Shown piece after piece: positions 1 to 64,000 of a stretch of DNA of 64,000 bases. Positions within the stretch are counted from its first letter, which is position 1. Each line of letters starts with the position of its first letter. Under the pieces are notes generated by a model. It was given only the letters and a program-made list of their open reading frames with translations. It ran no database searches and had not been told where the DNA came from. The stretch comes from Pachysolen tannophilus NRRL Y-2460 (Eukaryota), in assembly GCA_001661245.1 (NCBI GenBank), contig KV454012.1:712147-776146 (forward strand), given 5' to 3'. A program made the position numbers and the translations under genes.

Positions 1-240
1 CCATTCTTCCAGCAAGGGTACCAAATACTTGAGCATTGAAATCCTACAAGATCGCAACTCTTTGAACATCTTATTTTTTTGTAAACGCAAACATGATATC
101 AACTTTGAATACGCATCTCTATTATACGGATCTGCTTCCACCTCCAGATAAAGTTCATCCATATCTTTTGAAACATCCTTCTCTATACACATTGAAACAC
201 CTATACTCTTCTCATCTTTGCCCAATTCCAATTCTGACAT
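1..240 (-). CDS. PRP24: 5' part of Prp24/SART3-like U4/U6 snRNP recycling factor with N-terminal HAT repeats (runs off the window)
   Basis: Hand translation from ATG 240: MSELELGKDE...EVEADPYNRDAYSKLISCLRLQ...ELRSCRISMLKYLVPL.EEW. This resembles the first HAT region of SART3/p110. It is divergent from TMA23, as PRP24/TMA23 are in S. cerevisiae. Absent from the ORF track. Confidence 0.7.
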   Translation of the reverse strand, partial: MSELELGKDEKSIGVSMCIEKDVSKDMDELYLEVEADPYNRDAYSKLISCLRLQKNKMFKELRSCRISMLKYLVPLLEEW

Positions 241-303
241 CCCTGATTACAGGAAATAAACTGAGAACCAGATTGATTAATACTTTATATTATTAAAAAA
301 TAC

Positions 304-341
304 CTCATCATCTTTCTTTCAAGTCGTGTGTTGAAATTTTT
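304..341. promoter_or_regulatory. PAC-core (CTCATC, 304-309) and RRPE-like (TGAAATTTTT, 332-341) ribosome-biogenesis motifs
   Basis: Both motifs sit in the 183-bp PRP24/TMA23 divergent promoter. Confidence 0.55.
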
Positions 342-423
342 TTTCAAACTAATTTTAAAGGAAAATTTTTTAAAAGACCAGATCAAAGGTAAAAGTTGAT
401 TTAAAAGTTGGTGTTGAGGCAGT

Positions 424-1053
424 ATGAATTCCAGTGATTATCTTAAGTCTTATGGCTGGAAAGAGGGAGAACCTTTGAGAAGAGGTGGTTTGAAAAGACC
501 TATTTTGGTGAAGCACAAGAAGGATACAAAAGGCTTGGGACATGATAGTGGTGATAGTGAAGCATGGTGGGAGAGAGTATTTGATGGACTGTTGAAAGGA
601 TTAGATGTTATGGGTAATGCTGCGGATGGGATAACGTTTAAACAAAATGAAATAAAGGCCAGTGCGGTGACGAAGAGTCAGTCGCCGTTGTATAAGATGT
701 TTGTGAAAGGTGAAGGTTTGGTTGGTACTATTGGAAAGACTAGTCACGTGCAGGTGGAACAGATAAAAGTTAATGATATTGAAGAAGTCATTGAGAATTC
801 TACAAAAATATCGTTTGATTCTCATGGAGGGGTGAAACCGATAAAAGGAAAGAAACTGAAAAGTGGGAAAACTCGAAAAACTGGGAAAACTGGGAAAAGT
901 GAGAAGAAGGAAGACAAAAAGAAGAAGAAGAAGAAGAAAGAAAAGAAAGAAAAGAAAAGTAGAGATGAGTCTAAAAGTAAAAACAAAAAACGAAAATCTT
1001 CAAATAGTGATGATGATATTTCCAGGAAAAGGACTAAAAAATCGATAAAATGA
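424..1053 (+). CDS. TMA23: G-patch nucleolar protein Tma23
   Basis: YLKSYGWKEGE..GGLKRPILVKHK.D.KGLG...EAWWER.FDG motif and a Lys-rich tail. Confidence 0.9.
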   Translation: MNSSDYLKSYGWKEGEPLRRGGLKRPILVKHKKDTKGLGHDSGDSEAWWERVFDGLLKGLDVMGNAADGITFKQNEIKASAVTKSQSPLYKMFVKGEGLVGTIGKTSHVQVEQIKVNDIEEVIENSTKISFDSHGGVKPIKGKKLKSGKTRKTGKTGKSEKKEDKKKKKKKKEKKEKKSRDESKSKNKKRKSSNSDDDISRKRTKKSIK

Positions 1054-1162
1054 TTGTTGTAAAGATTATAAGGCAGAGAGCAATTGTATGTATACTAGAT
1101 CGGATTTTTAATAAAAATGTTTTAATTAAAATAGGTTAAAAAATATGTCATGTTTCTATCAT

Positions 1163-4100
1163 CTATTTATCTGAAATTTCCGGAAATATTTCAATCAAAA
1201 TCTCATCATATAAAGTATACACCAAATGGTTCAACAAAATCTCATTTTGAAACATTTCGTGAACTTTAATAGCAGCAAACTTACTGTTTGATAATCCAAA
1301 AATTTTGGAAGTTGAATCGATTAAAAATCTTTCCAATATCATTTTTGATTCATTTTTTGTAAAACTTTTTTCTACATTAGACCTAGCTTTAGAACTTTCT
1401 CTAAAAATCCCATTTGGCCATAAAGCATCTTTTAAAAAATTTAAATTATCCAAAATTTTCTCTTCTGACTTGATCAGAAACAAAATATTTTCTCTGGTTT
1501 TTTTCTCTATGGTTGAACCTAATATTCTTTGTAAAATTACCAATACTGCCCGTCCTCTTAACCAACTATTAGATTTATTAAGTGAAAAAATAGATATTAT
1601 AAAATCGCAAATTGGTTTGACAAAAGAAATCTCGCCTTGATCATCAAATGCATTCAATTCATTTTGCATTTCATTTACTTGTAGCTCATATTCGTCCATG
1701 TCAGTTACTGGCGAATCAGATTGCAGTCTATCAGATTGCAGTCTATCACTTGAATTCTTGTTGGTCGAATCACTAGATTTCTTAGAGGACAATCTGTTCG
1801 ATGAAATAGAACTTGGATTGGCAAATGGAAATGTATTTGATATTCCATTATACAACTTGGTTGCAACAGTTTCAAGATTTGACCGTTTACCATTTTTGGT
1901 AGACGAATTTAAAGAATCACTAAATTCCAAATTAAAAACTTCTGATGATAAAAACGATCTGAATAACTTATTGGAACATACATCTGGCATTTTAATCAAA
2001 TTTTGTAAATATACCTCTAGTTGATTTTTCCTTTCTTCAATTAATGTGCTCTGCTGAAATTTCAAAACAACTCTTCTCTTTGGGAACTTCAATTCTCTAA
2101 CTGGATCGTACTTGGACTTTAAATACTCATTTAATTTATAAAATTGACTAAATCTTCTAGCAACGATCCAACCTGCTGTAACAACATTACTGTCGTCACT
2201 TGCTAATTTTTGAACTTCAATTATATATAAGGTGAAATCATTCTCGTTAATGTACGATTGAATTCTAACTCTCGATTTCCCATATAACGAATTCTCATTT
2301 TCTTGAACGATATATTGTTGTTTCTGTAGTTCCTTTATTTCAATTTCTCTCTCTAAACTTACTTTGGATTTCCGTAAAATTTTTAACTCGGCAACATTGT
2401 TAGTGATTTCAGCTTTACGTAACAATGGATCAATAATAGAAACCTGGTTTTCTAAACTTTCTATTTCGGTTGTTAAAGTATTTATTTCTTCAGAAAGATT
2501 TAAATCACCAGGGGCAGCTAAATGTAATTCACTTTTTTCCAAATCAGAATAATTGGAAAACATTTCCTCATAATTACTTATATTGTCCCCATCTTCCTCA
2601 GAATCAGATATATCGTCAAACAACTTAGATGATTTTTTCAAATTTGTAATGCTACTGTTATTCTTTTCATCTAAATCATCATCACCAGCAAAAATACCAG
2701 GAACCGAATCTAAACCAAAGAGATTTTTTTGCAATTCTGGATCAATCAATCTTGGATTTCTGGTTGTTATATTATTATTAGCATTGCTATCCTGGAAGTC
2801 ATCTACGGATGACGACCTTGAAGGAGGCACTGAAGCTTCAAAAGCATTTTTCCCATTTTTATCATGTTTTGCCATTATCTCATTTAAAGCGTCTTCAACT
2901 GCTTTCAAAACATCGTCACTTATCTTTTCATGATTAGCATTCGAAGATTCACTATTTTCCCACTTTAAATCATAATTTATTAGCTGATTAGATTTTTCAT
3001 CCGCGAGAAGTGTACTTACTCCACTTTTCTCTGAATTCAGAATCTTGGAACTGCTATTATTATTGTTTTTCAAAGGTGATCCTTCACCAGATATAATTTT
3101 TGGAAATAAATTCGACTTTTTGAATGCTATTAAATCAGTTTTATCCATTCTATTATATGTCTCTCTTTGTACGATCAATATAGATCTTTTGGCCTTCTGG
3201 TATAAGGTTTTGCTTTTAGGTTCCAAGTTGACAAATCTAGCAACAATCGAATAGTTATAAGGGCTAATTTTCAATAGTCTATTACTGAAAAATTCGTCAA
3301 AAATTTGTTTTATTTCTGCCGATTGGTCATCTCCGAATGAAGTATCTGCCTCACTATATTCATCATCATTTTCTTCATTAAAGTCATTTTCATCAGCAAC
3401 GCTTAAGTCACCATTTTCATTGTTATCTCCATAATCGTTTAAGTCTTCTAAAGGATTCTTAATTCCATTAACCGCCATCCAGAATTGTAATAGCACGGAT
3501 CTAGATCTTTGATCCATAAAGTCCATAAAATAAGAAAGCGATGTTGGATTATTTAATATATCCATTAATGTTAAATTCATCTTTTCATTTTTGTTAGAGA
3601 TTAGAGACAAATTAGAACTGGAGATTATTTTTGAATCTTTTTTCTTCAAGGGAACAATTTTTGCATTAGTTTCTGAAAGAATAGAAAGTCTATTATCTAT
3701 TGAAGTTTTCAATATTTGTAATCTTTTATTGTAAATTTCAATTCTTTCTTGACTTATGTCTATGTTATTAGTATATTTTTCAGAACCTTGACTAATTTGA
3801 AAAGATGTATAATTTCTCAATTGTTTTAATTCGAAAAAAGATGATGAATTATCAATTTTTTTCAAAATCTCATCAAACTGAATATGATCTGTTTCTGGAA
3901 CTAATAAAGTTTTCATCAATTTGTTGTTACTATAATCGTCTTCTTTTATACTTTCGCCGTTGGTGTTAGCTAATGATTTACTCATTTCCCGCAACTTTAT
4001 TGTATTTATTGTTGCATCATTAGCATGTAAATCCAAGACAGAACGAAATTGTTTAACTTGATATCTATCTTTTAAAACCTCTCCTATAGTATTTACAATC

Positions 4101-5047
4101 ATTTGATTCCAAAAATCCGGCTCCCCTAACATCGAAATCACAGGAAATAAGACACATGAGGCAAAAATATGTTTTATCAATATTGCAACTGGTTGTGAAT
4201 TGATTTCAGGTTCACCAATCAAATATGGTAAAAATTTTTTAGCACTTTCTTGTAAATAAATTTTACGATCTTTCTCTAAATTTAAATCTTTAACTTTTAT
4301 AGCAGGGTGTAGTCGTTTATACAGTGAAGCAATTGCTGTTTCTATATCCATTGAATTTGTTAATTTCCTACTAAGAATTGTCTTTTTATTTTTAACTACT
4401 TCTTCTGCCACTAAGAAATTATTGAAATGTTCAGTTATTGTTGGTATTAATTTGAAAACAATTAAATCACTAAAATCTACCATTTCTAATCTTTCTTTCA
4501 ACTCTACTATTGAAATTCTTAGCTGATGCTTCAACTGTATAATAAAAGATTGATCTTGTGAAATATTAGAATACCAGGACAAGACAAAATCTTTTACAAT
4601 TAAATCAACTATATTCGTTATAGTATCAGAAATTAAAAAACTTTCAGGAAACAAAGCCTGTTCAATTTCTGATTTCATTGAATCATCATATCTGTTCAAT
4701 TCTTTCAATTGTTTATTCCATAAATCTTCATTCATAAATTGAAATTTTGGTAATTTTTGATACAAAGGTATCTTAACATCATCACTACCACCATTACTTT
4801 TAATAGCGGTTGGCCTAAAACTGAACCATATTAAAAAACCAACAACTATTAGTTGCCCAATAAGCAAAGTAAACAAATTAGAGATTATAAAACTTAATAT
4901 AAAATACCCAAACACGAAATAAGAGATCAAATATAAATTAATAGTTTGATCTTGTTTAAGATTAACGCGCTCGTTCAATTCATTTCCTTTCGTACCATTA
5001 TTATTCAATTTTTCATCTTTCTGACCATCAAAACCACTACTATCCAT
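1163..5047 (-). CDS. MDM1: PXA-RGS-PX-Nexin_C sorting nexin (ER-vacuole/lipid droplet tether)
   Basis: N-terminal TM segments, PXA (DFVLSWYSNIS), RGS (LSYFMDFMD..LQFW), PX (GWIVARRFSQFYKL..LKFP) and C-terminal WLRGRA...LWPNG. Confidence 0.9.
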   Translation of the reverse strand: MDSSGFDGQKDEKLNNNGTKGNELNERVNLKQDQTINLYLISYFVFGYFILSFIISNLFTLLIGQLIVVGFLIWFSFRPTAIKSNGGSDDVKIPLYQKLPKFQFMNEDLWNKQLKELNRYDDSMKSEIEQALFPESFLISDTITNIVDLIVKDFVLSWYSNISQDQSFIIQLKHQLRISIVELKERLEMVDFSDLIVFKLIPTITEHFNNFLVAEEVVKNKKTILSRKLTNSMDIETAIASLYKRLHPAIKVKDLNLEKDRKIYLQESAKKFLPYLIGEPEINSQPVAILIKHIFASCVLFPVISMLGEPDFWNQMIVNTIGEVLKDRYQVKQFRSVLDLHANDATINTIKLREMSKSLANTNGESIKEDDYSNNKLMKTLLVPETDHIQFDEILKKIDNSSSFFELKQLRNYTSFQISQGSEKYTNNIDISQERIEIYNKRLQILKTSIDNRLSILSETNAKIVPLKKKDSKIISSSNLSLISNKNEKMNLTLMDILNNPTSLSYFMDFMDQRSRSVLLQFWMAVNGIKNPLEDLNDYGDNNENGDLSVADENDFNEENDDEYSEADTSFGDDQSAEIKQIFDEFFSNRLLKISPYNYSIVARFVNLEPKSKTLYQKAKRSILIVQRETYNRMDKTDLIAFKKSNLFPKIISGEGSPLKNNNNSSSKILNSEKSGVSTLLADEKSNQLINYDLKWENSESSNANHEKISDDVLKAVEDALNEIMAKHDKNGKNAFEASVPPSRSSSVDDFQDSNANNNITTRNPRLIDPELQKNLFGLDSVPGIFAGDDDLDEKNNSSITNLKKSSKLFDDISDSEEDGDNISNYEEMFSNYSDLEKSELHLAAPGDLNLSEEINTLTTEIESLENQVSIIDPLLRKAEITNNVAELKILRKSKVSLEREIEIKELQKQQYIVQENENSLYGKSRVRIQSYINENDFTLYIIEVQKLASDDSNVVTAGWIVARRFSQFYKLNEYLKSKYDPVRELKFPKRRVVLKFQQSTLIEERKNQLEVYLQNLIKMPDVCSNKLFRSFLSSEVFNLEFSDSLNSSTKNGKRSNLETVATKLYNGISNTFPFANPSSISSNRLSSKKSSDSTNKNSSDRLQSDRLQSDSPVTDMDEYELQVNEMQNELNAFDDQGEISFVKPICDFIISIFSLNKSNSWLRGRAVLVILQRILGSTIEKKTRENILFLIKSEEKILDNLNFLKDALWPNGIFRESSKARSNVEKSFTKNESKMILERFLIDSTSKIFGLSNSKFAAIKVHEMFQNEILLNHLVYTLYDEILIEIFPEISDK

Positions 5048-5306
5048 ATCACCAAGAACATAAGTTTATTAACGAATTATTTCAATCGTTTTAATATTAG
5101 CCGCCAATGTCAATTTCAATTTATTATATCATGGTATTTATATTATATTTATATTTAATATAAAAACTACAAAAGATAATTTAAATCATAATAAAATTAC
5201 ATCAAAGTGCCTTCCTTCATTATATATAACTAGGTTAACTTTAGTATTTCTATACACTACAAGAATGGCTTTCAACGAGGTCTCAATAGGTTGATGAACT
5301 TTTGAT

Positions 5307-7824
5307 TCAAATCTCTACTCTATTTCCCATGAATAAGACTCTTTGAGAGGATTCATCAACAGCCAAAAGGTCTTCAGATTGAAAGAGACCAGTTAGGAAA
5401 CTGAAAAGTTGTTCCACTAAAACGTATCTGAAAAATATTACGATTTTAGCTGGAGCTTTATAAAAATTGGAACGGCCTTCCAACATACCATCAAACTTTT
5501 TTGAAAGAATAATTTCTTTTTCAAAAATGTGTACAACGTTAAAGGCCAAAGATCCATCTGGGTTCAAAAGATCTTCGATACGTTCATCGGTTTCTTCTTC
5601 ATCGATGAGCCTATCTCTAATTCTGAATATAATTTCAGCAATTAAAATATTATCAACTTTAACCGTATCCATAAATCCAAATCTTAAAACACAACGGTAG
5701 AATCCTGGAAGGGTTCTCATTGGTTCAACAACAACTCTTTCTTCCTCAGAAACATAAGGATAAGAAGCTATTCTAACACCTAAAAAGATAAAAGTTTCAG
5801 GTAAAGCAGGGAAAGAGGAAACCAAATGCTTGAATAATTGTGGAACAGTATTTGGGGAATTTAGAGTATGCATAACATTTGTATACATAATACCAACTCC
5901 AGAATAACGTGTTACATCTACTTTAACTCCATCACCTAAATTGACAACTAATTTTGGACTTGATTCTGGTTCAATGCTTTTCCTTTCTGTGATTATACTT
6001 TCATTTTCTCCATGATCTAGATGTTCACCACCGATTCGAACAGTTGTTAGCCTTGGTCTTTTCAAATTGTCAAAAATATCTCTAATTCTAACTCTTGCAT
6101 TATATTCTTCATTAATTTTAAGACTACGACACCATCTCCAATATGTAATAAAAATAAATATAAGAGCGGACATCATCAAGGTGAACCAAGCACCTGTTGG
6201 TACTTTTTTCATTCCTGCAACTATCAAGCACATATCCAAAGATCCAAAAAATATGAAAAAAAACAATGGAACGAAAAATGGTAGCCTGTAAACGTATATC
6301 ATACAAATGGTGATTAAAGTTGTTGTAAGGAAAAAATCTAAAGCGATTCCCAAACCATATGCTGATGTTACATTATCTGAAGTTTTAAAACCAACACAAG
6401 TACAAATGACAGCAATCATTAAAATATAATTCATTACAGGTAAATATATTCTACCATAATTTGTTGAAGAAACGTGAAGGATTTTAAAACTTGGGAAACA
6501 ATCGATATGAATCATTTGAGAAACAATAGAGAAAACACCAAGAATTAAAGCTTGAGATGCAATAATTGCAGCAAGTGTAGCAATTACAAATGTAAACCAA
6601 TAAAACCCACCAGAAGTTCCACCTGGAAGTGATAAATAAAAAACATTTGAGATTGCATCTGGATGATCCAACAAAAAGGAAGCTTCACCCAAATACAGTA
6701 ACATCAAGCATGGATAAACAACAAATCCAAGGGTTAATTGAATAGAAAGTCTTGAAAAATGACCAATATCAGCAAACATTGCTTCAGTACCAGTAACGGC
6801 TAACATAACTGCACCTAATATATCTATACCTTTTTCTCTTTTTAATATATCAATTGCATATTTTGGACTTAGGGATTTAAAAATTTCAGGATGTTTTGAT
6901 ACACTAATAATACCAGTAACAAATAATATAGCCATCCAAATAAAGATAATTGGAGCAAATATAAATGAGATTTTAGCAGAACCAAAATTTTGAACTGAAA
7001 ATAATAAAAAAATAATCACACATGAAACTGCCTCCACATCATTAGTTGTAAAAGATGGTACAGCAACCGAAATACCATCAATAGCACTCAATACAGAGGT
7101 TGTTGGAGTTAATAACCCATCACTAATCACCAACCCACAACCAAAAAAACATATACCCATAATGAATTTTGATAAAAATTTATTGATGAAAAGTTCATGA
7201 TAATGACCTCTATTAGTTAATGATTTAACTACACTATCATGTGTTTCACTTCTTGTTATAACCAATAAATCATCAGCCTCTGGTTCTCCAGGAATTTTAA
7301 CACCTCTTGGACCAATTTTCAATTTTCTTGCAATTTTTGCATAAATGGCAACTTGACCACCTTCATTATTGTTTGGACCTAAATATAATACAATCAAACA
7401 ATATTTAAATATAACAACAATTGTGAAAACCCAAAAGATACAAGAAGCAGCCCCATATACATCTTCTTGTGATGGTTCATTTTCCGGAAAGATTGAACTG
7501 AAAACATAGAGTGGACTCGTACCAATATCACCATAGATCGAACCTAATGAACTAAAACCCAAAATCAGAACATTAATCCATCCATCTCTCTTTTTAAAAA
7601 TACCCACATCAGTTAGTAATGCCCGCCAATAAAAGAAAATTAAAAATAAAAAGAAAAAGAAAAAGAAAAAAAAAGGCAATAAATTAATTAGATTGATTAT
7701 TATACAACTGTTTTTGACTCACTTTATCAGAATTCAAAATACTACGTTTATGATGTTCAACCTTAGCATTGGCCTCAACGTCCTCCAACATTGGGCTCGG
7801 TATTTGCCTAACCGGTTCTTCCAT
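5307..7824 (-). CDS. HAK1: KUP/HAK/KT high-affinity K+ transporter; exons 7824-7723 and 7589-5307
   Basis: GSIYGDIGTSPLY, DGLLTP, TGTEAMFAD.GHF motifs. Phase-0 intron 7722-7590 has donor GTGAGT, branch TACTAAC and acceptor AAG. Exon 1 encodes MEEPVRQIPSPMLEDVEANAKVEHHKRSILNSDK. The poly-Phe start in the ORF track is intron sequence. Confidence 0.9.
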
Positions 7825-8089
7825 TACAGTCCTTCAGAAACCTCGCTTGTTTTTGTTAACAACCTATCTCTTTCTTAGTGTTTTTTTTTTCCTATTTTTT
7901 ATTTTTTTTTTATTATTATTGTAATAAAACAATAAAAACTAACATAATACCTGAATTCATCACCTCTTTATAGCTTAGAAACAGATTTGCAAAATTACTT
8001 ATTAAAGCAGAGTAGAAAACAGTTTATTAACCTTACTTTAGAAAAGACAGATAAAAAAAAAAAAAAAGAGAGAGAGAAAAATTTTTTTT

Positions 8090-8122
<33 letters not shown>

Positions 8123-8124
8123 CC

Positions 8125-8597
8125 CNNNNNNNNNNNNNNNNNNNNNNNNNNNNNNNNNNNNNNNNNNNNNNNNNNNNNNNNNNNNNNNNNNNNNNNNNNN
8201 NNNNNNNNNNNNNNNNNNNNNNNNNNNNNNNNNNNNNNNNNNNNNNNNNNNNNNNNNNNNNNNNNNNNNNNNNNNNNNNNNNNNNNNNNNNNNNNNNNNN
8301 NNNNNNNNNNNNNNNNNNNNNNNNNNNNNNNNNNNNNNNNNNNNNNNNNNNNNNNNNNNNNNNNNNNNNNNNNNNNNNNNNNNNNNNNNNNNNNNNNNNN
8401 NNNNNNNNNNNNNNNNNNNNNNNNNNNNNNNNNNNNNNNNNNNNNNNNNNNNNNNNNNNNNNNNNNNNNNNNNNNNNNNNNNNNNNNNNNNNNNNNNNNN
8501 NNNNNNNNNNNNNNNNNNNNNNNNNNNNNNNNNNNNNNNNNNNNNNNNNNNNNNNNNNNNNNNNNNNNNNNNNNNNNNNNNNNNNNNNNNNNNNNNN
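8125..8597. other. Assembly gap (N run)
   Basis: Run of N; both flanks carry the same poly-A/(GA)n/poly-T sequence. Confidence 0.95.
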
Positions 8598-8868
8598 AAA
8601 AAAAAAAAGAGAGAGAGAAAAATTTTTTTTTTTTTTTTTTTTTTTTTGCTTTCTTTTTTAACCCACTAGATTTTGGTAAAATGACGTCGCAGTCAATTGA
8701 AAAATAATTTTTATTATTATTTACAATTTTACCAAAAGAAAAAATTAGTTTAATCAGAGTCTAATCTAATGTAGTATTAGTATTACTATTAGTATTAGCC
8801 TATCCTAGCCTAGCCCATAACCATGAGCACGAGTACACACAAGTACGAGCACGAGTATATAGGTACTG

Positions 8869-8918
8869 TTTTTCTTGTTTTTCTTGTTTTTCTTGTTTTT
8901 CTTGTTTTTTTTGTTTTT
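8869..8918. repeat. Tandem 9-mer (TTTTTCTTG)n in the HAK1 upstream region
   Basis: About 5 consecutive copies, read directly. Confidence 0.8.
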
Positions 8919-9742
8919 CCTTTTAACTCTTTGGCTATGAGGGAATTTTTTCATTGGCCAATTAATGTCGTATTCATTAACTGTACAAAGAAGTAAAAAA
9001 AATTTTCAAGTTGTAAATTCAATCACAATTTTGGTCAGCAAGTAATTACCGAGAAAGTTGAAAGTTTTTGAATCTTTTTTTTTTCTATACTCAAAACAGA
9101 AGGAGAAACCTGAATAGAATTGAAATATTGAAAATAGTCAGTTCATACATAATTATAATATTTTCATTGCTCTTTTCTTCTATGCTTTGTTATTGTACTC
9201 TTTTATGTTTTATAACGTTGTAAAATAAAATGCCTCAGTGTAATTAGTATACTTGATGGTGGTATTGTATTAAGTAGTGGACAAGAGTAATAATAATAAT
9301 AATAATAAAAGTTACATGTGCTTCTTCTAAAATGGAAATAATTTTCTACTGCTCCTCTTCTTTTTTCTTTTAAGTTTGATTTGGTTTGGTTTGGCTTGGC
9401 TATAGTATATAGTATAATTAAGTAAAGGGGGCTATGGTTAATACTGAATGAATTGTAGAATAACTAACGCCTGGAGGATGGATGGATGGATAACTAGGAA
9501 CCGAATGAAGAAATATTACATTATGAGAAAAAAAAAAAAAAAAAAAAATTTTTAATCTGAGTGTAGTAGTAGTATAATGGAGTTTTATTAAAAAATATGT
9601 ATTTTAACAATTAGTACTTTCATAATACATAAATAACTCAACTTGACTCTGTAAAAATTATTTATTTGTATAATAGATGATGAATATTTAGCAATTAAAT
9701 TAAATTATATTATATTATATTATATTATATTGATAGTTTAAA

Positions 9743-12391
9743 TTATTTTCTATTTGGTAGTGTATATTTCATAAAGCTTCTTTGTAACTGTCTTCTTACA
9801 CTAATCTTTTGAGCACCAACAAAACTTTCAACAGCAACTTTTATAGCTCTATCAAGATCATAAGTTGAAACATATTCTGATAATCTCATTTTGGCAAAAG
9901 ATTCAGCAGTTCTTATAATACTTTCCAAATGTCTAACAGTAATTGGGAAACTTCCTGTTGTAATACTTTCTCTTCTTAAATCTGAATAAACTTTTGAAAC
10001 TTTATCCATATCCATTTGATTTAATTTTGGATGAATTTTTGTTCTTGCATAATGAATATATTTAACTAATAATTCTTGAGAAATTGGTGAAATTTCTTTT
10101 TCCTTTTCTTTATTTAATTGATCAATTTTTTCTTTACTAGTTTTTGCTCTTTCAGATTTAGTTTGTTTTGCCTTTATTGGAGAACTTTCAACACCATCAC
10201 CTCCACTCATTTCATCATCATTATCTTTATCTTCTTCTTCTTTATCTTCTTCAGGTATCTTGGTAGGATGTGATCTCATATGTGATGTTATAACAAAATT
10301 AGCCAACCTTTCATCAATTATAGGATCAACTTGATCTCTAACAACACAAAGTATATCAAATCTTGATAAAATTGGTTCTGTTAAATTGACATTTTGTGAT
10401 AATGGTAATGTAGCGTTATACCTACCTCCAATTGGATTTGCAGCTGCAATAACAGCACATCTTGCTTTTAATGTCGTGACAATACCAGCTTTAGAAATTG
10501 AAATAGATTGTTGTTCCATTGCTTCATGAATAGATGTTCTATCACTATCATTCATCTTATCAAATTCATCAATAAGACAAACACCTCTATCTGCCAAGAC
10601 TAAAGCTCCACCTTCTAATGTCCATTCTTTGGTAATTGAATCTTTTTTAACAGATGCAGTTAAACCAACAGCTGAAGCACCTTGACCTGTTGTAAAAATT
10701 GCACGATGTGCTGTTTTTTCAACATATTTTAAAATTTGAGATTTTGCAACACCAGGATCACCAAGAAGTAAAACATTAATATCACCTCTAATTGAATGTT
10801 TTTTTTGAATATCTTTACTAACACCACCAAATAAAGAAAGTGCAACAGCAGTTTTAATATCTTTATGACCATAAATAGATGGAGCAATAGATGAAATAAT
10901 TTTATCAATAACACCTTTTTCTTGAGATAATTTTCTAATATCTTTTTCATCTTCTTCAGTCCATTGAAAAGTTTCAGAACTTTCAAATTTACTATTTTCA
11001 GTTTTTCTTACAGAATTTGCAATTATTGTTGTACCAAAAATTGGAAATCCATTTTTAGAATTTAAATTACCATCATAACAATTTTGATAAATACCTGTAA
11101 TATCTATCATTTCACCTGGAGTAGCTTTATCAGTTAAATCTCCAGTAACTATAACATTCTTAGAACGTGGTAAACGACCAGCGAGCACATTTGAAGCTTG
11201 TTCTTGAATTGTTAATTGTTGAAAATTTCTATAAACTGTTTTTTCTGTATTTAATCTAAAAGTTGCTTTAGATTTACAATTTGGACAATATGATATTTTT
11301 AATTCTTTATGAGAATCTTGAATATAAGGACCTAATACTGTATTACATTTATTACAATCAAACTTGACATATTTTAATTGTGGGAAAACTCCTGTTCTTC
11401 TTGTAACAACTCCTGTAACTCTAACCAATTTATTTAAATTACTTTCTCTTAAATCTCTAAGATTTAAAATATTTGGATAATCTGTAATTCTAACATGAAT
11501 TTCAGAATGAATTTGTGAATAATCTGGATAATGTAATTCTGTAGCTTCCATTGCAACAACATCAAAAATTTTTAACATTTCTTCTGGAGATAATGCTAAA
11601 AACATTGCTAATATTGCTTTACTTTCCATTAAATGTTTAAAATTAACATCTAAAGAATTAGAATTATTTAAACCTAATTCTCTAATTCTATGACCATAAA
11701 TAGAATGACCATTTGAATTAAATTCTAATAAGAAATTTTTAAACTGTGTTGCAATTGCTTTTGATACAGCAGGTTTAACTATCCATTCTAAAACTGAAGG
11801 AGCTTTAATATCAGCTAAAGATTCTAAAGAAAGAGCTTCATTCAAAGGATCAATATCTTCAAAGTCAGACATCATATCATCTTCATCATACAGTGTTCTT
11901 CTTCTTCTTCTTCTTTGTACTGGTAAACCATATTGATCACGTTCAACTTCATCATCATTTTCATCTAACAAAAATGCAGAATCTTTACCCATCACTCTAT
12001 CTCTTTCATTCAAGACATCATCAACTCTTCTACGATCTCCAATAGATAACTCATCTTGTTGTGTTTCATCATCAATATCAAGCAGTTCATACCTATCTTC
12101 AGAATCTTTTTTCCTATAATCTCTCATCATATTATCTCCAAATAAATCCTCACCTTCTTCATCTTCTATTCTTTCTTCCAGATCTTCTAAATCATCCATA
12201 TCATCTCTAATTTCTTCTTCTTCATCATCCTCGCCATCACCAAACGGCATAGCAGGAGATGATGGTGGAAGCTGTTCTTGAGGAGAAGATGAAGCGTGTC
12301 TACCAGCATCTGCAGGTGATCCAAAAAGCCCTTCATTATCATCATCATCATCTTGAATTTGTCTTTTCCTAGAATTTGAAGACTGCGACAT
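9743..12391 (-). CDS. MCM2: MCM replicative helicase subunit Mcm2
   Basis: Acidic N-terminal histone-binding region, C4 zinc finger, GDPG.AKSQ Walker A, IDEFDKM Walker B, SRFD arginine finger. Confidence 0.97.
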   Translation of the reverse strand: MSQSSNSRKRQIQDDDDDNEGLFGSPADAGRHASSSPQEQLPPSSPAMPFGDGEDDEEEEIRDDMDDLEDLEERIEDEEGEDLFGDNMMRDYRKKDSEDRYELLDIDDETQQDELSIGDRRRVDDVLNERDRVMGKDSAFLLDENDDEVERDQYGLPVQRRRRRRTLYDEDDMMSDFEDIDPLNEALSLESLADIKAPSVLEWIVKPAVSKAIATQFKNFLLEFNSNGHSIYGHRIRELGLNNSNSLDVNFKHLMESKAILAMFLALSPEEMLKIFDVVAMEATELHYPDYSQIHSEIHVRITDYPNILNLRDLRESNLNKLVRVTGVVTRRTGVFPQLKYVKFDCNKCNTVLGPYIQDSHKELKISYCPNCKSKATFRLNTEKTVYRNFQQLTIQEQASNVLAGRLPRSKNVIVTGDLTDKATPGEMIDITGIYQNCYDGNLNSKNGFPIFGTTIIANSVRKTENSKFESSETFQWTEEDEKDIRKLSQEKGVIDKIISSIAPSIYGHKDIKTAVALSLFGGVSKDIQKKHSIRGDINVLLLGDPGVAKSQILKYVEKTAHRAIFTTGQGASAVGLTASVKKDSITKEWTLEGGALVLADRGVCLIDEFDKMNDSDRTSIHEAMEQQSISISKAGIVTTLKARCAVIAAANPIGGRYNATLPLSQNVNLTEPILSRFDILCVVRDQVDPIIDERLANFVITSHMRSHPTKIPEEDKEEEDKDNDDEMSGGDGVESSPIKAKQTKSERAKTSKEKIDQLNKEKEKEISPISQELLVKYIHYARTKIHPKLNQMDMDKVSKVYSDLRRESITTGSFPITVRHLESIIRTAESFAKMRLSEYVSTYDLDRAIKVAVESFVGAQKISVRRQLQRSFMKYTLPNRK

Positions 12392-12546
12392 TTCCTTGTA
12401 AAATTACTCAACTAAGCAAAGAGTAATGATCTTGGTGGAAACAGAAAAAGAATAATAAAAAAAAATCAATTTAATTATAAGTTATAGTATTTAAAAAAAA
12501 AAAAAAAGAATTAAGAATTTGAAAAATTATACGCATAAATAGATAT

Positions 12547-12623
12547 GCGCGTAACGTTTGAAATTTTCAAAACAATTATTTCCCTTTTAGGAAAATTAAT
12601 TAAAAAAAACTCGAACAACGCGT
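12547..12623. promoter_or_regulatory. MCM2 cell-cycle promoter: ECB/Mcm1 site TTTCCCTTTTAGGAAA (12579-12594) and MCB ACGCGT (12618-12623), plus a GCGCGT variant
   Basis: Motifs lie about 160-230 bp upstream of the MCM2 ATG and match known ECB and MCB consensus sequences. Confidence 0.65.
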
Positions 12624-12802
12624 GAAAATGATCAATTAAACAACAACAAAAAAGATTAAGTTAAGTTGAACAAAATTATCCATGAATTTGATTAGTTCTG
12701 GCTTTTTGTGAAGGAACAAACTTGTCAAGAAAGAGTAGATTAATCAAAGGAAAAAAAAAAAAAAAAAAAAATCAGTAGAAAAAAAAAAAGGTTTTGAACA
12801 AA

Positions 12803-12874
12803 GGGGCGAGCTGGGAATTGAACCCAGGGCCTCTCACACCCAAAGCGAGAATCATACCACTAGACCACACGCCC
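12803..12874 (-). tRNA. tRNA-Pro (anticodon TGG), intronless
   Basis: Reverse complement GGGCGTGTGGTCTAGTGGTATGATTCTCGCTTTGGGTGTGAGAGGCCCTGGGTTCAATTCCCAGCTCGCCCC folds as a cloverleaf with A and B boxes; T-rich runs follow downstream. Confidence 0.95.
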
Positions 12875-13700
12875 TTATTCAGATTTGGAATAAACTCATC
12901 TTGATTTCTATCGTATTTGCCAACAAATGCAATTTTGAAAGAATAAAAATATTTATCTCCACTAATAACAATAATTGTAATATTGTTTTGTTTCGTTTTA
13001 TCTATACGAATTTATATCCACATTTTGCGAAAACCTTTTTATCCATTTTGCTTATATTTTCTTTTTTTTTTTTTCATGTTAATGTGGAGAAAATTTGAAA
13101 ACATCTGAATCCGAAAAGATCACATTCTCCAATGCAACAAATTCAAGTTTTAAAAAAAAAACAAATATATACCCACACTCACACTTTATAAGCGCTCATC
13201 AATTAGTTCTCAAAATATCTCTCCCGCTCATGCTTTTCTACTCAAATTTCTTATTCATAAATGGAGCAAACAATTCACATTTTAATATTCAGCCGTTTTG
13301 GTAGTGTAAATAAACTTTTTGATCAGTTTTTTTTTTTTTTTTTTTGTTTTTTTATTTTTTCTTTTTAAAATGAATGAATTTCCTTCCTTTTAAGGCAGCA
13401 ATAAAATTAATCTGTATTTTGATAATATAGTGTATATTTTTAAATTGTTTATCTTTGAATCAATTTTTTATTGATTCAATTCAATTCAATTGTCTTGTTT
13501 TAGTAAAGCATTGTTTTATATTAAATTTTTTTTTTATTTTTTTATTTGTTTTTTGGGCCCATAGACTTTGCACTGAAAGAGATTTTTTTAAACGTTTCAT
13601 AAAAATTGCATTTTTTTTTCTTCCTCTCTCTCTTCACATTTATTAATAATAATAACAACAACAACAACAACAACAACAATAATAATAATAATAATAAATT

Positions 13701-13840
13701 ATGGTTAAAATGGGTGCAGATACAGATCACCAAATTCAAACAACGGCCACTGATTCGAATTTATTGACGAAATTTTTTAGGAGACGATCATCAGCTTCAT
13801 CTTCTTCTTCAAGGAAATCGGTACCTGAAAATAATGCTGC

Positions 13841-13881
<41 letters not shown>

Positions 13882-15149
13882 GTACTACAAGTACAATTAA
13901 AGAAAATCATAGACCCCATTCGCGTAATAATAGTGTGAATAATCCGTGTTATAGATTATCATTTCAAGTGGGAGTTGCAGAGAATAAGAATATTAAATTT
14001 AGACCGACAATGGAAGATGTTCATACATATGTGGCAAATTTTGCAGAAAGATTGGATTGGGGTTATTTTGCAATATTTGATGGACATGCTGGGAAACAAA
14101 CTGCTCGGTGGTGTGGATCTAATTTACATTCTGTTATTGAAAAAAATATTTTAAAAAATGATAATATAGATTTAAGGATTAATTTAAATAGATCATTTGT
14201 TGAAGCAGATAAATTGATAAAGGAAAATTGTAATGGATCAAGTGGTTCAACAGCTGCTGTTGCGATATTGAGATGGGAGGAATTGGATCCTCGCTCACCG
14301 TTAAAACCAGATTATCATCATGGATCAATAGACCCACAAGCTACTCCATTTGATTTTATACCAACTAAAAATCATAAAAGAATGTTATATACACTGAATG
14401 TTGGTGATTCACGTTTGATTTTATCAAGAAATCATAAAGCTTTAAGATTATCTTATGATCATAAAGGTTCAGATGCCAATGAACAAAATAGAATTATAGA
14501 TTCTGGTGGAATTGTTATGAAATCTAGAGTTAATGGAATGTTAGCAGTAACAAGATCTTTAGGAGATACATATATGAAAGATTTAGTAATAGGGAATCCA
14601 TATACAACAGCAACAGAAGTTACTGAAAGAGATGATTTTTTAATTATTGCTTGTGATGGATTATGGGATGTATGTTCAGATCAAAAAGCTGTAGATTTAA
14701 TCAAGGATGTTAAGGATAGTAATAAAGCATCAAAAATATTATGTGATTATGCAATAGAAAATATGACAACAGATAATATCACCGTCATGGTTGTTCGATT
14801 CGATAATAGCGTATTAGCGTATAAAAATGATCCTGAAGAAGCTTTGGATCAAAATAGTAGTAGTGATGCTATAGTGGATGGTAATGATGAGATTACCATT
14901 ACGAACGTTGATGAAGTTATAGCTGATGACGAAGAAACAAATAAAGATGTCCAAGTGAATGATGAGAATAATAATAACAACAATGATAATAATAATAATA
15001 ATGATAATGATGAAAATAATAATGAAAATGAAATTGAAAATGGAACTGGAAACGGAATTGGAAAGGGAACTGGAAATGAAAATGAAAATGAAAATGACGA
15101 TGCTGTGAATGAAAAGGTAACTGAAGAAGTGAATCAGTTATCAATTTAA
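13701..15149 (+). CDS. PTC1: Type 2C protein phosphatase Ptc1
   Basis: MEDVH, FDGHAG, NVGDSR, SYDH, GMLAVTRSLGD, ACDGLWDV, DNITV motifs; poly-Asn and acidic tails. Confidence 0.95.
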
Positions 15150-15537
15150 AAGAAACTTTTTACATTGAATTATTTAGGTGCTTCTAATTCCATCTCTTCA
15201 TATCTTTCTTGGGGTCTAAGTTGACATATATTTATAATCTATCTATTTACATATTAGCATATATGTAGAATTGTTTTTTTTCTTTTTTTTTTTTTTTTTT
15301 TTTTCCTATTATTATTATACCTTTTTTAGTTTAATTTTGCTTGTTTACGTGAAGAAAAAAATAATAAAAAAAAAACAGATCATAAAATCTTTGCTTTGAT
15401 AAAGGTTAACTATTGTGATAAATCATAAAAACTAATATAATCAGATCTATATCTTTTTAAGGTACAATCTCTGCTTTTATTGGAGAAAACCTCTTATCAA
15501 TTAGTGGGTAGTTGATAAATCACCAAAAACCAAAACA

Positions 15538-15545
15538 TTACCCGG
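15538..15545 (+). promoter_or_regulatory. Reb1-type site TTACCCGG
   Basis: Exact consensus in an AT-rich intergenic region upstream of the 15921 ORF. Confidence 0.45.
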
Positions 15546-15920
15546 CAATTTTTGTTTTGTTTTTGGCTCTGTTAAGAAACGATATAAAAAGAGCAAGTTT
15601 TCCTCCCTCTTTTTATTTGAGTTTTTCTTTTGATTTTCCTTATTTTTAAAAAGAAAAAAAGAGAAAAAACTACGTATTTTTTGTTTGCAACTTATCTTGT
15701 TGTCTGGTTATACGATCATAATATAATAAACTACAATAGATTAATAGTAATTAAGTTTCCTTTTATTTTTTTATTGTCTAATTCAAAAAGTCCTTTTTTT
15801 TTTTCTTCTTTGGCTTTCTAATTATTAGTTTTTGTGAGTGTGCTTTTTTCCTTTTCCCTTTATTTTTAATTTTTAATATTCTTTTTTTTTTTTTTATTTT
15901 ATTCATTTATTTCGGAAAAT

Positions 15921-16966
15921 ATGGCAGCACCTGCCCGGCTGTTATTATATAAGCCATTCTCTTTAGAAGCTAGTTGTCTTCGTACTAGGGTTTCTGTTAT
16001 GTCTGATGGGGATGAAAAGAGAATTCCATTATCTGGTGAATCTCTCTCTACTATTTCTGAAGAATTGAATTATCATTTAAAGGAGCAAGATAAAAATTTT
16101 TCTGAAGATATAATAAATATCTTCCCCTTTTTCAAGAAATATATGCATAAGGTATCTGTTGATGAATTTTATCAAAGATTAATTTATTTAAATGATACAG
16201 TAGAGTCGAATTCACAGACCTTTAAAAATTATTTAATTGAAACAAATTATCAAACAAGTTTATCAAATTTACAAAAAAGTATTCGTCATTTCTTATTAAT
16301 AAAGGAGATTAATCTATTAACTCCAAATTTAAGAGAAGAACTTAAAATATTAGCTTTAACTCATAAAAAATTAACATCATCCAAATTTATTTGTATGAAA
16401 CCAAGTATAGGAATTATTGGTAAATTAAATAATGGAGTAAATGGTGGATCACTGAAATCATATAAAATGGTTGTCTCTAGTAAAAATAAAGATACTGATT
16501 TAAGGAAAAAATCAATACAAAATATTTATATGAATAATTATCTTGATAATTTTAAAAAAAAATTCAAGTACAAAAATTTAATTTTTTACTTGCAGTTCCA
16601 TATTATTTTGAATATCTTAATTCCAAAATGTATCAAACAAATGAGGATTTTATTTTTCGAAATTTTAAAAGTAGTAATTATGGTAGTTATCCTTTAACTC
16701 CAAAATTTGAAAATATCAATATTCCAAAAATTATTAATACAGCTTCAATGAAATTTGGTATTAATTGTAATCCTATTTCTACAATAAAACCAGTAAAGAG
16801 TGGGATTCTTCCAATGAAACCTCAAATCATTCGTAATAATAATAATAATAATAATAAAAATAATAAAATTTTTGGTAATAAAGTCAATAAACCGAAAAAG
16901 AAAAAGAGGTTTCTTCGTAAGTTGAAAACAAATAAATTGACTTTAAATAATGAGCATTTTTTTTAA
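15921..16966 (+). CDS. Hypothetical protein, apparently split by a frameshift at or after the A9 run at 16554-16562
   Basis: Two overlapping ORFs; the second frame opens exactly at the A run. No family recognised. Confidence 0.55.
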
Positions 16967-17246
16967 GCATTATATTATACATAAATATATGCAAATAGGA
17001 GTTTTACATGAGATTTTATTAATACATACATCATACATTTTAATTTTAATTTTAATTTTAGTACAATTTGTAGTTAACTTTATAACTAAAAAGATTCTTC
17101 TCTACATTAATATTTCTTGTGAAAGTGAAAGAAAGTATACATATATATATATATATTATTACTATTATTGTTATTATTTATAGTTAGGTATATTAAATAG
17201 TCACTAATTTTTTTTAAAAACTTCTAAATTTTTTCAACTAATACAA

Positions 17247-17678
17247 TTAGATACTTCCTAATAAAGCACATCCACCTAACAAGCCACCAAATAAAAGGGT
17301 ATATTTTAATTTTGTAAAATCAATAGACATTGGTTTTAAAATATTACCACCACTTGAACTAGTACTTGAACTTGAACTAGAACTTGAACTTGAACTTGAA
17401 CCTGAAGTTGCACTACTACTACTTTCACTTGAATCTGAAGTACTTGAACTTGTATCATCTGCTGAACTTGATGAAGCCAGTGAAGTAGCACTTGCAGTTG
17501 TACTATTTCCATAAGAGGTACTATTGTAACCCATAGTCATTGAACTTGAACTGTTAGAAGCAGATGAACCAGAATCAATAGTAGTGGTCATCGTCATCGT
17601 CATAATTGATCCATCCATTGACATGGTGGTAAGGTAAGCATCAGTTGAAGCATCTCTAATCAGAAGGTGGTTTACCAT
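17247..17678 (-). CDS. Small Ser/Thr-rich protein with a C-terminal hydrophobic (GPI- or tail-anchor-like) end
   Basis: ATG in strong AAAATG context, poly-Ser tract, C-terminus SSGG...YTLLFGGLLGGCALLGSI. Confidence 0.65.
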   Translation of the reverse strand: MVNHLLIRDASTDAYLTTMSMDGSIMTMTMTTTIDSGSSASNSSSSMTMGYNSTSYGNSTTASATSLASSSSADDTSSSTSDSSESSSSATSGSSSSSSSSSSSSTSSSGGNILKPMSIDFTKLKYTLLFGGLLGGCALLGSI

Positions 17679-18659
17679 TTTGCTTTTTTTTTTTTTTTTT
17701 CAATCTATATCAATTTCTTTTTAGTTTTATTTTTTGTATTTTTTTATTTGCCAGAACTTAATATTAAAGAACGTAAAACGAATGGACGATCTAAAGCCTT
17801 TTCACAACAAAAAGACAAAACTGAAAACTGGAAAATGAAAAGAAGAGCAAAATTTAAAAAACAAGATTCTTCTATACAGTTAAAACAATAACCTAAGCGA
17901 ATGTTATATATATATGAATTGAAAACAATAAATATATATATAATAAGTGAAATTTTCTTTATATAGATAAAATTATATTATATATTAATATAACATACCA
18001 CATGATTTTATATCAAGGGGGAAGGAAGAGGAGATCTTACCTTACTTATATACAAATACGAAGTTATAAAAAGAAACTCTTTGAACTTTCTTGGGAAAAT
18101 GACTTGCAGATTATCGAGCAAAATAATATCTTAATGAAAGACAAAAATAATAAATATGTATTCATTTACCGCATTAAGAAGAATGAGCAAATTCCAGACT
18201 CTTTTTAAAAAAATAGAGAAAAAGACAAGAAGAGAAGGCCAATTCATATTTTTCAAATTACTTTTTACTTTATTTACTTAGATCACAAGAAATAATGCTT
18301 TGTGCTTTGTGCTTTGTAGATTTATTTTTTCATAGATGTATTTCTATTTTCAATACTTTTGTCATTTAAGCAATCATATATTTCCAACTTCTACTTGCAG
18401 GGAAGATGCAGAAGAGATTTTACTGGGGCACAGCATATCACTGCCCGTTTGCTTGTAAGATTAAAAGAAGAAGAAAAAACAAGAAAAAACATAATGACAA
18501 TAAAGAGATGATGATGATAATATAAGATAAAATCTATAAAAAGACAAGAAGAATAATTAATCAATTATGTTTATAATTTGCCCATTCATTATTTATTATT
18601 TTTACAAGGTTTTTTTTCTTTTCTTTTCTTTTCTTTTCTTTTATTTTATTGATCTATAT

Positions 18660-19723
18660 TTATTTCATTACAATGCAAAAATTATTTTTATTGGCACTGC
18701 CACTAGTGCTTATCTCTTTCTTATTGAAGGTTTTCCCCTTTTGGATAGATTCTTCACCTTTCCAAAGCCATAACCAATAAGCTACTTTTTTAGCTTCATA
18801 GTATTTTATTTTTGTAAAACCTATTGATTCCATAATTTTGTCCAAGAGTTGATTATTTAAATATCTAGAATTTTTAACACAAGGTAAGGGTAAAACTAAA
18901 AATAATAATGGAGTCATATTATTATTATTTTTAATTGGTTTTTTCAAAAATTTTGTAATTTTTTTCAACATATCACCTCTTTCAATTGGTGTAGGTACAA
19001 AATTTAATACTAATGAACAAGAAATTAAATCAAATTTCTCTAAATTTGATATAGGTAATGGACGTTCCATAAAATTTTGTTCTAATATTAATCCAGGTTC
19101 TTGAGATCTTAAATCTATTCTTGTTACTGATTTAAAAATTTTACTTGTTGAAATCAGATTTTTTGAATTTAAACATCCAATTTCTAATGCTGTACAATCA
19201 CAAGTATTGATACATTTTAAAAAATTTAACCATTCAATTAATTTTTTGGATGAATCACCGCCTCTTGCTTGGCCTAAAGTTGATGCTATTTGATATGTCT
19301 TTAAGCCTCCTCTTTTCAAAATTTCACCATCAATTTTTGCTAATAATTCAATTAAATCAAGTTCATTTGATAAATTTTCATTTATTATTATTAAATCTCT
19401 TGATGATTGATTTAATTTTATACTTCTTATAGTATCTTCTTTAATCGATTCATAAACATCCCAAATATCATTTTTCCTCTTGATTATATCTATATAATTA
19501 CCTTCATCAACCTGTTGATTCAATGAAACTGATATTTTTTGTAATATAATTGTTTTTTTTTTTGTAAAATATGAAATCTTCTAATAAGTTGTCTTGTCTT
19601 TTGAGGTTTTAAAGATTTAACTTTCCTTAAAGATGAATCAGTTATCTTCAGAGATCGATATGGCAGAAGTAAACCTGACTTCTTCTTATTCTTCTTATTA
19701 TTCTTATTCTTCGAACCCCCCAT
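18660..19723 (-). CDS. BMT2: 25S rRNA m1A2142 methyltransferase Bmt2, split by a 1-nt frameshift at the T11 run (19553-19563)
   Basis: KPQKTR.LIRRFH N-terminus; GGL..YQ.AS..GQ, GGDSSK, ALEIG, FDLISCSLVLNFVP and NSRY motifs; adjacent to MAK5. Confidence 0.9.
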
Positions 19724-19854
19724 CTCTCCATCAATAAAACATAAAATAAATAAATCTTTTCTCTTTTGTTCTGATTTTTAATAAAATTGTAAATGAAGAT
19801 GATGATTTATTCAAGCCGCATACTAAAGAAAAAAAAAAATTTTAAAAAAAAAAG

Positions 19855-19865
19855 TGAAAAATTTT
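19855..19865. promoter_or_regulatory. RRPE motif TGAAAAATTTT in the BMT2/MAK5 divergent promoter
   Basis: Exact RRPE between two ribosome-biogenesis genes. Confidence 0.6.
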
Positions 19866-19958
19866 TTGTTCAAATTTCTCTATTTAATCCATAGATTTAA
19901 AGAACTTTTGAAGATATAGAAGGAGTAGAAAGTAGAGAGAAGGTAAGGTGATTTGAGA

Positions 19959-22269
19959 ATGGTAAAGATTCCACCTAGAATATTGAAGAAATCTTTGAAA
20001 AATAAGAATAAACAGCTTAATGGTAATGGTAAAGGTAAAGGTAATGGAAGAGGTGTAAAGAAAGTTGTTAAACCTTCTTCTTTAAAACAAAAATCTGTTT
20101 CTACCAGGTCAGTTTCTGCAGATGAGTTGAGATGGAAACCTGTTGAGATTCCAGATACTTTAGATGATTTCGGTGGGTTTTATGGATTAGAAGAAATTGA
20201 TGGGGTTGGCGTCAAAGTTATTAATGGTAGAGTTGAATTTTCAGTTGGAGATGACAATAAAATTGCAAAGGAGAATTCAAAAGAAGATCAAGAGGAATTG
20301 AAAGATATTGAAATGAGTGATGTTGACCAAAATCAAGTTATTGAAGATGAAGAAGAAGAAGAAAAAAAAATTCCAGTTATAAACTCTTCTAAAAAAAATA
20401 AAATTAATAAAAAACAGTCACAACAACAAAATGAATTTGAATCATTACCGGATTTACCTGAAGATGTACATTTACCAGAATGGGAATCTGATTCTTTGAA
20501 ATTGTCTCCTTATATTTTGCAAAGTTTATCGAAGTTAGGATTCACCAAACCAACACCTATTCAAAAGAAAACTATTCCTTTAGCTATATCTGGGAAAGAT
20601 GTAATCGGTAAGGCTATAACAGGTTCAGGTAAAACATTAGCCTATGGTATACCTATATTAGAAAAATATTTGATTAAAATAGCTTCGGGGAAAATTATAA
20701 GGGATAAAAATAATCCAATACCTCCAACAGGTATCATTTTTACACCAACAAGAGAATTGGCTCATCAAGTTGTTCAACATTTACAAAACTTGGCAAAATA
20801 TTCACCACTAACTAGTCGTGGTGTTGTATCCATTACCGGAGGGTTATCTATTCAAAAACAAGAAAGATTATTGTCTCATAGCCCAGGTATTGTAATTGCT
20901 ACCCCTGGTCGTATGTTAGAATTAATAGAGAAAAATGCAGATTTAGCTAAAAGATTAGCTTCTACTGATATTATTGTATTAGATGAAGCTGATAGATTAT
21001 TACAAGATGGTCATTTTGAAGAATTAGAAAAAATAATTGATTTATTTTTCAAAATGAGAACAAAAAATGATATTGAATTAGATTATAAATGGCAAACTCT
21101 AGTATTTTCTGCAACTTTCTCTAAAGATTTATTTGGGAAATTAGATAAACATAAGAAAAATGATAAAAAAAAATGGTAATAATAACAATAATGCTAATGG
21201 CTTATCTCTAGTGGATGATGAAGAAATTCTTAAGCTCTTATCAGCAAAATTAAAATTTAAAGATAAAAAACCATCGTTAGTAGATGTTAACCCTAAGGAA
21301 ATGGTTGCTTCTCAAGTAACAGAAGCATTAATTGAATGTGGTGCTACGGAGAGAGATTTGTACTTGTATTATTTCTTGTTGATGTATCCAGGTACTACAT
21401 TAGTATTTGCAAATAGTATTGATGCGGTTAGAAGATTAGCACCATTTTTAACTAATTTAAAAATTCCATCATTTTCTATCCATTCAAAAATGATTCAAAA
21501 ACAGAGATTGAGGGCATTAGAAAGATTTAAGGCTGCTAGTGAGAATAATAATCAAGCAGTCTTGATAGCATCGGATGTTGCCGCTAGAGGTTTGGATATC
21601 CCTGGTATTACACATGTTGTACATTATCATTTACCAAGAACAGCAGATGTCTATATTCACAGATCTGGAAGAACTGCGAGAGGTTCAAATGAAGGAGTTT
21701 CAGTTATGCTTTGTTCCCCACAAGAAGCTGGAGGTCCATTGCAAAGGTTGAGGAAATTAGTTCTGTCCAATCGGGGTAGAAATTCCAAAAAATATAATAT
21801 GAGATTTAATATGAGTGATGTGAAATCATTACCTATTGAAATGGATATTGTTTCACAATTAAAACCAAGAGTTAAACTTGCTTCAGAATTAACAGATGCA
21901 GAAAATGCTTCATCTGGTTTACAAAAGGAAAATTCATGGGTATCAATAGCAGCGGAAGAATTAGGAATTGAGGAATTATCTGATATGGAAGAAGATGATT
22001 ATTTAAAAAGACATAGAAAGAGAATTGAGCACAAATCTTTAGATAAACAAGATGTGAAAATGAAAAAATTGGAATTGAAACAATTATTAGATCAATCCAT
22101 TAGAAAAGATTTAAGAAGAAGTTATTTAACTGGTGGTTTGAGTAATCTAGCTGCAATGTTGGTAAAAGGTGAAGGTCATAATCAAATTGTAGGACTTGAA
22201 AATGCTACAGCATTAGAAGATTTAAAAGTTAATAAGAAAAGAAAGAAACAAAAAAATTTACTTATGTAA
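19959..22269 (+). CDS. MAK5: DEAD-box RNA helicase Mak5, split by a frameshift at the A9 run (21165-21173)
   Basis: [44 protein letters not shown] and HRSGRTAR motifs spread across the two ORFs. Confidence 0.93.
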
Positions 22270-22587
22270 TGTAATTTATATATAGTTGTACATATATTAT
22301 ATTTTAAATTTAATGAATGATAATATCAATTATAATTAATAGCAGACATTTTTTTTAATGAACTCACCGCAAATAAGAAAAGAAAAGACAAGATAAGAGA
22401 AAACTTCAAAATAAAGGATGAAAAGAAAGGAAATGGAAGTTGTTCTTTTTCTTTTTTTCATTTTATTTTCTTCTATTTCTATATTTTATTGAAAGGAAGA
22501 AGAAGAAGAAAAAAAAAAAAAAAAAAGGTAAAAAAAACACTTATATATGTATAAAACTGGGTACAAATTAATCGAAAGAAATCTTAT

Positions 22588-23477
22588 TTAAAAATCACTA
22601 TCATCATAATATTCATCATCTGAATCTTCATCGACCAATTGTTCGAAATTAACTTTATAACGTAATAGTGCACCAACACCACCAAAACCTTTAACAAATT
22701 GAGCACCTTCAGAAGATCTATCTGTGACGAATTCTAAAGTAGCACCATAATTTTTATAAGTTTCAGCCAACCATTCTAAAAATGAAACTTCTGAAACAAC
22801 TTCCATATCTGTTCCTGTTGCTTTATCCAATTGCCATGATTTATCTGGATTTCCAGGATCAACATGCAGAATTACTTCATTTCCTTCAGAATTTTTTAAA
22901 GTATATCTTATTATTGGTAAATTTTCATGAACAATAATTGTTTCACAAGCACCTAATTCCAAAGCTTTTAAAGTATCATCAATACCATAACAAAATTTAC
23001 CAGTATCTTGTGAAATTTCATCAAAATATTGAGTAATTAATTTTTTTTCTTGAATAAATTTAACATTACTTAATGCTTCAGCTGATAATTCAATGGCTTG
23101 ATTAAATCCATTTTCACCACCATATGAGATATCAACGATTTTAACAATTTTAGCTTGTAATCTATTATCAAACATATCTGATTTTGATAATTCATTTTTA
23201 AAATCTGCAGAACCTGCCAAGACTAAACCTGAAACATTAACTTTATCAGCAGTAATAAAATATTGAACAGCTGTTTCCGCCACTTTTCTAACATAATTAT
23301 GTCTTTTCTCATCTCTTAAACGAGAAAAACGTAAAGCAGATTGACCACCTCTTCCATGTTTTTTAGGTAAATCCACTGTAAATTTATATAAAATTTCTCT
23401 TGTATTACCAGATAAAGCACCAAATAAAGCACCATTACCATCCATAACAATAAATCCAAACCTATCATCACTTTCTA
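22588..23477 (-). CDS. SUP45: Translation termination factor eRF1, 3' part (5' end lies in the gap)
   Basis: KKHGRGGQS (GGQ) motif and GFGG.GA.LRY; frame continues upstream as [10 protein letters not shown] into the N run. Confidence 0.95.
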
Positions 23478-24040
23478 NNNNNNNNNNNNNNNNNNNNNNN
23501 NNNNNNNNNNNNNNNNNNNNNNNNNNNNNNNNNNNNNNNNNNNNNNNNNNNNNNNNNNNNNNNNNNNNNNNNNNNNNNNNNNNNNNNNNNNNNNNNNNNN
23601 NNNNNNNNNNNNNNNNNNNNNNNNNNNNNNNNNNNNNNNNNNNNNNNNNNNNNNNNNNNNNNNNNNNNNNNNNNNNNNNNNNNNNNNNNNNNNNNNNNNN
23701 NNNNNNNNNNNNNNNNNNNNNNNNNNNNNNNNNNNNNNNNNNNNNNNNNNNNNNNNNNNNNNNNNNNNNNNNNNNNNNNNNNNNNNNNNNNNNNNNNNNN
23801 NNNNNNNNNNNNNNNNNNNNNNNNNNNNNNNNNNNNNNNNNNNNNNNNNNNNNNNNNNNNNNNNNNNNNNNNNNNNNNNNNNNNNNNNNNNNNNNNNNNN
23901 NNNNNNNNNNNNNNNNNNNNNNNNNNNNNNNNNNNNNNNNNNNNNNNNNNNNNNNNNNNNNNNNNNNNNNNNNNNNNNNNNNNNNNNNNNNNNNNNNNNN
24001 NNNNNNNNNNNNNNNNNNNNNNNNNNNNNNNNNNNNNNNN
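23478..24040. other. Assembly gap (N run) hiding the SUP45 N-domain
   Basis: Run of N. Confidence 0.95.
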
Positions 24041-24044
24041 TCCC

Positions 24045-24090
<46 letters not shown>

Positions 24091-24455
24091 TTTTGATCCA
24101 AAACGAACGACTTGTTTTTAAAACTATTTTGGTACTTTACGCACTACTATAATAAGAGGAAAAAAACAGGTAATTTCCAAAACGGGATCGTTAAGTTTAT
24201 AGTGCACTACCTACGTAAATTATTGATATTTAGCGCACATCTTATTTATGGTCGTGTTGTTTTAGATCAAATTCGAAAATTAATTTTTTTTTCTGTCTTT
24301 GGCTTTACTCTTTTGAATTTCACGTACTTATTTATTGTAGTTTTTTAATAAATATAATATAAATATAATATATAGTATTATAATACAAGTAATGGGCAAA
24401 TTAATTTTTTTTTTTCTTTTTTTTTTTGAGATTAACAAGATAGATATAGAATAAG

Positions 24456-25690
24456 ATGGCTATATTGAGGAAACGGAAAGAGACACTAGAGCAAGAGTCT
24501 GATACGGATTCGATATCTGATTCTGCGTCGGAGATTTTGGCCAAGCCAAAGAATAGAAGACCAAAGGAAAATGCATTTACACAACAAAAATTAAAAGCTT
24601 ATAATCCAATTTTAACACCAAAAACTGTTATACCAATTTTTTTCATATTAGCAATTATATTTATTCCTTTAGGTGCTGGGATGTTATATGGATCAGCAAA
24701 AGTTGAAGAAATAATTATTGATTATGAACAATGTGAAAATTTAGCTAGTGATGATTATTATTCTGATATTCCAACTGAATATTATTCTTATTCATTTCAT
24801 GAAGAATTAACAATAACTCCAAAATGGAAATATGGTACAAATAGTTCAGAAACTGATTCTGATGAAGCTGGATTATGTTATATACAATTTCAAATACCTG
24901 ATGATATTGGTCCTCCAGTGTTTTTTTTTATAAATTAAAAAATTTTTATGCAAATCATCGTCGTTATGCAAAATCTTTTAGTGAAGATCAATTAAATGGT
25001 TTAGCTGCATCATTAACTGATATTGAAGATACAACAGGCCAGAACTGTCAACCTTTGTCTCATAATGATGATGGACAAAGATATTATCCTTGTGGATTGA
25101 TTGCTAATGCAATGTTTAATGATACTTTTTCTATTCCAGCAGCGGTTAATGATACAACTGATGATTATGATATGACTGAAGATGGAATAGCATGGTCTAC
25201 TGATAGTAATAGATTTAAAAAAACTGAATATAGTGCATCTGAAGTAGTTCCACCACCAAATTGGGTTAAAAAATTCCCTGATGGTTATACAGATGATAAT
25301 TTACCAGATATTTCAACATGGTACCAATTTCAAAATTGGATGCATACTCCAGGTTTACCAAATTTTAGTAAAATGGTTTTAAGAAATGATGATGATACAT
25401 TCCCAGCAGGTACTTATGAAATTACAGTAGGATTACATTTCCCAGTAACTGAATATGATGGTACTAAAGGAATTTATATTAGTACAAGATCAGTAATTGG
25501 AGGTAAAAATTCATTTTTAGGTATTAGTTGGATTGTTGCAGGTGGTATATGTTTCATCTTAGCATTGGTCTTTGTTGCAATCCATAACTTACATCCAAGA
25601 AAAACTGGAGATTTGTCCTTTTTAAGCTGGAATAAAGAAGAAAAAGCTATACATTTAGATGAAGATTCCCCTGAAAGAGTTATAATTTGA
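24456..25690 (+). CDS. Cdc50/Lem3-family flippase beta subunit, split by a frameshift at the T9 run (24921-24929)
   Basis: RRP.ENAFTQQKLKA, shifted frame continues YKLKNFYANHRRY..SFSEDQL, then YYPCGLIAN.MFNDTF and FQNWM. Paralogue (CDC50 vs LEM3) not resolved. Confidence 0.9.
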
Positions 25691-26185
25691 AAAATTTATA
25701 TATATATATATATAAATTCCTCACATTCCTTACCTTCCACATTTCTTTTTGTTTTATTTTTCTTTTCATTTTTTTTTTTTTTTTATTCCAATTTATTTTA
25801 TTTTATTGTTCTTTATCTCTTGAAACATATATATATATATTTTCCCTCAGAATGAATGACTGTATATTAAAAGTATTTTATTAATTTCAATCATATTTCA
25901 TTTCATAAAGTGTAAAAACTCTTTAAAAAAATTATTTACTTTTTGTATATAATTTTATAAATATTCGCTAATTTCCGTTTGTTTACAATTTTTTTTTATA
26001 CACATAAACAAAAGACAAATTAACTATATAGATCATATATGTTTATTACTAGTAAAATACATCAGATATGGATCAAGTGATATTATAAGTATAGCTAATC
26101 AGTGACTTAATGATAGTGGGATAGAGTTTATTTAGTTTTTATTTTGGAACAAGAAAAACAAAAATTTTTTGAGTTTATATAAATT

Positions 26186-29100
26186 ATGGGTAGAAATAAT
26201 TCAAGCTCATCGTCCTCATCTCCATTAGCCGCTGTGATTCCAACGGCGGTAATGCAAACCCTGGGAATGTCAACGGCGGCTGCTGCTACAACAGAGGATC
26301 ATCCAGCTGGTAAACAAGATCTTTTGAGTAAATATATGGAAAAGGATGATGATGATGGGTACTTTGATAATATTGAAAATGAATTGATTTTAAAAAAAAT
26401 GGTTGGCAATTCTTTGAATAATTCTCCAATAAAGAAGACAAGGAAAAATCGTAAAAATTCACCAACAGAAATACAATTACCATTACAAAATAATAGTTTT
26501 TTGCATGGGCGGCATATACTACCACGATCTGCATCGTTGGAGTCGGAAGTATCATCAAATAGCGACTCACGAAATTTAAAATCAGATAAGAAATCAGTTT
26601 CTCAAAGACAACATTCATTAACGAATTCTGGATCAGGTCGTGCTCCTTTGTTGCTGCCGTCACTGCTGCCGTTGTCGTTGTCGTCATCATCATCATCCTC
26701 TTCTTCTTCAACCTCTTCGAGATCGTCTACTTTGTCATTGCTGCCACTGCCTTTGGATGCTACTTCTCAGCCTCATCTACTTCCAGCTCCTGTTTTCAAA
26801 AAATCATTTTCTCCTACAAAGCTTTTCCAAAGAAAAGACGAAATTTTAAGCTCCAATAGATTGAAAAAAAAAATACGATCAAAAAATGATAATGATGATA
26901 ACGTTTTCAAGAAACCATTACAAACTATTGTGAGGCCTCATAGTAATAATACAGACATATTCTCCGGACCAATAACACCTCAAACTCCTGAGTTTGCGCA
27001 GCAGCTGGCTCCTTTATCACCACCTAAATCAAACAATAATGCTAAACAACATTTAGTTTCATTGACACCAGCACAGAGAGTAGAAAAAAAACCAGGAAGG
27101 CTTTTTAATAATAGCGATAATAATAGTAATAATAATAGTACCAATAACGGTGTTGATCACGGGAAAAGTGCTTTGGATAGTTACGAATTTAAAGAATTGT
27201 TAGGGAAAGGAGCATCTGCTAGTGTCTTCAGAGCATTAAACTTAATAACAGGGAAAGAAGTTGCTATAAAGCAAATTGAAATAACTGGACAGGAAGATTA
27301 TCATCAATTGATGAGTGAAATCGATTTATTAAAAATGTTGAAACATAAAAATATTGTAAAATATCATGGGTTTGTAAAGACTCCACAAACTTTGAATATT
27401 TTTTTAGAATACTGCTCGGGAGGTTCATTAAGAAATTTGTACAAGAGAAGAAATTCTGGTTTAGATGAAGTAGAGGTAATTCGTTATACAAAAGATATTT
27501 TACAAGGTTTAAAATATTTACATGAACAAGGTGTTATTCATAGAGATGTTAAGGCTGCTAATGTATTATTAGCAGGCGATAGTACTGTAAAATTAGCTGA
27601 TTTTGGAGTCTCTTCAAAAGTTAACCATCATTCAAGCTTGGAAGTTGGTGGAACACCATATTGGATGGCTCCGGAAGTCATATTATTACAAGGAAGTTCA
27701 ACAGCATCTGATATATGGTCATTAGGTGCAACTGTCATTGAGCTTTTCACTACGCATCCTCCTTACCACGAATACGAACCATTGGCTGCATGTCATGCAA
27801 TAGGCATTGATGATTGTCCACCAATACCTGTTGATCTTCCTGAATTGGCTAAGGAGTTCTTGTTGGAATGTTTTCAGAGATCACCAGAAATAAGAATAAA
27901 TGCTGCAAGGTTATTACAACATGCTTGGTTGAACAAGCAAAATGTTGATGGAGCGAAAGACATCTTGAAAACCAGAACAGCTTCTGCATCAAATATTCTT
28001 CCCGGAAGTGCTGCTAATAACAGTAAGGCCAAATCTTTATTACCATATAGAGAGGAAAGCCTCAATACTAAAAATCAATGGGATTTTGATTTTAGCAATA
28101 TTGTTGGTGAAGATCTTGATAGGAAGTTATCTTCCTCTCAGGGAAATAAATTGTTTAAATCTAAAATCATCACTAATAAAGACCTGACTGACATCGATAT
28201 GAATGTATTGCAAGTCCCTAAATTGAGACCTTCTGCAAAAATAATGTCTATCAAAAGTAAAGAAAACTTGATTGGAACATTATCGCCTTTCAAAGAAGTG
28301 GATAATGAAATGATCAAAGAAGATGATTTTGAAGGTGATTTAGACTTGGGTAATACAAACAACAGAAATATGAAGATTATTACCACTGATAAGAAGAATA
28401 ATGGCCAAGTTGATAACTTTGCTTTGTTGAAACAATTTAATGAAGATAATAGTAATGATTTTGAGAAAGATTTTGAGCAAATAAGTTTGAACCTTGTAAA
28501 AGAACAGTCACAACTCAAAGAAATTAGCGATGATGAAGATCCATTCCTAGATTTAAAATTAGAGGATAGTATACTTAAACGGAATGAAGCAGAAAGCAAA
28601 GTGATTTTGAAAGTTCAAAATCTTATTGGCAAACTAGATAGCAACAATAATGATTTAAACGAGGATATATCAAAGCTATATAAATTATTAGTTGAGAATC
28701 CATCCGCTAGCAACATAATTATTAAAAATCATGGATTAATAAGAATATTGGAGCTATTAAACGAGACTAATGATTACATTTCAGTTGATGTTAAACATTT
28801 GTTGTCGCTTTTAAACATTATTTTCAATGGAAACGTTTCTGCGATGGATTCATATTGTACAATTGGTGGTATAACTTCCATAACAAACTTTATTGAAACA
28901 AAATATCCTAGTGATATTAGGTTGGAAGTTGTTTCGTTTATCAACAATGTGACTAATTCTTGCAAGTCTTTACAGATGCTAGTTGCATGTGGAGGGTTAC
29001 GACTTTTGAATAGTTTAATTGAGGAAGATATCGAATACTTTCCAGAATTCCCATTATGCGCAATCAATGGAATATTTGCTGTTTTTACTAACGATTTATC

Positions 29101-30169
29101 AACATCAAATTCTAATTTTTGTTATATTTTGAAGAACTCAGTAGATTGGTTAGCAATTGACTTGAATTATTTGATGAAAGCGGATAGTATTATAGATAGA
29201 GAAGCTTATTGTGACAAAATCATATCGATTTTTCAATCATTTCAGTCTTCCGAACCTAGAGTTAAATCTTATATCTCAACTACAACGCTATTCAGGTCAT
29301 TGTTCAAAAATTATGAAAAATTATGTTTTAAAAATCAATTAAAGATTTTGAAATTCATTTCATCCATATCCTCTGTACAGTCAAGCCTTGATATTTTAGA
29401 TGCATCTGGATGTTTGAAATTTTTAATAACTCAATTAAGGACAAATGCACCTCCAGCATCTAAATATAAAGAGGTTTCAAATGCTGTATGCCCAGCATTA
29501 TTTAATTTATGCCATTTGAATAAGATTAGGCAAATGGAAATTGTGAAATTAGGAGGTATACCATTATTGGCTTTATTATCCAAAATAGATTTACCGTTTA
29601 AAGATTTTATATTACCATTATTATCTGAATTTGTTACTTTAAATCAGAAAACAAGAGATTTGTTTTGGGAAAATAAAGTATTTGATATATTTGTAAGCTA
29701 TTTGATCAATTTAAATTGGCAAGTCACTTCATTAGATGCTATTAAGAATTGGTTGAATTATGATGGAAAACGGGTTGAAACTCAAATTTTGAAAAGAGTT
29801 GAACTTTTCATAAAAGGTTTTTTCATTTCTAACAATTTACAATTCTTGGAAATTTTTTCACAATTATTAGATAAAAGTTATAAAATTACCACTAATTTTT
29901 GTCAAAAAGAATTGATTGATGCAACTTTTACTAAATTTCAATTTAATAAGAAAACAGCAGTTATTCAATTAAATTTATTGAAAATTTTGAAGAAATTAAT
30001 ATCTTGTAAATTAAATGACAAAAATGGTTCGGATAAAAATAGTGAAAATCTATTAAAAGAAATTAAAGTTAAGGTTAAAGAAATCTTAGACGATGGTAGC
30101 CATGAAGGAGCTCTGAAATCATCTATTTTAGTTAAAGAGTTGGCGAATGAAATACTTCTTATGTTTTGA
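26186..30169 (+). CDS. CDC15: Cdc15/SepH-like mitotic exit kinase
   Basis: STE-type kinase (EIDLLK.LKH.NIVKYHGF, HRDVKAAN, GTPYWMAPE, YE..AA..AI..DDCPP) followed by an ARM-like helical region (LFNLCHLNK.RQ). Confidence 0.8.
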   Translation: MGRNNSSSSSSSPLAAVIPTAVMQTLGMSTAAAATTEDHPAGKQDLLSKYMEKDDDDGYFDNIENELILKKMVGNSLNNSPIKKTRKNRKNSPTEIQLPLQNNSFLHGRHILPRSASLESEVSSNSDSRNLKSDKKSVSQRQHSLTNSGSGRAPLLLPSLLPLSLSSSSSSSSSSTSSRSSTLSLLPLPLDATSQPHLLPAPVFKKSFSPTKLFQRKDEILSSNRLKKKIRSKNDNDDNVFKKPLQTIVRPHSNNTDIFSGPITPQTPEFAQQLAPLSPPKSNNNAKQHLVSLTPAQRVEKKPGRLFNNSDNNSNNNSTNNGVDHGKSALDSYEFKELLGKGASASVFRALNLITGKEVAIKQIEITGQEDYHQLMSEIDLLKMLKHKNIVKYHGFVKTPQTLNIFLEYCSGGSLRNLYKRRNSGLDEVEVIRYTKDILQGLKYLHEQGVIHRDVKAANVLLAGDSTVKLADFGVSSKVNHHSSLEVGGTPYWMAPEVILLQGSSTASDIWSLGATVIELFTTHPPYHEYEPLAACHAIGIDDCPPIPVDLPELAKEFLLECFQRSPEIRINAARLLQHAWLNKQNVDGAKDILKTRTASASNILPGSAANNSKAKSLLPYREESLNTKNQWDFDFSNIVGEDLDRKLSSSQGNKLFKSKIITNKDLTDIDMNVLQVPKLRPSAKIMSIKSKENLIGTLSPFKEVDNEMIKEDDFEGDLDLGNTNNRNMKIITTDKKNNGQVDNFALLKQFNEDNSNDFEKDFEQISLNLVKEQSQLKEISDDEDPFLDLKLEDSILKRNEAESKVILKVQNLIGKLDSNNNDLNEDISKLYKLLVENPSASNIIIKNHGLIRILELLNETNDYISVDVKHLLSLLNIIFNGNVSAMDSYCTIGGITSITNFIETKYPSDIRLEVVSFINNVTNSCKSLQMLVACGGLRLLNSLIEEDIEYFPEFPLCAINGIFAVFTNDLSTSNSNFCYILKNSVDWLAIDLNYLMKADSIIDREAYCDKIISIFQSFQSSEPRVKSYISTTTLFRSLFKNYEKLCFKNQLKILKFISSISSVQSSLDILDASGCLKFLITQLRTNAPPASKYKEVSNAVCPALFNLCHLNKIRQMEIVKLGGIPLLALLSKIDLPFKDFILPLLSEFVTLNQKTRDLFWENKVFDIFVSYLINLNWQVTSLDAIKNWLNYDGKRVETQILKRVELFIKGFFISNNLQFLEIFSQLLDKSYKITTNFCQKELIDATFTKFQFNKKTAVIQLNLLKILKKLISCKLNDKNGSDKNSENLLKEIKVKVKEILDDGSHEGALKSSILVKELANEILLMF

Positions 30170-30396
30170 TGAAATAACACTATATTAGAAGAAGAAAATA
30201 TAGAATTTTTTTTTTTTATATAGATAGAGAAAAAAGTTCAAAATAAAATGAAAGACAAAGACATAAAAAAAAGAAAAAAAATAAAAAAAAAAAAATTAGA
30301 AAACCCTATGTATAACCTCCGTGAAATCTGTTTAGTTAGCCATTAAGAATAAATTGGCCCTTTAATGAAATACCTGAAATACCTGAAATACCCTTT

Positions 30397-31182
30397 TTAA
30401 TGATCATTGTTTTGAGAAGATGATAAAATTCTTAAAATGTACATGAACAAATTGATGATATCCAAGTACAAAGTAATAGTAGCAGCGATTTCTTCTTCTG
30501 GATGGAAACGTTTCATAATATTTTGAGTATCAATCATTATGAAAGCGCTAAAAATCAGAGCACCAAAGAAACTATAAACTAATTCAACAGTAGAATTATG
30601 TGGGATAAATAAGAACACAAAAGTGACACTGAATAAACCTAAAAACAGAACAGAAACATAAGTTTCCCAATTTGAAAAATCATATTTTGTTTGTAGTGAA
30701 TAAGCGGTTAAACCTATGAATAAAATTGTAGTCATTAAGATTGCTTGTAATACAATATTTGTATCATATAAAGAAGTAACAATACCAACCCCATAACTTT
30801 CAAATACCGTGAACGCTGCCAATAGCATCAAATTGTATGGATATGATCTTGATTTCCAATATGCTAGTCCCATAAAGACTATAGAACCAATCATTGAAAC
30901 AACAAGAAGCCAAGAATTTTCCAAACACCAATCTCTAAGATTTGGATTAAAATATATCAATGTACCAGTCAAAAAAGTGATGAATAATTGCAGAGATAGC
31001 AACGAATAAACTTTTCTTATAAAAACATGTCTAATTTCAATATCACAAGATGCAACACTTGTAGAATATTTAAAATCTGCTGGTAAATTATCATTAAAAT
31101 CTCTTGGTTCCTGAGTAGATGAGCCATTTGGATCATAAACCGGCGGCTCGTTAATCGGTGTATAACTAGCTGATTGAGACAT
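30397..31182 (-). CDS. BXI1: Bax inhibitor-1/TMBIM family membrane protein
   Basis: IRH.FIRKVYSLL, YPYNL, QTKYDF, DTQ.IM, LYLDIINLF motifs. Confidence 0.9.
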   Translation of the reverse strand: MSQSASYTPINEPPVYDPNGSSTQEPRDFNDNLPADFKYSTSVASCDIEIRHVFIRKVYSLLSLQLFITFLTGTLIYFNPNLRDWCLENSWLLVVSMIGSIVFMGLAYWKSRSYPYNLMLLAAFTVFESYGVGIVTSLYDTNIVLQAILMTTILFIGLTAYSLQTKYDFSNWETYVSVLFLGLFSVTFVFLFIPHNSTVELVYSFFGALIFSAFIMIDTQNIMKRFHPEEEIAATITLYLDIINLFMYILRILSSSQNNDH

Positions 31183-31648
31183 TATTCTTATTCTTCAAAA
31201 TGACTCCTGGGATAATAGAATGAATAACAAACAATTTCAATTTCAATTTCAATTTATAATTTATATTTTATATATTATTATTATATATATTACCAATTTG
31301 TAGTATTTTCTAGATATCTTTTATAAAGAAAATAATGACCCAAATTTGATAAAATATATAACAACTTCTCGACTTCCTATTTGGGAAACTTGGGAAATAT
31401 TTAAAGTGCAAAAAAAGTAAATACATATACAGTAAGAGTTTCCTAATTTGGTTATAGATTAAAGAAATGGGTATAACGACGACAACAGCAATGGCGACGT
31501 TAACGATGATGACGATGACTGGTTTAATGAATGGCAAAGTCAACAACTAGCAAATGTCTTGAGTGTTGGAATAATTGAGTATATTTTTTTTATTTGTATT
31601 ATAAAATGCTATATATAAGATAGTTGATGAAGAAGAAAACATTTAATC

Positions 31649-32053
31649 TTATTTATATTCCTCAATAGCTTTCTTTAAACCTTGAGCATTAGCACCAACA
31701 ATTTTACCAATACCTTCACCATTTTTAAATAATACAAATGTCGGCATAGCACTTACTCCATATTCCATGGCAACTTCTTCATTTTGATCAACATCAACTT
31801 TTAAAAAATTTGTAGAATCTTTATAAGAATTTGAAAAATTTTCTAAAACTGGAGCTATAGCTTTACATGGACCACACCAAGTAGCATAAAAATCAACAAC
31901 AGAAAGTTTTGGTGTTGCAATTTCTTCTTTAAATTGTTTTAAAGAAGTAACTTCTTTAATTAAAGAAGAATTTAATCTTATTTGTTGAGATCCTGGGTTT
32001 TGCAATGCAGATGCTTGTGATCTCAAAAAAGGTCTTAATAAAACTCTTGACAT
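31649..32053 (-). CDS. TRX3: Mitochondrial thioredoxin
   Basis: WCGPC active site and an Arg-rich presequence from ATG 32053 (MSRVLLRPFLRS). Confidence 0.85.
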   Translation of the reverse strand: MSRVLLRPFLRSQASALQNPGSQQIRLNSSLIKEVTSLKQFKEEIATPKLSVVDFYATWCGPCKAIAPVLENFSNSYKDSTNFLKVDVDQNEEVAMEYGVSAMPTFVLFKNGEGIGKIVGANAQGLKKAIEEYK

Positions 32054-32473
32054 TTTAAACAATATAACAATAACTGCAAGTAAAAAAACTGGATTTATCA
32101 TGTAAATAAAAACTTATGTTAACAACTATATAAATTATATATAAATATAATTATATAAATATATATATATATATAAAACTAGGTTTTAAATGATTTGTAA
32201 TTTCGATAATTCTCCACAAAAAAATGGGGTAGTGTATAGAAAATATAATGAATAGCTTTTAAACCCATTTTAGCTACATGGCGATATCATCTATGCAATT
32301 GAGGACCTTCATTTGAGACCCAATATATATATATATATATATAACTAGATATAAGACTGTAATGAAAGGAAAAAAAAAGTTATAGTGATCAGAGAAAAGA
32401 TATCATGAGAAATCAGCACATCAAGATAATAAAATAAAAAAAAAAAATACCCTTAACCATCATCAACAACAAC

Positions 32474-32532
<59 letters not shown>

Positions 32533-32970
32533 NNNNNNNNNNNNNNNNNNNNNNNNNNNNNNNNNNNNNNNNNNNNNNNNNNNNNNNNNNNNNNNNNNNN
32601 NNNNNNNNNNNNNNNNNNNNNNNNNNNNNNNNNNNNNNNNNNNNNNNNNNNNNNNNNNNNNNNNNNNNNNNNNNNNNNNNNNNNNNNNNNNNNNNNNNNN
32701 NNNNNNNNNNNNNNNNNNNNNNNNNNNNNNNNNNNNNNNNNNNNNNNNNNNNNNNNNNNNNNNNNNNNNNNNNNNNNNNNNNNNNNNNNNNNNNNNNNNN
32801 NNNNNNNNNNNNNNNNNNNNNNNNNNNNNNNNNNNNNNNNNNNNNNNNNNNNNNNNNNNNNNNNNNNNNNNNNNNNNNNNNNNNNNNNNNNNNNNNNNNN
32901 NNNNNNNNNNNNNNNNNNNNNNNNNNNNNNNNNNNNNNNNNNNNNNNNNNNNNNNNNNNNNNNNNNNNNN
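32533..32970. other. Assembly gap (N run) flanked by poly-T
   Basis: Run of N. Confidence 0.95.
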
Positions 32971-33118
32971 TTTTTTTTTTTGTTATTTTTTTTGTTTTTT
33001 TGTTTTTTTTTTTTTTTACCCCCATAGGTATGACTTCAGTTGCCTCTATATTATACTATAATATACTAATATTTTTAATTAAAATAATATTTAAAATTGT
33101 CTTCAGTATCAATTTTGT

Positions 33119-33907
33119 TTATTTGAAAACTTTTTTCAAATCACCTCTAACTATATGAACTTGTTTTGGGAATTTTTCAACTATTCCAGAATTTGTAGCT
33201 AGATCCAGTATAAACTTCGTTGGGTTTTCTAAAGCTTCAATTTTTAAATCTCTTAAATTTATAATATCACTTTGAATCATTTTTCTTTGTTTTCTTAATA
33301 ATGCATGTGCCGAACATAAAGCAATATATTCTGGATTATCTTCCAAATTTTTTTTAACTTCAGCAGGTTGATAATCTGAAGAACTTGGTTTTGAACTTGT
33401 ATTATCTATCCTTGTATGTGTACTATTTCCAGGTAATGATGATGATGAACGAAGGATGTGATGATCATTTCCAGCACTTGAGATATCATGGGCACTACTG
33501 CTGCTTATATTGTTGTTATTGTTATTAACATTACTATTAATATTATTATTTCTATGTTCATTATGAAGGTGTCCATTACCTCCAAGTAAACTTGTTGGTG
33601 ATTCCGATCTGTGATTTAAATTTCTTGACCCTATTGCAGTAGTTGAAGGTGGGGGTGTATACGTTGTCAAATCTATACTTTCATCAGTTGACCTTGACTC
33701 CTCATCATCGTCAGCATCCAGTGCGCCATCTTCCGATACATCTTCCGATACAATATGATTCGTTTCTTTATTTTTGCCCAAACCAGTGGTCATTTTTTTA
33801 TCCTTACGTATCATATCACTACTACTATCCAATCCTATACTTTCACTTGCTAATCTTTTTGCAGGTAACTTTGACCTTTGCGGAGCTTTTATAGAAGCCG
33901 CCGTCAT
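33119..33907 (-). CDS. Ahc2/ZZZ3-like HAT-complex subunit (putative)
   Basis: C-terminal NPEYIAL...LLRKQR....DI..L..LK.EALENP..FI...P.Q resembles the conserved ZZZ3 helical segment. Adjacent to TRX3, like S. cerevisiae AHC2. Confidence 0.55.
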   Translation of the reverse strand: MTAASIKAPQRSKLPAKRLASESIGLDSSSDMIRKDKKMTTGLGKNKETNHIVSEDVSEDGALDADDDEESRSTDESIDLTTYTPPPSTTAIGSRNLNHRSESPTSLLGGNGHLHNEHRNNNINSNVNNNNNNISSSSAHDISSAGNDHHILRSSSSLPGNSTHTRIDNTSSKPSSSDYQPAEVKKNLEDNPEYIALCSAHALLRKQRKMIQSDIINLRDLKIEALENPTKFILDLATNSGIVEKFPKQVHIVRGDLKKVFK

Positions 33908-34285
33908 ATTGGTTAAAATGTTCAACAATGTATAAAACAATTTTGAATTATTTGAAAATGACAAAAAAAAAATTAAAAAATAAAAAATAATAACGATAAT
34001 AATAATTAGATATATCTGTGTGTGTACATATATATAGATATATATATAAATGTATATTTATCTTTTGCTGTGCTGTGCTATGCTATGTTGTATTATAATG
34101 AAATGTGTATTGGGAAACTTGCGGGATGAGATAACAAATATAAAATAAGATAAAATAGCCGGGAAGTTATAATAGTAATTCTTCAACTCTTTATCTGGTA
34201 TTTCTTAAATTCAATAATCTTATTTCCAACTAAATATAAATTAATTTATATATATATATAATATACATATGTATATATATGTATA

Positions 34286-34317
<32 letters not shown>

Positions 34318-35004
34318 CGAGATATATAATATATATATCACTTCACAACATATATATATCTATATCGATATCCTTGGAAAAACACAGTACTTTTTTTCCC
34401 AAATAATATAAAATTAAGAGAGAAAAAAAAAAGAACTGTTACTTAATAGTTTTAGCGCCAATGGAAAAATAGTAAACTATTATCCAAATCTAAATCTCTA
34501 AATTGGCACAGGTATAAACTAGAATTAGATAGAACCAGAAATGAAACTGTTTTAATTGTATCAAATCTTCCTACCTTTTAATGACTTAACTGTTTAATAT
34601 TAACTGTTAAGTAAGAGTTATTATCACTTAATTGTAAACTGTAAATTTATTATTATTATTATTATAATTAAAATTATAATTATAATTATATTTATATTTA
34701 ATATATATTATTATTCAAAATATAGTAAAGGGATCGCGGGGATGTTACCACTTTTTTTTTTCTTACTTTTCGTTCGGTCTCTTTATTGCTGAAATTCAAA
34801 GCTGCCAACAACCCCAATTTTACTATGTGTTTTATCGGTATTCAAAGGCAAATAAGAGAGATAAACGAGGCAAACGAGGCAAAACAAAAGGCAAATAAAG
34901 GCAAAAAAAGAAAAAAAAAAAGAAAAAAGAAAAAAGAAAAAGAACCGGGTGGCGAAAAAAGAAAATTTAAAATTTGAAAATGCAAGATTACTCAATTAGG
35001 CAAG

Positions 35005-35012
35005 CCGGGTAA
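35005..35012 (-). promoter_or_regulatory. Reb1-type site (CCGGGTAA) followed by AACCTAAGT repeats
   Basis: Exact consensus in the 1.3-kb intergenic region. Confidence 0.45.
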
Positions 35013-35265
35013 CACTGATAACCTAAGTAACCTAAGTAACTTTTAAGTAACTTTTGAATAACTAGGCGAAAAAAACAAAAAATTAATAGAAAAAGTTTCG
35101 TGAGGCGTCAATTAAATAATAATAGTGAGATGGTAGTAAGATGGTAGTGTGAGAGCGTACCAAAAAGTACAAATCCGGTAGTACTTTTTACAACATTTGT
35201 TCCGTGATAACAAATTTATTATAACTAAATGTAATTATACTATATACATGGATATATGGTTGTAA

Positions 35266-36411
35266 TTATTTGTTTGTGGTTTTTTTTTTACTTTCATCCA
35301 ACTGTTTATGTTTGTTATCTTTAAGCATTTTGGATTTAGTCATACCTGATATTGTCTTCATATCATCTGCAAATAATTTCAGTTGAGCTTTATATCTCCA
35401 ACCTAAACCTAATTTTTTTTTCAATTTTTCTTCTTCTAATTGACGTTTTTGATTTAAAATTCCAATTTTATCATCATATGAAAGACCTTGTGCAGCAGAA
35501 TCAATTGTTTCTTTACCAAATAAATAATCTTGAATACGTCCATCTCCCCAAAAAAATCCTTTTCTATCAACAAGCCATGGAATTTTATTATTTTTTTGTC
35601 TTAAAAAATAAAAAAATAAACTATCAATTGTACCATAAAATCCTCTTCCTGTAAAAATTTTTGCCTTTTGAGCTCTATATAATTCATTTAAAGGTAAAGT
35701 TATCATTGGAGAAGCACGACCTGGTATTATTGGATGAACAATAAATTTAACATGTTCAACTTCACCAGGTAAATACCACATTCTTCTAATTAATCTAGAA
35801 GGTGTCATGATAAAAATTAAAGATACAGCTATTGGAAGTAATGTTAAAATACAACAAAGGAAACTTTGAGCAACCAAGTTAACCAAACGTGGAATATCTG
35901 GTAATTGATTAACATTTTCTTTATAAATATCCCAAGTTAATGAAAAACTTATTGATGCAATATTCCAAGCATAAAATGCAAAAACTAATGCAAAACATGA
36001 ACATATAATAAAATATAATCGATGAGATTCAGCTTCATATATTAATTCTGGATTTTTTTTATTTTTCAAAATTTGAATCATTTTACTCAAAGGCATATTT
36101 GGACCTGGAATAGGAACCCCAGGTTTTGGAAGTAGCGTAGGTAAACCTTCTTTTGAAAGAGGAAATGTTGGTAATCTATCCTTTAAATCATTTGTCAATT
36201 TTTTTTCTCCAGGTATATTTTGAACTATAGTTGAATTTGAATTAAACCTAATAAATCTTGGATTAATAAATTGTACAACATTAGAAGAATTATAATACGG
36301 CCTATCTAAAGACTTACTCAATCTTTTTAATCCTAACCCTAATCCAGAACCTCTTATTGTTGTGGCCCCAATACTGGACTGTTGTATCAATAATTTGGTG
36401 AAAATCATCAT
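35266..36411 (-). CDS. Probable mitochondrial inner-membrane protein with two TM segments (possibly Mrx15/TMEM223-like)
   Basis: Basic presequence, LIYEAE.H..YF, two hydrophobic segments and PSRLIRR.WY. The family call is inferred partly from synteny. Confidence 0.55.
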   Translation of the reverse strand: MMIFTKLLIQQSSIGATTIRGSGLGLGLKRLSKSLDRPYYNSSNVVQFINPRFIRFNSNSTIVQNIPGEKKLTNDLKDRLPTFPLSKEGLPTLLPKPGVPIPGPNMPLSKMIQILKNKKNPELIYEAESHRLYFIICSCFALVFAFYAWNIASISFSLTWDIYKENVNQLPDIPRLVNLVAQSFLCCILTLLPIAVSLIFIMTPSRLIRRMWYLPGEVEHVKFIVHPIIPGRASPMITLPLNELYRAQKAKIFTGRGFYGTIDSLFFYFLRQKNNKIPWLVDRKGFFWGDGRIQDYLFGKETIDSAAQGLSYDDKIGILNQKRQLEEEKLKKKLGLGWRYKAQLKLFADDMKTISGMTKSKMLKDNKHKQLDESKKKTTNK

Positions 36412-36579
36412 TTCATTGTTGAAAAATAAATATTTAATAAAAAAAAGTGATGAAAAAAATTAAATTTTAAAAAATAAATAAAAATTAAAAAATAAAAAAT
36501 AAAAAGTTTTTATCTTAAAAATTGGAATAATTACCAAACTAAATTTTACGATTCTCTGTTCATACAGTTCATACAGTGT

Positions 36580-37161
36580 ATGGTAATGTCACATCATAAT
36601 GTTCGTGATAACGGTGGGATAACTAAACCCAGAAAGAGAATAAATAATTTGAAAACGTCAGACCGTCGTTTGGCTGCAGGTAGACAACCAACACAATTCT
36701 TGCATTCTTCAACACCATCAAAATTAGATATTCTGCCTGGTGTATTACATTCAAATTTCCAAATATTAAAAGATTTGAAAAAAGAATCTGTTTCTGGTAA
36801 AGATAGTAATGTCACAGTGGTAAGAACTCTGCTGGATGGTAGTAAGAAATGGGAAGATCCTACTTTGCTTGAATGGGACCCAAAACATTTTAGAATATTT
36901 GTTGGTAATTTAGGTCCAGATGTAACAGATGAATTGTTATTAAGAGCTTTTATGCATTATCCAAGTTTGAAAAAAGTTAAAGTTGTCATTGATCCAAAGA
37001 CAAATAAAAATAAAGGGTATGGGTTTGTTGCATTTGAAAATACAGATGATTATATAAGGGCGTTAAACGATATGAATGGTAAATATATTGGTCAAAGACC
37101 TGTTCAGTTGAAAAGAGCTAAAACTGATATTAAACCTGTTAAGAAAAAGGCGAAAAAATGA
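36580..37161 (+). CDS. RBM42-like RRM protein (tri-snRNP associated)
   Basis: WEDPTLLEWDP..FRIFVGNLG..VTDE.L.RAF..YPS and KGYGFV.F..MNGKYIG.RPV.L, the signature of RBM42. Confidence 0.85.
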   Translation: MVMSHHNVRDNGGITKPRKRINNLKTSDRRLAAGRQPTQFLHSSTPSKLDILPGVLHSNFQILKDLKKESVSGKDSNVTVVRTLLDGSKKWEDPTLLEWDPKHFRIFVGNLGPDVTDELLLRAFMHYPSLKKVKVVIDPKTNKNKGYGFVAFENTDDYIRALNDMNGKYIGQRPVQLKRAKTDIKPVKKKAKK

Positions 37162-37202
37162 AAAGATGAAAAAAAAAAATAGAGCAAAAAAAAGAGAAAA
37201 TT

Positions 37203-39173
37203 TTAATTAACAACAACTTCTAATAACCTACCTAAATCAAAACTTTCACCAGTGTACATATCAATGATTTTCACTCCATTCAATGTGAATACTCCCTTCT
37301 CAATGGCCATTAACTCAATATCAACATCAATACAACTAAAAGGGTCTAATGGTGACACTTTGATATCATTTGTGGTAGATATTATTCCCAAGCATGATAA
37401 TCTGTTCATATTATAATTTCTAATCAATTGAAATTGTGGTTGAATAAAATTTGGTATATCATTATTACTTGCAATTGAAGAATTTTTCACTAATGAAATA
37501 TTTGAATTTGATTTTGCACTATATGATCCTGCTGATGGTGTAATTGGTAATCTAGGTACAGATTTTTCAAATATTGATTCGTTAAGATATGAATCATTAT
37601 CCATTAATATAACAAGATTTAATTGTCTTGATGATGTATTTATAAGTTGGAAATTCCATTTAAATAACTCTCCAAATTTGACGTTATTCTTACTTGATAT
37701 AGTCAATTGTAAACCTGTTAAAGGAGAAATCATTGTTGGTGATGATAATTGTGCTGATTGTGGTAATGGTGAATTACTCAAACTTCCATTTGAAGGAGTT
37801 AAACTTGAGATCGGTACTGCTTGAGAAACAGTTCTTAAAGATTTTTTCAACTCATAAAGTCGTTGATTATTTTTCGAAGTATTTATATTTTCTTGATGTT
37901 GTGTTAAATTTGTTAATGAAAAATTTTTTGATTTTTGATGCAATTGTCTTTGTCCCAATTTTTTTGATTGTAATAATTTATTTATAGGTGAAGGTGATGA
38001 AATGCTAAAATCGACATTTGTAATCCAATTAGTTGTTAATATATTTGTTAAATTTATAAATTTTTTATTAATTGGATCATATTGTCTTGGTTGTGATACT
38101 ATATTTATTGTTAAAGGTTTAATTAAATCATTTTGATCTAAAGTAGAATTTAATTTTAATTTATAACTAATATTAAAATTATCATTTTTTTTAAAAATAA
38201 GATTTTTATCATTATTTAAAATTGAATCTGTTATTAAATTTTCAACTTGACCATCTTTTAATTTTAATTCAATTTTTAAAACTTCAAAACTTAAATGTTT
38301 AATCTTTGATAATTCTTTTGAAGAGGATAAATCCAATGTGGATAATAAGCACCGATCAGTATTTAATTGACCAGAATGTTTTGTACATTTTAATTTCATT
38401 GTTAATGTAGGATATACAGGAAGTGAATATTTTGCAATTAATACTGTTGGATGTTTTGGTAATTTTTTTTCTTTAATATCTAAATTTGAATTTTCTGGTA
38501 AAATTAATGATTCTGAAATTTTTGGGAAATTAATTTTTTTCTGTTTATTCTCAACAACAGCATCATCCTCATCATCATCCTCATCATTATTGTCCTCGAA
38601 TGTTTGCGAAACTAAACCAGAAAGTAAATTTCTCCTTTCAACTGGTGTATAATTGGGTAATATTATGGATTCATCTCCATCTTTAGAATTTTCTTTATTT
38701 TCATTAATATCCAACAATTGTCTTTGCATATCCATTATAATTGTAATAATTATCTTTGGATTTATCAATTTCTTTTTCGGATAAGTAATTGGTAGATCAA
38801 ATTTATAAATTGCTATATAATTACCATCAGGTCCAATACAATTTCCATTATACATCAACATTGATTTGGATAATATAATTGTTCTTAAATGTAATCTTTC
38901 TAAATTCAGCTTTCCAAATTCAGTTTGTTGAATATGTAACTCAATTGTGATATTTGTCAGATCATGAATCAATTTATTGAAAGATTTCAAATCTAATATA
39001 GATTTAGAATTATTTTTTACCAAGATATAACCAGATAAAACTTCATCAAAAAATGATATTGATCTATTAGGAACCACCTTGATTTCATCCAAGAAATCCT
39101 TAAAATTACTCTCATCAATGGATTCATATTTCAATAGCACTTCAGGAAAAGGAAAATATACTTGCAAGTCCAT
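37203..39173 (-). CDS. TRS65: TRAPPII-specific subunit Trs65
   Basis: C-terminal GII..TNDIKV.PL.P..C....IEL.A...GV..L..VKIID; likely ATG at 39173. Confidence 0.7.
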   Translation of the reverse strand: MDLQVYFPFPEVLLKYESIDESNFKDFLDEIKVVPNRSISFFDEVLSGYILVKNNSKSILDLKSFNKLIHDLTNITIELHIQQTEFGKLNLERLHLRTIILSKSMLMYNGNCIGPDGNYIAIYKFDLPITYPKKKLINPKIIITIIMDMQRQLLDINENKENSKDGDESIILPNYTPVERRNLLSGLVSQTFEDNNDEDDDEDDAVVENKQKKINFPKISESLILPENSNLDIKEKKLPKHPTVLIAKYSLPVYPTLTMKLKCTKHSGQLNTDRCLLSTLDLSSSKELSKIKHLSFEVLKIELKLKDGQVENLITDSILNNDKNLIFKKNDNFNISYKLKLNSTLDQNDLIKPLTINIVSQPRQYDPINKKFINLTNILTTNWITNVDFSISSPSPINKLLQSKKLGQRQLHQKSKNFSLTNLTQHQENINTSKNNQRLYELKKSLRTVSQAVPISSLTPSNGSLSNSPLPQSAQLSSPTMISPLTGLQLTISSKNNVKFGELFKWNFQLINTSSRQLNLVILMDNDSYLNESIFEKSVPRLPITPSAGSYSAKSNSNISLVKNSSIASNNDIPNFIQPQFQLIRNYNMNRLSCLGIISTTNDIKVSPLDPFSCIDVDIELMAIEKGVFTLNGVKIIDMYTGESFDLGRLLEVVVN

Positions 39174-39276
39174 ATCAGTCCATTCCAACCCGCCAAGCTT
39201 TATTCCATCTCACTGTTTTTAAGTATACGTTTACTTGTTCTCTTTTTGATTCCATATGTCAACACCACCACCGCCA

Positions 39277-39511
39277 NNNNNNNNNNNNNNNNNNNNNNNN
39301 NNNNNNNNNNNNNNNNNNNNNNNNNNNNNNNNNNNNNNNNNNNNNNNNNNNNNNNNNNNNNNNNNNNNNNNNNNNNNNNNNNNNNNNNNNNNNNNNNNNN
39401 NNNNNNNNNNNNNNNNNNNNNNNNNNNNNNNNNNNNNNNNNNNNNNNNNNNNNNNNNNNNNNNNNNNNNNNNNNNNNNNNNNNNNNNNNNNNNNNNNNNN
39501 NNNNNNNNNNN
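39277..39511. other. Assembly gap (N run)
   Basis: Run of N. Confidence 0.95.
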
Positions 39512-39582
39512 CAAAAAAAAAAAAACAGCAAAAAAGTTCAAATCCGGTAGTTAATCTCTGTTTTCGGAAGTCTGGATCTGGA

Positions 39583-39715
39583 TTTCCCATTTAGGAAGTT
39601 TCTCTTAAAATTTTCAGTTTTAGTTTCATGTTTCCAATTTAAGAAATTGCATTCCTTATTTAGTAGTTTGTGCTTTTCACATCTAGTTTTGACATTCTGC
39701 TTCCATTTTAGGAAA
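39583..39715. promoter_or_regulatory. Cluster of Mcm1 (MADS/CArG)-like sites upstream of MBF1
   Basis: TTTCCCATTTAGGAAG (39583), TTTCCAATTTAAGAAA (39631), CTTCCATTTTAGGAAA (39700); TATATAAG at about 39751. Confidence 0.5.
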
Positions 39716-40015
39716 TAAGTTTATTTTTTGATATTTTGTACACGCAACAGTATATAAGGTCGTTTTTCTCAGTACAAATCGACGAATCGAGAATTCGTTT
39801 TGTCTTTCCAACCATCATCATATAGAAAATTGAAGAAGCTTTTCATAATTATTTGACTTTTTGTTGGCTTACAAAACCTCTTTTAATTCTTTATTCTTTT
39901 TTTTTTTTTTTTTTTTTTTTATTTCTTTTTTCAATTTTTCTTTTCAATCGTATATTGTTAAGTAATCCTTTTTCAAAGGTAATCAAAAAAAAAAAGGAAA
40001 AATAGAGAGAAAAAA

Positions 40016-40483
40016 ATGTCAAACCTTTCAAATACAGATTGGGATACCGTTACAGTTATTGGTTCTAAAGCTAGAATTGGTGGTAGTGGACCTCGTCAAA
40101 ATGTTAGTAAAAGTCAAGGTGCTTTAAATGCTGCTAGAAGATCAGGTAATGTTGTTTCAACAGAGAAAAAATATAACACTGGTAATTCAAAAGGTGATCC
40201 TGAAGGTCAAAAATTGGCAAAGATAGATAGAGAAAATGAAGTTGCTCCACCAAAGAAAATTGATGCATCTGTTGGTAAAGCTATTTCTAAGGCAAGATTG
40301 GATAAAAAAATGACCCAAAAAGATTTGGCAACAAAAGTTAATGAAAAGCAAAATGTTATTAATGATTATGAAGCTGGTAGAGCTGTTCCAAATCAACAAT
40401 TATTAGCTAAATTAGAAAAAACTTTAGGTGTTAAATTAAGAGGTAAAAATATTGGTGAACCATTATTCCCAAAGAAAAAATAA
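40016..40483 (+). CDS. MBF1: Multiprotein bridging factor 1
   Basis: [51 protein letters not shown]. Confidence 0.97.
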
Positions 40484-40903
40484 AAAAAAATATCATTATA
40501 ACGTCAACGCTGGATTCTTCTTAATTTACTGGGTTTCTTTTTCTTCTTTTTTTTTTTCTCTCTTCTTCTTAACTTGTAGTTAATAATGATAATGATCAAT
40601 GTTGATTTGAAACTTTTCAAACTGTAGTTAATTTATTAATAATATTCTTATTAATATCATATAAATACTGTTAAAAGAGACCTTTTGCAGAAAAAAAATT
40701 TTTTTTTTTCGTTTTTTCGTTTTTTTAATGTTTTTTTTAGTGATTTTTGTGTTTTCAATATTGAATCATTAAAAGTTGTTAATTTAATATTAGATGAGTA
40801 ATAAATCAATTTGAAAAGTTTGAAGTAATAGATTTGTTGATTATTGATTATTGATTATTGTTTATTAAGGTTTCTTTTTTCTTTTTTGTGGGGGTTTTGA
40901 AAA

Positions 40904-41989
40904 ATGGCTACTCAATTTGTTTTAGATCTTGGTATTAAACCGGAGGAGATTTATTCCATTTCAAATAAATCTTTAAAGTTTGATAGTTTATCAGATATTC
41001 AACCTTATTTGGATGAAATGGATAAATTTAAAAATTTGAAAAAGATTGATTTTTCAGGTAATACTATAGGTGTTGAAGCTTCAAAATATTTAGCTTTAAA
41101 AATTGAAAATTTTGCAAATACAATATTAGAAATTAATTTTGCTGATTTTTTCACTGGAAGACTTAAAGATGAAATTCCACGTTCTTTAGAATATTTATTC
41201 CCATCATTATTAAAATGTTCAAATTTAAAAGTTTTAAATTTATCAGATAATGCTTTTGGTCTTCAAACAATTGATCCTGTTGAAGATTATTTAAAAAAAG
41301 CTATATCATTAGAACATTTAATTTTATCAAATAATGGTATGGGTCCTTTTGCTGGTGCAAGAATTGGTAAAGCTTTGTATGTATTAGCTCATGCAAAGAA
41401 ATTAAATGGTACTTGTCCTCCTTCTTTGAAAACTTTTTATTGTGGAAGAAATAGATTAGAAAATGGTTCTATTAATTATCTTGCTATTGGTTTAAAAAAT
41501 CATCAAGGTTTAGAATGTGTAAGATTATATCAAAATGGTATTAGACCATCAGGTATTAAAAAATTGATTTTACATGGTTTAAAATATAATAAAAATTTAA
41601 AAATTTTGGATTTACAAGATAATACTTTTACCATAAATGGTTCTGTTGCCTTAGCTTCATCATTATCATCATGGGAATTCTTGGAAGAAATTAACGTAAA
41701 TGATTGTTTATTAAACCCAAAAGGTTCATTGGAATTTGTTAAAGCATTAGCAGAGTTACCACTGAATAATAATTTAAAATTATTAAAATTACAATATAAT
41801 GAATTAGAAACTAATGCTTTATCTCAATTAGCTATTACTTTAACAAAAAATTTAAAAAATTTGAAAAATTTGGAATTAAATGGTAACAGATTCTCTGAAG
41901 ATGAAGAAGTATTGGATAAAATTAAAGAAGAATTAGAATCAAGAAGTGGTGAATTGGATGAATTGGACGATTTGGAAGAACCAGATAGT

Positions 41990-42054
<65 letters not shown>

Positions 42055-42172
42055 TGATTTAATTCAATTGGAGAAACAATTAGCACAAGACGAAAAGTTT
42101 ATTTCTAAACCATCAAAAGAAGAGGCATCAGTGGAAGATATTGCTGCTGCTATAGAAAAGACTCATATATAG
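40904..42172 (+). CDS. RNA1: Ran GTPase-activating protein Rna1
   Basis: LRR repeats (SGNTIG, FTGRL, LSDNAFG, GRNRLENG, QNGIRP) and an acidic tail. Confidence 0.95.
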
Positions 42173-42295
42173 CATGTTTGACTTTTTATTTCCTATTTTG
42201 TGTAGTTTATGAAGCAAATACAAAAAATAAATATATAAATATATATATATAATTAATATAGCCATTAGAATGTAAAAGCAAAGTAACCGACTAAT

Positions 42296-43745
42296 CTAAC
42301 CTTTAACTGCATCTTTAAGGATATCTTCTTTCAACGAATCAATCAATTTATCTTTATCTGCCCATAACATCTCTAACCATTTTTCCAATCTTCTTTTCTT
42401 AACAGGGACTCTTTGTAACATTCTCGATTTGATATGAATTCTTATAACGTAAGGTGAAGGATTCAATGAAAAAAGTTCTAATAATGAAGGTTGTTTGAAC
42501 TCACCTCCTGGCTTGATAATAGGAATCCCATCTGTAGTAAAATTAGACAGTTTTTGTTGTTTCCCTTGTTTTTCTTTTTTCCCTGTGGAAACAGGTGTTT
42601 GAAAAGAAGAAGAAGCAATATTAAAGCTTTCAGCAGCAGTGGTGGACCCAGTGGCAATAGTTACCTGAGCAGAGTTAAGAATAGGCAACTTATTTCTTTC
42701 TTTATCCTTTTCTTTCCTTTCCCACCTTTCCCACATTTCTCTTTTTTTATGTGTAATTGGAGATCCCATTAAAGATTCTGAGCCTGTCATTCCAACAGGT
42801 TTATCTATTTCAGCAATCTTATCATTTTCTTGGATAATGTTGCTATGGTTAAAGCCAACTGGGTTTCTATAATAAATAATGCTAACATCGTATAATCTTG
42901 CAAATGAAGTTTCACTTAAAGCTTGAATTGAATTATAAAAACTTGAAAATCTTGGGTACAACAAGTTTTGAAATTTTGGAAGATAAAACTTGTCACACAT
43001 TTCTTTTTGTAATCTAGATGATTCTAAATTAAAAATATTCACTTCTGGGAAAAGTACAATCCATTCTGGTACTTTACTACAAATCATTTTTTTAAAAATT
43101 AAAAGACTTGATTTTTCATCTAATTCCCAATTTTCATCACAACTTGCTAAATTTTTCAATATCTTAAGCGTTGGAATTTGCCATATATTATACCAAGTGA
43201 AAAAATTGATTTTAGGTAAAACCATTGAATCAATATTACTCTTGGTTGAATTTTTAGTAATTTGGTATGCCTTAGACAGTGATAATCTAGCTAAATACAG
43301 AAATACAAAATGATCACATAATGAGTAATGATTACTTATCAACAATGCCGAGTCTGCCTCTAACTCATCGCCAACAATCTGAAACTTGACTCCATTTTGT
43401 TCCTAGAAAGCAAAATAAGCAAAATAATAAAAAAAAAAAAATAATAAATAGTAAGTACGCATTGAACATTTTTATAAACTTTTAATCTATGGGCGCTTTG
43501 CGGTAAATTCATACCAAGAAGTAAAGTGATAATTCCCAAAAATTAGCACATGTGATTCTCTTCAAATAATCTGAAGTCGAAGGAAAGAAAACTCTCAATC
43601 CACTTATTGAAACCGAAATAAACTGATAAACAATCAAATACATCAACAATATACACAAAACAGAAACCCCTCTCAACAAGGCTCTCCCAAAAACTGGTAA
43701 CGGACGAATCCCAATATCATTTGCAAGCTCCAAAGACATTACCAT
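42296..43745 (-). CDS. MUM3: Mum3-like acyltransferase-fold protein; exons 43745-43515 and 43402-42296
   Basis: Phase-0 intron 43514-43403 (GTATGA...TACTTAC...TAG) joins ...LYFL|EQNGVKFQIVGD...ISNHYSLCD. Also LFPEVNI, LLYPRF, LYDV.I.Y and LEKWLE..W..KD motifs. Confidence 0.75.
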
Positions 43746-44054
43746 GACTCCAATCACTACTATCACTATCACTACCAATATCACAACCCAAATCAAACTC
43801 TAAACCCACCTATCTAAAATCGATTGATTTGTTTAATCCATCAATTTTATCTTTAAAACTTATCTCATCTCATGTTTCCTCTTTAGGTCATAAAAGAAAA
43901 ATTTTTTTTTTCATTTTAAAAGTTTTTTTTTCATTTTTTTTCTTTTTTCATTTTTTCAATTTAAATATCAAGCTTTGTTGAGGTTAGCTGAGGTTAGCTA
44001 AGGTTAGAAGGTATTGAAGAGAAGGTATAGGCTGTGATTGATTGGTTGTTAATA

Positions 44055-46667
44055 ATGTCTCGAGTAATAGTTAAGGGGCTTCCAAAGTATTTAACTGAAG
44101 ATAAGTTGAAGGAGAAGTTTGGTGAGAAAGGTGATGTTACAGATGTTAAATTGATGAAGAATAGATTTGGTGAGTCTAGGAGGTTTGCTTTTATTGGTTA
44201 TAGAAGGCTGCAAGATGCTGAAGATGCGGTGAGGTATTTCAATAAGTCTTTTATAGATACTTCGAGAATTGATGTTGAGTTGGCAAAGACATTTGCAGAT
44301 CCAAATGTGCCATTATCATGGAGAGAGAAAAAAAGATTACAAGATGAGAATTTAAGATTGCAGAAGGAAAAGACTTTGGAATTGGAACAAAATTTGAAAA
44401 TGGAGGCTACTGCAAGAGGGAATAAGAATAATAAGAGACAAAAAATTTCTGATGAAATTAATCTGCAGATTGATAGTAATCCTAAATTGAAAGAGTTTAT
44501 GCAAGTTATGAAACCAAGTCGTGAAGTGAAATCTTGGTCAAATGATATGGTAGTGAGTGAATCAGGTGCTCCTTCGAATAAAGATCTTGAAGCAGTGTTG
44601 GCAGAAAAGGAACTTGGAGGAAGTTCAAAAGTGATACGGGAAACAAATCATAATGGTAAGATCATTTCAGAAGATGCAAGTGATGATGAATATGAAGATT
44701 TCAATACAAAATCCTCATCTAATATTGAGAATGATGATGGCTCAGAAACTCTTCTGGAAGAACAAATGATTAGCTTGTCTGAATTGCCAGAGAAGGAAAA
44801 CATCAATGATAATGGTGAAGGTGTGTCTGATTTAGATTGGTTAAAGCAAAGACAAGTAAGAATCAAAGAAGGAGGTGAAAAAGTCATTCAAAAACAGCAA
44901 AAATCATCGTCACAAGAAATTGAAAATGAAAATATTTCAAAATCACAAGATGAAGTTGAAGTTGAATTAGAAAAAATTGAAACAGAACAAGAAAAATCAA
45001 TTAATGGAATCTTAGAAACTGGAAGATTATTTTTACGTAATATTTCATATACAGCAAAAGAAGAAGATTTTACCGAGCTATTTTCAAAATTTGGAGAATT
45101 AGAAAGTGTTCATATTGCAATTGATACAAGAACAGGTACTTCAAAAGGTTTTGCATATATTCAATTTAAATCTTCGGATGATGCTGTTGAAGCTTATAAG
45201 GAGTTGGATAAACAGATTTTTCAAGGAAGATTATTACATATCTTACCAGGACAAGTGAAAAAAGATCATAAATTGGACGAGTTTGATCTCAAGAATCTTC
45301 CGTTGAAAAAACAAAGAGAATTGAAAAAAAAACTGAATGCTTCAAAATCTCAATTTAGTTGGAATTCTTTATTCATGAATCAAGATGCAGTAATGGAATC
45401 TGTTGCAAGCAGATTAGGAGTTGAAAAATCACTGTTGTTGGACCCAGAAAATAGTTCTTCTGCGGTGAAACAAGCATTAGCAGAAGCTTCCGTCATTGGA
45501 GATGTCAGAAAATATTTTGAAATGAAAGGTATAGATTTGACAAGTTTTGAGAAAACAAAAGAAAGGGATGATAAAGTTGTACTTGTTAAGAATTTTCCAT
45601 ATGGAACTACTATAGAAGAAATTGGAGAGTTGTTTTCTCCATTTGGAGAATTAAAAAGATTATTGATGCCTCCAGCAGGAACTATTGCTATTGTTGAGTT
45701 TAGAGATTTACCATCTGCTAGAGCTGCATTTACTAAATTGGCATTTAGAAGATTTAAAAAATCAATTATTTATTTAGAGAAGGGTCCAAAGGACTTATTT
45801 ACAAGAGAACCAACTGAAAGTGAATTAATTTCAATTATGAACGATAAAGAACAGAGTCAAGAAGAAATCTCCACTGCAAAGGAAGCTAAAACAACTTCTA
45901 ATGATATAATGGCTTTTGAGAATAACGTTGAGAAGGACAATGAAGATACAGAAGATTTTACTGGACCTACAGTTTCCGTATTTGTGAAGAACTTGAATTT
46001 CTCAACAACACAACAACAGCTTGGAAATTTATTCAAACCATTAGAAGGATTTATTGTCTGTACTATAAAGCAAAAACCTGATTTAAAAAATCCAGGAAAA
46101 TTTTTAAGTATGGGTTTTGGGTTTGTTGAATTTAAAACCAGTGATCAAGCAAAAGCTGCTATAGCTGCTTTAGATGGACATGTATTTGATGGACATAAAT
46201 TGCAACTCAAACTCTCAACAAGACAACACGTTGTTTCAGAAACAACTCTGAAAACTCCGAAATCAGCCAAATCATCCAAAATTATTGTCAAGAATTTACC
46301 ATTTGAAGCTACAAGAAAGGACGTTGTTGAATTATTTTCTTCATTTGGTCAACTCAAGTCTGTTAGAGTTCCAAAGAAAATTGATAATTCCACCAGAGGT
46401 TTTGCCTTTGTTGAATTTACATTATTGAAAGAAGCAGAGCAAGCCATGGATCAATTAAAAGGTGTACATTTGTTAGGTAGACGGTTGGTTATGCAGTTTG
46501 CTGAAAAGGAAGCAACCAACGTCGATGAGGAGATCGATAAGATGACTTCTAGAGTCAAGAAACAAGTCAATACTACTAAGATGGCTCATGTTTCTAGATT
46601 GACCGGAAAGCGTAAAATAGATGGATTGGAGGACGATGAATTTGGAGATGAGCTTGATAAAATGTAA
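44055..46667 (+). CDS. MRD1: Multiple-RRM pre-rRNA processing protein Mrd1
   Basis: MSRVIVKGLP start, five RRMs, FSWNSL.MN and SAVKQALAEA; PAC/RRPE-like motifs upstream at about 43864-43913. Confidence 0.96.
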   Translation: MSRVIVKGLPKYLTEDKLKEKFGEKGDVTDVKLMKNRFGESRRFAFIGYRRLQDAEDAVRYFNKSFIDTSRIDVELAKTFADPNVPLSWREKKRLQDENLRLQKEKTLELEQNLKMEATARGNKNNKRQKISDEINLQIDSNPKLKEFMQVMKPSREVKSWSNDMVVSESGAPSNKDLEAVLAEKELGGSSKVIRETNHNGKIISEDASDDEYEDFNTKSSSNIENDDGSETLLEEQMISLSELPEKENINDNGEGVSDLDWLKQRQVRIKEGGEKVIQKQQKSSSQEIENENISKSQDEVEVELEKIETEQEKSINGILETGRLFLRNISYTAKEEDFTELFSKFGELESVHIAIDTRTGTSKGFAYIQFKSSDDAVEAYKELDKQIFQGRLLHILPGQVKKDHKLDEFDLKNLPLKKQRELKKKLNASKSQFSWNSLFMNQDAVMESVASRLGVEKSLLLDPENSSSAVKQALAEASVIGDVRKYFEMKGIDLTSFEKTKERDDKVVLVKNFPYGTTIEEIGELFSPFGELKRLLMPPAGTIAIVEFRDLPSARAAFTKLAFRRFKKSIIYLEKGPKDLFTREPTESELISIMNDKEQSQEEISTAKEAKTTSNDIMAFENNVEKDNEDTEDFTGPTVSVFVKNLNFSTTQQQLGNLFKPLEGFIVCTIKQKPDLKNPGKFLSMGFGFVEFKTSDQAKAAIAALDGHVFDGHKLQLKLSTRQHVVSETTLKTPKSAKSSKIIVKNLPFEATRKDVVELFSSFGQLKSVRVPKKIDNSTRGFAFVEFTLLKEAEQAMDQLKGVHLLGRRLVMQFAEKEATNVDEEIDKMTSRVKKQVNTTKMAHVSRLTGKRKIDGLEDDEFGDELDKM

Positions 46668-46870
46668 TTAGTTTAGAAAGAACAGTCACATTTATAGGAT
46701 TTTATAGGTTTATGCACTTGAATAATAGATACATAATTGATATAATATAGTAGAAAACAATTCCATTTATGAAAATACACAAAACAAAGAGAGAAAAAAA
46801 AAACCAAATTAAATCAAACATTAAATGTAAAGGTACATATACGCACACCATACAATGCAAAAATAAACAC

Positions 46871-48682
46871 TTATTTCTTCTCCAACTTTTGCAATTTAGC
46901 TTTGGCTTTTTCGATCTTTCTTCTTTTTGCCTTCAATTCTTCTTGTCTTGTTTCTTCCTTGTTAAGACCATATTGCATTTTCTTATATAATTTACGCTGT
47001 TTGTTGGACATCATAATCTTCTTCAATTCTTTTTCTTCATCTTCTTCTTTCTTTGTTGCTTTTCTCTTCTTTGAAGAAGGTGCATCCTGTTCAACTTCAG
47101 AATATTTAACACCAGCAGCTTCTAATTCCAATTCTTTTTGAGCTTGTATATCTTCGTCTTCTTCATCTTCTTCTTCGTCTTCGTCAACCTCTTCCTCCTC
47201 GTTTTCTTCTTCATCTTCTTCTTCTTCTTCGTCTTCTTCTTCCTCGTCATCATCCAGTTCAATGGCAGCTTCTGGGTTATAACCACCAGCATCTCCCCAT
47301 GGAGATAAATGAGGTGGTAAAGTCTCCCCAGGAGTATAATCTGAAACTGGTAATAATTGGGCTTTATTGAACGAATCAAAGATCCATTGTGGTTGAACAT
47401 AAGTTCTTCCAGGAACCTTATTAGCAATCTTTGGTCTATCAGAAATCTGATGAGTTACACCTGATAAATCAATATCATCTATTGATTCGGATTCATTGTT
47501 TAATAAATAAGCATCAAGAGCAGATTCTGAAATGATTTTACCTCCAGATGAAACTATTAAAAATTCTAGAATATCTAATGGTACTTCTCTACCAACGAAA
47601 AATGTAAAACCATCAAATAATGTAGAAACTGGGTTATCAAATTTTGAAGGTTGCAGTAATATATCACCAGTATGTTTATTAGAATCTGTAAATTGATCCA
47701 ACTCTACTTCTTCAACATTTTCTACTACATCTTCATCATTATTTTCAACTGTTTCAAATTGTTCATGTTTAGCATCTGCTTGTAAAGCTTTTGCTATTTC
47801 CTTTTCTGATAAAATTGTTTCTTTAATATTTTTATTATTTTCATCAATTAATGAATTTGGTAATAATGATGTTGAACCTTCTTTTGTTTCCAATACATAT
47901 GCACTTAATCCACCAATTCCTTTTAATTTCTTATTATCAATTGTTGGTGGATAAATCAAATTTGAACCAGTATATAATTTAAATAATACAAAATGTAATA
48001 AAGTTGAATAAAATTCCAAAAAAGTTAACATGATTCTAAAATCAATATCTGATGGAATATTTTGTGGAAATTTAAAAGGTACTAACCACATTATTTCTTG
48101 ACCTTTAACATTTGCAGAATAATAAACTCCTTTTATAGAAACGAAAACTTTTCTAACAAGTCTTTCCTTAGCAACATAAGCTAACCATTGATTACATAAC
48201 TTATCAGCTTCTTTTGTGATTCTAGCACTAACTTTATCGGTAGCTGGCATATTACTAAATAAAAATAACATATTTAAAGCATCATCAATATCTCTTAAAG
48301 CATCAAGAAAACTTGGATATCTTTCCTTAATAACATGATCTAATTTATATTTTGGTTTATTCGAATCCAATCTTTTTGCTGAACCAACTTCACCTTTCCC
48401 TAAAGCTCTATTTAATTTTTTAGAAAAAGTCTTGTGCTCTCTAAATTTTTGTAAAATAGGCTCATGTAATAAATATTGAATATCTTTAGAATAATAAAAT
48501 GTAACAGGAGCAGTAGATCCTTTATTAGCCTTCTTCTTATTTCTTGGTTCTCTAGGATAAATACCTTTAAATATACATAATCTTCTAAAATCAGCTAACG
48601 AAACTTGTAACTTCTTAACAGCTTGAGTCCTAGTAATAAAGTTTTTGGCATTACCTGACTTGTTCTTCTTCTTTATCTGCAT
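46871..48682 (-). CDS. NOP7: Pescadillo homologue Nop7
   Basis: [31 protein letters not shown] (YVQPQW.FD) and LPPHLSPW. Confidence 0.97.
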
Positions 48683-48865
48683 CTTCCTAACTTCTCAAGA
48701 TTCAACACACAATAAAAAAAAAAGATTTCAAAACCACACTGACAAAAACAATCACTCAATAAAAGTATCTTCTTCTTCTTTTTTGCTCTTTAATACCTCT
48801 CTTTCTTTTCCTCTTCGCTCTTCTTCCCTCTTCTCTTTATGAAAAAAATTTTTTTTTTTTTTTTT

Positions 48866-48878
48866 TGAAAAATTTTCA
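48866..48878. promoter_or_regulatory. RRPE motif TGAAAAATTTTCA upstream of NOP7
   Basis: Near-palindromic RRPE in the NOP7/SRB5 divergent promoter. Confidence 0.6.
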
Positions 48879-49036
48879 AAATTTCCTCATTCGGAATTTG
48901 ATTGTTTTCAAACGACTTTGGATTTTTTTTGGGTCATTTAATGGACCAATTTTGATAGCGGTTAGGGTCATAAACATATATGTTTATGGTGATGGTGTGA
49001 TAACGACAACAAATTGGATAGGGTATATTGGTGGAG

Positions 49037-49864
49037 ATGGTTCATCAGTTGTCGTTGGTAGCGGAGATCCCGCAGCCGCAGTATATGCTTAGTGTGTCCA
49101 CTTTGGCTGCTATTACTGGGATGACACCTGAGGATTTGTCTTTACATGTTGTACTTTTAAAACCAAAGTTCCCATTTAATCCAGAGATACAAGCAGGTAA
49201 AGTGAATCAAATTGAACAATATCGGATAAGAATCACTTCAAGTTTTGATTCTAGTAGTGGTACTCAGCAGCGACTGCAACTGCAACTGCAACTTGAATCT
49301 CAAAGTATATTTGAATTCAATAAAAATTCTAATGATTTAACATCTCGTAAATGGACTATTCAAGTAAGTGAAATACCTTCTGCTGGAAGAAGAACTGTTT
49401 CATCACAAAATATATATGAATCTACCATTGTAAATACTGGGGCACATAACGATTTGATTGGATACCTTGATGAATTGGGATACTCTTTGGAAACAGAATT
49501 TTGGATAAAAGGTGTAAGATTTTATCATAATGATATTATAATTGAAATTTATAGAATTTATGTTAAATCTGATAATATTTCAACTGTTATAGTTCCTATT
49601 GGTGAAAAAGAACAAGATTTAGCAAAATTATATAAATTAGAATTATTAGATAAAACAGGTAAATTTTTTGTTAAATGTTTTGTTAATGTTGAAAGACAAA
49701 CAGGTGTTGAAAGTATAACAAAGGCAAATAAACAATTGGATCTTTTAAAAAATGAATTATCAGGATTAATTGATTTAGAAATACCTGATAGAATTGCAAT
49801 GGATAGTAGAGTCAATTCAAAAATTGGTATAAGTAATTACAACATTAGCGTTAGAAAAAAATAG
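49037..49864 (+). CDS. SRB5: Mediator subunit Med18
   Basis: MVHQLSL, GKVNQIEQYR, WT.Q.S.IP.AG, L.ELGY....E.W.KG..F and IPDR..MDSR. Confidence 0.9.
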   Translation: MVHQLSLVAEIPQPQYMLSVSTLAAITGMTPEDLSLHVVLLKPKFPFNPEIQAGKVNQIEQYRIRITSSFDSSSGTQQRLQLQLQLESQSIFEFNKNSNDLTSRKWTIQVSEIPSAGRRTVSSQNIYESTIVNTGAHNDLIGYLDELGYSLETEFWIKGVRFYHNDIIIEIYRIYVKSDNISTVIVPIGEKEQDLAKLYKLELLDKTGKFFVKCFVNVERQTGVESITKANKQLDLLKNELSGLIDLEIPDRIAMDSRVNSKIGISNYNISVRKK

Positions 49865-49868
49865 AAAA

Positions 49869-50384
49869 TTAATTCTTTTCATCTTTTATTAATCCTTCCT
49901 TAACTATATAATATCCATCTTCATTTTCTGATGCTAATTTCATTGGATCCCAATTTTTCGGAATCTCTCCCTTTAATAAATCTGGTTTCAGACAATTATT
50001 TATTTGTTCAATTATATCTCCATATTTCAACAGTGGTAAATCTTGTCTTATTATTCTTGAATCAATATTGTAATTTTTTGATTCAAATATTTTTATACTA
50101 TGTAAATGATTTATAAAATTGATTTGATTGTTTAAAGATTTAATCAACTCTCCATTACCACCATCATCATCACGAGAAATCTTTGTCGATAAACCTGACA
50201 ACTGTAACAACTTTATCAATTGTGATTGATCTATACTCTTAGTTCCGGTATTATTTACTTGATCCAATAAACTTGAAACCTTCCATTCGGGTTTCGATAA
50301 AAAATCTTTGATTTCAACTACAGATTGAAACTTGGATATAACCTTGGCCGAATAATTTCTCTTAGCCAACATCATCATCATCAT
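49869..50384 (-). CDS. GTF1: Mitochondrial Glu-tRNA(Gln) amidotransferase subunit F
   Basis: F.S..EI..FL.KP.W.V..LL, KLL.LSGL, L..QI.FI.HLH and KGE...W motifs; synteny with NOP7/SRB5. Confidence 0.75.
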   Translation of the reverse strand: MMMMMLAKRNYSAKVISKFQSVVEIKDFLSKPEWKVSSLLDQVNNTGTKSIDQSQLIKLLQLSGLSTKISRDDDGGNGELIKSLNNQINFINHLHSIKIFESKNYNIDSRIIRQDLPLLKYGDIIEQINNCLKPDLLKGEIPKNWDPMKLASENEDGYYIVKEGLIKDEKN

Positions 50385-50578
50385 ATGCCTTTTCTAACCC
50401 TGATTTTCCAGCTTTATCCAATAGATCATTTCATCAATAAAATTGATTAATTTTTGAAATAAAAACAATTTTTTACAAGAGAAACAAACTACAAAAAAAA
50501 AAATAAAAAATTTATAAAATTTACAAAACTTATTAAAGATAGATTAATTCAAAATTAGATCAAATAAATACAATCAAG

Positions 50579-51030
50579 ATGGCTGTTGATATTCCCAAGT
50601 GAGTATTATTGGAGATATTATTGTTTAAATGGGATGGTTGATTATTAACATCTTTTATTAATTAATTTATTTTTTGTTTCACCATTTTATTGAATTAGAT
50701 CAGTAATACAGAAATTGGTGTTCTTTACAGCAATGATGATAATCTCACCAGTTTTGACCTTCTTTATTGCCCAATGGTTATTCAGTAAGTAAGAGTCATA
50801 AACATGTTAATAGTTTTAGTTTATATATTCGATGTGGATTTTTAAATTTCTAAGATTTCAAATTACTAATAAACTCGATTCATTATATATGTTTAGGTAA
50901 TAATGCTATAATATCTGGAGGTTTAGCTGCTTTAGTTGCCAATGTTGTGCTAATAGGTTATGTTATTGCTGCTTTTACAGAAGATACAACTGGATATGAG
51001 GGAGATGGTAATTTAAAGAAACAGGATTAA
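50579..51030 (+). CDS. VMA21: V-ATPase assembly factor Vma21; exons 50579-50598, 50699-50784 and 50897-51030
   Basis: Spliced product [79 protein letters not shown] ends in a KKxx ER-retrieval signal. Introns GTGAGT..TATTAAC..TAG and GTAAGT..TACTAAT..TAG. Absent from the ORF track. Confidence 0.9.
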
Positions 51031-51245
51031 TCGAAATAAAATGAAAATAGCACAAGGTTTCTAATAATTTTTGTATAAAACTTTTTTTTTGTTTTGTTTT
51101 ACTTCTTTTTCTTTAAAAAAAAAACAGATCCATTCAATTATGAATAACTTCTTCTTCTTATTCTATTATTTTGGTTCTATATCGTCGTTCTCGTAGAGTT
51201 TTGTAAAATAAAAATAGAACAGTAAGGTCAGTTGTTTCTCACATA

Positions 51246-51252
51246 TATACGA
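51246..51252 (-). promoter_or_regulatory. Sterol regulatory element TCGTATA (Upc2/Ecm22-type)
   Basis: Exact motif about 130 bp upstream of the ERG24 ATG. Confidence 0.55.
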
Positions 51253-51383
51253 GATATCGAAACTTGAAAAATGAAAATTTGAAAAATTCAAGCAATACAA
51301 AGTTTTAGCAACTTTTAAATTGATTTGAAAATAAATTGATCTTTTGAAGCTGTGAGATCATTAGCATTTGAATCTTAGTCAAG

Positions 51384-52742
51384 ATGTCAGTTCGATCTGG
51401 AGATAAGAAGACTAAAATTCTTAATCCAATTACAATAGAAAAAGATTTTGGTGGACCAATTGGTGCTCTGTTCTTGACTATTTTTTTACCATTAACAACA
51501 ATTTTTCTTCATTTATGTTGTAATGAAAAATATTTACTGCAAGGTTTAAGTCTTGAGTTCAACAAAGTTAAAGATTTATTTTATGATGAAGTTATTGTTA
51601 ATTTTAAAGAGAATTTCTTTAATGAACGTATTTGGCTTGTATATTGTTCATGGTTCTTTATATTGGTATTTTTAGATTTTATCTTACCTGGGAAACATTT
51701 GAAAGGTGTAGAATTGAGAGATGGTACTAAATTGAGTTATAAAATTAATGGGTTAGCAATGATGGGGTTATTAGCTTCGACATTAATTGCTAGATTTATA
51801 CAAACTAATGGTGAAATGCCAGAATTATCATTTATTTATGATAATATTTTATCATTACTTTGTACAAGTATTTTTTTCTCAATTTTATTATCATGTTTTG
51901 TATATATATGTTCCTATTTACCATTAATGATGTCTAAAAATGGAATTAACACAAATGAAAGAATCTTGGCAGCTGGTGGTAACTCTGGGAATGTTATATT
52001 TGATTGGTTTATGGGTAGAGAATTAAATCCAAGAATTTTAACCTGGGACATTAAACTTTACTGTGAATTGAGACCAGGTATGTTATTATGGCTTTTAATA
52101 AATATATCATGCCTCCATAAACATTATATTGAAACTGGTGGGAAATTGAATCAAAGTTTACTCTTGGTGAATTTGTTACAAGGTTTTTATATTGTTGATG
52201 GAGTTTTAAACGAAGAAGGTTGTCTCTCTATGATTGATATAACAACTGATGGTTTTGGATTCATGTTAGCATTTGGAGATTTGACATGGGTTCCATTTAC
52301 TTATTCTTTGCAATCAAGGTATTTAGTTTTAAATCCAATTCAAATTGGGTGGTTAAATTTTAGTTTAATAATTCTATTAAACATCTTGGGATATTATGTT
52401 TTCCATTCATCTAATTCACAAAAGGCTAATTTTAGGAAAGATCCAGCAAGTTTTAATCAAATGAAATCTATAAAAACAAAGACAGGAACGTTATTATTAT
52501 GTGATGGATGGTGGAAATTGTCACAACATATAAATTATTTTGGTGATTGGATAATGTCCTGGTCTTGGTGCTTACCAACTGGATTCAACACGCCGTTAAC
52601 ATATTTCTATGTCATATATTTTGGATTTTTGTTATTACATAGACAAAAAAGAGATGAAGATAAGTGTCGGAAAAAGTATGGAGAGAGTTGGAAAGAATAT
52701 GAAAGAAAAGTTCCATATAAAATTATTCCTTACATATATTAA
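51384..52742 (+). CDS. ERG24: C-14 sterol reductase
   Basis: FGGPIGA, GRELNPR, DIK..CELRPG, DITTDGFGFML.FGD, HINYFGD and C.KKYG.SW..Y. Confidence 0.95.
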   Translation: MSVRSGDKKTKILNPITIEKDFGGPIGALFLTIFLPLTTIFLHLCCNEKYLLQGLSLEFNKVKDLFYDEVIVNFKENFFNERIWLVYCSWFFILVFLDFILPGKHLKGVELRDGTKLSYKINGLAMMGLLASTLIARFIQTNGEMPELSFIYDNILSLLCTSIFFSILLSCFVYICSYLPLMMSKNGINTNERILAAGGNSGNVIFDWFMGRELNPRILTWDIKLYCELRPGMLLWLLINISCLHKHYIETGGKLNQSLLLVNLLQGFYIVDGVLNEEGCLSMIDITTDGFGFMLAFGDLTWVPFTYSLQSRYLVLNPIQIGWLNFSLIILLNILGYYVFHSSNSQKANFRKDPASFNQMKSIKTKTGTLLLCDGWWKLSQHINYFGDWIMSWSWCLPTGFNTPLTYFYVIYFGFLLLHRQKRDEDKCRKKYGESWKEYERKVPYKIIPYIY

Positions 52743-52856
52743 AAATATTAATTCACAAAACAACTAGATTTTTTTTTTTCTTTTATTGATATATATAGGT
52801 TTAATTAATTTAAAAATAACTTGATTAAAAAAAAATAATCAAGTTTTTTTGTGTGA

Positions 52857-53924
52857 TTATTGAACTTTTTTCTGTCCATTAACTGGTTTTTCAAAAGCTT
52901 TATAACTAATTTGTAGACTACTTGTCCACTTCAACGCAACTGAAAAAATGGCAATTAAGAAAAGAGATACTACAGTACCCATCCAGATTCCAGGTGTGAA
53001 GAACTGATACTTCGTGAACAAGTTACTATTTGTGTCATCATCATTATCATCATTATCATCAGAATCAGAATCATTTGTAGTATAAGTTACATCACCACTA
53101 TCACTATCATAAACTGTGACGGTATCTCCTTCACCAATCATGCCTTCGATTTGTTTAAAAGTTTCTGATAATTCTTCTTTTAATTTCAGATAATCTTCAT
53201 CTTCAACTGAAGATTCAGTATAATCATCAAATTCATTATCTAAATTTTGATCTCTTTTCAGTTTCAAATGAGTTTTCCTCTTATTAGAAATTATCTCACT
53301 ATTTTTACCATTTTTGTAATGTTGTGAATTAAAATAAGGCAAACCTTGAATAACAATTTTGGAATCCAATTTAAAACTATCAATTAATACTTGTAATTTA
53401 TTCAATTTTGAATCTATCTTGTTCAATTCAAGAATTCTTGAACGATCATTTAATTTATTTAATAATTCAGGTAATCTAATAATTATTAATTCATTATTCT
53501 CAACTATTTCCTTGCTCAATTGAGTAACCCAACTATCATCATCATCTTCCTCATCACTAATATTGATAATTTTTTCATTTTTAAAACATTTTTTTTCAAA
53601 TAATTCAATTTTTGAATCATAAATACAATGCATAGAATGTTTATAATTCCCAATGCTATTATTATCCATCATTTTACTTAAAAATGGAATCACATCATCT
53701 CCATTACTTAAATCTTCCTTCTTCAAACCAGGAACTTGAACCAAAAAATTATTTTTTCCCCCATTATTTTCAAATAAAGAACAAAATTCCAAATCTTTAA
53801 ATTTTGTGAAATACGTCAATTCCACATCATGATCTTTAATGAATAAAGGTGCCGAATTTTTAAACGCCTCAGTAGTAGACACTAGCACAGCGGCAGCAAC
53901 AGCAAATAACCCCAATAACTTCAT
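52857..53924 (-). CDS. VOA1: V0 assembly protein Voa1 (Ac45/ATP6AP1-like)
   Basis: Signal peptide, then LFTKYQFFTPGIWMG TM segment, LQISYKAFEK and a KKxx end. Confidence 0.75.
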   Translation of the reverse strand: MKLLGLFAVAAAVLVSTTEAFKNSAPLFIKDHDVELTYFTKFKDLEFCSLFENNGGKNNFLVQVPGLKKEDLSNGDDVIPFLSKMMDNNSIGNYKHSMHCIYDSKIELFEKKCFKNEKIINISDEEDDDDSWVTQLSKEIVENNELIIIRLPELLNKLNDRSRILELNKIDSKLNKLQVLIDSFKLDSKIVIQGLPYFNSQHYKNGKNSEIISNKRKTHLKLKRDQNLDNEFDDYTESSVEDEDYLKLKEELSETFKQIEGMIGEGDTVTVYDSDSGDVTYTTNDSDSDDNDDNDDDTNSNLFTKYQFFTPGIWMGTVVSLFLIAIFSVALKWTSSLQISYKAFEKPVNGQKKVQ

Positions 53925-54392
53925 CCTCTAATGATGATTCGATGATTCCAAATTACCTTCCTTGAAACCTTGTTTTTTTTAATTAATTATATAACTTTGA
54001 TAACAGCAGCTTCCCATTTGCCTGGAAGAATATAATAATACCAAAGAACAAAGGCCAAAAAGGCCAAAAAAGAAAAAATTATCACTCAATCACCCAAAAA
54101 TTTCCTATTTGGGAAAGTGCACTTTTTATACTTCCTTTTGCGGTAATTATTAAAAAATTGCCTAAAGAGGAATTTTTCTTTTTGGCTCTTTTTCTTTTTG
54201 GCTCGAGTTTCTATTGTGAATTAGCTAAAATAAATGGTCTTTCTTCAACTTCATGTTTTTCTATTTATGAAGCCATTAAGACTATAGATTGTAGCTTTGA
54301 AAGGTCTCCGCAGCTAGCTTGAGATATCTAGTCTATTAAGTGTTAGATAGTTTTTTTTTTTTTGGCAGTATATCTTTCTATCTATCTATTTG

Positions 54393-54396
<4 letters not shown>

Positions 54397-54426
<30 letters not shown>

Positions 54427-54428
54427 TG
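54397..54428. repeat. (ATGT)n microsatellite
   Basis: Read directly. Confidence 0.8.
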
Positions 54429-54596
54429 CATGCATTTGGTTTTGTGTACCATCAGCGACATTGAGTTTAAAATTGTTTCAACAGATCAAGTTGTTTAGGT
54501 GAGTGAGTGAAATTTCTTGAGAAACTGAAAAAAAAAGCTGAAAATTGATAGTAGAGAGTTATTAGACTGAGTGAATGATCGAGACGAGAACAGATT

Positions 54597-55592
54597 ATGC
54601 CTGCTGAATTATCTGATGTTGTTGTTAGCAACAGCTTTGATAATGTTAGTAATATAGATAATACAGATTTTGGAGATTTTTATCCAGAAACTGTAACTGT
54701 TAATTTTATGGATAATCAGAGTGTGGCGGTTATTCATGAACAACGTTTTACACCTCAATTGGATTTTGAAGATTTGAATAATATTGCTTCAATTGAACAA
54801 TGTTTTTCTAATCAAGCATTGAGTTATAGAAGTATTTTAATTGATAGTTTAAGAACTTTTAATCAAAGATTTCCACCTCATAGAACAATTTTAGAAACTT
54901 TCCCTAAATTACAATTTATTATACTGTTAGGTCATAAAAAATATAAAAGATTTTTAGATTTTAAAAAAAATTCTAATGAATTTGGAAATAAAAAAACTTT
55001 TATTGAATTAAATGATGATATTTATTCTTTAGAAGAAGATTTTATTGAAACTCAATTAAAATCATTAGATAAAATTGAAAATATAAATCAAAATATTTTT
55101 AATGATTATATTGAAAGACAAATTTTAGATAAATTAAAATCTGATAATAATAATGGAAATATTGATTTAGGTTTATATGAAATACATAATCATTTAATTG
55201 ATGGAAATAATGAAAAAAATCAAGATTCTTCTATTATAACAGAATATATTAGCATGTCTGAATTATCAAATATAGATACTTTAGAAGATCAAATTCATTC
55301 AAATTTTTTATTAAGAGAACAAAATGATAATGAAAATTTTAATTATCTCAGTGAATCGGATCTTAATTTACCTCAAGAAGATGAATCTTTAGAATATTCT
55401 TGTGATACTGAATTTAATTATGATCAAGAAATATATGAACAACCTCAAACGGAATATGAATTCAGTAACAGAAGTGCTGAAATAAGAAATCAAATATTAA
55501 GCTCCGAACTTCTGGAACTTGATGCAGAACAACTTAGAGAATATCTAACTCGTGTGGATGAATATAGAATATTAGTTACTTCAGAAAATTAA
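54597..55592 (+). CDS. Hypothetical acidic protein
   Basis: 331-codon ATG-initiated ORF with genome-typical codon usage; no family recognised. Confidence 0.6.
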   Translation: MPAELSDVVVSNSFDNVSNIDNTDFGDFYPETVTVNFMDNQSVAVIHEQRFTPQLDFEDLNNIASIEQCFSNQALSYRSILIDSLRTFNQRFPPHRTILETFPKLQFIILLGHKKYKRFLDFKKNSNEFGNKKTFIELNDDIYSLEEDFIETQLKSLDKIENINQNIFNDYIERQILDKLKSDNNNGNIDLGLYEIHNHLIDGNNEKNQDSSIITEYISMSELSNIDTLEDQIHSNFLLREQNDNENFNYLSESDLNLPQEDESLEYSCDTEFNYDQEIYEQPQTEYEFSNRSAEIRNQILSSELLELDAEQLREYLTRVDEYRILVTSEN

Positions 55593-56899
55593 TATTAATA
55601 TCACCATCATCATTTACAAGTTTATTTTTGTTTTTTTTTCTTTCTTATTTGTTTTTGCCAAATTTATCAGTAATTATGAAAAAAGATAAATAAATTTTTT
55701 ATAAAGCAGCAGCAACAGTTTCTCAATGTAGTCTTTGTTTGAATATGTTACTTTTTTTTTTCACTTTAATATCATTTCTTCTTTATATCTCAATGATAAA
55801 AGTGTGTTTAACTTTGGTTAGTTAAAAGGAAACCAGTAGTTGCATATAGTTGCATAATCAATAATTTAACACATTTACCATTTTTCTGATGAATCAGAAA
55901 AAAAGTATCATTCGAGCAATGAAATTAGGTATTCCCACTTTCCGAAGACAGCAACTGTCAAATAAATTGACCTAATTTGAAAATCATAAGTTTTAGAATT
56001 TTAGAAAATGTAAAAAGAATGTTTCAAAAAGAGAATAATGATGTGTGTGTGTTTTTTTTTTTGAAAAGAGAAACTTTGAGGATAGAAGATTCATCTGGAA
56101 TAGATGATTATTACTCTTTGATGAGAATAAAATGTACAGCTCAGTAATTAGAAAGATTAATCAAGAAAAGTTACTGTTTTAATGTGCAATAATTATTGAA
56201 ACCATATTTATGCATTTACATAACTGTGTATAAATATTGATTATCTATTTAACCATTGACAACAACTGATTTGGTTTTGTAAGACATATCAGATAGAACT
56301 TTAGAGTCATAAACAGTTTTAATCATAGATACTGCAATCTGTAATTCTACAAAGTTCTTCAGTGTTAAGTATTTAGTTGTAGCCTGGACCTAATCCTAAT
56401 CCTAATTCAGATCCTGATGTTGGGCCTGGGCCTCTGGGCCCAGGCCTGGTTCCTAACAAGTTTTGAGCCTCAAAATTAGTATTATTGTTCAATTTCTTTT
56501 AACTTTAAACAGTCTAACTTTCTAATTCTGATTCAGAAATTAGAACTAGTAATTTTAAAACGATCTAACACTCTGATTTCTAATGATATTCCCCATCAAT
56601 CTGGTATTGTATCAGCGATAAATACCTGAAGAGATTGTAATTTAACCGATAATCGCGGACGGCGAAATTTCTTTTATTTTTCAAAAATTATCTTGAACCA
56701 CATCATCAAGAACGGAATAGATAATAAATGATATATATATATATATATATATATAACTAATTGATTAGACTTGACTTGAGTTCAATTTATTCATCATCAA
56801 ACTAGTTATTGTGATTTGTTCAAAGTAATCTAAGAGTTAAAGAGGGCCAAAAAATAAAAAAAAAAATATTTATATATATTTATATAGTTTTTTTCGAAA

Positions 56900-57523
56900 A
56901 TGGCTGATCTGCAATCAAGAATTTTATCTCACATGAATAAAAGTCATCGTATTGCGATTGAAGATTATTTATGTGTATATGGTGATGTTAAAATAGATGA
57001 TAAGATTGCGAATGTTCGGATGAAGTCTATTGATTTGGATAATTTTACTATTTGTTTTAATCATTTTGATGTTGAATTAGAAATTATTAAACCAATACCA
57101 TTTGATCCTCCATTGAAAGATATGTCAGAATCAAGAGAAAGATTAATAGAAATGGCCAAATTTGCAGCCAAGAAAAGAGGGTTTTCTCATTTCCAAATAA
57201 ATGAAATTGTTTATCCTAATTCAATTCTTTCATTTTTAATAGCATTTCTTACTTGTTATTTTATTTTAGGTGTATGTGATCCTTCAATATTTTATTATGG
57301 TTATTTACAAATTTTAAAACCTTATAGGTTTTATTTATTCTTGACATTAATTATACATGCTTTTGAACTGAAATTTTTATTATGGCCCAAATTAAGTTAT
57401 TATAGAGTTCCATTGGATTATAAGATTGAATGGGTTATTTTCGCATTATTGGAAGGATTTTTAGCTATAAAAAGGTTTAATAAGCTTGCTTCTCAATTAG
57501 AAAACCCAAAGAAAGATCATTAA
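56900..57523 (+). CDS. DUF2470-like (RI..HMN..H) domain plus C-terminal membrane segments
   Basis: RILSHMNKSH, IPFDPPL....E.RERL.EMA, IH..E and W....LEGF.AI.RF pattern typical of this fungal family. Confidence 0.65.
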   Translation: MADLQSRILSHMNKSHRIAIEDYLCVYGDVKIDDKIANVRMKSIDLDNFTICFNHFDVELEIIKPIPFDPPLKDMSESRERLIEMAKFAAKKRGFSHFQINEIVYPNSILSFLIAFLTCYFILGVCDPSIFYYGYLQILKPYRFYLFLTLIIHAFELKFLLWPKLSYYRVPLDYKIEWVIFALLEGFLAIKRFNKLASQLENPKKDH

Positions 57524-58163
57524 CCATTACTTAAAATAGTTTCTCATGTACATAGGTCCTAGAAAGTAAGTGTTTCCCTCATAAAGAATATTCATCATTC
57601 ATGAACTAAATATATATATATATATATATATTATTTCCTCAAGGGCCCTATGAGCAATTGAAGAATAAAAAAGAGTATAAAGAATTATAAATTTCTCTAT
57701 AATAGAGATAGCTTTTAAAACCATTTGAACTAAATAAACTAACTACCATTCATATCCTCCTGATAAGATAAACTCTCAATTTAAACACAAACTTGAAAAC
57801 CAACAAATTTAAGCTCCCAACCACCCCACTGATCAAACAATCAAACAATTAAACAATTTAACAATGCACCCTCGATACCTTTTCATTAGCACATTTCCAA
57901 ACTTCTCATCTGGTCCCCCTCCTACTAATCATCAACTACTTCTTTCATCTATCTGGTTACTTTTATGGATTGTTTAATACCGGTATCATCTTAATATACT
58001 AAAAGTGCACGACTGGGTTTTGTACCTCTTTTTTTTTCAGTATGAAAAAACATAAAAAATTTTTCATTTCTTTTATACCAGATAAGTGATTGGGTTTCTT
58101 TTTTTTTAATTTTATTTTTTTTCCATATTTGTTGGGATTTGGAAAGTAGCAAGTATCTTTAGG

Positions 58164-58775
58164 ATGGGTTCAAGACAGTCTAAAAGTGCCAAGAGGTCTA
58201 AGTCTCAAAATTTGTCGAGAAAAGTTGAATCAGAGGTGACATCTGATTCTGCTGCTAGAAACTTATTATCATCACAGCCTAACCTTACACCGAAATCAAA
58301 AGTTCATAAACCAAAAAAGTCAGAATTGAAAAAAAATTTGAAAAAAATTGAACTTTATGGTAAGAAGAATACTACAAGACAATATGCTGAAAAAGATTTA
58401 AATATACCTTCTTTAAATATGGCTATAAACCCAGGGGTAGTGGTTAAGAAGGGTAAGAAAAAGGGGAAAAAATTTATAGATGATCAAGATTCACTTACTT
58501 TAAATAGATTGGTAAAACAAATAAATGATGAAAAAGATTTGGTGAATGAAAGTAAATTAGAAAAAGCTAAAAGATTGGAAGAAATTAGAGAGTTGAGAAG
58601 ACAAGAATTGGAGAAAAAAGAGAAAGAGAAAACACAGAAATTAGAAGATAAGAAAAAGGAAATAAAGAATAAATCAAATCAAGCAAGAGCTCTGAGAAGA
58701 AAAAGTGCTAGGGATATTAGTCAAGAAGAAAACAAAAATGGTGGTAAATTAAAGAAATCTGTTTCATTTGCATAA
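58164..58775 (+). CDS. LOC1: 60S assembly / mRNA localisation factor Loc1
   Basis: EV..DS.ARNLL, Y.EK.L.IP.LN.AI.PG, KKGKKF..D and [19 protein letters not shown]-like motif at 58055-58066. Confidence 0.92.
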
Positions 58776-58873
58776 ATGTTGTTTATTTGTTCTTTTCTTT
58801 TTTCTTTTTCTTTTTTTTTTTGTTATACTATATATCTAATAAATCTGTTTAAATCAGTTTTGTAATTGTAATT

Positions 58874-59293
58874 TCATGCTTTTCTTTCTGTCTCAGCAGC
58901 AGCTTCAGCAGCTTCAACAGCTTCAGATGCATCGTTTTCATCAAACACTTGTATTTTCTTGTTCCCATTCGGCAGTTGAGTCTCATCATTTATGCGTCTC
59001 ACCACAAGATTTTTGTTAAAATATTTAAATCCATTCATATTTTCAAAAGCTTCCTTTGCATCTTCAACAGTTTCATACTTGATTTCAATGCTTGATAAAA
59101 ACTTGTCATTGTTCGGGTAAATGATATGTTTTATTGGTCCAAATGGTATAAAAATGCTGTATAAATCTGTTATCGTTGTTGATTCAGATATATTAGCTTT
59201 AAAATATACATACTGTTAGTTAAAACTGCAAATTCACACTATATATATATCTATATATATATACATACCAACACGTATAGTCGACGATTCCAT
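58874..59293 (-). CDS. Small single-RRM protein (Cyp33/PPIE-RRM-like); exons 59293-59269 and 59196-58874
   Basis: Intron 59268-59197 (GTATGT..AACTAAC..AAG) gives a 115-aa product MESSTIRVANISESTTITDLYSIFIPFGPIKHI...YETVEDAKEAFENMNGFKYFNKNLVV... Absent from the ORF track. Confidence 0.7.
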
Positions 59294-59654
59294 ATCAATA
59301 TCTTATCAATCTTTATTTACTCTTTAGTTCCTTGCCTTATGAAAACACAGGTTTATTGAAAAGTTCAATTCAAATTAATTATGTTTTACTTTATTTTTCT
59401 TTTATTTAAATTTTTAGATAATTTTTTTTTTTCAATTTATCAAAGCAATACACCTTATATACTTGAAACGAAAACACTTAATCATAAAACGAAAAAAAAA
59501 AAAGAAAAAGAGAAAGAGAAAGGGAAAGGAAGGAAGACCCGAAATATAATCTGATATAGAAGAAAGTAATTAAAAAATTTTTTTTTTTAAATTATTGGAA
59601 GAAGAAGAAAAAAAAGAAAAGAAAGTTCATTATTCTTTTCTGAAATCAATCAAT

Positions 59655-61217
59655 CTACGATCCTCCTAAACGTCTTAGTTGTTCTTTCTTCTGATTGTAA
59701 GCCAGTGCTTCAACTTTAACGAACCAAACTGTAATTCCACCAATAATTACTGTGATTCCAACTAATATGGCATTTAAAGGAATTGGATTCATTTTAAAAG
59801 TGGTATGTGTTTCTTTATCTAGGAAACTTTGTAAAAAATTGAATATTCCACTAAGACACATGATAGAACCGTAAATGGTACCAAATGTATCGAATCCGAA
59901 AACTTTAGCACAATAATCTGATATTGAAGTATAGAAGAAAGGTCTATAAGCAACAAATATTAAGACATGAATAATTCCAGCAATCATAGAATTTGGAATT
60001 ATACCCAATATACCAATAATTAATGAAAAAAGTAATAATCCACTTAATACAACAACTGTTGAACAATTATCCAAAAATAATCCAACAAATGGAATAGAAA
60101 TAATTCCTCCTAAGGGTAATGCAAAATCAAAAATTTTATTTAACATTTCTGCTTTTTCAGATGAATGTAACAAATAAGTATATTGAGTATTAATAGTTGC
60201 AACAAAATAATTTAATCTTAACATTTGAATGATTGCAAACAGACACATCAAGAAGAACCAATAAGTTCTAAACTGATATGATGCTGAAAATCCATGTAAT
60301 ATACCAAATACATTTCCTGGAGAAATTGTTTTTTCAACCAGTGTTTCAACTTCTTCAGCGTAAACTGTCTTCATTGCTTCACCTAAAGAATCTCTTCTAT
60401 TTGATGTAATTCTCATCAGCAGTTCTTGTGATCCAGTTGGCAATAATGATGTATTTTCATCTAATATGGCTTGTTCGGCGTCATTAGTAACAGTTGGGGC
60501 ATGTTCAGGATCAACTGGAATCCCATAAGATTCATGAGGCATTATGAATAATTGAGCAAATGTGATAAATAATGGAACACATAAATAAATTTTGAAAAAT
60601 TGTTGAATAGTTACAGAATTATCTAATTTGTTATATGCAATTTTATAAAGTAAAAAAATTGCAGATGAAGCATCAAATGCACCAGTTATAAAAGCTAATA
60701 CTGAACCAGATTTTTTAGGAAATGCATTTGATAATTGGAAAGATGAAATATAAGCAAATGGACCACCTAAAGCCATTGCACCATATCCAAATAAGTATGG
60801 ATCAAAATTATTTATCTTATCTGCATTGATGAAAATATAACATGATGCAAAAAGGAAAAAAGCACCAATAAATCCACAAACTCTTGGTCCAAATCTATCT
60901 AAAATTGAACCTATAACCAGAGCAGAGACATTGGTCAAAACTGCAGCAACTGTGAACATCATATTCAATTTTAAATCCCTTTCTGTACATAGTCTTGTCT
61001 TTGAATCTGCTTGGAAGTCATCTTCAATATTAAACATAGATTCAAATTGAACATCTTTATGTGAAGAGCAAAGAGAACTATAAACCCCTTCATTAACTAA
61101 AATTGGTTTTAAAGCAGCAAACCCAAAAATTGGACCTCCAGAAAGCAAACACCAAAATATAGCACAAGATATTTGTAAAAGCCTTTTACTCTTAGGAACC
61201 TGAAAATGGTATATCAT
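59655..61217 (-). CDS. FMP42: MFS/SLC43-like membrane protein Fmp42
   Basis: R.LQ..CA..WCL...GPIFGFAALKPIL..EGVY, GAFDASS, QMLR.NYFVAT and YRP.FYT..SDY..KVFGF.TFG. Confidence 0.85.
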   Translation of the reverse strand: MIYHFQVPKSKRLLQISCAIFWCLLSGGPIFGFAALKPILVNEGVYSSLCSSHKDVQFESMFNIEDDFQADSKTRLCTERDLKLNMMFTVAAVLTNVSALVIGSILDRFGPRVCGFIGAFFLFASCYIFINADKINNFDPYLFGYGAMALGGPFAYISSFQLSNAFPKKSGSVLAFITGAFDASSAIFLLYKIAYNKLDNSVTIQQFFKIYLCVPLFITFAQLFIMPHESYGIPVDPEHAPTVTNDAEQAILDENTSLLPTGSQELLMRITSNRRDSLGEAMKTVYAEEVETLVEKTISPGNVFGILHGFSASYQFRTYWFFLMCLFAIIQMLRLNYFVATINTQYTYLLHSSEKAEMLNKIFDFALPLGGIISIPFVGLFLDNCSTVVVLSGLLLFSLIIGILGIIPNSMIAGIIHVLIFVAYRPFFYTSISDYCAKVFGFDTFGTIYGSIMCLSGIFNFLQSFLDKETHTTFKMNPIPLNAILVGITVIIGGITVWFVKVEALAYNQKKEQLRRLGGS

Positions 61218-61665
61218 GATGAAAGAAACTAGATATATATATATATATACACACGCACATATATATATATATATATATATATTTAAACAACAACAAGTTA
61301 ATCTTCCTTTGAAGTGAAAATTTTTTTTTTTTGTAATTTGATAAAGAAAGGGGTCTCTTTTTTTTTTTTTTTTTTTTTTTCACTTCTACATCTTCTTCAA
61401 TTTAGTTCAAAATTAATTAATACCAATAATTTTATTACGTTGTAATTACACTAGTTAGCGGTAATATAGAATTAGATGATTTAGAAAGATGTCTCTTTCT
61501 TTCTCTCAATCTTTCTATTCAAATTTCTCTTTCTTTCCTGTAATATGCAAATCAAAATTTTTCATTCTTATCTTCGTGCAGTGCAGTACTAAATCTCGGT
61601 GCTTGCCGAACGGTATTAATCATTAATAATACATTACATTAAAGCATACAATATTGCAAATAAAG

Positions 61666-61700
<35 letters not shown>

Positions 61701-61707
61701 AGTATGG

Positions 61708-62674
61708 TCATCTACCTACGATCCAGTTGATGATATCTTTTAAATTATCTCCGTTTTTAACACTTGCTATGAAGATCCCGACGTCTCTATCTAATTCAGT
61801 GATTTCTTCTTCTTCTATATGCAGGATTTGATTATTATTATTATTATTATTATTATTGTTGGTATTATTTGGTTTGGTGACATTATTTTCATGTTCGATA
61901 CTATTCAAAGTTTCATTATTCGTAGTATTAGTTGTTACAATTTCATTTTCTCTTCTTAAAGTTATTTTATCATTTGAAAATTCTATTCCTAAGAAATTTG
62001 CAAATAATTCAATCTTATTAATAATTAAAGGACTATTACTATTATGTTTATTATTGGAATTAGTATTATTTTTATCCTTAATATGATCTTTAGTATTAGA
62101 TTTTTCCTTTGCTTTATAATAATTTGTGTTATTATTATAATTGCATAAATTTTTAAAATCATCATCTGTTAATAAATCAATTTTGTTACCAATAATTAAA
62201 ATTGGAGTACAAGAAATAGATGTTTCCAATATTACATTATGTAAAACTTTTTTAGATTCTTTTAAAGTTAACTGATCAGATAAATCAATTACATAAATTA
62301 TTAAATCTCTTGAAAGGTAATACCTTTGCCAAATAGAAGATTGAAATCGGGTTTGTCCACTTAAATCATAACATTTTATAATTAAATTCTCAACACGGAA
62401 ATAATCCAAATCACAACCAACTGTTGGAATTGTATCTTCTTGAAAACTTTGACCGCTGAGAACTTTAACTAATGATGTCTTACCAGCATTATGTAAACCT
62501 AATATAGCAAGATCCAACTATTAATAATTAAACTTTTGTGTTAGCATAAAAAAAAACAAAAAACAAAATTTTCTTCTCTTAAATTCTTAATTAATCTTAT
62601 ATACTTACTTCATTAGAATAAAAAAAAGTAAGCAATGAAAGCCACAAATTCTTAAAGTACGATAATAAAGACAT
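61708..62674 (-). CDS. Arl8-like small GTPase; exons 62674-62609 and 62517-61708
   Basis: Phase-0 intron 62608-62518 (GTAAGT..TGCTAAC..TAG) gives MSLLSYFKNLWLSLLTFFYSNE|LDLAILGLHNAGKTS..F.EDTIPTVG..DL.GQ.RF..GNKID, the Arl8 pattern without a Gly2 myristoylation site. Confidence 0.75.
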
Positions 62675-62721
62675 CTGACTTATATTATAAGTTCAATCTA
62701 TTATTCATCTCAATAGAACAA

Positions 62722-62761
<40 letters not shown>

Positions 62762-63507
62762 TGAACTAAGGTTTTTTTATTATTTAATAATAACCAAAAG
62801 GCGGAGAAATAAAATTTCTCCGTTTTGAATCCGCATTTCCTATTCGGAAACTCAAAAGGAAACGGAGAACTTTTTCCAATTTCAATTTCAATACAAAAAA
62901 CTTCTCCGCGTTTTAAATGTTGGCTATGAAAATTGTTAAACCGAAACTTTTTAAGAAACGAGGTTAATCATGAGTTGATTGATTGATTTACTTTTTAATA
63001 ATATATGTTTCAAAATATCAAATTTATTTTTTTTCTTTTTTTTAAAATATATATATATAATAAATATATATATATAGAAGTAATTTTAAAAATCTAGAAG
63101 TAGCAGCTAATATACAATTAAGGAAAGAATGTTCAAAAGAAAGTATCCTGAGGAAGAAAAAAAAAATACCCCAAGTAAAAATGAATGAGAAAAAAGAAAG
63201 AAAATAAAAATAAAATAAAATAAAGTTTATAGTTTAGTAGTTTTGTTGAAAACTCGAGAACTAATAAATAATTCTCAGAAATGCAAAATTTTTTAAAAAG
63301 TTAAAAAAAATAAAAATAATAATAATAATTGTGAACAATTCAACTTGGATTTTAAAAAAGTTGATGAAATGAGTTTTGAGTAATAAACGTTAACGTGAAA
63401 AGAAAAAAAGAAAAAAAGAAAAAAGAAAAAAAGTAAACGCGAAAGGAAAGTAAAGTAAAAGTTTAAATCTCTCGTTTTTCCTTAGTTAGTTTAAATTTTT
63501 TTTTTTT

Positions 63508-64000
63508 TTAACAGTCAATCAAAGCAACAATTTCCAAATGAATTGGACTACATTGACTTCCAATATCTTCATTGTATAAGTTGTAGAAATCGCCTGATAA
63601 ACATTGGTAAAAAGTATCATTTGAACCAAGTGACAAGAGACCACTTTCTGTAATTGCCCAACCTGCAGCATAAATAGCACCTGCTTGTGGTGGAGGACCA
63701 TCAAATTGGAATTGATAATTTGCAACAATCGAACCAATTCTTCCCTTTGAATCTGTCAAGATCGAGGAACTTAAAAATAAAGCTAAAGTATCATCAGATA
63801 AGCATGCTTCTGAAGTAATTTCTATATTACTTGTTGAAGTTGAACTTGATGATGCAGATGTTGCAGTTTCAGTGGCAGATACAGTGGTAACTGCTGATGT
63901 GCCACTTGCTGTTGTTGCACCTTCAACATCTCTCTTACGTACAACTGCTGCGGATCCAGAAGCAGCTGCAGATGATCCTGATGAGGTTGAAATGGTTTGG
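63508..64000 (-). CDS. Pir/Cis3-family cell-wall protein, 3' part (5' end outside the window)
   Basis: Open frame to the window edge; Kex2 site RKR, Ser/Thr linker and four-Cys domain ([32 protein letters not shown]...FYQCLSG.FYNLY...QC...C). Confidence 0.9.

Follow-up and report, generated by a model that had tools for sequence, protein, structure and literature searches.

The 64-kb stretch of DNA analysed here (the window) is AT-rich budding-yeast DNA, with a GC content of 23-32% per 4 kb. The genes considered include those for a PP2C protein (Ptc1), a Bmt2-like protein, the C-terminal part of a Mak5-like protein, a Bxi1-like Bax-inhibitor protein, an RBM42-like RRM protein, Mrd1, an Erg24-like sterol reductase and an Fmp42-like MFS protein, and the sole tRNA gene of the window is a tRNA-Pro(TGG) at positions 12803-12874. 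Across the 32 ORFs of at least 150 amino acids, CTG makes up 66 of 13,479 codons (4.9 per 1000) and occurs at least once in 26 ORFs, while the other Leu codons are used 780 (TTA), 364 (TTG), 141 (CTT), 50 (CTA) and 17 (CTC) times. An earlier note on this DNA had called CTG rare, had listed nine in-frame CTG codons and had placed no decoding tRNA in the window, and on all three counts it was accurate: the counts above bear out the rarity, each of the nine codons is present and in frame where it was cited, and a search for tRNA(CAG) within the 64 kb found none. The share of CTG within the CTN box was considered as a sign of decoupling from Leu and set aside as non-discriminating, because standard-code yeasts have a similar share. 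The window DNA is present in five sequencing-run entries from two studies, and none of the entries listed was of RNA data holding the stretch.

Table 1. Positions of individual in-frame CTG codons in the window, with the residues found at the corresponding place in homologues.
Feature	Position	Strand	Residues in homologues
PP2C (Ptc1) codon 232 (ORF 13701-15149)	14394..14396	+	Immediately 5' of N-V-G-D-S-R motif; Ile in human PPM1A and PPM1B (the only chains compared; no fungal orthologue)
Bmt2-like (open frame 19580..18663)	19155..19157	-	Present, in frame
Mak5-like, C-terminal, codon 202 (ORF 21160-22269)	21763..21765	+	Present, in frame
Bxi1-like (Bax-inhibitor) codon 209 (ORF 30397-31182)	30556..30558	-	Leu-majority: L 76, I 29, V 17, F 11, A 3 of 149; against simple Ala
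Bxi1-like codon 179	30646..30648	-	A 41, G 41, V 15, L 14 of 149; Ala tied commonest
Bxi1-like codon 64	30991..30993	-	A 35, L 28, V 25, I 22 of 149; Ala commonest
RBM42-like RRM protein, adjacent codons 84 and 85 (ORF 36580-37161)	36829..36834	+	Ala-Ala in human RBM42 (6qw6_R)
Mrd1 codon 52 (ORF 44055-46667)	44208..44210	+	Variable column: D 14, A 13, Q 13, L 9 of 88
Mrd1 codon 137	44463..44465	+	Glu column: E 54, D 13, Q 11, A 3 of 88
Mrd1 codon 427	45333..45335	+	A in 56/88 non-redundant homologues; A in public record P0001; standard-code 'L' in P0002
Mrd1 codon 460	45432..45434	+	Gln column: Q 57, D 10, E 9, L 7, A 2 of 88
Erg24-like sterol reductase codon 29 (ORF 51384-52742)	51468..51470	+	Ala in the single matched delta(14)-sterol reductase, 9l5r_c
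Fmp42-like MFS codon 326 (ORF 59655-61217)	60240..60242	-	Leu-majority with some Ala: L 64, A 15, I 10, M 8 of 116
Fmp42-like MFS codon 100	60918..60920	-	Strongly conserved Leu: L 97, I 10, F 8, V 1, A 0 of 116; against simple Ala

Residues at CTG positions in homologues

The earlier note had argued for an Ala reading from the sites that it cited, most of which it took to be Ala in homologues. Its conclusion stands but that argument is weaker than stated, as Ala was found at only three of the seven cited sites that could be aligned, namely Mrd1 codon 427 and the two adjacent RBM42 codons, which lie inside a conserved stretch running into W-E-D-P (as judged from one orthologue, human RBM42). 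The column at Mrd1 codon 52 is mixed, and those at Mrd1 codons 137 and 460 and at Ptc1 codon 232 do not match Ala. Searches of the PDB with Mrd1 returned paralogous RRM proteins only and no orthologue, while those with the C-terminal Mak5 ORF returned other DEAD-box helicases only, leaving the Mak5 site uncovered. Among further sites compared with PDB chains, Ala occurs in one of four chains at MCM2 codon 103 (searched with the N-terminal 200 residues), Ser in one of four at Nop7 codon 343, and Leu in one of two at the CTG site of eRF1. Single-orthologue PDB columns at CTG mostly hold residues other than Ala, Leu and Ser (namely I, K, V, P, Y, E, C and Q), the chains being few and redundant and most of the sites lying in variable stretches. 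The DNA at Fmp42 codon 100, the most strongly Leu-conserved site in Table 1, is matched without differences by contigs of two studies.

In total, 34 of the 66 CTG codons in the window were examined, giving 13 usable deep-alignment columns and 13 aligned PDB pairwise columns. The commonest residue in the usable columns is Ala in three, Leu in three, Ser in one and another polar residue in six, and a residue reaches at least 50% as Ala in one column, as Leu in three and as Ser in none. The earlier note had suggested such a tabulation of orthologue columns; it shows no dominance of Ala, Leu or Ser, Ala being commonest in as many columns as Leu.

It is very unlikely that CTG is merely a rare Leu codon of an AT-rich yeast whose public records show Ala through erroneous annotation. 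Three columns with a Leu majority, among them Fmp42 codon 100 without a single Ala, are in keeping with such a standard code, as are the Leu of human eRF1 at the eRF1 site and the L found in nearest relatives at 5 of 17 window CTG positions. In contrast, Leu is commonest in 3/13 CTG columns versus 197/274 columns of TTA, TTG, CTT, CTC or CTA (Fisher p = 5e-4), columns with at least 60% Leu number 1/13 versus 146/274 (p = 0.001), and a polar residue is commonest in 7/13 versus 31/274 (p = 4e-4), while columns with at least 60% Ala number 1/13 at CTG and 0/274 at the other Leu codons. Moreover, a log-odds method gives a clean Leu reading for CTA (12 columns) and CTC (6) but not for CTG (10), and the adjacent CTG codons of RBM42 match Ala-Ala. 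Judged from these alignments, an ordinary Leu reading of CTG is rejected (p = 5e-4).

CTG columns also differ from those of ordinary Ala codons, with Ala commonest in 3/13 versus 81/121 GCN columns (p = 0.004) and at least 50% Leu in 3/13 versus 2/121 (p = 0.0065). The second of these comparisons could be explained if CUG were read mostly as Ala but with a meaningful share of Leu, letting CTG persist at conserved Leu positions, and stochastic decoding of CUG as Ser or Leu is described for Ascoidea asiatica (PMC6041473). However, such mixed decoding appears highly improbable here. Mass spectra of Pachysolen are reported to give Ala at 97.2% of 907 fully supported CUG positions, with a reading tRNA that lacks a long variable arm (PMC4937558), all of the Leu-column CTG codons lie in membrane helices, where a change from Leu to Ala is mild, and the sample is one of 13 columns. 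Mutational proximity offers a simpler account of the Leu-column CTG codons, because a single transition turns TTG, which ranks second among the Leu codons here, into CTG. Some Leu reading of CUG, either minor or dependent on context, might have been retained, for instance through a near-cognate tRNA-Leu(UAG), and might protect these codons; we regard this as improbable to much the same degree as the standard code, and, if it were true, Ascoidea would be joined by a second example of a sense codon with dual decoding.

Columns consisting of more than half gaps are over-represented at CTG (7/20 versus 317/2,925; p = 0.004). We propose that the CTG codons here are evolutionarily young and lie mostly at weakly constrained positions, which may be why their columns resemble neither those of typical Ala codons nor those of typical Leu codons. 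A single point mutation would separate many of them from codons for Leu, Gln, Val or Pro.

The remaining alternative is that CTG is read as Ser, as in NCBI table 12 or in the Ser2 clade. An empirical cross-entropy model for CTG places Ser (-58.2) slightly above Ala (-61.4) and Leu (-61.7), a lead of about 3 bits (in a check with 13 random columns, the model was right in at least 99% of trials for 42 of 43 other codons and in 76% for GTA). In addition, Ser is the commonest residue at Mrd1 codon 732 (S 28, A 17, T 16 of 88), and many of the named best matches are CUG-Ser1 yeasts, at about 61% identity. Against this, Ser reaches at least 50% in 0/13 CTG columns versus 67/236 columns of Ser codons and is commonest in 1/13 versus 118/236 (p = 0.003), and in five membrane-helix columns Ala is far more frequent than Ser. 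When log-odds are simply summed over 10 CTG columns, Ala (-5.2) comes out above Ser (-13.7) and Leu (-15.8). Taken alone, the alignments of the window thus favour Ala over Ser, though not decisively; over 64 kb, CTG columns are neither numerous nor conserved enough for column counts to split the two.

Nearest relatives and phylogenetic position

In contrast to column counts, the standard-code 'L' at conserved Ala columns of a close relative separated the codes cleanly. The nearest relative of the window's Mrd1 is P0002, compared as a protein sequence translated with the standard code and about 68-70% identical. In it, L stands at 6 of the 45 columns with conserved Ala, including two that are 100% Ala, and at 0 of 30 conserved-Ser columns, while L at conserved-Ala columns averages 0.161 in the other Mrd1 sequences (Poisson 2e-8 for P0002). 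At the six columns concerned, the window itself has GCN at four and CTG at one. Similarly, 2 of 19 conserved-Ala columns hold L in P0121, the nearest relative of Fmp42 (p = 9e-4). The reverse pattern is seen in the same alignments in CUG-Ser yeasts, for example P0192 and P0220, whose L residues occupy 8 of 18 conserved-Ser columns and no conserved-Ala column. A metagenome scan with P0002 for the codons of this relative gave a single locus (L001), which belongs to a different, CUG-Ser1-type yeast that equals P0099 and has one CTG in Mrd1.

In a quick single-gene Mrd1 tree built without a named Alaninales sequence, the window and P0002 form a pair (SH-aLRT 98), which groups with Komagataella (85) and lies outside a 24-row CUG-Ser1 group (98). 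The window thus appears to stand by the Pichiales (Leu2) yeasts and outside CUG-Ser1, and membership of the latter is not indicated, as no usable CTG column reaches 50% Ser and the tree places the window apart from the Ser1 group. Together with the use of Ala in the public records, the tree and the L residues of the nearest relative at conserved Ala, and at no conserved Ser, make a Ser reading of CTG highly unlikely. The CUG-Ser1 code (Candida, table 12) nevertheless offers a likeness, in that CUG is reassigned, rare and mostly confined to poorly conserved positions in both, but Ser yeasts have L at conserved Ser (up to 8/18) and none at conserved Ala, whereas in the window and its nearest relative this is reversed.

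The CUG-Ala clade, comprising Pachysolen, Nakazawaea and Peterozyma, has been described as a deep split within Pichiaceae (Krassowski et al. 2018, PMC5951914). The window resembles it in its tree position, which is next to a Pichiales (Leu2) yeast and not within Ser1, and in having a nearest relative with L at conserved Ala. The earlier note had placed the genome in this clade, and the Mrd1 tree agrees with the clade's published position; the assignment draws on the unnamed relative P0002 and on the annotation. NCBI taxonomy lists Pachysolen in the order Alaninales, to which the CUG-Ala clade as a whole would correspond.

Public records and the Pachysolen code

Five public proteins of the contig have Ala at 19 of 19 CTG codons, as under NCBI table 26, which reflects the annotator's choice of table rather than a measurement. 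For example, the Mrd1 record P0001 has Ala at 6 of 6 CTG codons and the Mdm1 record P0241 at 5 of 5. The exact table-26 translations of Bxi1 (3 CTG codons), Med18 (3) and Erg24 (2) are present in NCBI, UniRef and nr, from a contig of 2,193,613 bases, that of the Erg24-like ORF being the record P0513. Translations of five other ORFs with table 26 were sought as exact public sequences and were absent, presumably owing to differing gene models.

In Pachysolen tannophilus, the nuclear code is reported to read CUG as Ala (NCBI table 26), with 16,824 CUG codons in 5,288 proteins and CUG present in 80% of genes (Muhlhausen et al. 2016, PMC4937558). The reader is described there as an Ala-type tRNA(CAG) with G3:U70. 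The window is similar in its AT-richness, in the proportion of its ORFs that contain CTG (26/32), in the Ala of its public records and in the lack of CTG in conserved Ser columns. It is unlike that account, in which CUG codons are found 'mainly at conserved alanine positions', in the residues of its usable columns, where Leu majorities outnumber Ala majorities; aside from this share of conserved-Ala columns, no difference from the Pachysolen code as given there was found.

The window very probably belongs to the nuclear genome of a budding yeast from the CUG-Ala clade, in which CUG is translated as Ala (table 26) by a tRNA-Ala whose anticodon would have mutated to CAG. This is the reading that the earlier note had proposed, and it is upheld by the public proteins, by the L residues of the nearest relative at conserved Ala and by the Mrd1 tree. 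That Ala is actually inserted in the organism would follow from the published tRNA and mass-spectrometry work on Pachysolen. A CUG-Ala code in this DNA is already known, since the code was published in 2016 and the public proteins of the contig already use it, and with the clade delimited in 2018 the biology adds nothing new. For annotation, table 26 is needed for this DNA, as 26 of the 32 ORFs would otherwise each be given Leu instead of Ala at one or more positions.

CTG codons in the window and in deposited proteins

The window is very AT-rich (GC 23-32% per 4 kb across the 64 kb) and contains 32 ORFs (150 aa or longer), with Pfam matches to ordinary nuclear genes of budding yeast: an Mdm1-like PXA/PX protein, a HAK-type K+ transporter, Mcm2, PP2C, a Mak5-like helicase, eRF1, Cdc50, a long kinase, a Bax inhibitor, a thioredoxin, an RBM42-like RRM protein, Trs65, Mbf1, Mrd1, Nop7, Med18, GatF, Erg24, Voa1 and an Fmp42-like MFS protein. 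CTG was rare, as the earlier note had stated, accounting for 66 of 13,479 ORF codons (versus TTA 780, TTG 364, CTT 141, CTA 50 and CTC 17), and 26 of the 32 ORFs carried at least one. All nine CTGs named in that note (one each in PP2C/Ptc1, Bmt2 and Mak5, two in RBM42 and four in Mrd1) were present and in frame, the Bmt2 codon lying within a minus-strand open frame, and the decoding tRNA was, as claimed, absent from the window, where a tRNA-Pro(TGG) was the sole tRNA gene found.

The 1,327-aa kinase has nine CTGs, none within the kinase domain (residues 333-582) and six grouped at residues 157-188 in a Ser/Pro-rich N-terminal stretch. Within the Med18 ORF, three CTGs alternate with CAG (R-CTG-Q-CTG-Q-CTG-Q), an Ala-Gln repeat under NCBI table 26 (CUG as Ala); a contig in each of three runs has 34 unmatched letters at back-joint 49290/49265, which hints at repeat-length or assembly ambiguity at this stretch. 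The Mak5-like helicase is divided between two overlapping ORFs in different frames, with the switch inside a run of nine A's (junction near 21160-21180). At four sites elsewhere (48713, 51081, 52768 and 56051), a discrepancy of 1-2 bases separates the window from the short-read contigs of each of the three runs, and the split may therefore come from misassembly at the homopolymer instead of a true frameshift. The two ORFs of the Cdc50/Lem3 family gene, with 173 bases between them, match PF03381 profile positions 1-59 and 119-286; the division could stem from an intron, a frameshift or missing sequence. The eRF1 (Sup45) ORF is without its N-terminal domain because the upstream sequence is masked by a 563-N run, one of four N runs (1,708 bases in all). 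The Bmt2-like open frame (306 codons) has its first ATG only at 19070; an upstream exon may hold the true start, or the start may be misassembled.

The public record of the window's own Mrd1 (P0001) differs from the standard translation at six CTG codons alone, each given as A, and that of Mdm1 (P0241) has A at 5/5. Exact-sequence look-up was performed for ten sequences, comprising eight table-26 ORF translations and the table-1 (Leu) and table-12 (Ser) readings of the RBM42-like ORF. The Bxi1, Med18 and Erg24 table-26 translations, with 8 CTGs in all, were found in NCBI, UniRef and nr on the same 2,193,613-base contig. Five of the eight table-26 translations, including that of the RBM42-like ORF, had no exact match in this look-up, presumably reflecting differing gene models, and nor did the table-1 and table-12 readings. 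Deposited proteins therefore total 19/19 CTG codons given as Ala, across five proteins. The depositors had already applied the CUG-Ala code, and these records are an annotation choice, not a measurement.

Homologous residues at CTG positions

Homologue alignments of four window proteins were filtered by dropping any row that shared 90% identity or more with the query or with a second row, which kept 88/119 rows for Mrd1, 116/120 for Fmp42, 110/119 for Mdm1 and 149/150 for Bxi1. Columns that were more than half gap made up 7 of the 20 CTG columns versus 317/2,925 for all other codons (p = 0.004), leaving 13 usable CTG columns. As a control on the first three alignments, summed log-odds returned the standard residue for 57/60 codons, the misses being CTG itself and two codons having 1-2 columns; in random 13-column samples, the correct residue came out in 99% or more of trials for 42/43 codons (GTA, 76%).

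CTG is clearly not an ordinary Leu codon: Leu was the commonest residue in 3/13 CTG columns versus 197/274 for the other Leu codons (p = 5e-4). It also departed from Ala codons (Ala commonest in 3/13 versus 81/121, p = 0.004) and Ser codons (Ser commonest in 1/13 versus 118/236, p = 0.003). Log-odds over 10 CTG columns were E -4.9, A -5.2, D -8.6, S -13.7 and L -15.8, while an empirical cross-entropy model gave S -58.2, A -61.4 and L -61.7. The tabulation of consensus residues that the earlier note had proposed thus rejected an ordinary Leu reading and did not separate Ala from Ser with confidence on 13 columns. CTG columns were less conserved, with a mean share of the commonest residue of 0.46 versus 0.68 for Ala (p = 0.007) and 0.67 for Leu (p = 0.008), and residues with codons a single step away from CTG (L/M/V/P/Q/R) made up a share of 0.35 versus 0.13 in Ala-codon columns (p = 4e-4). 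Columns with at least 50% L numbered 3/13 for CTG versus 2/121 for GCN codons (p = 0.0065).

A further 13 columns came from PDB pairwise alignments read by eye with query positions checked; these matches extended over neither RBM42-52 nor the Mak5 site (labels give the CTG codon number within the ORF). The earlier note had given Ala as the homologous residue at most of its named sites, and this stood at three of the seven that could be aligned: Mrd1-427, and RBM42-84 and -85, which are Ala-Ala in a conserved stretch of human RBM42. At the other four, Mrd1 44463 is a Glu column (54/88), Mrd1 45432 a Gln column (57/88) and Mrd1 44208 mixed, and PP2C-232 aligns with Ile in human PPM1A and PPM1B. 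The range 47258-61218, which takes in the whole Fmp42 and Erg24 ORFs, was reproduced piecewise with zero base differences by Logan contigs from three runs in two studies, and the CTGs at Leu columns of Fmp42 are therefore not assembly errors; the Mrd1 region was thinly covered among the contigs listed.

CTG sites, with residues in homologues, and other features of the window
Feature	Position	Strand	Observation
Mrd1-427	45333		A 56/88; clear Ala
Bxi1-64			A 35, L 28, V 25, I 22 of 149; Ala commonest
Bxi1-179			A 41, G 41; Ala tied with Gly
Bxi1-209			L 76, A 3 of 149; against Ala
Fmp42-100	60920		L 97, I 10, F 8, V 1, Ala 0, of 116; against Ala
Fmp42-326			L 64, A 15; against Ala
Erg24-29			Ala (PDB pairwise)
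Erg24-52			Cys (PDB pairwise)
GatF-118, GatF-132			Gln, Gln (PDB pairwise)
Mcm2-71			Val, Val (PDB pairwise)
Mcm2-103			Pro, Pro, Glu, Ala (PDB pairwise)
Mcm2-167			Tyr (PDB pairwise)
Nop7-343			Ile, Arg, Ser, Pro (PDB pairwise)
Nop7-476			Glu (PDB pairwise)
eRF1-193			Lys in yeast, Leu in human (PDB pairwise)
N run	8126-8597		
tRNA-Pro(TGG)	12803-12874	-	sole tRNA gene
Bmt2-like open frame	18663-19580	-	
Mak5-like helicase (19959-22269), first ORF	19959-21179	+	
Mak5-like helicase, second ORF	21160-22269	+	
eRF1 (Sup45) ORF	22588-23445	-	
N run	23478-24040		563 N
Cdc50/Lem3, first ORF	24456-24938	+	
Cdc50/Lem3, second ORF	25112-25690	+	
Kinase ORF	26186-30169	+	
N run	32533-32970		
N run	39277-39511		
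Med18 CTG/CAG stretch	49274-49288	+	

Relatives and phylogenetic position

The codes of other yeasts were inferred from 'L' in their standard-code protein translations in the same alignments. CUG-Ser yeasts carried L in conserved-Ser columns; P0192 and P0220 each did so at 8/18 and had none at Ala columns. At the protein level, the nearest Mrd1 relative (P0002) had L at 6/45 conserved-Ala columns and 0/30 Ser columns, its six comparing with an average of 0.161 in other sequences (Poisson 2e-8). Two of these six columns are 100% Ala, and the window's codons at the six are GCG, GCT, GCA, GCA, one CTG and one TCG. The nearest Fmp42 relative (P0121) had L at 2/19 conserved-Ala columns (p = 9e-4; protein level), and the nearest Mdm1 relative (P0242) at 0/15. 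The single metagenome locus found (L001, a contig of 130,809 bases) was considered as a source of the relative's codons and rejected as a different, Ser1-type yeast; its encoded Mrd1 is identical to P0099, with CUG-Ser1 yeasts as its nearest kin and just 1 CTG among 849 codons.

In a quick IQ-TREE search of 34 Mrd1 rows (single gene), the window paired with P0002 (SH-aLRT 98), and this pair grouped with Komagataella (85), outside a 24-row CUG-Ser1 group (98) and separate from the Phaffomycetales rows. The best named matches of Fmp42 and Mdm1 were Pichiales yeasts (Kuraishia, Komagataella, Candida boidinii and Ogataea). This position agrees with the Ala clade of Pachysolen, Nakazawaea and Peterozyma, which PMC5951914 describes as splitting deeply inside Pichiaceae; in the NCBI taxonomy, Pachysolen belongs to Alaninales.

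Reading of the CTG codons

On the records, columns, relatives and tree, with site-level support at three of seven alignable sites, CUG is very probably read as Ala in the window, as the earlier note had proposed. This is a re-discovery of a known code: passages of PMC4937558 describe a tRNA-Ala(CAG) with a mutated anticodon in Pachysolen and Ala at 97.2% of 907 fully supported CUG positions. For cytoskeletal and motor proteins, the same passages place CUGs 'mainly at conserved alanine positions', whereas the window's 13 columns do not show this.

The CTG columns combine low conservation with an excess of one-step-neighbour residues. Conversion of GCN to CTG takes at least two changes, and together these features fit with re-arisen codons. 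CTG codons may thus have re-arisen through point mutation after the reassignment, and would persist where Ala is tolerated, potentially including Leu positions in membrane helices.
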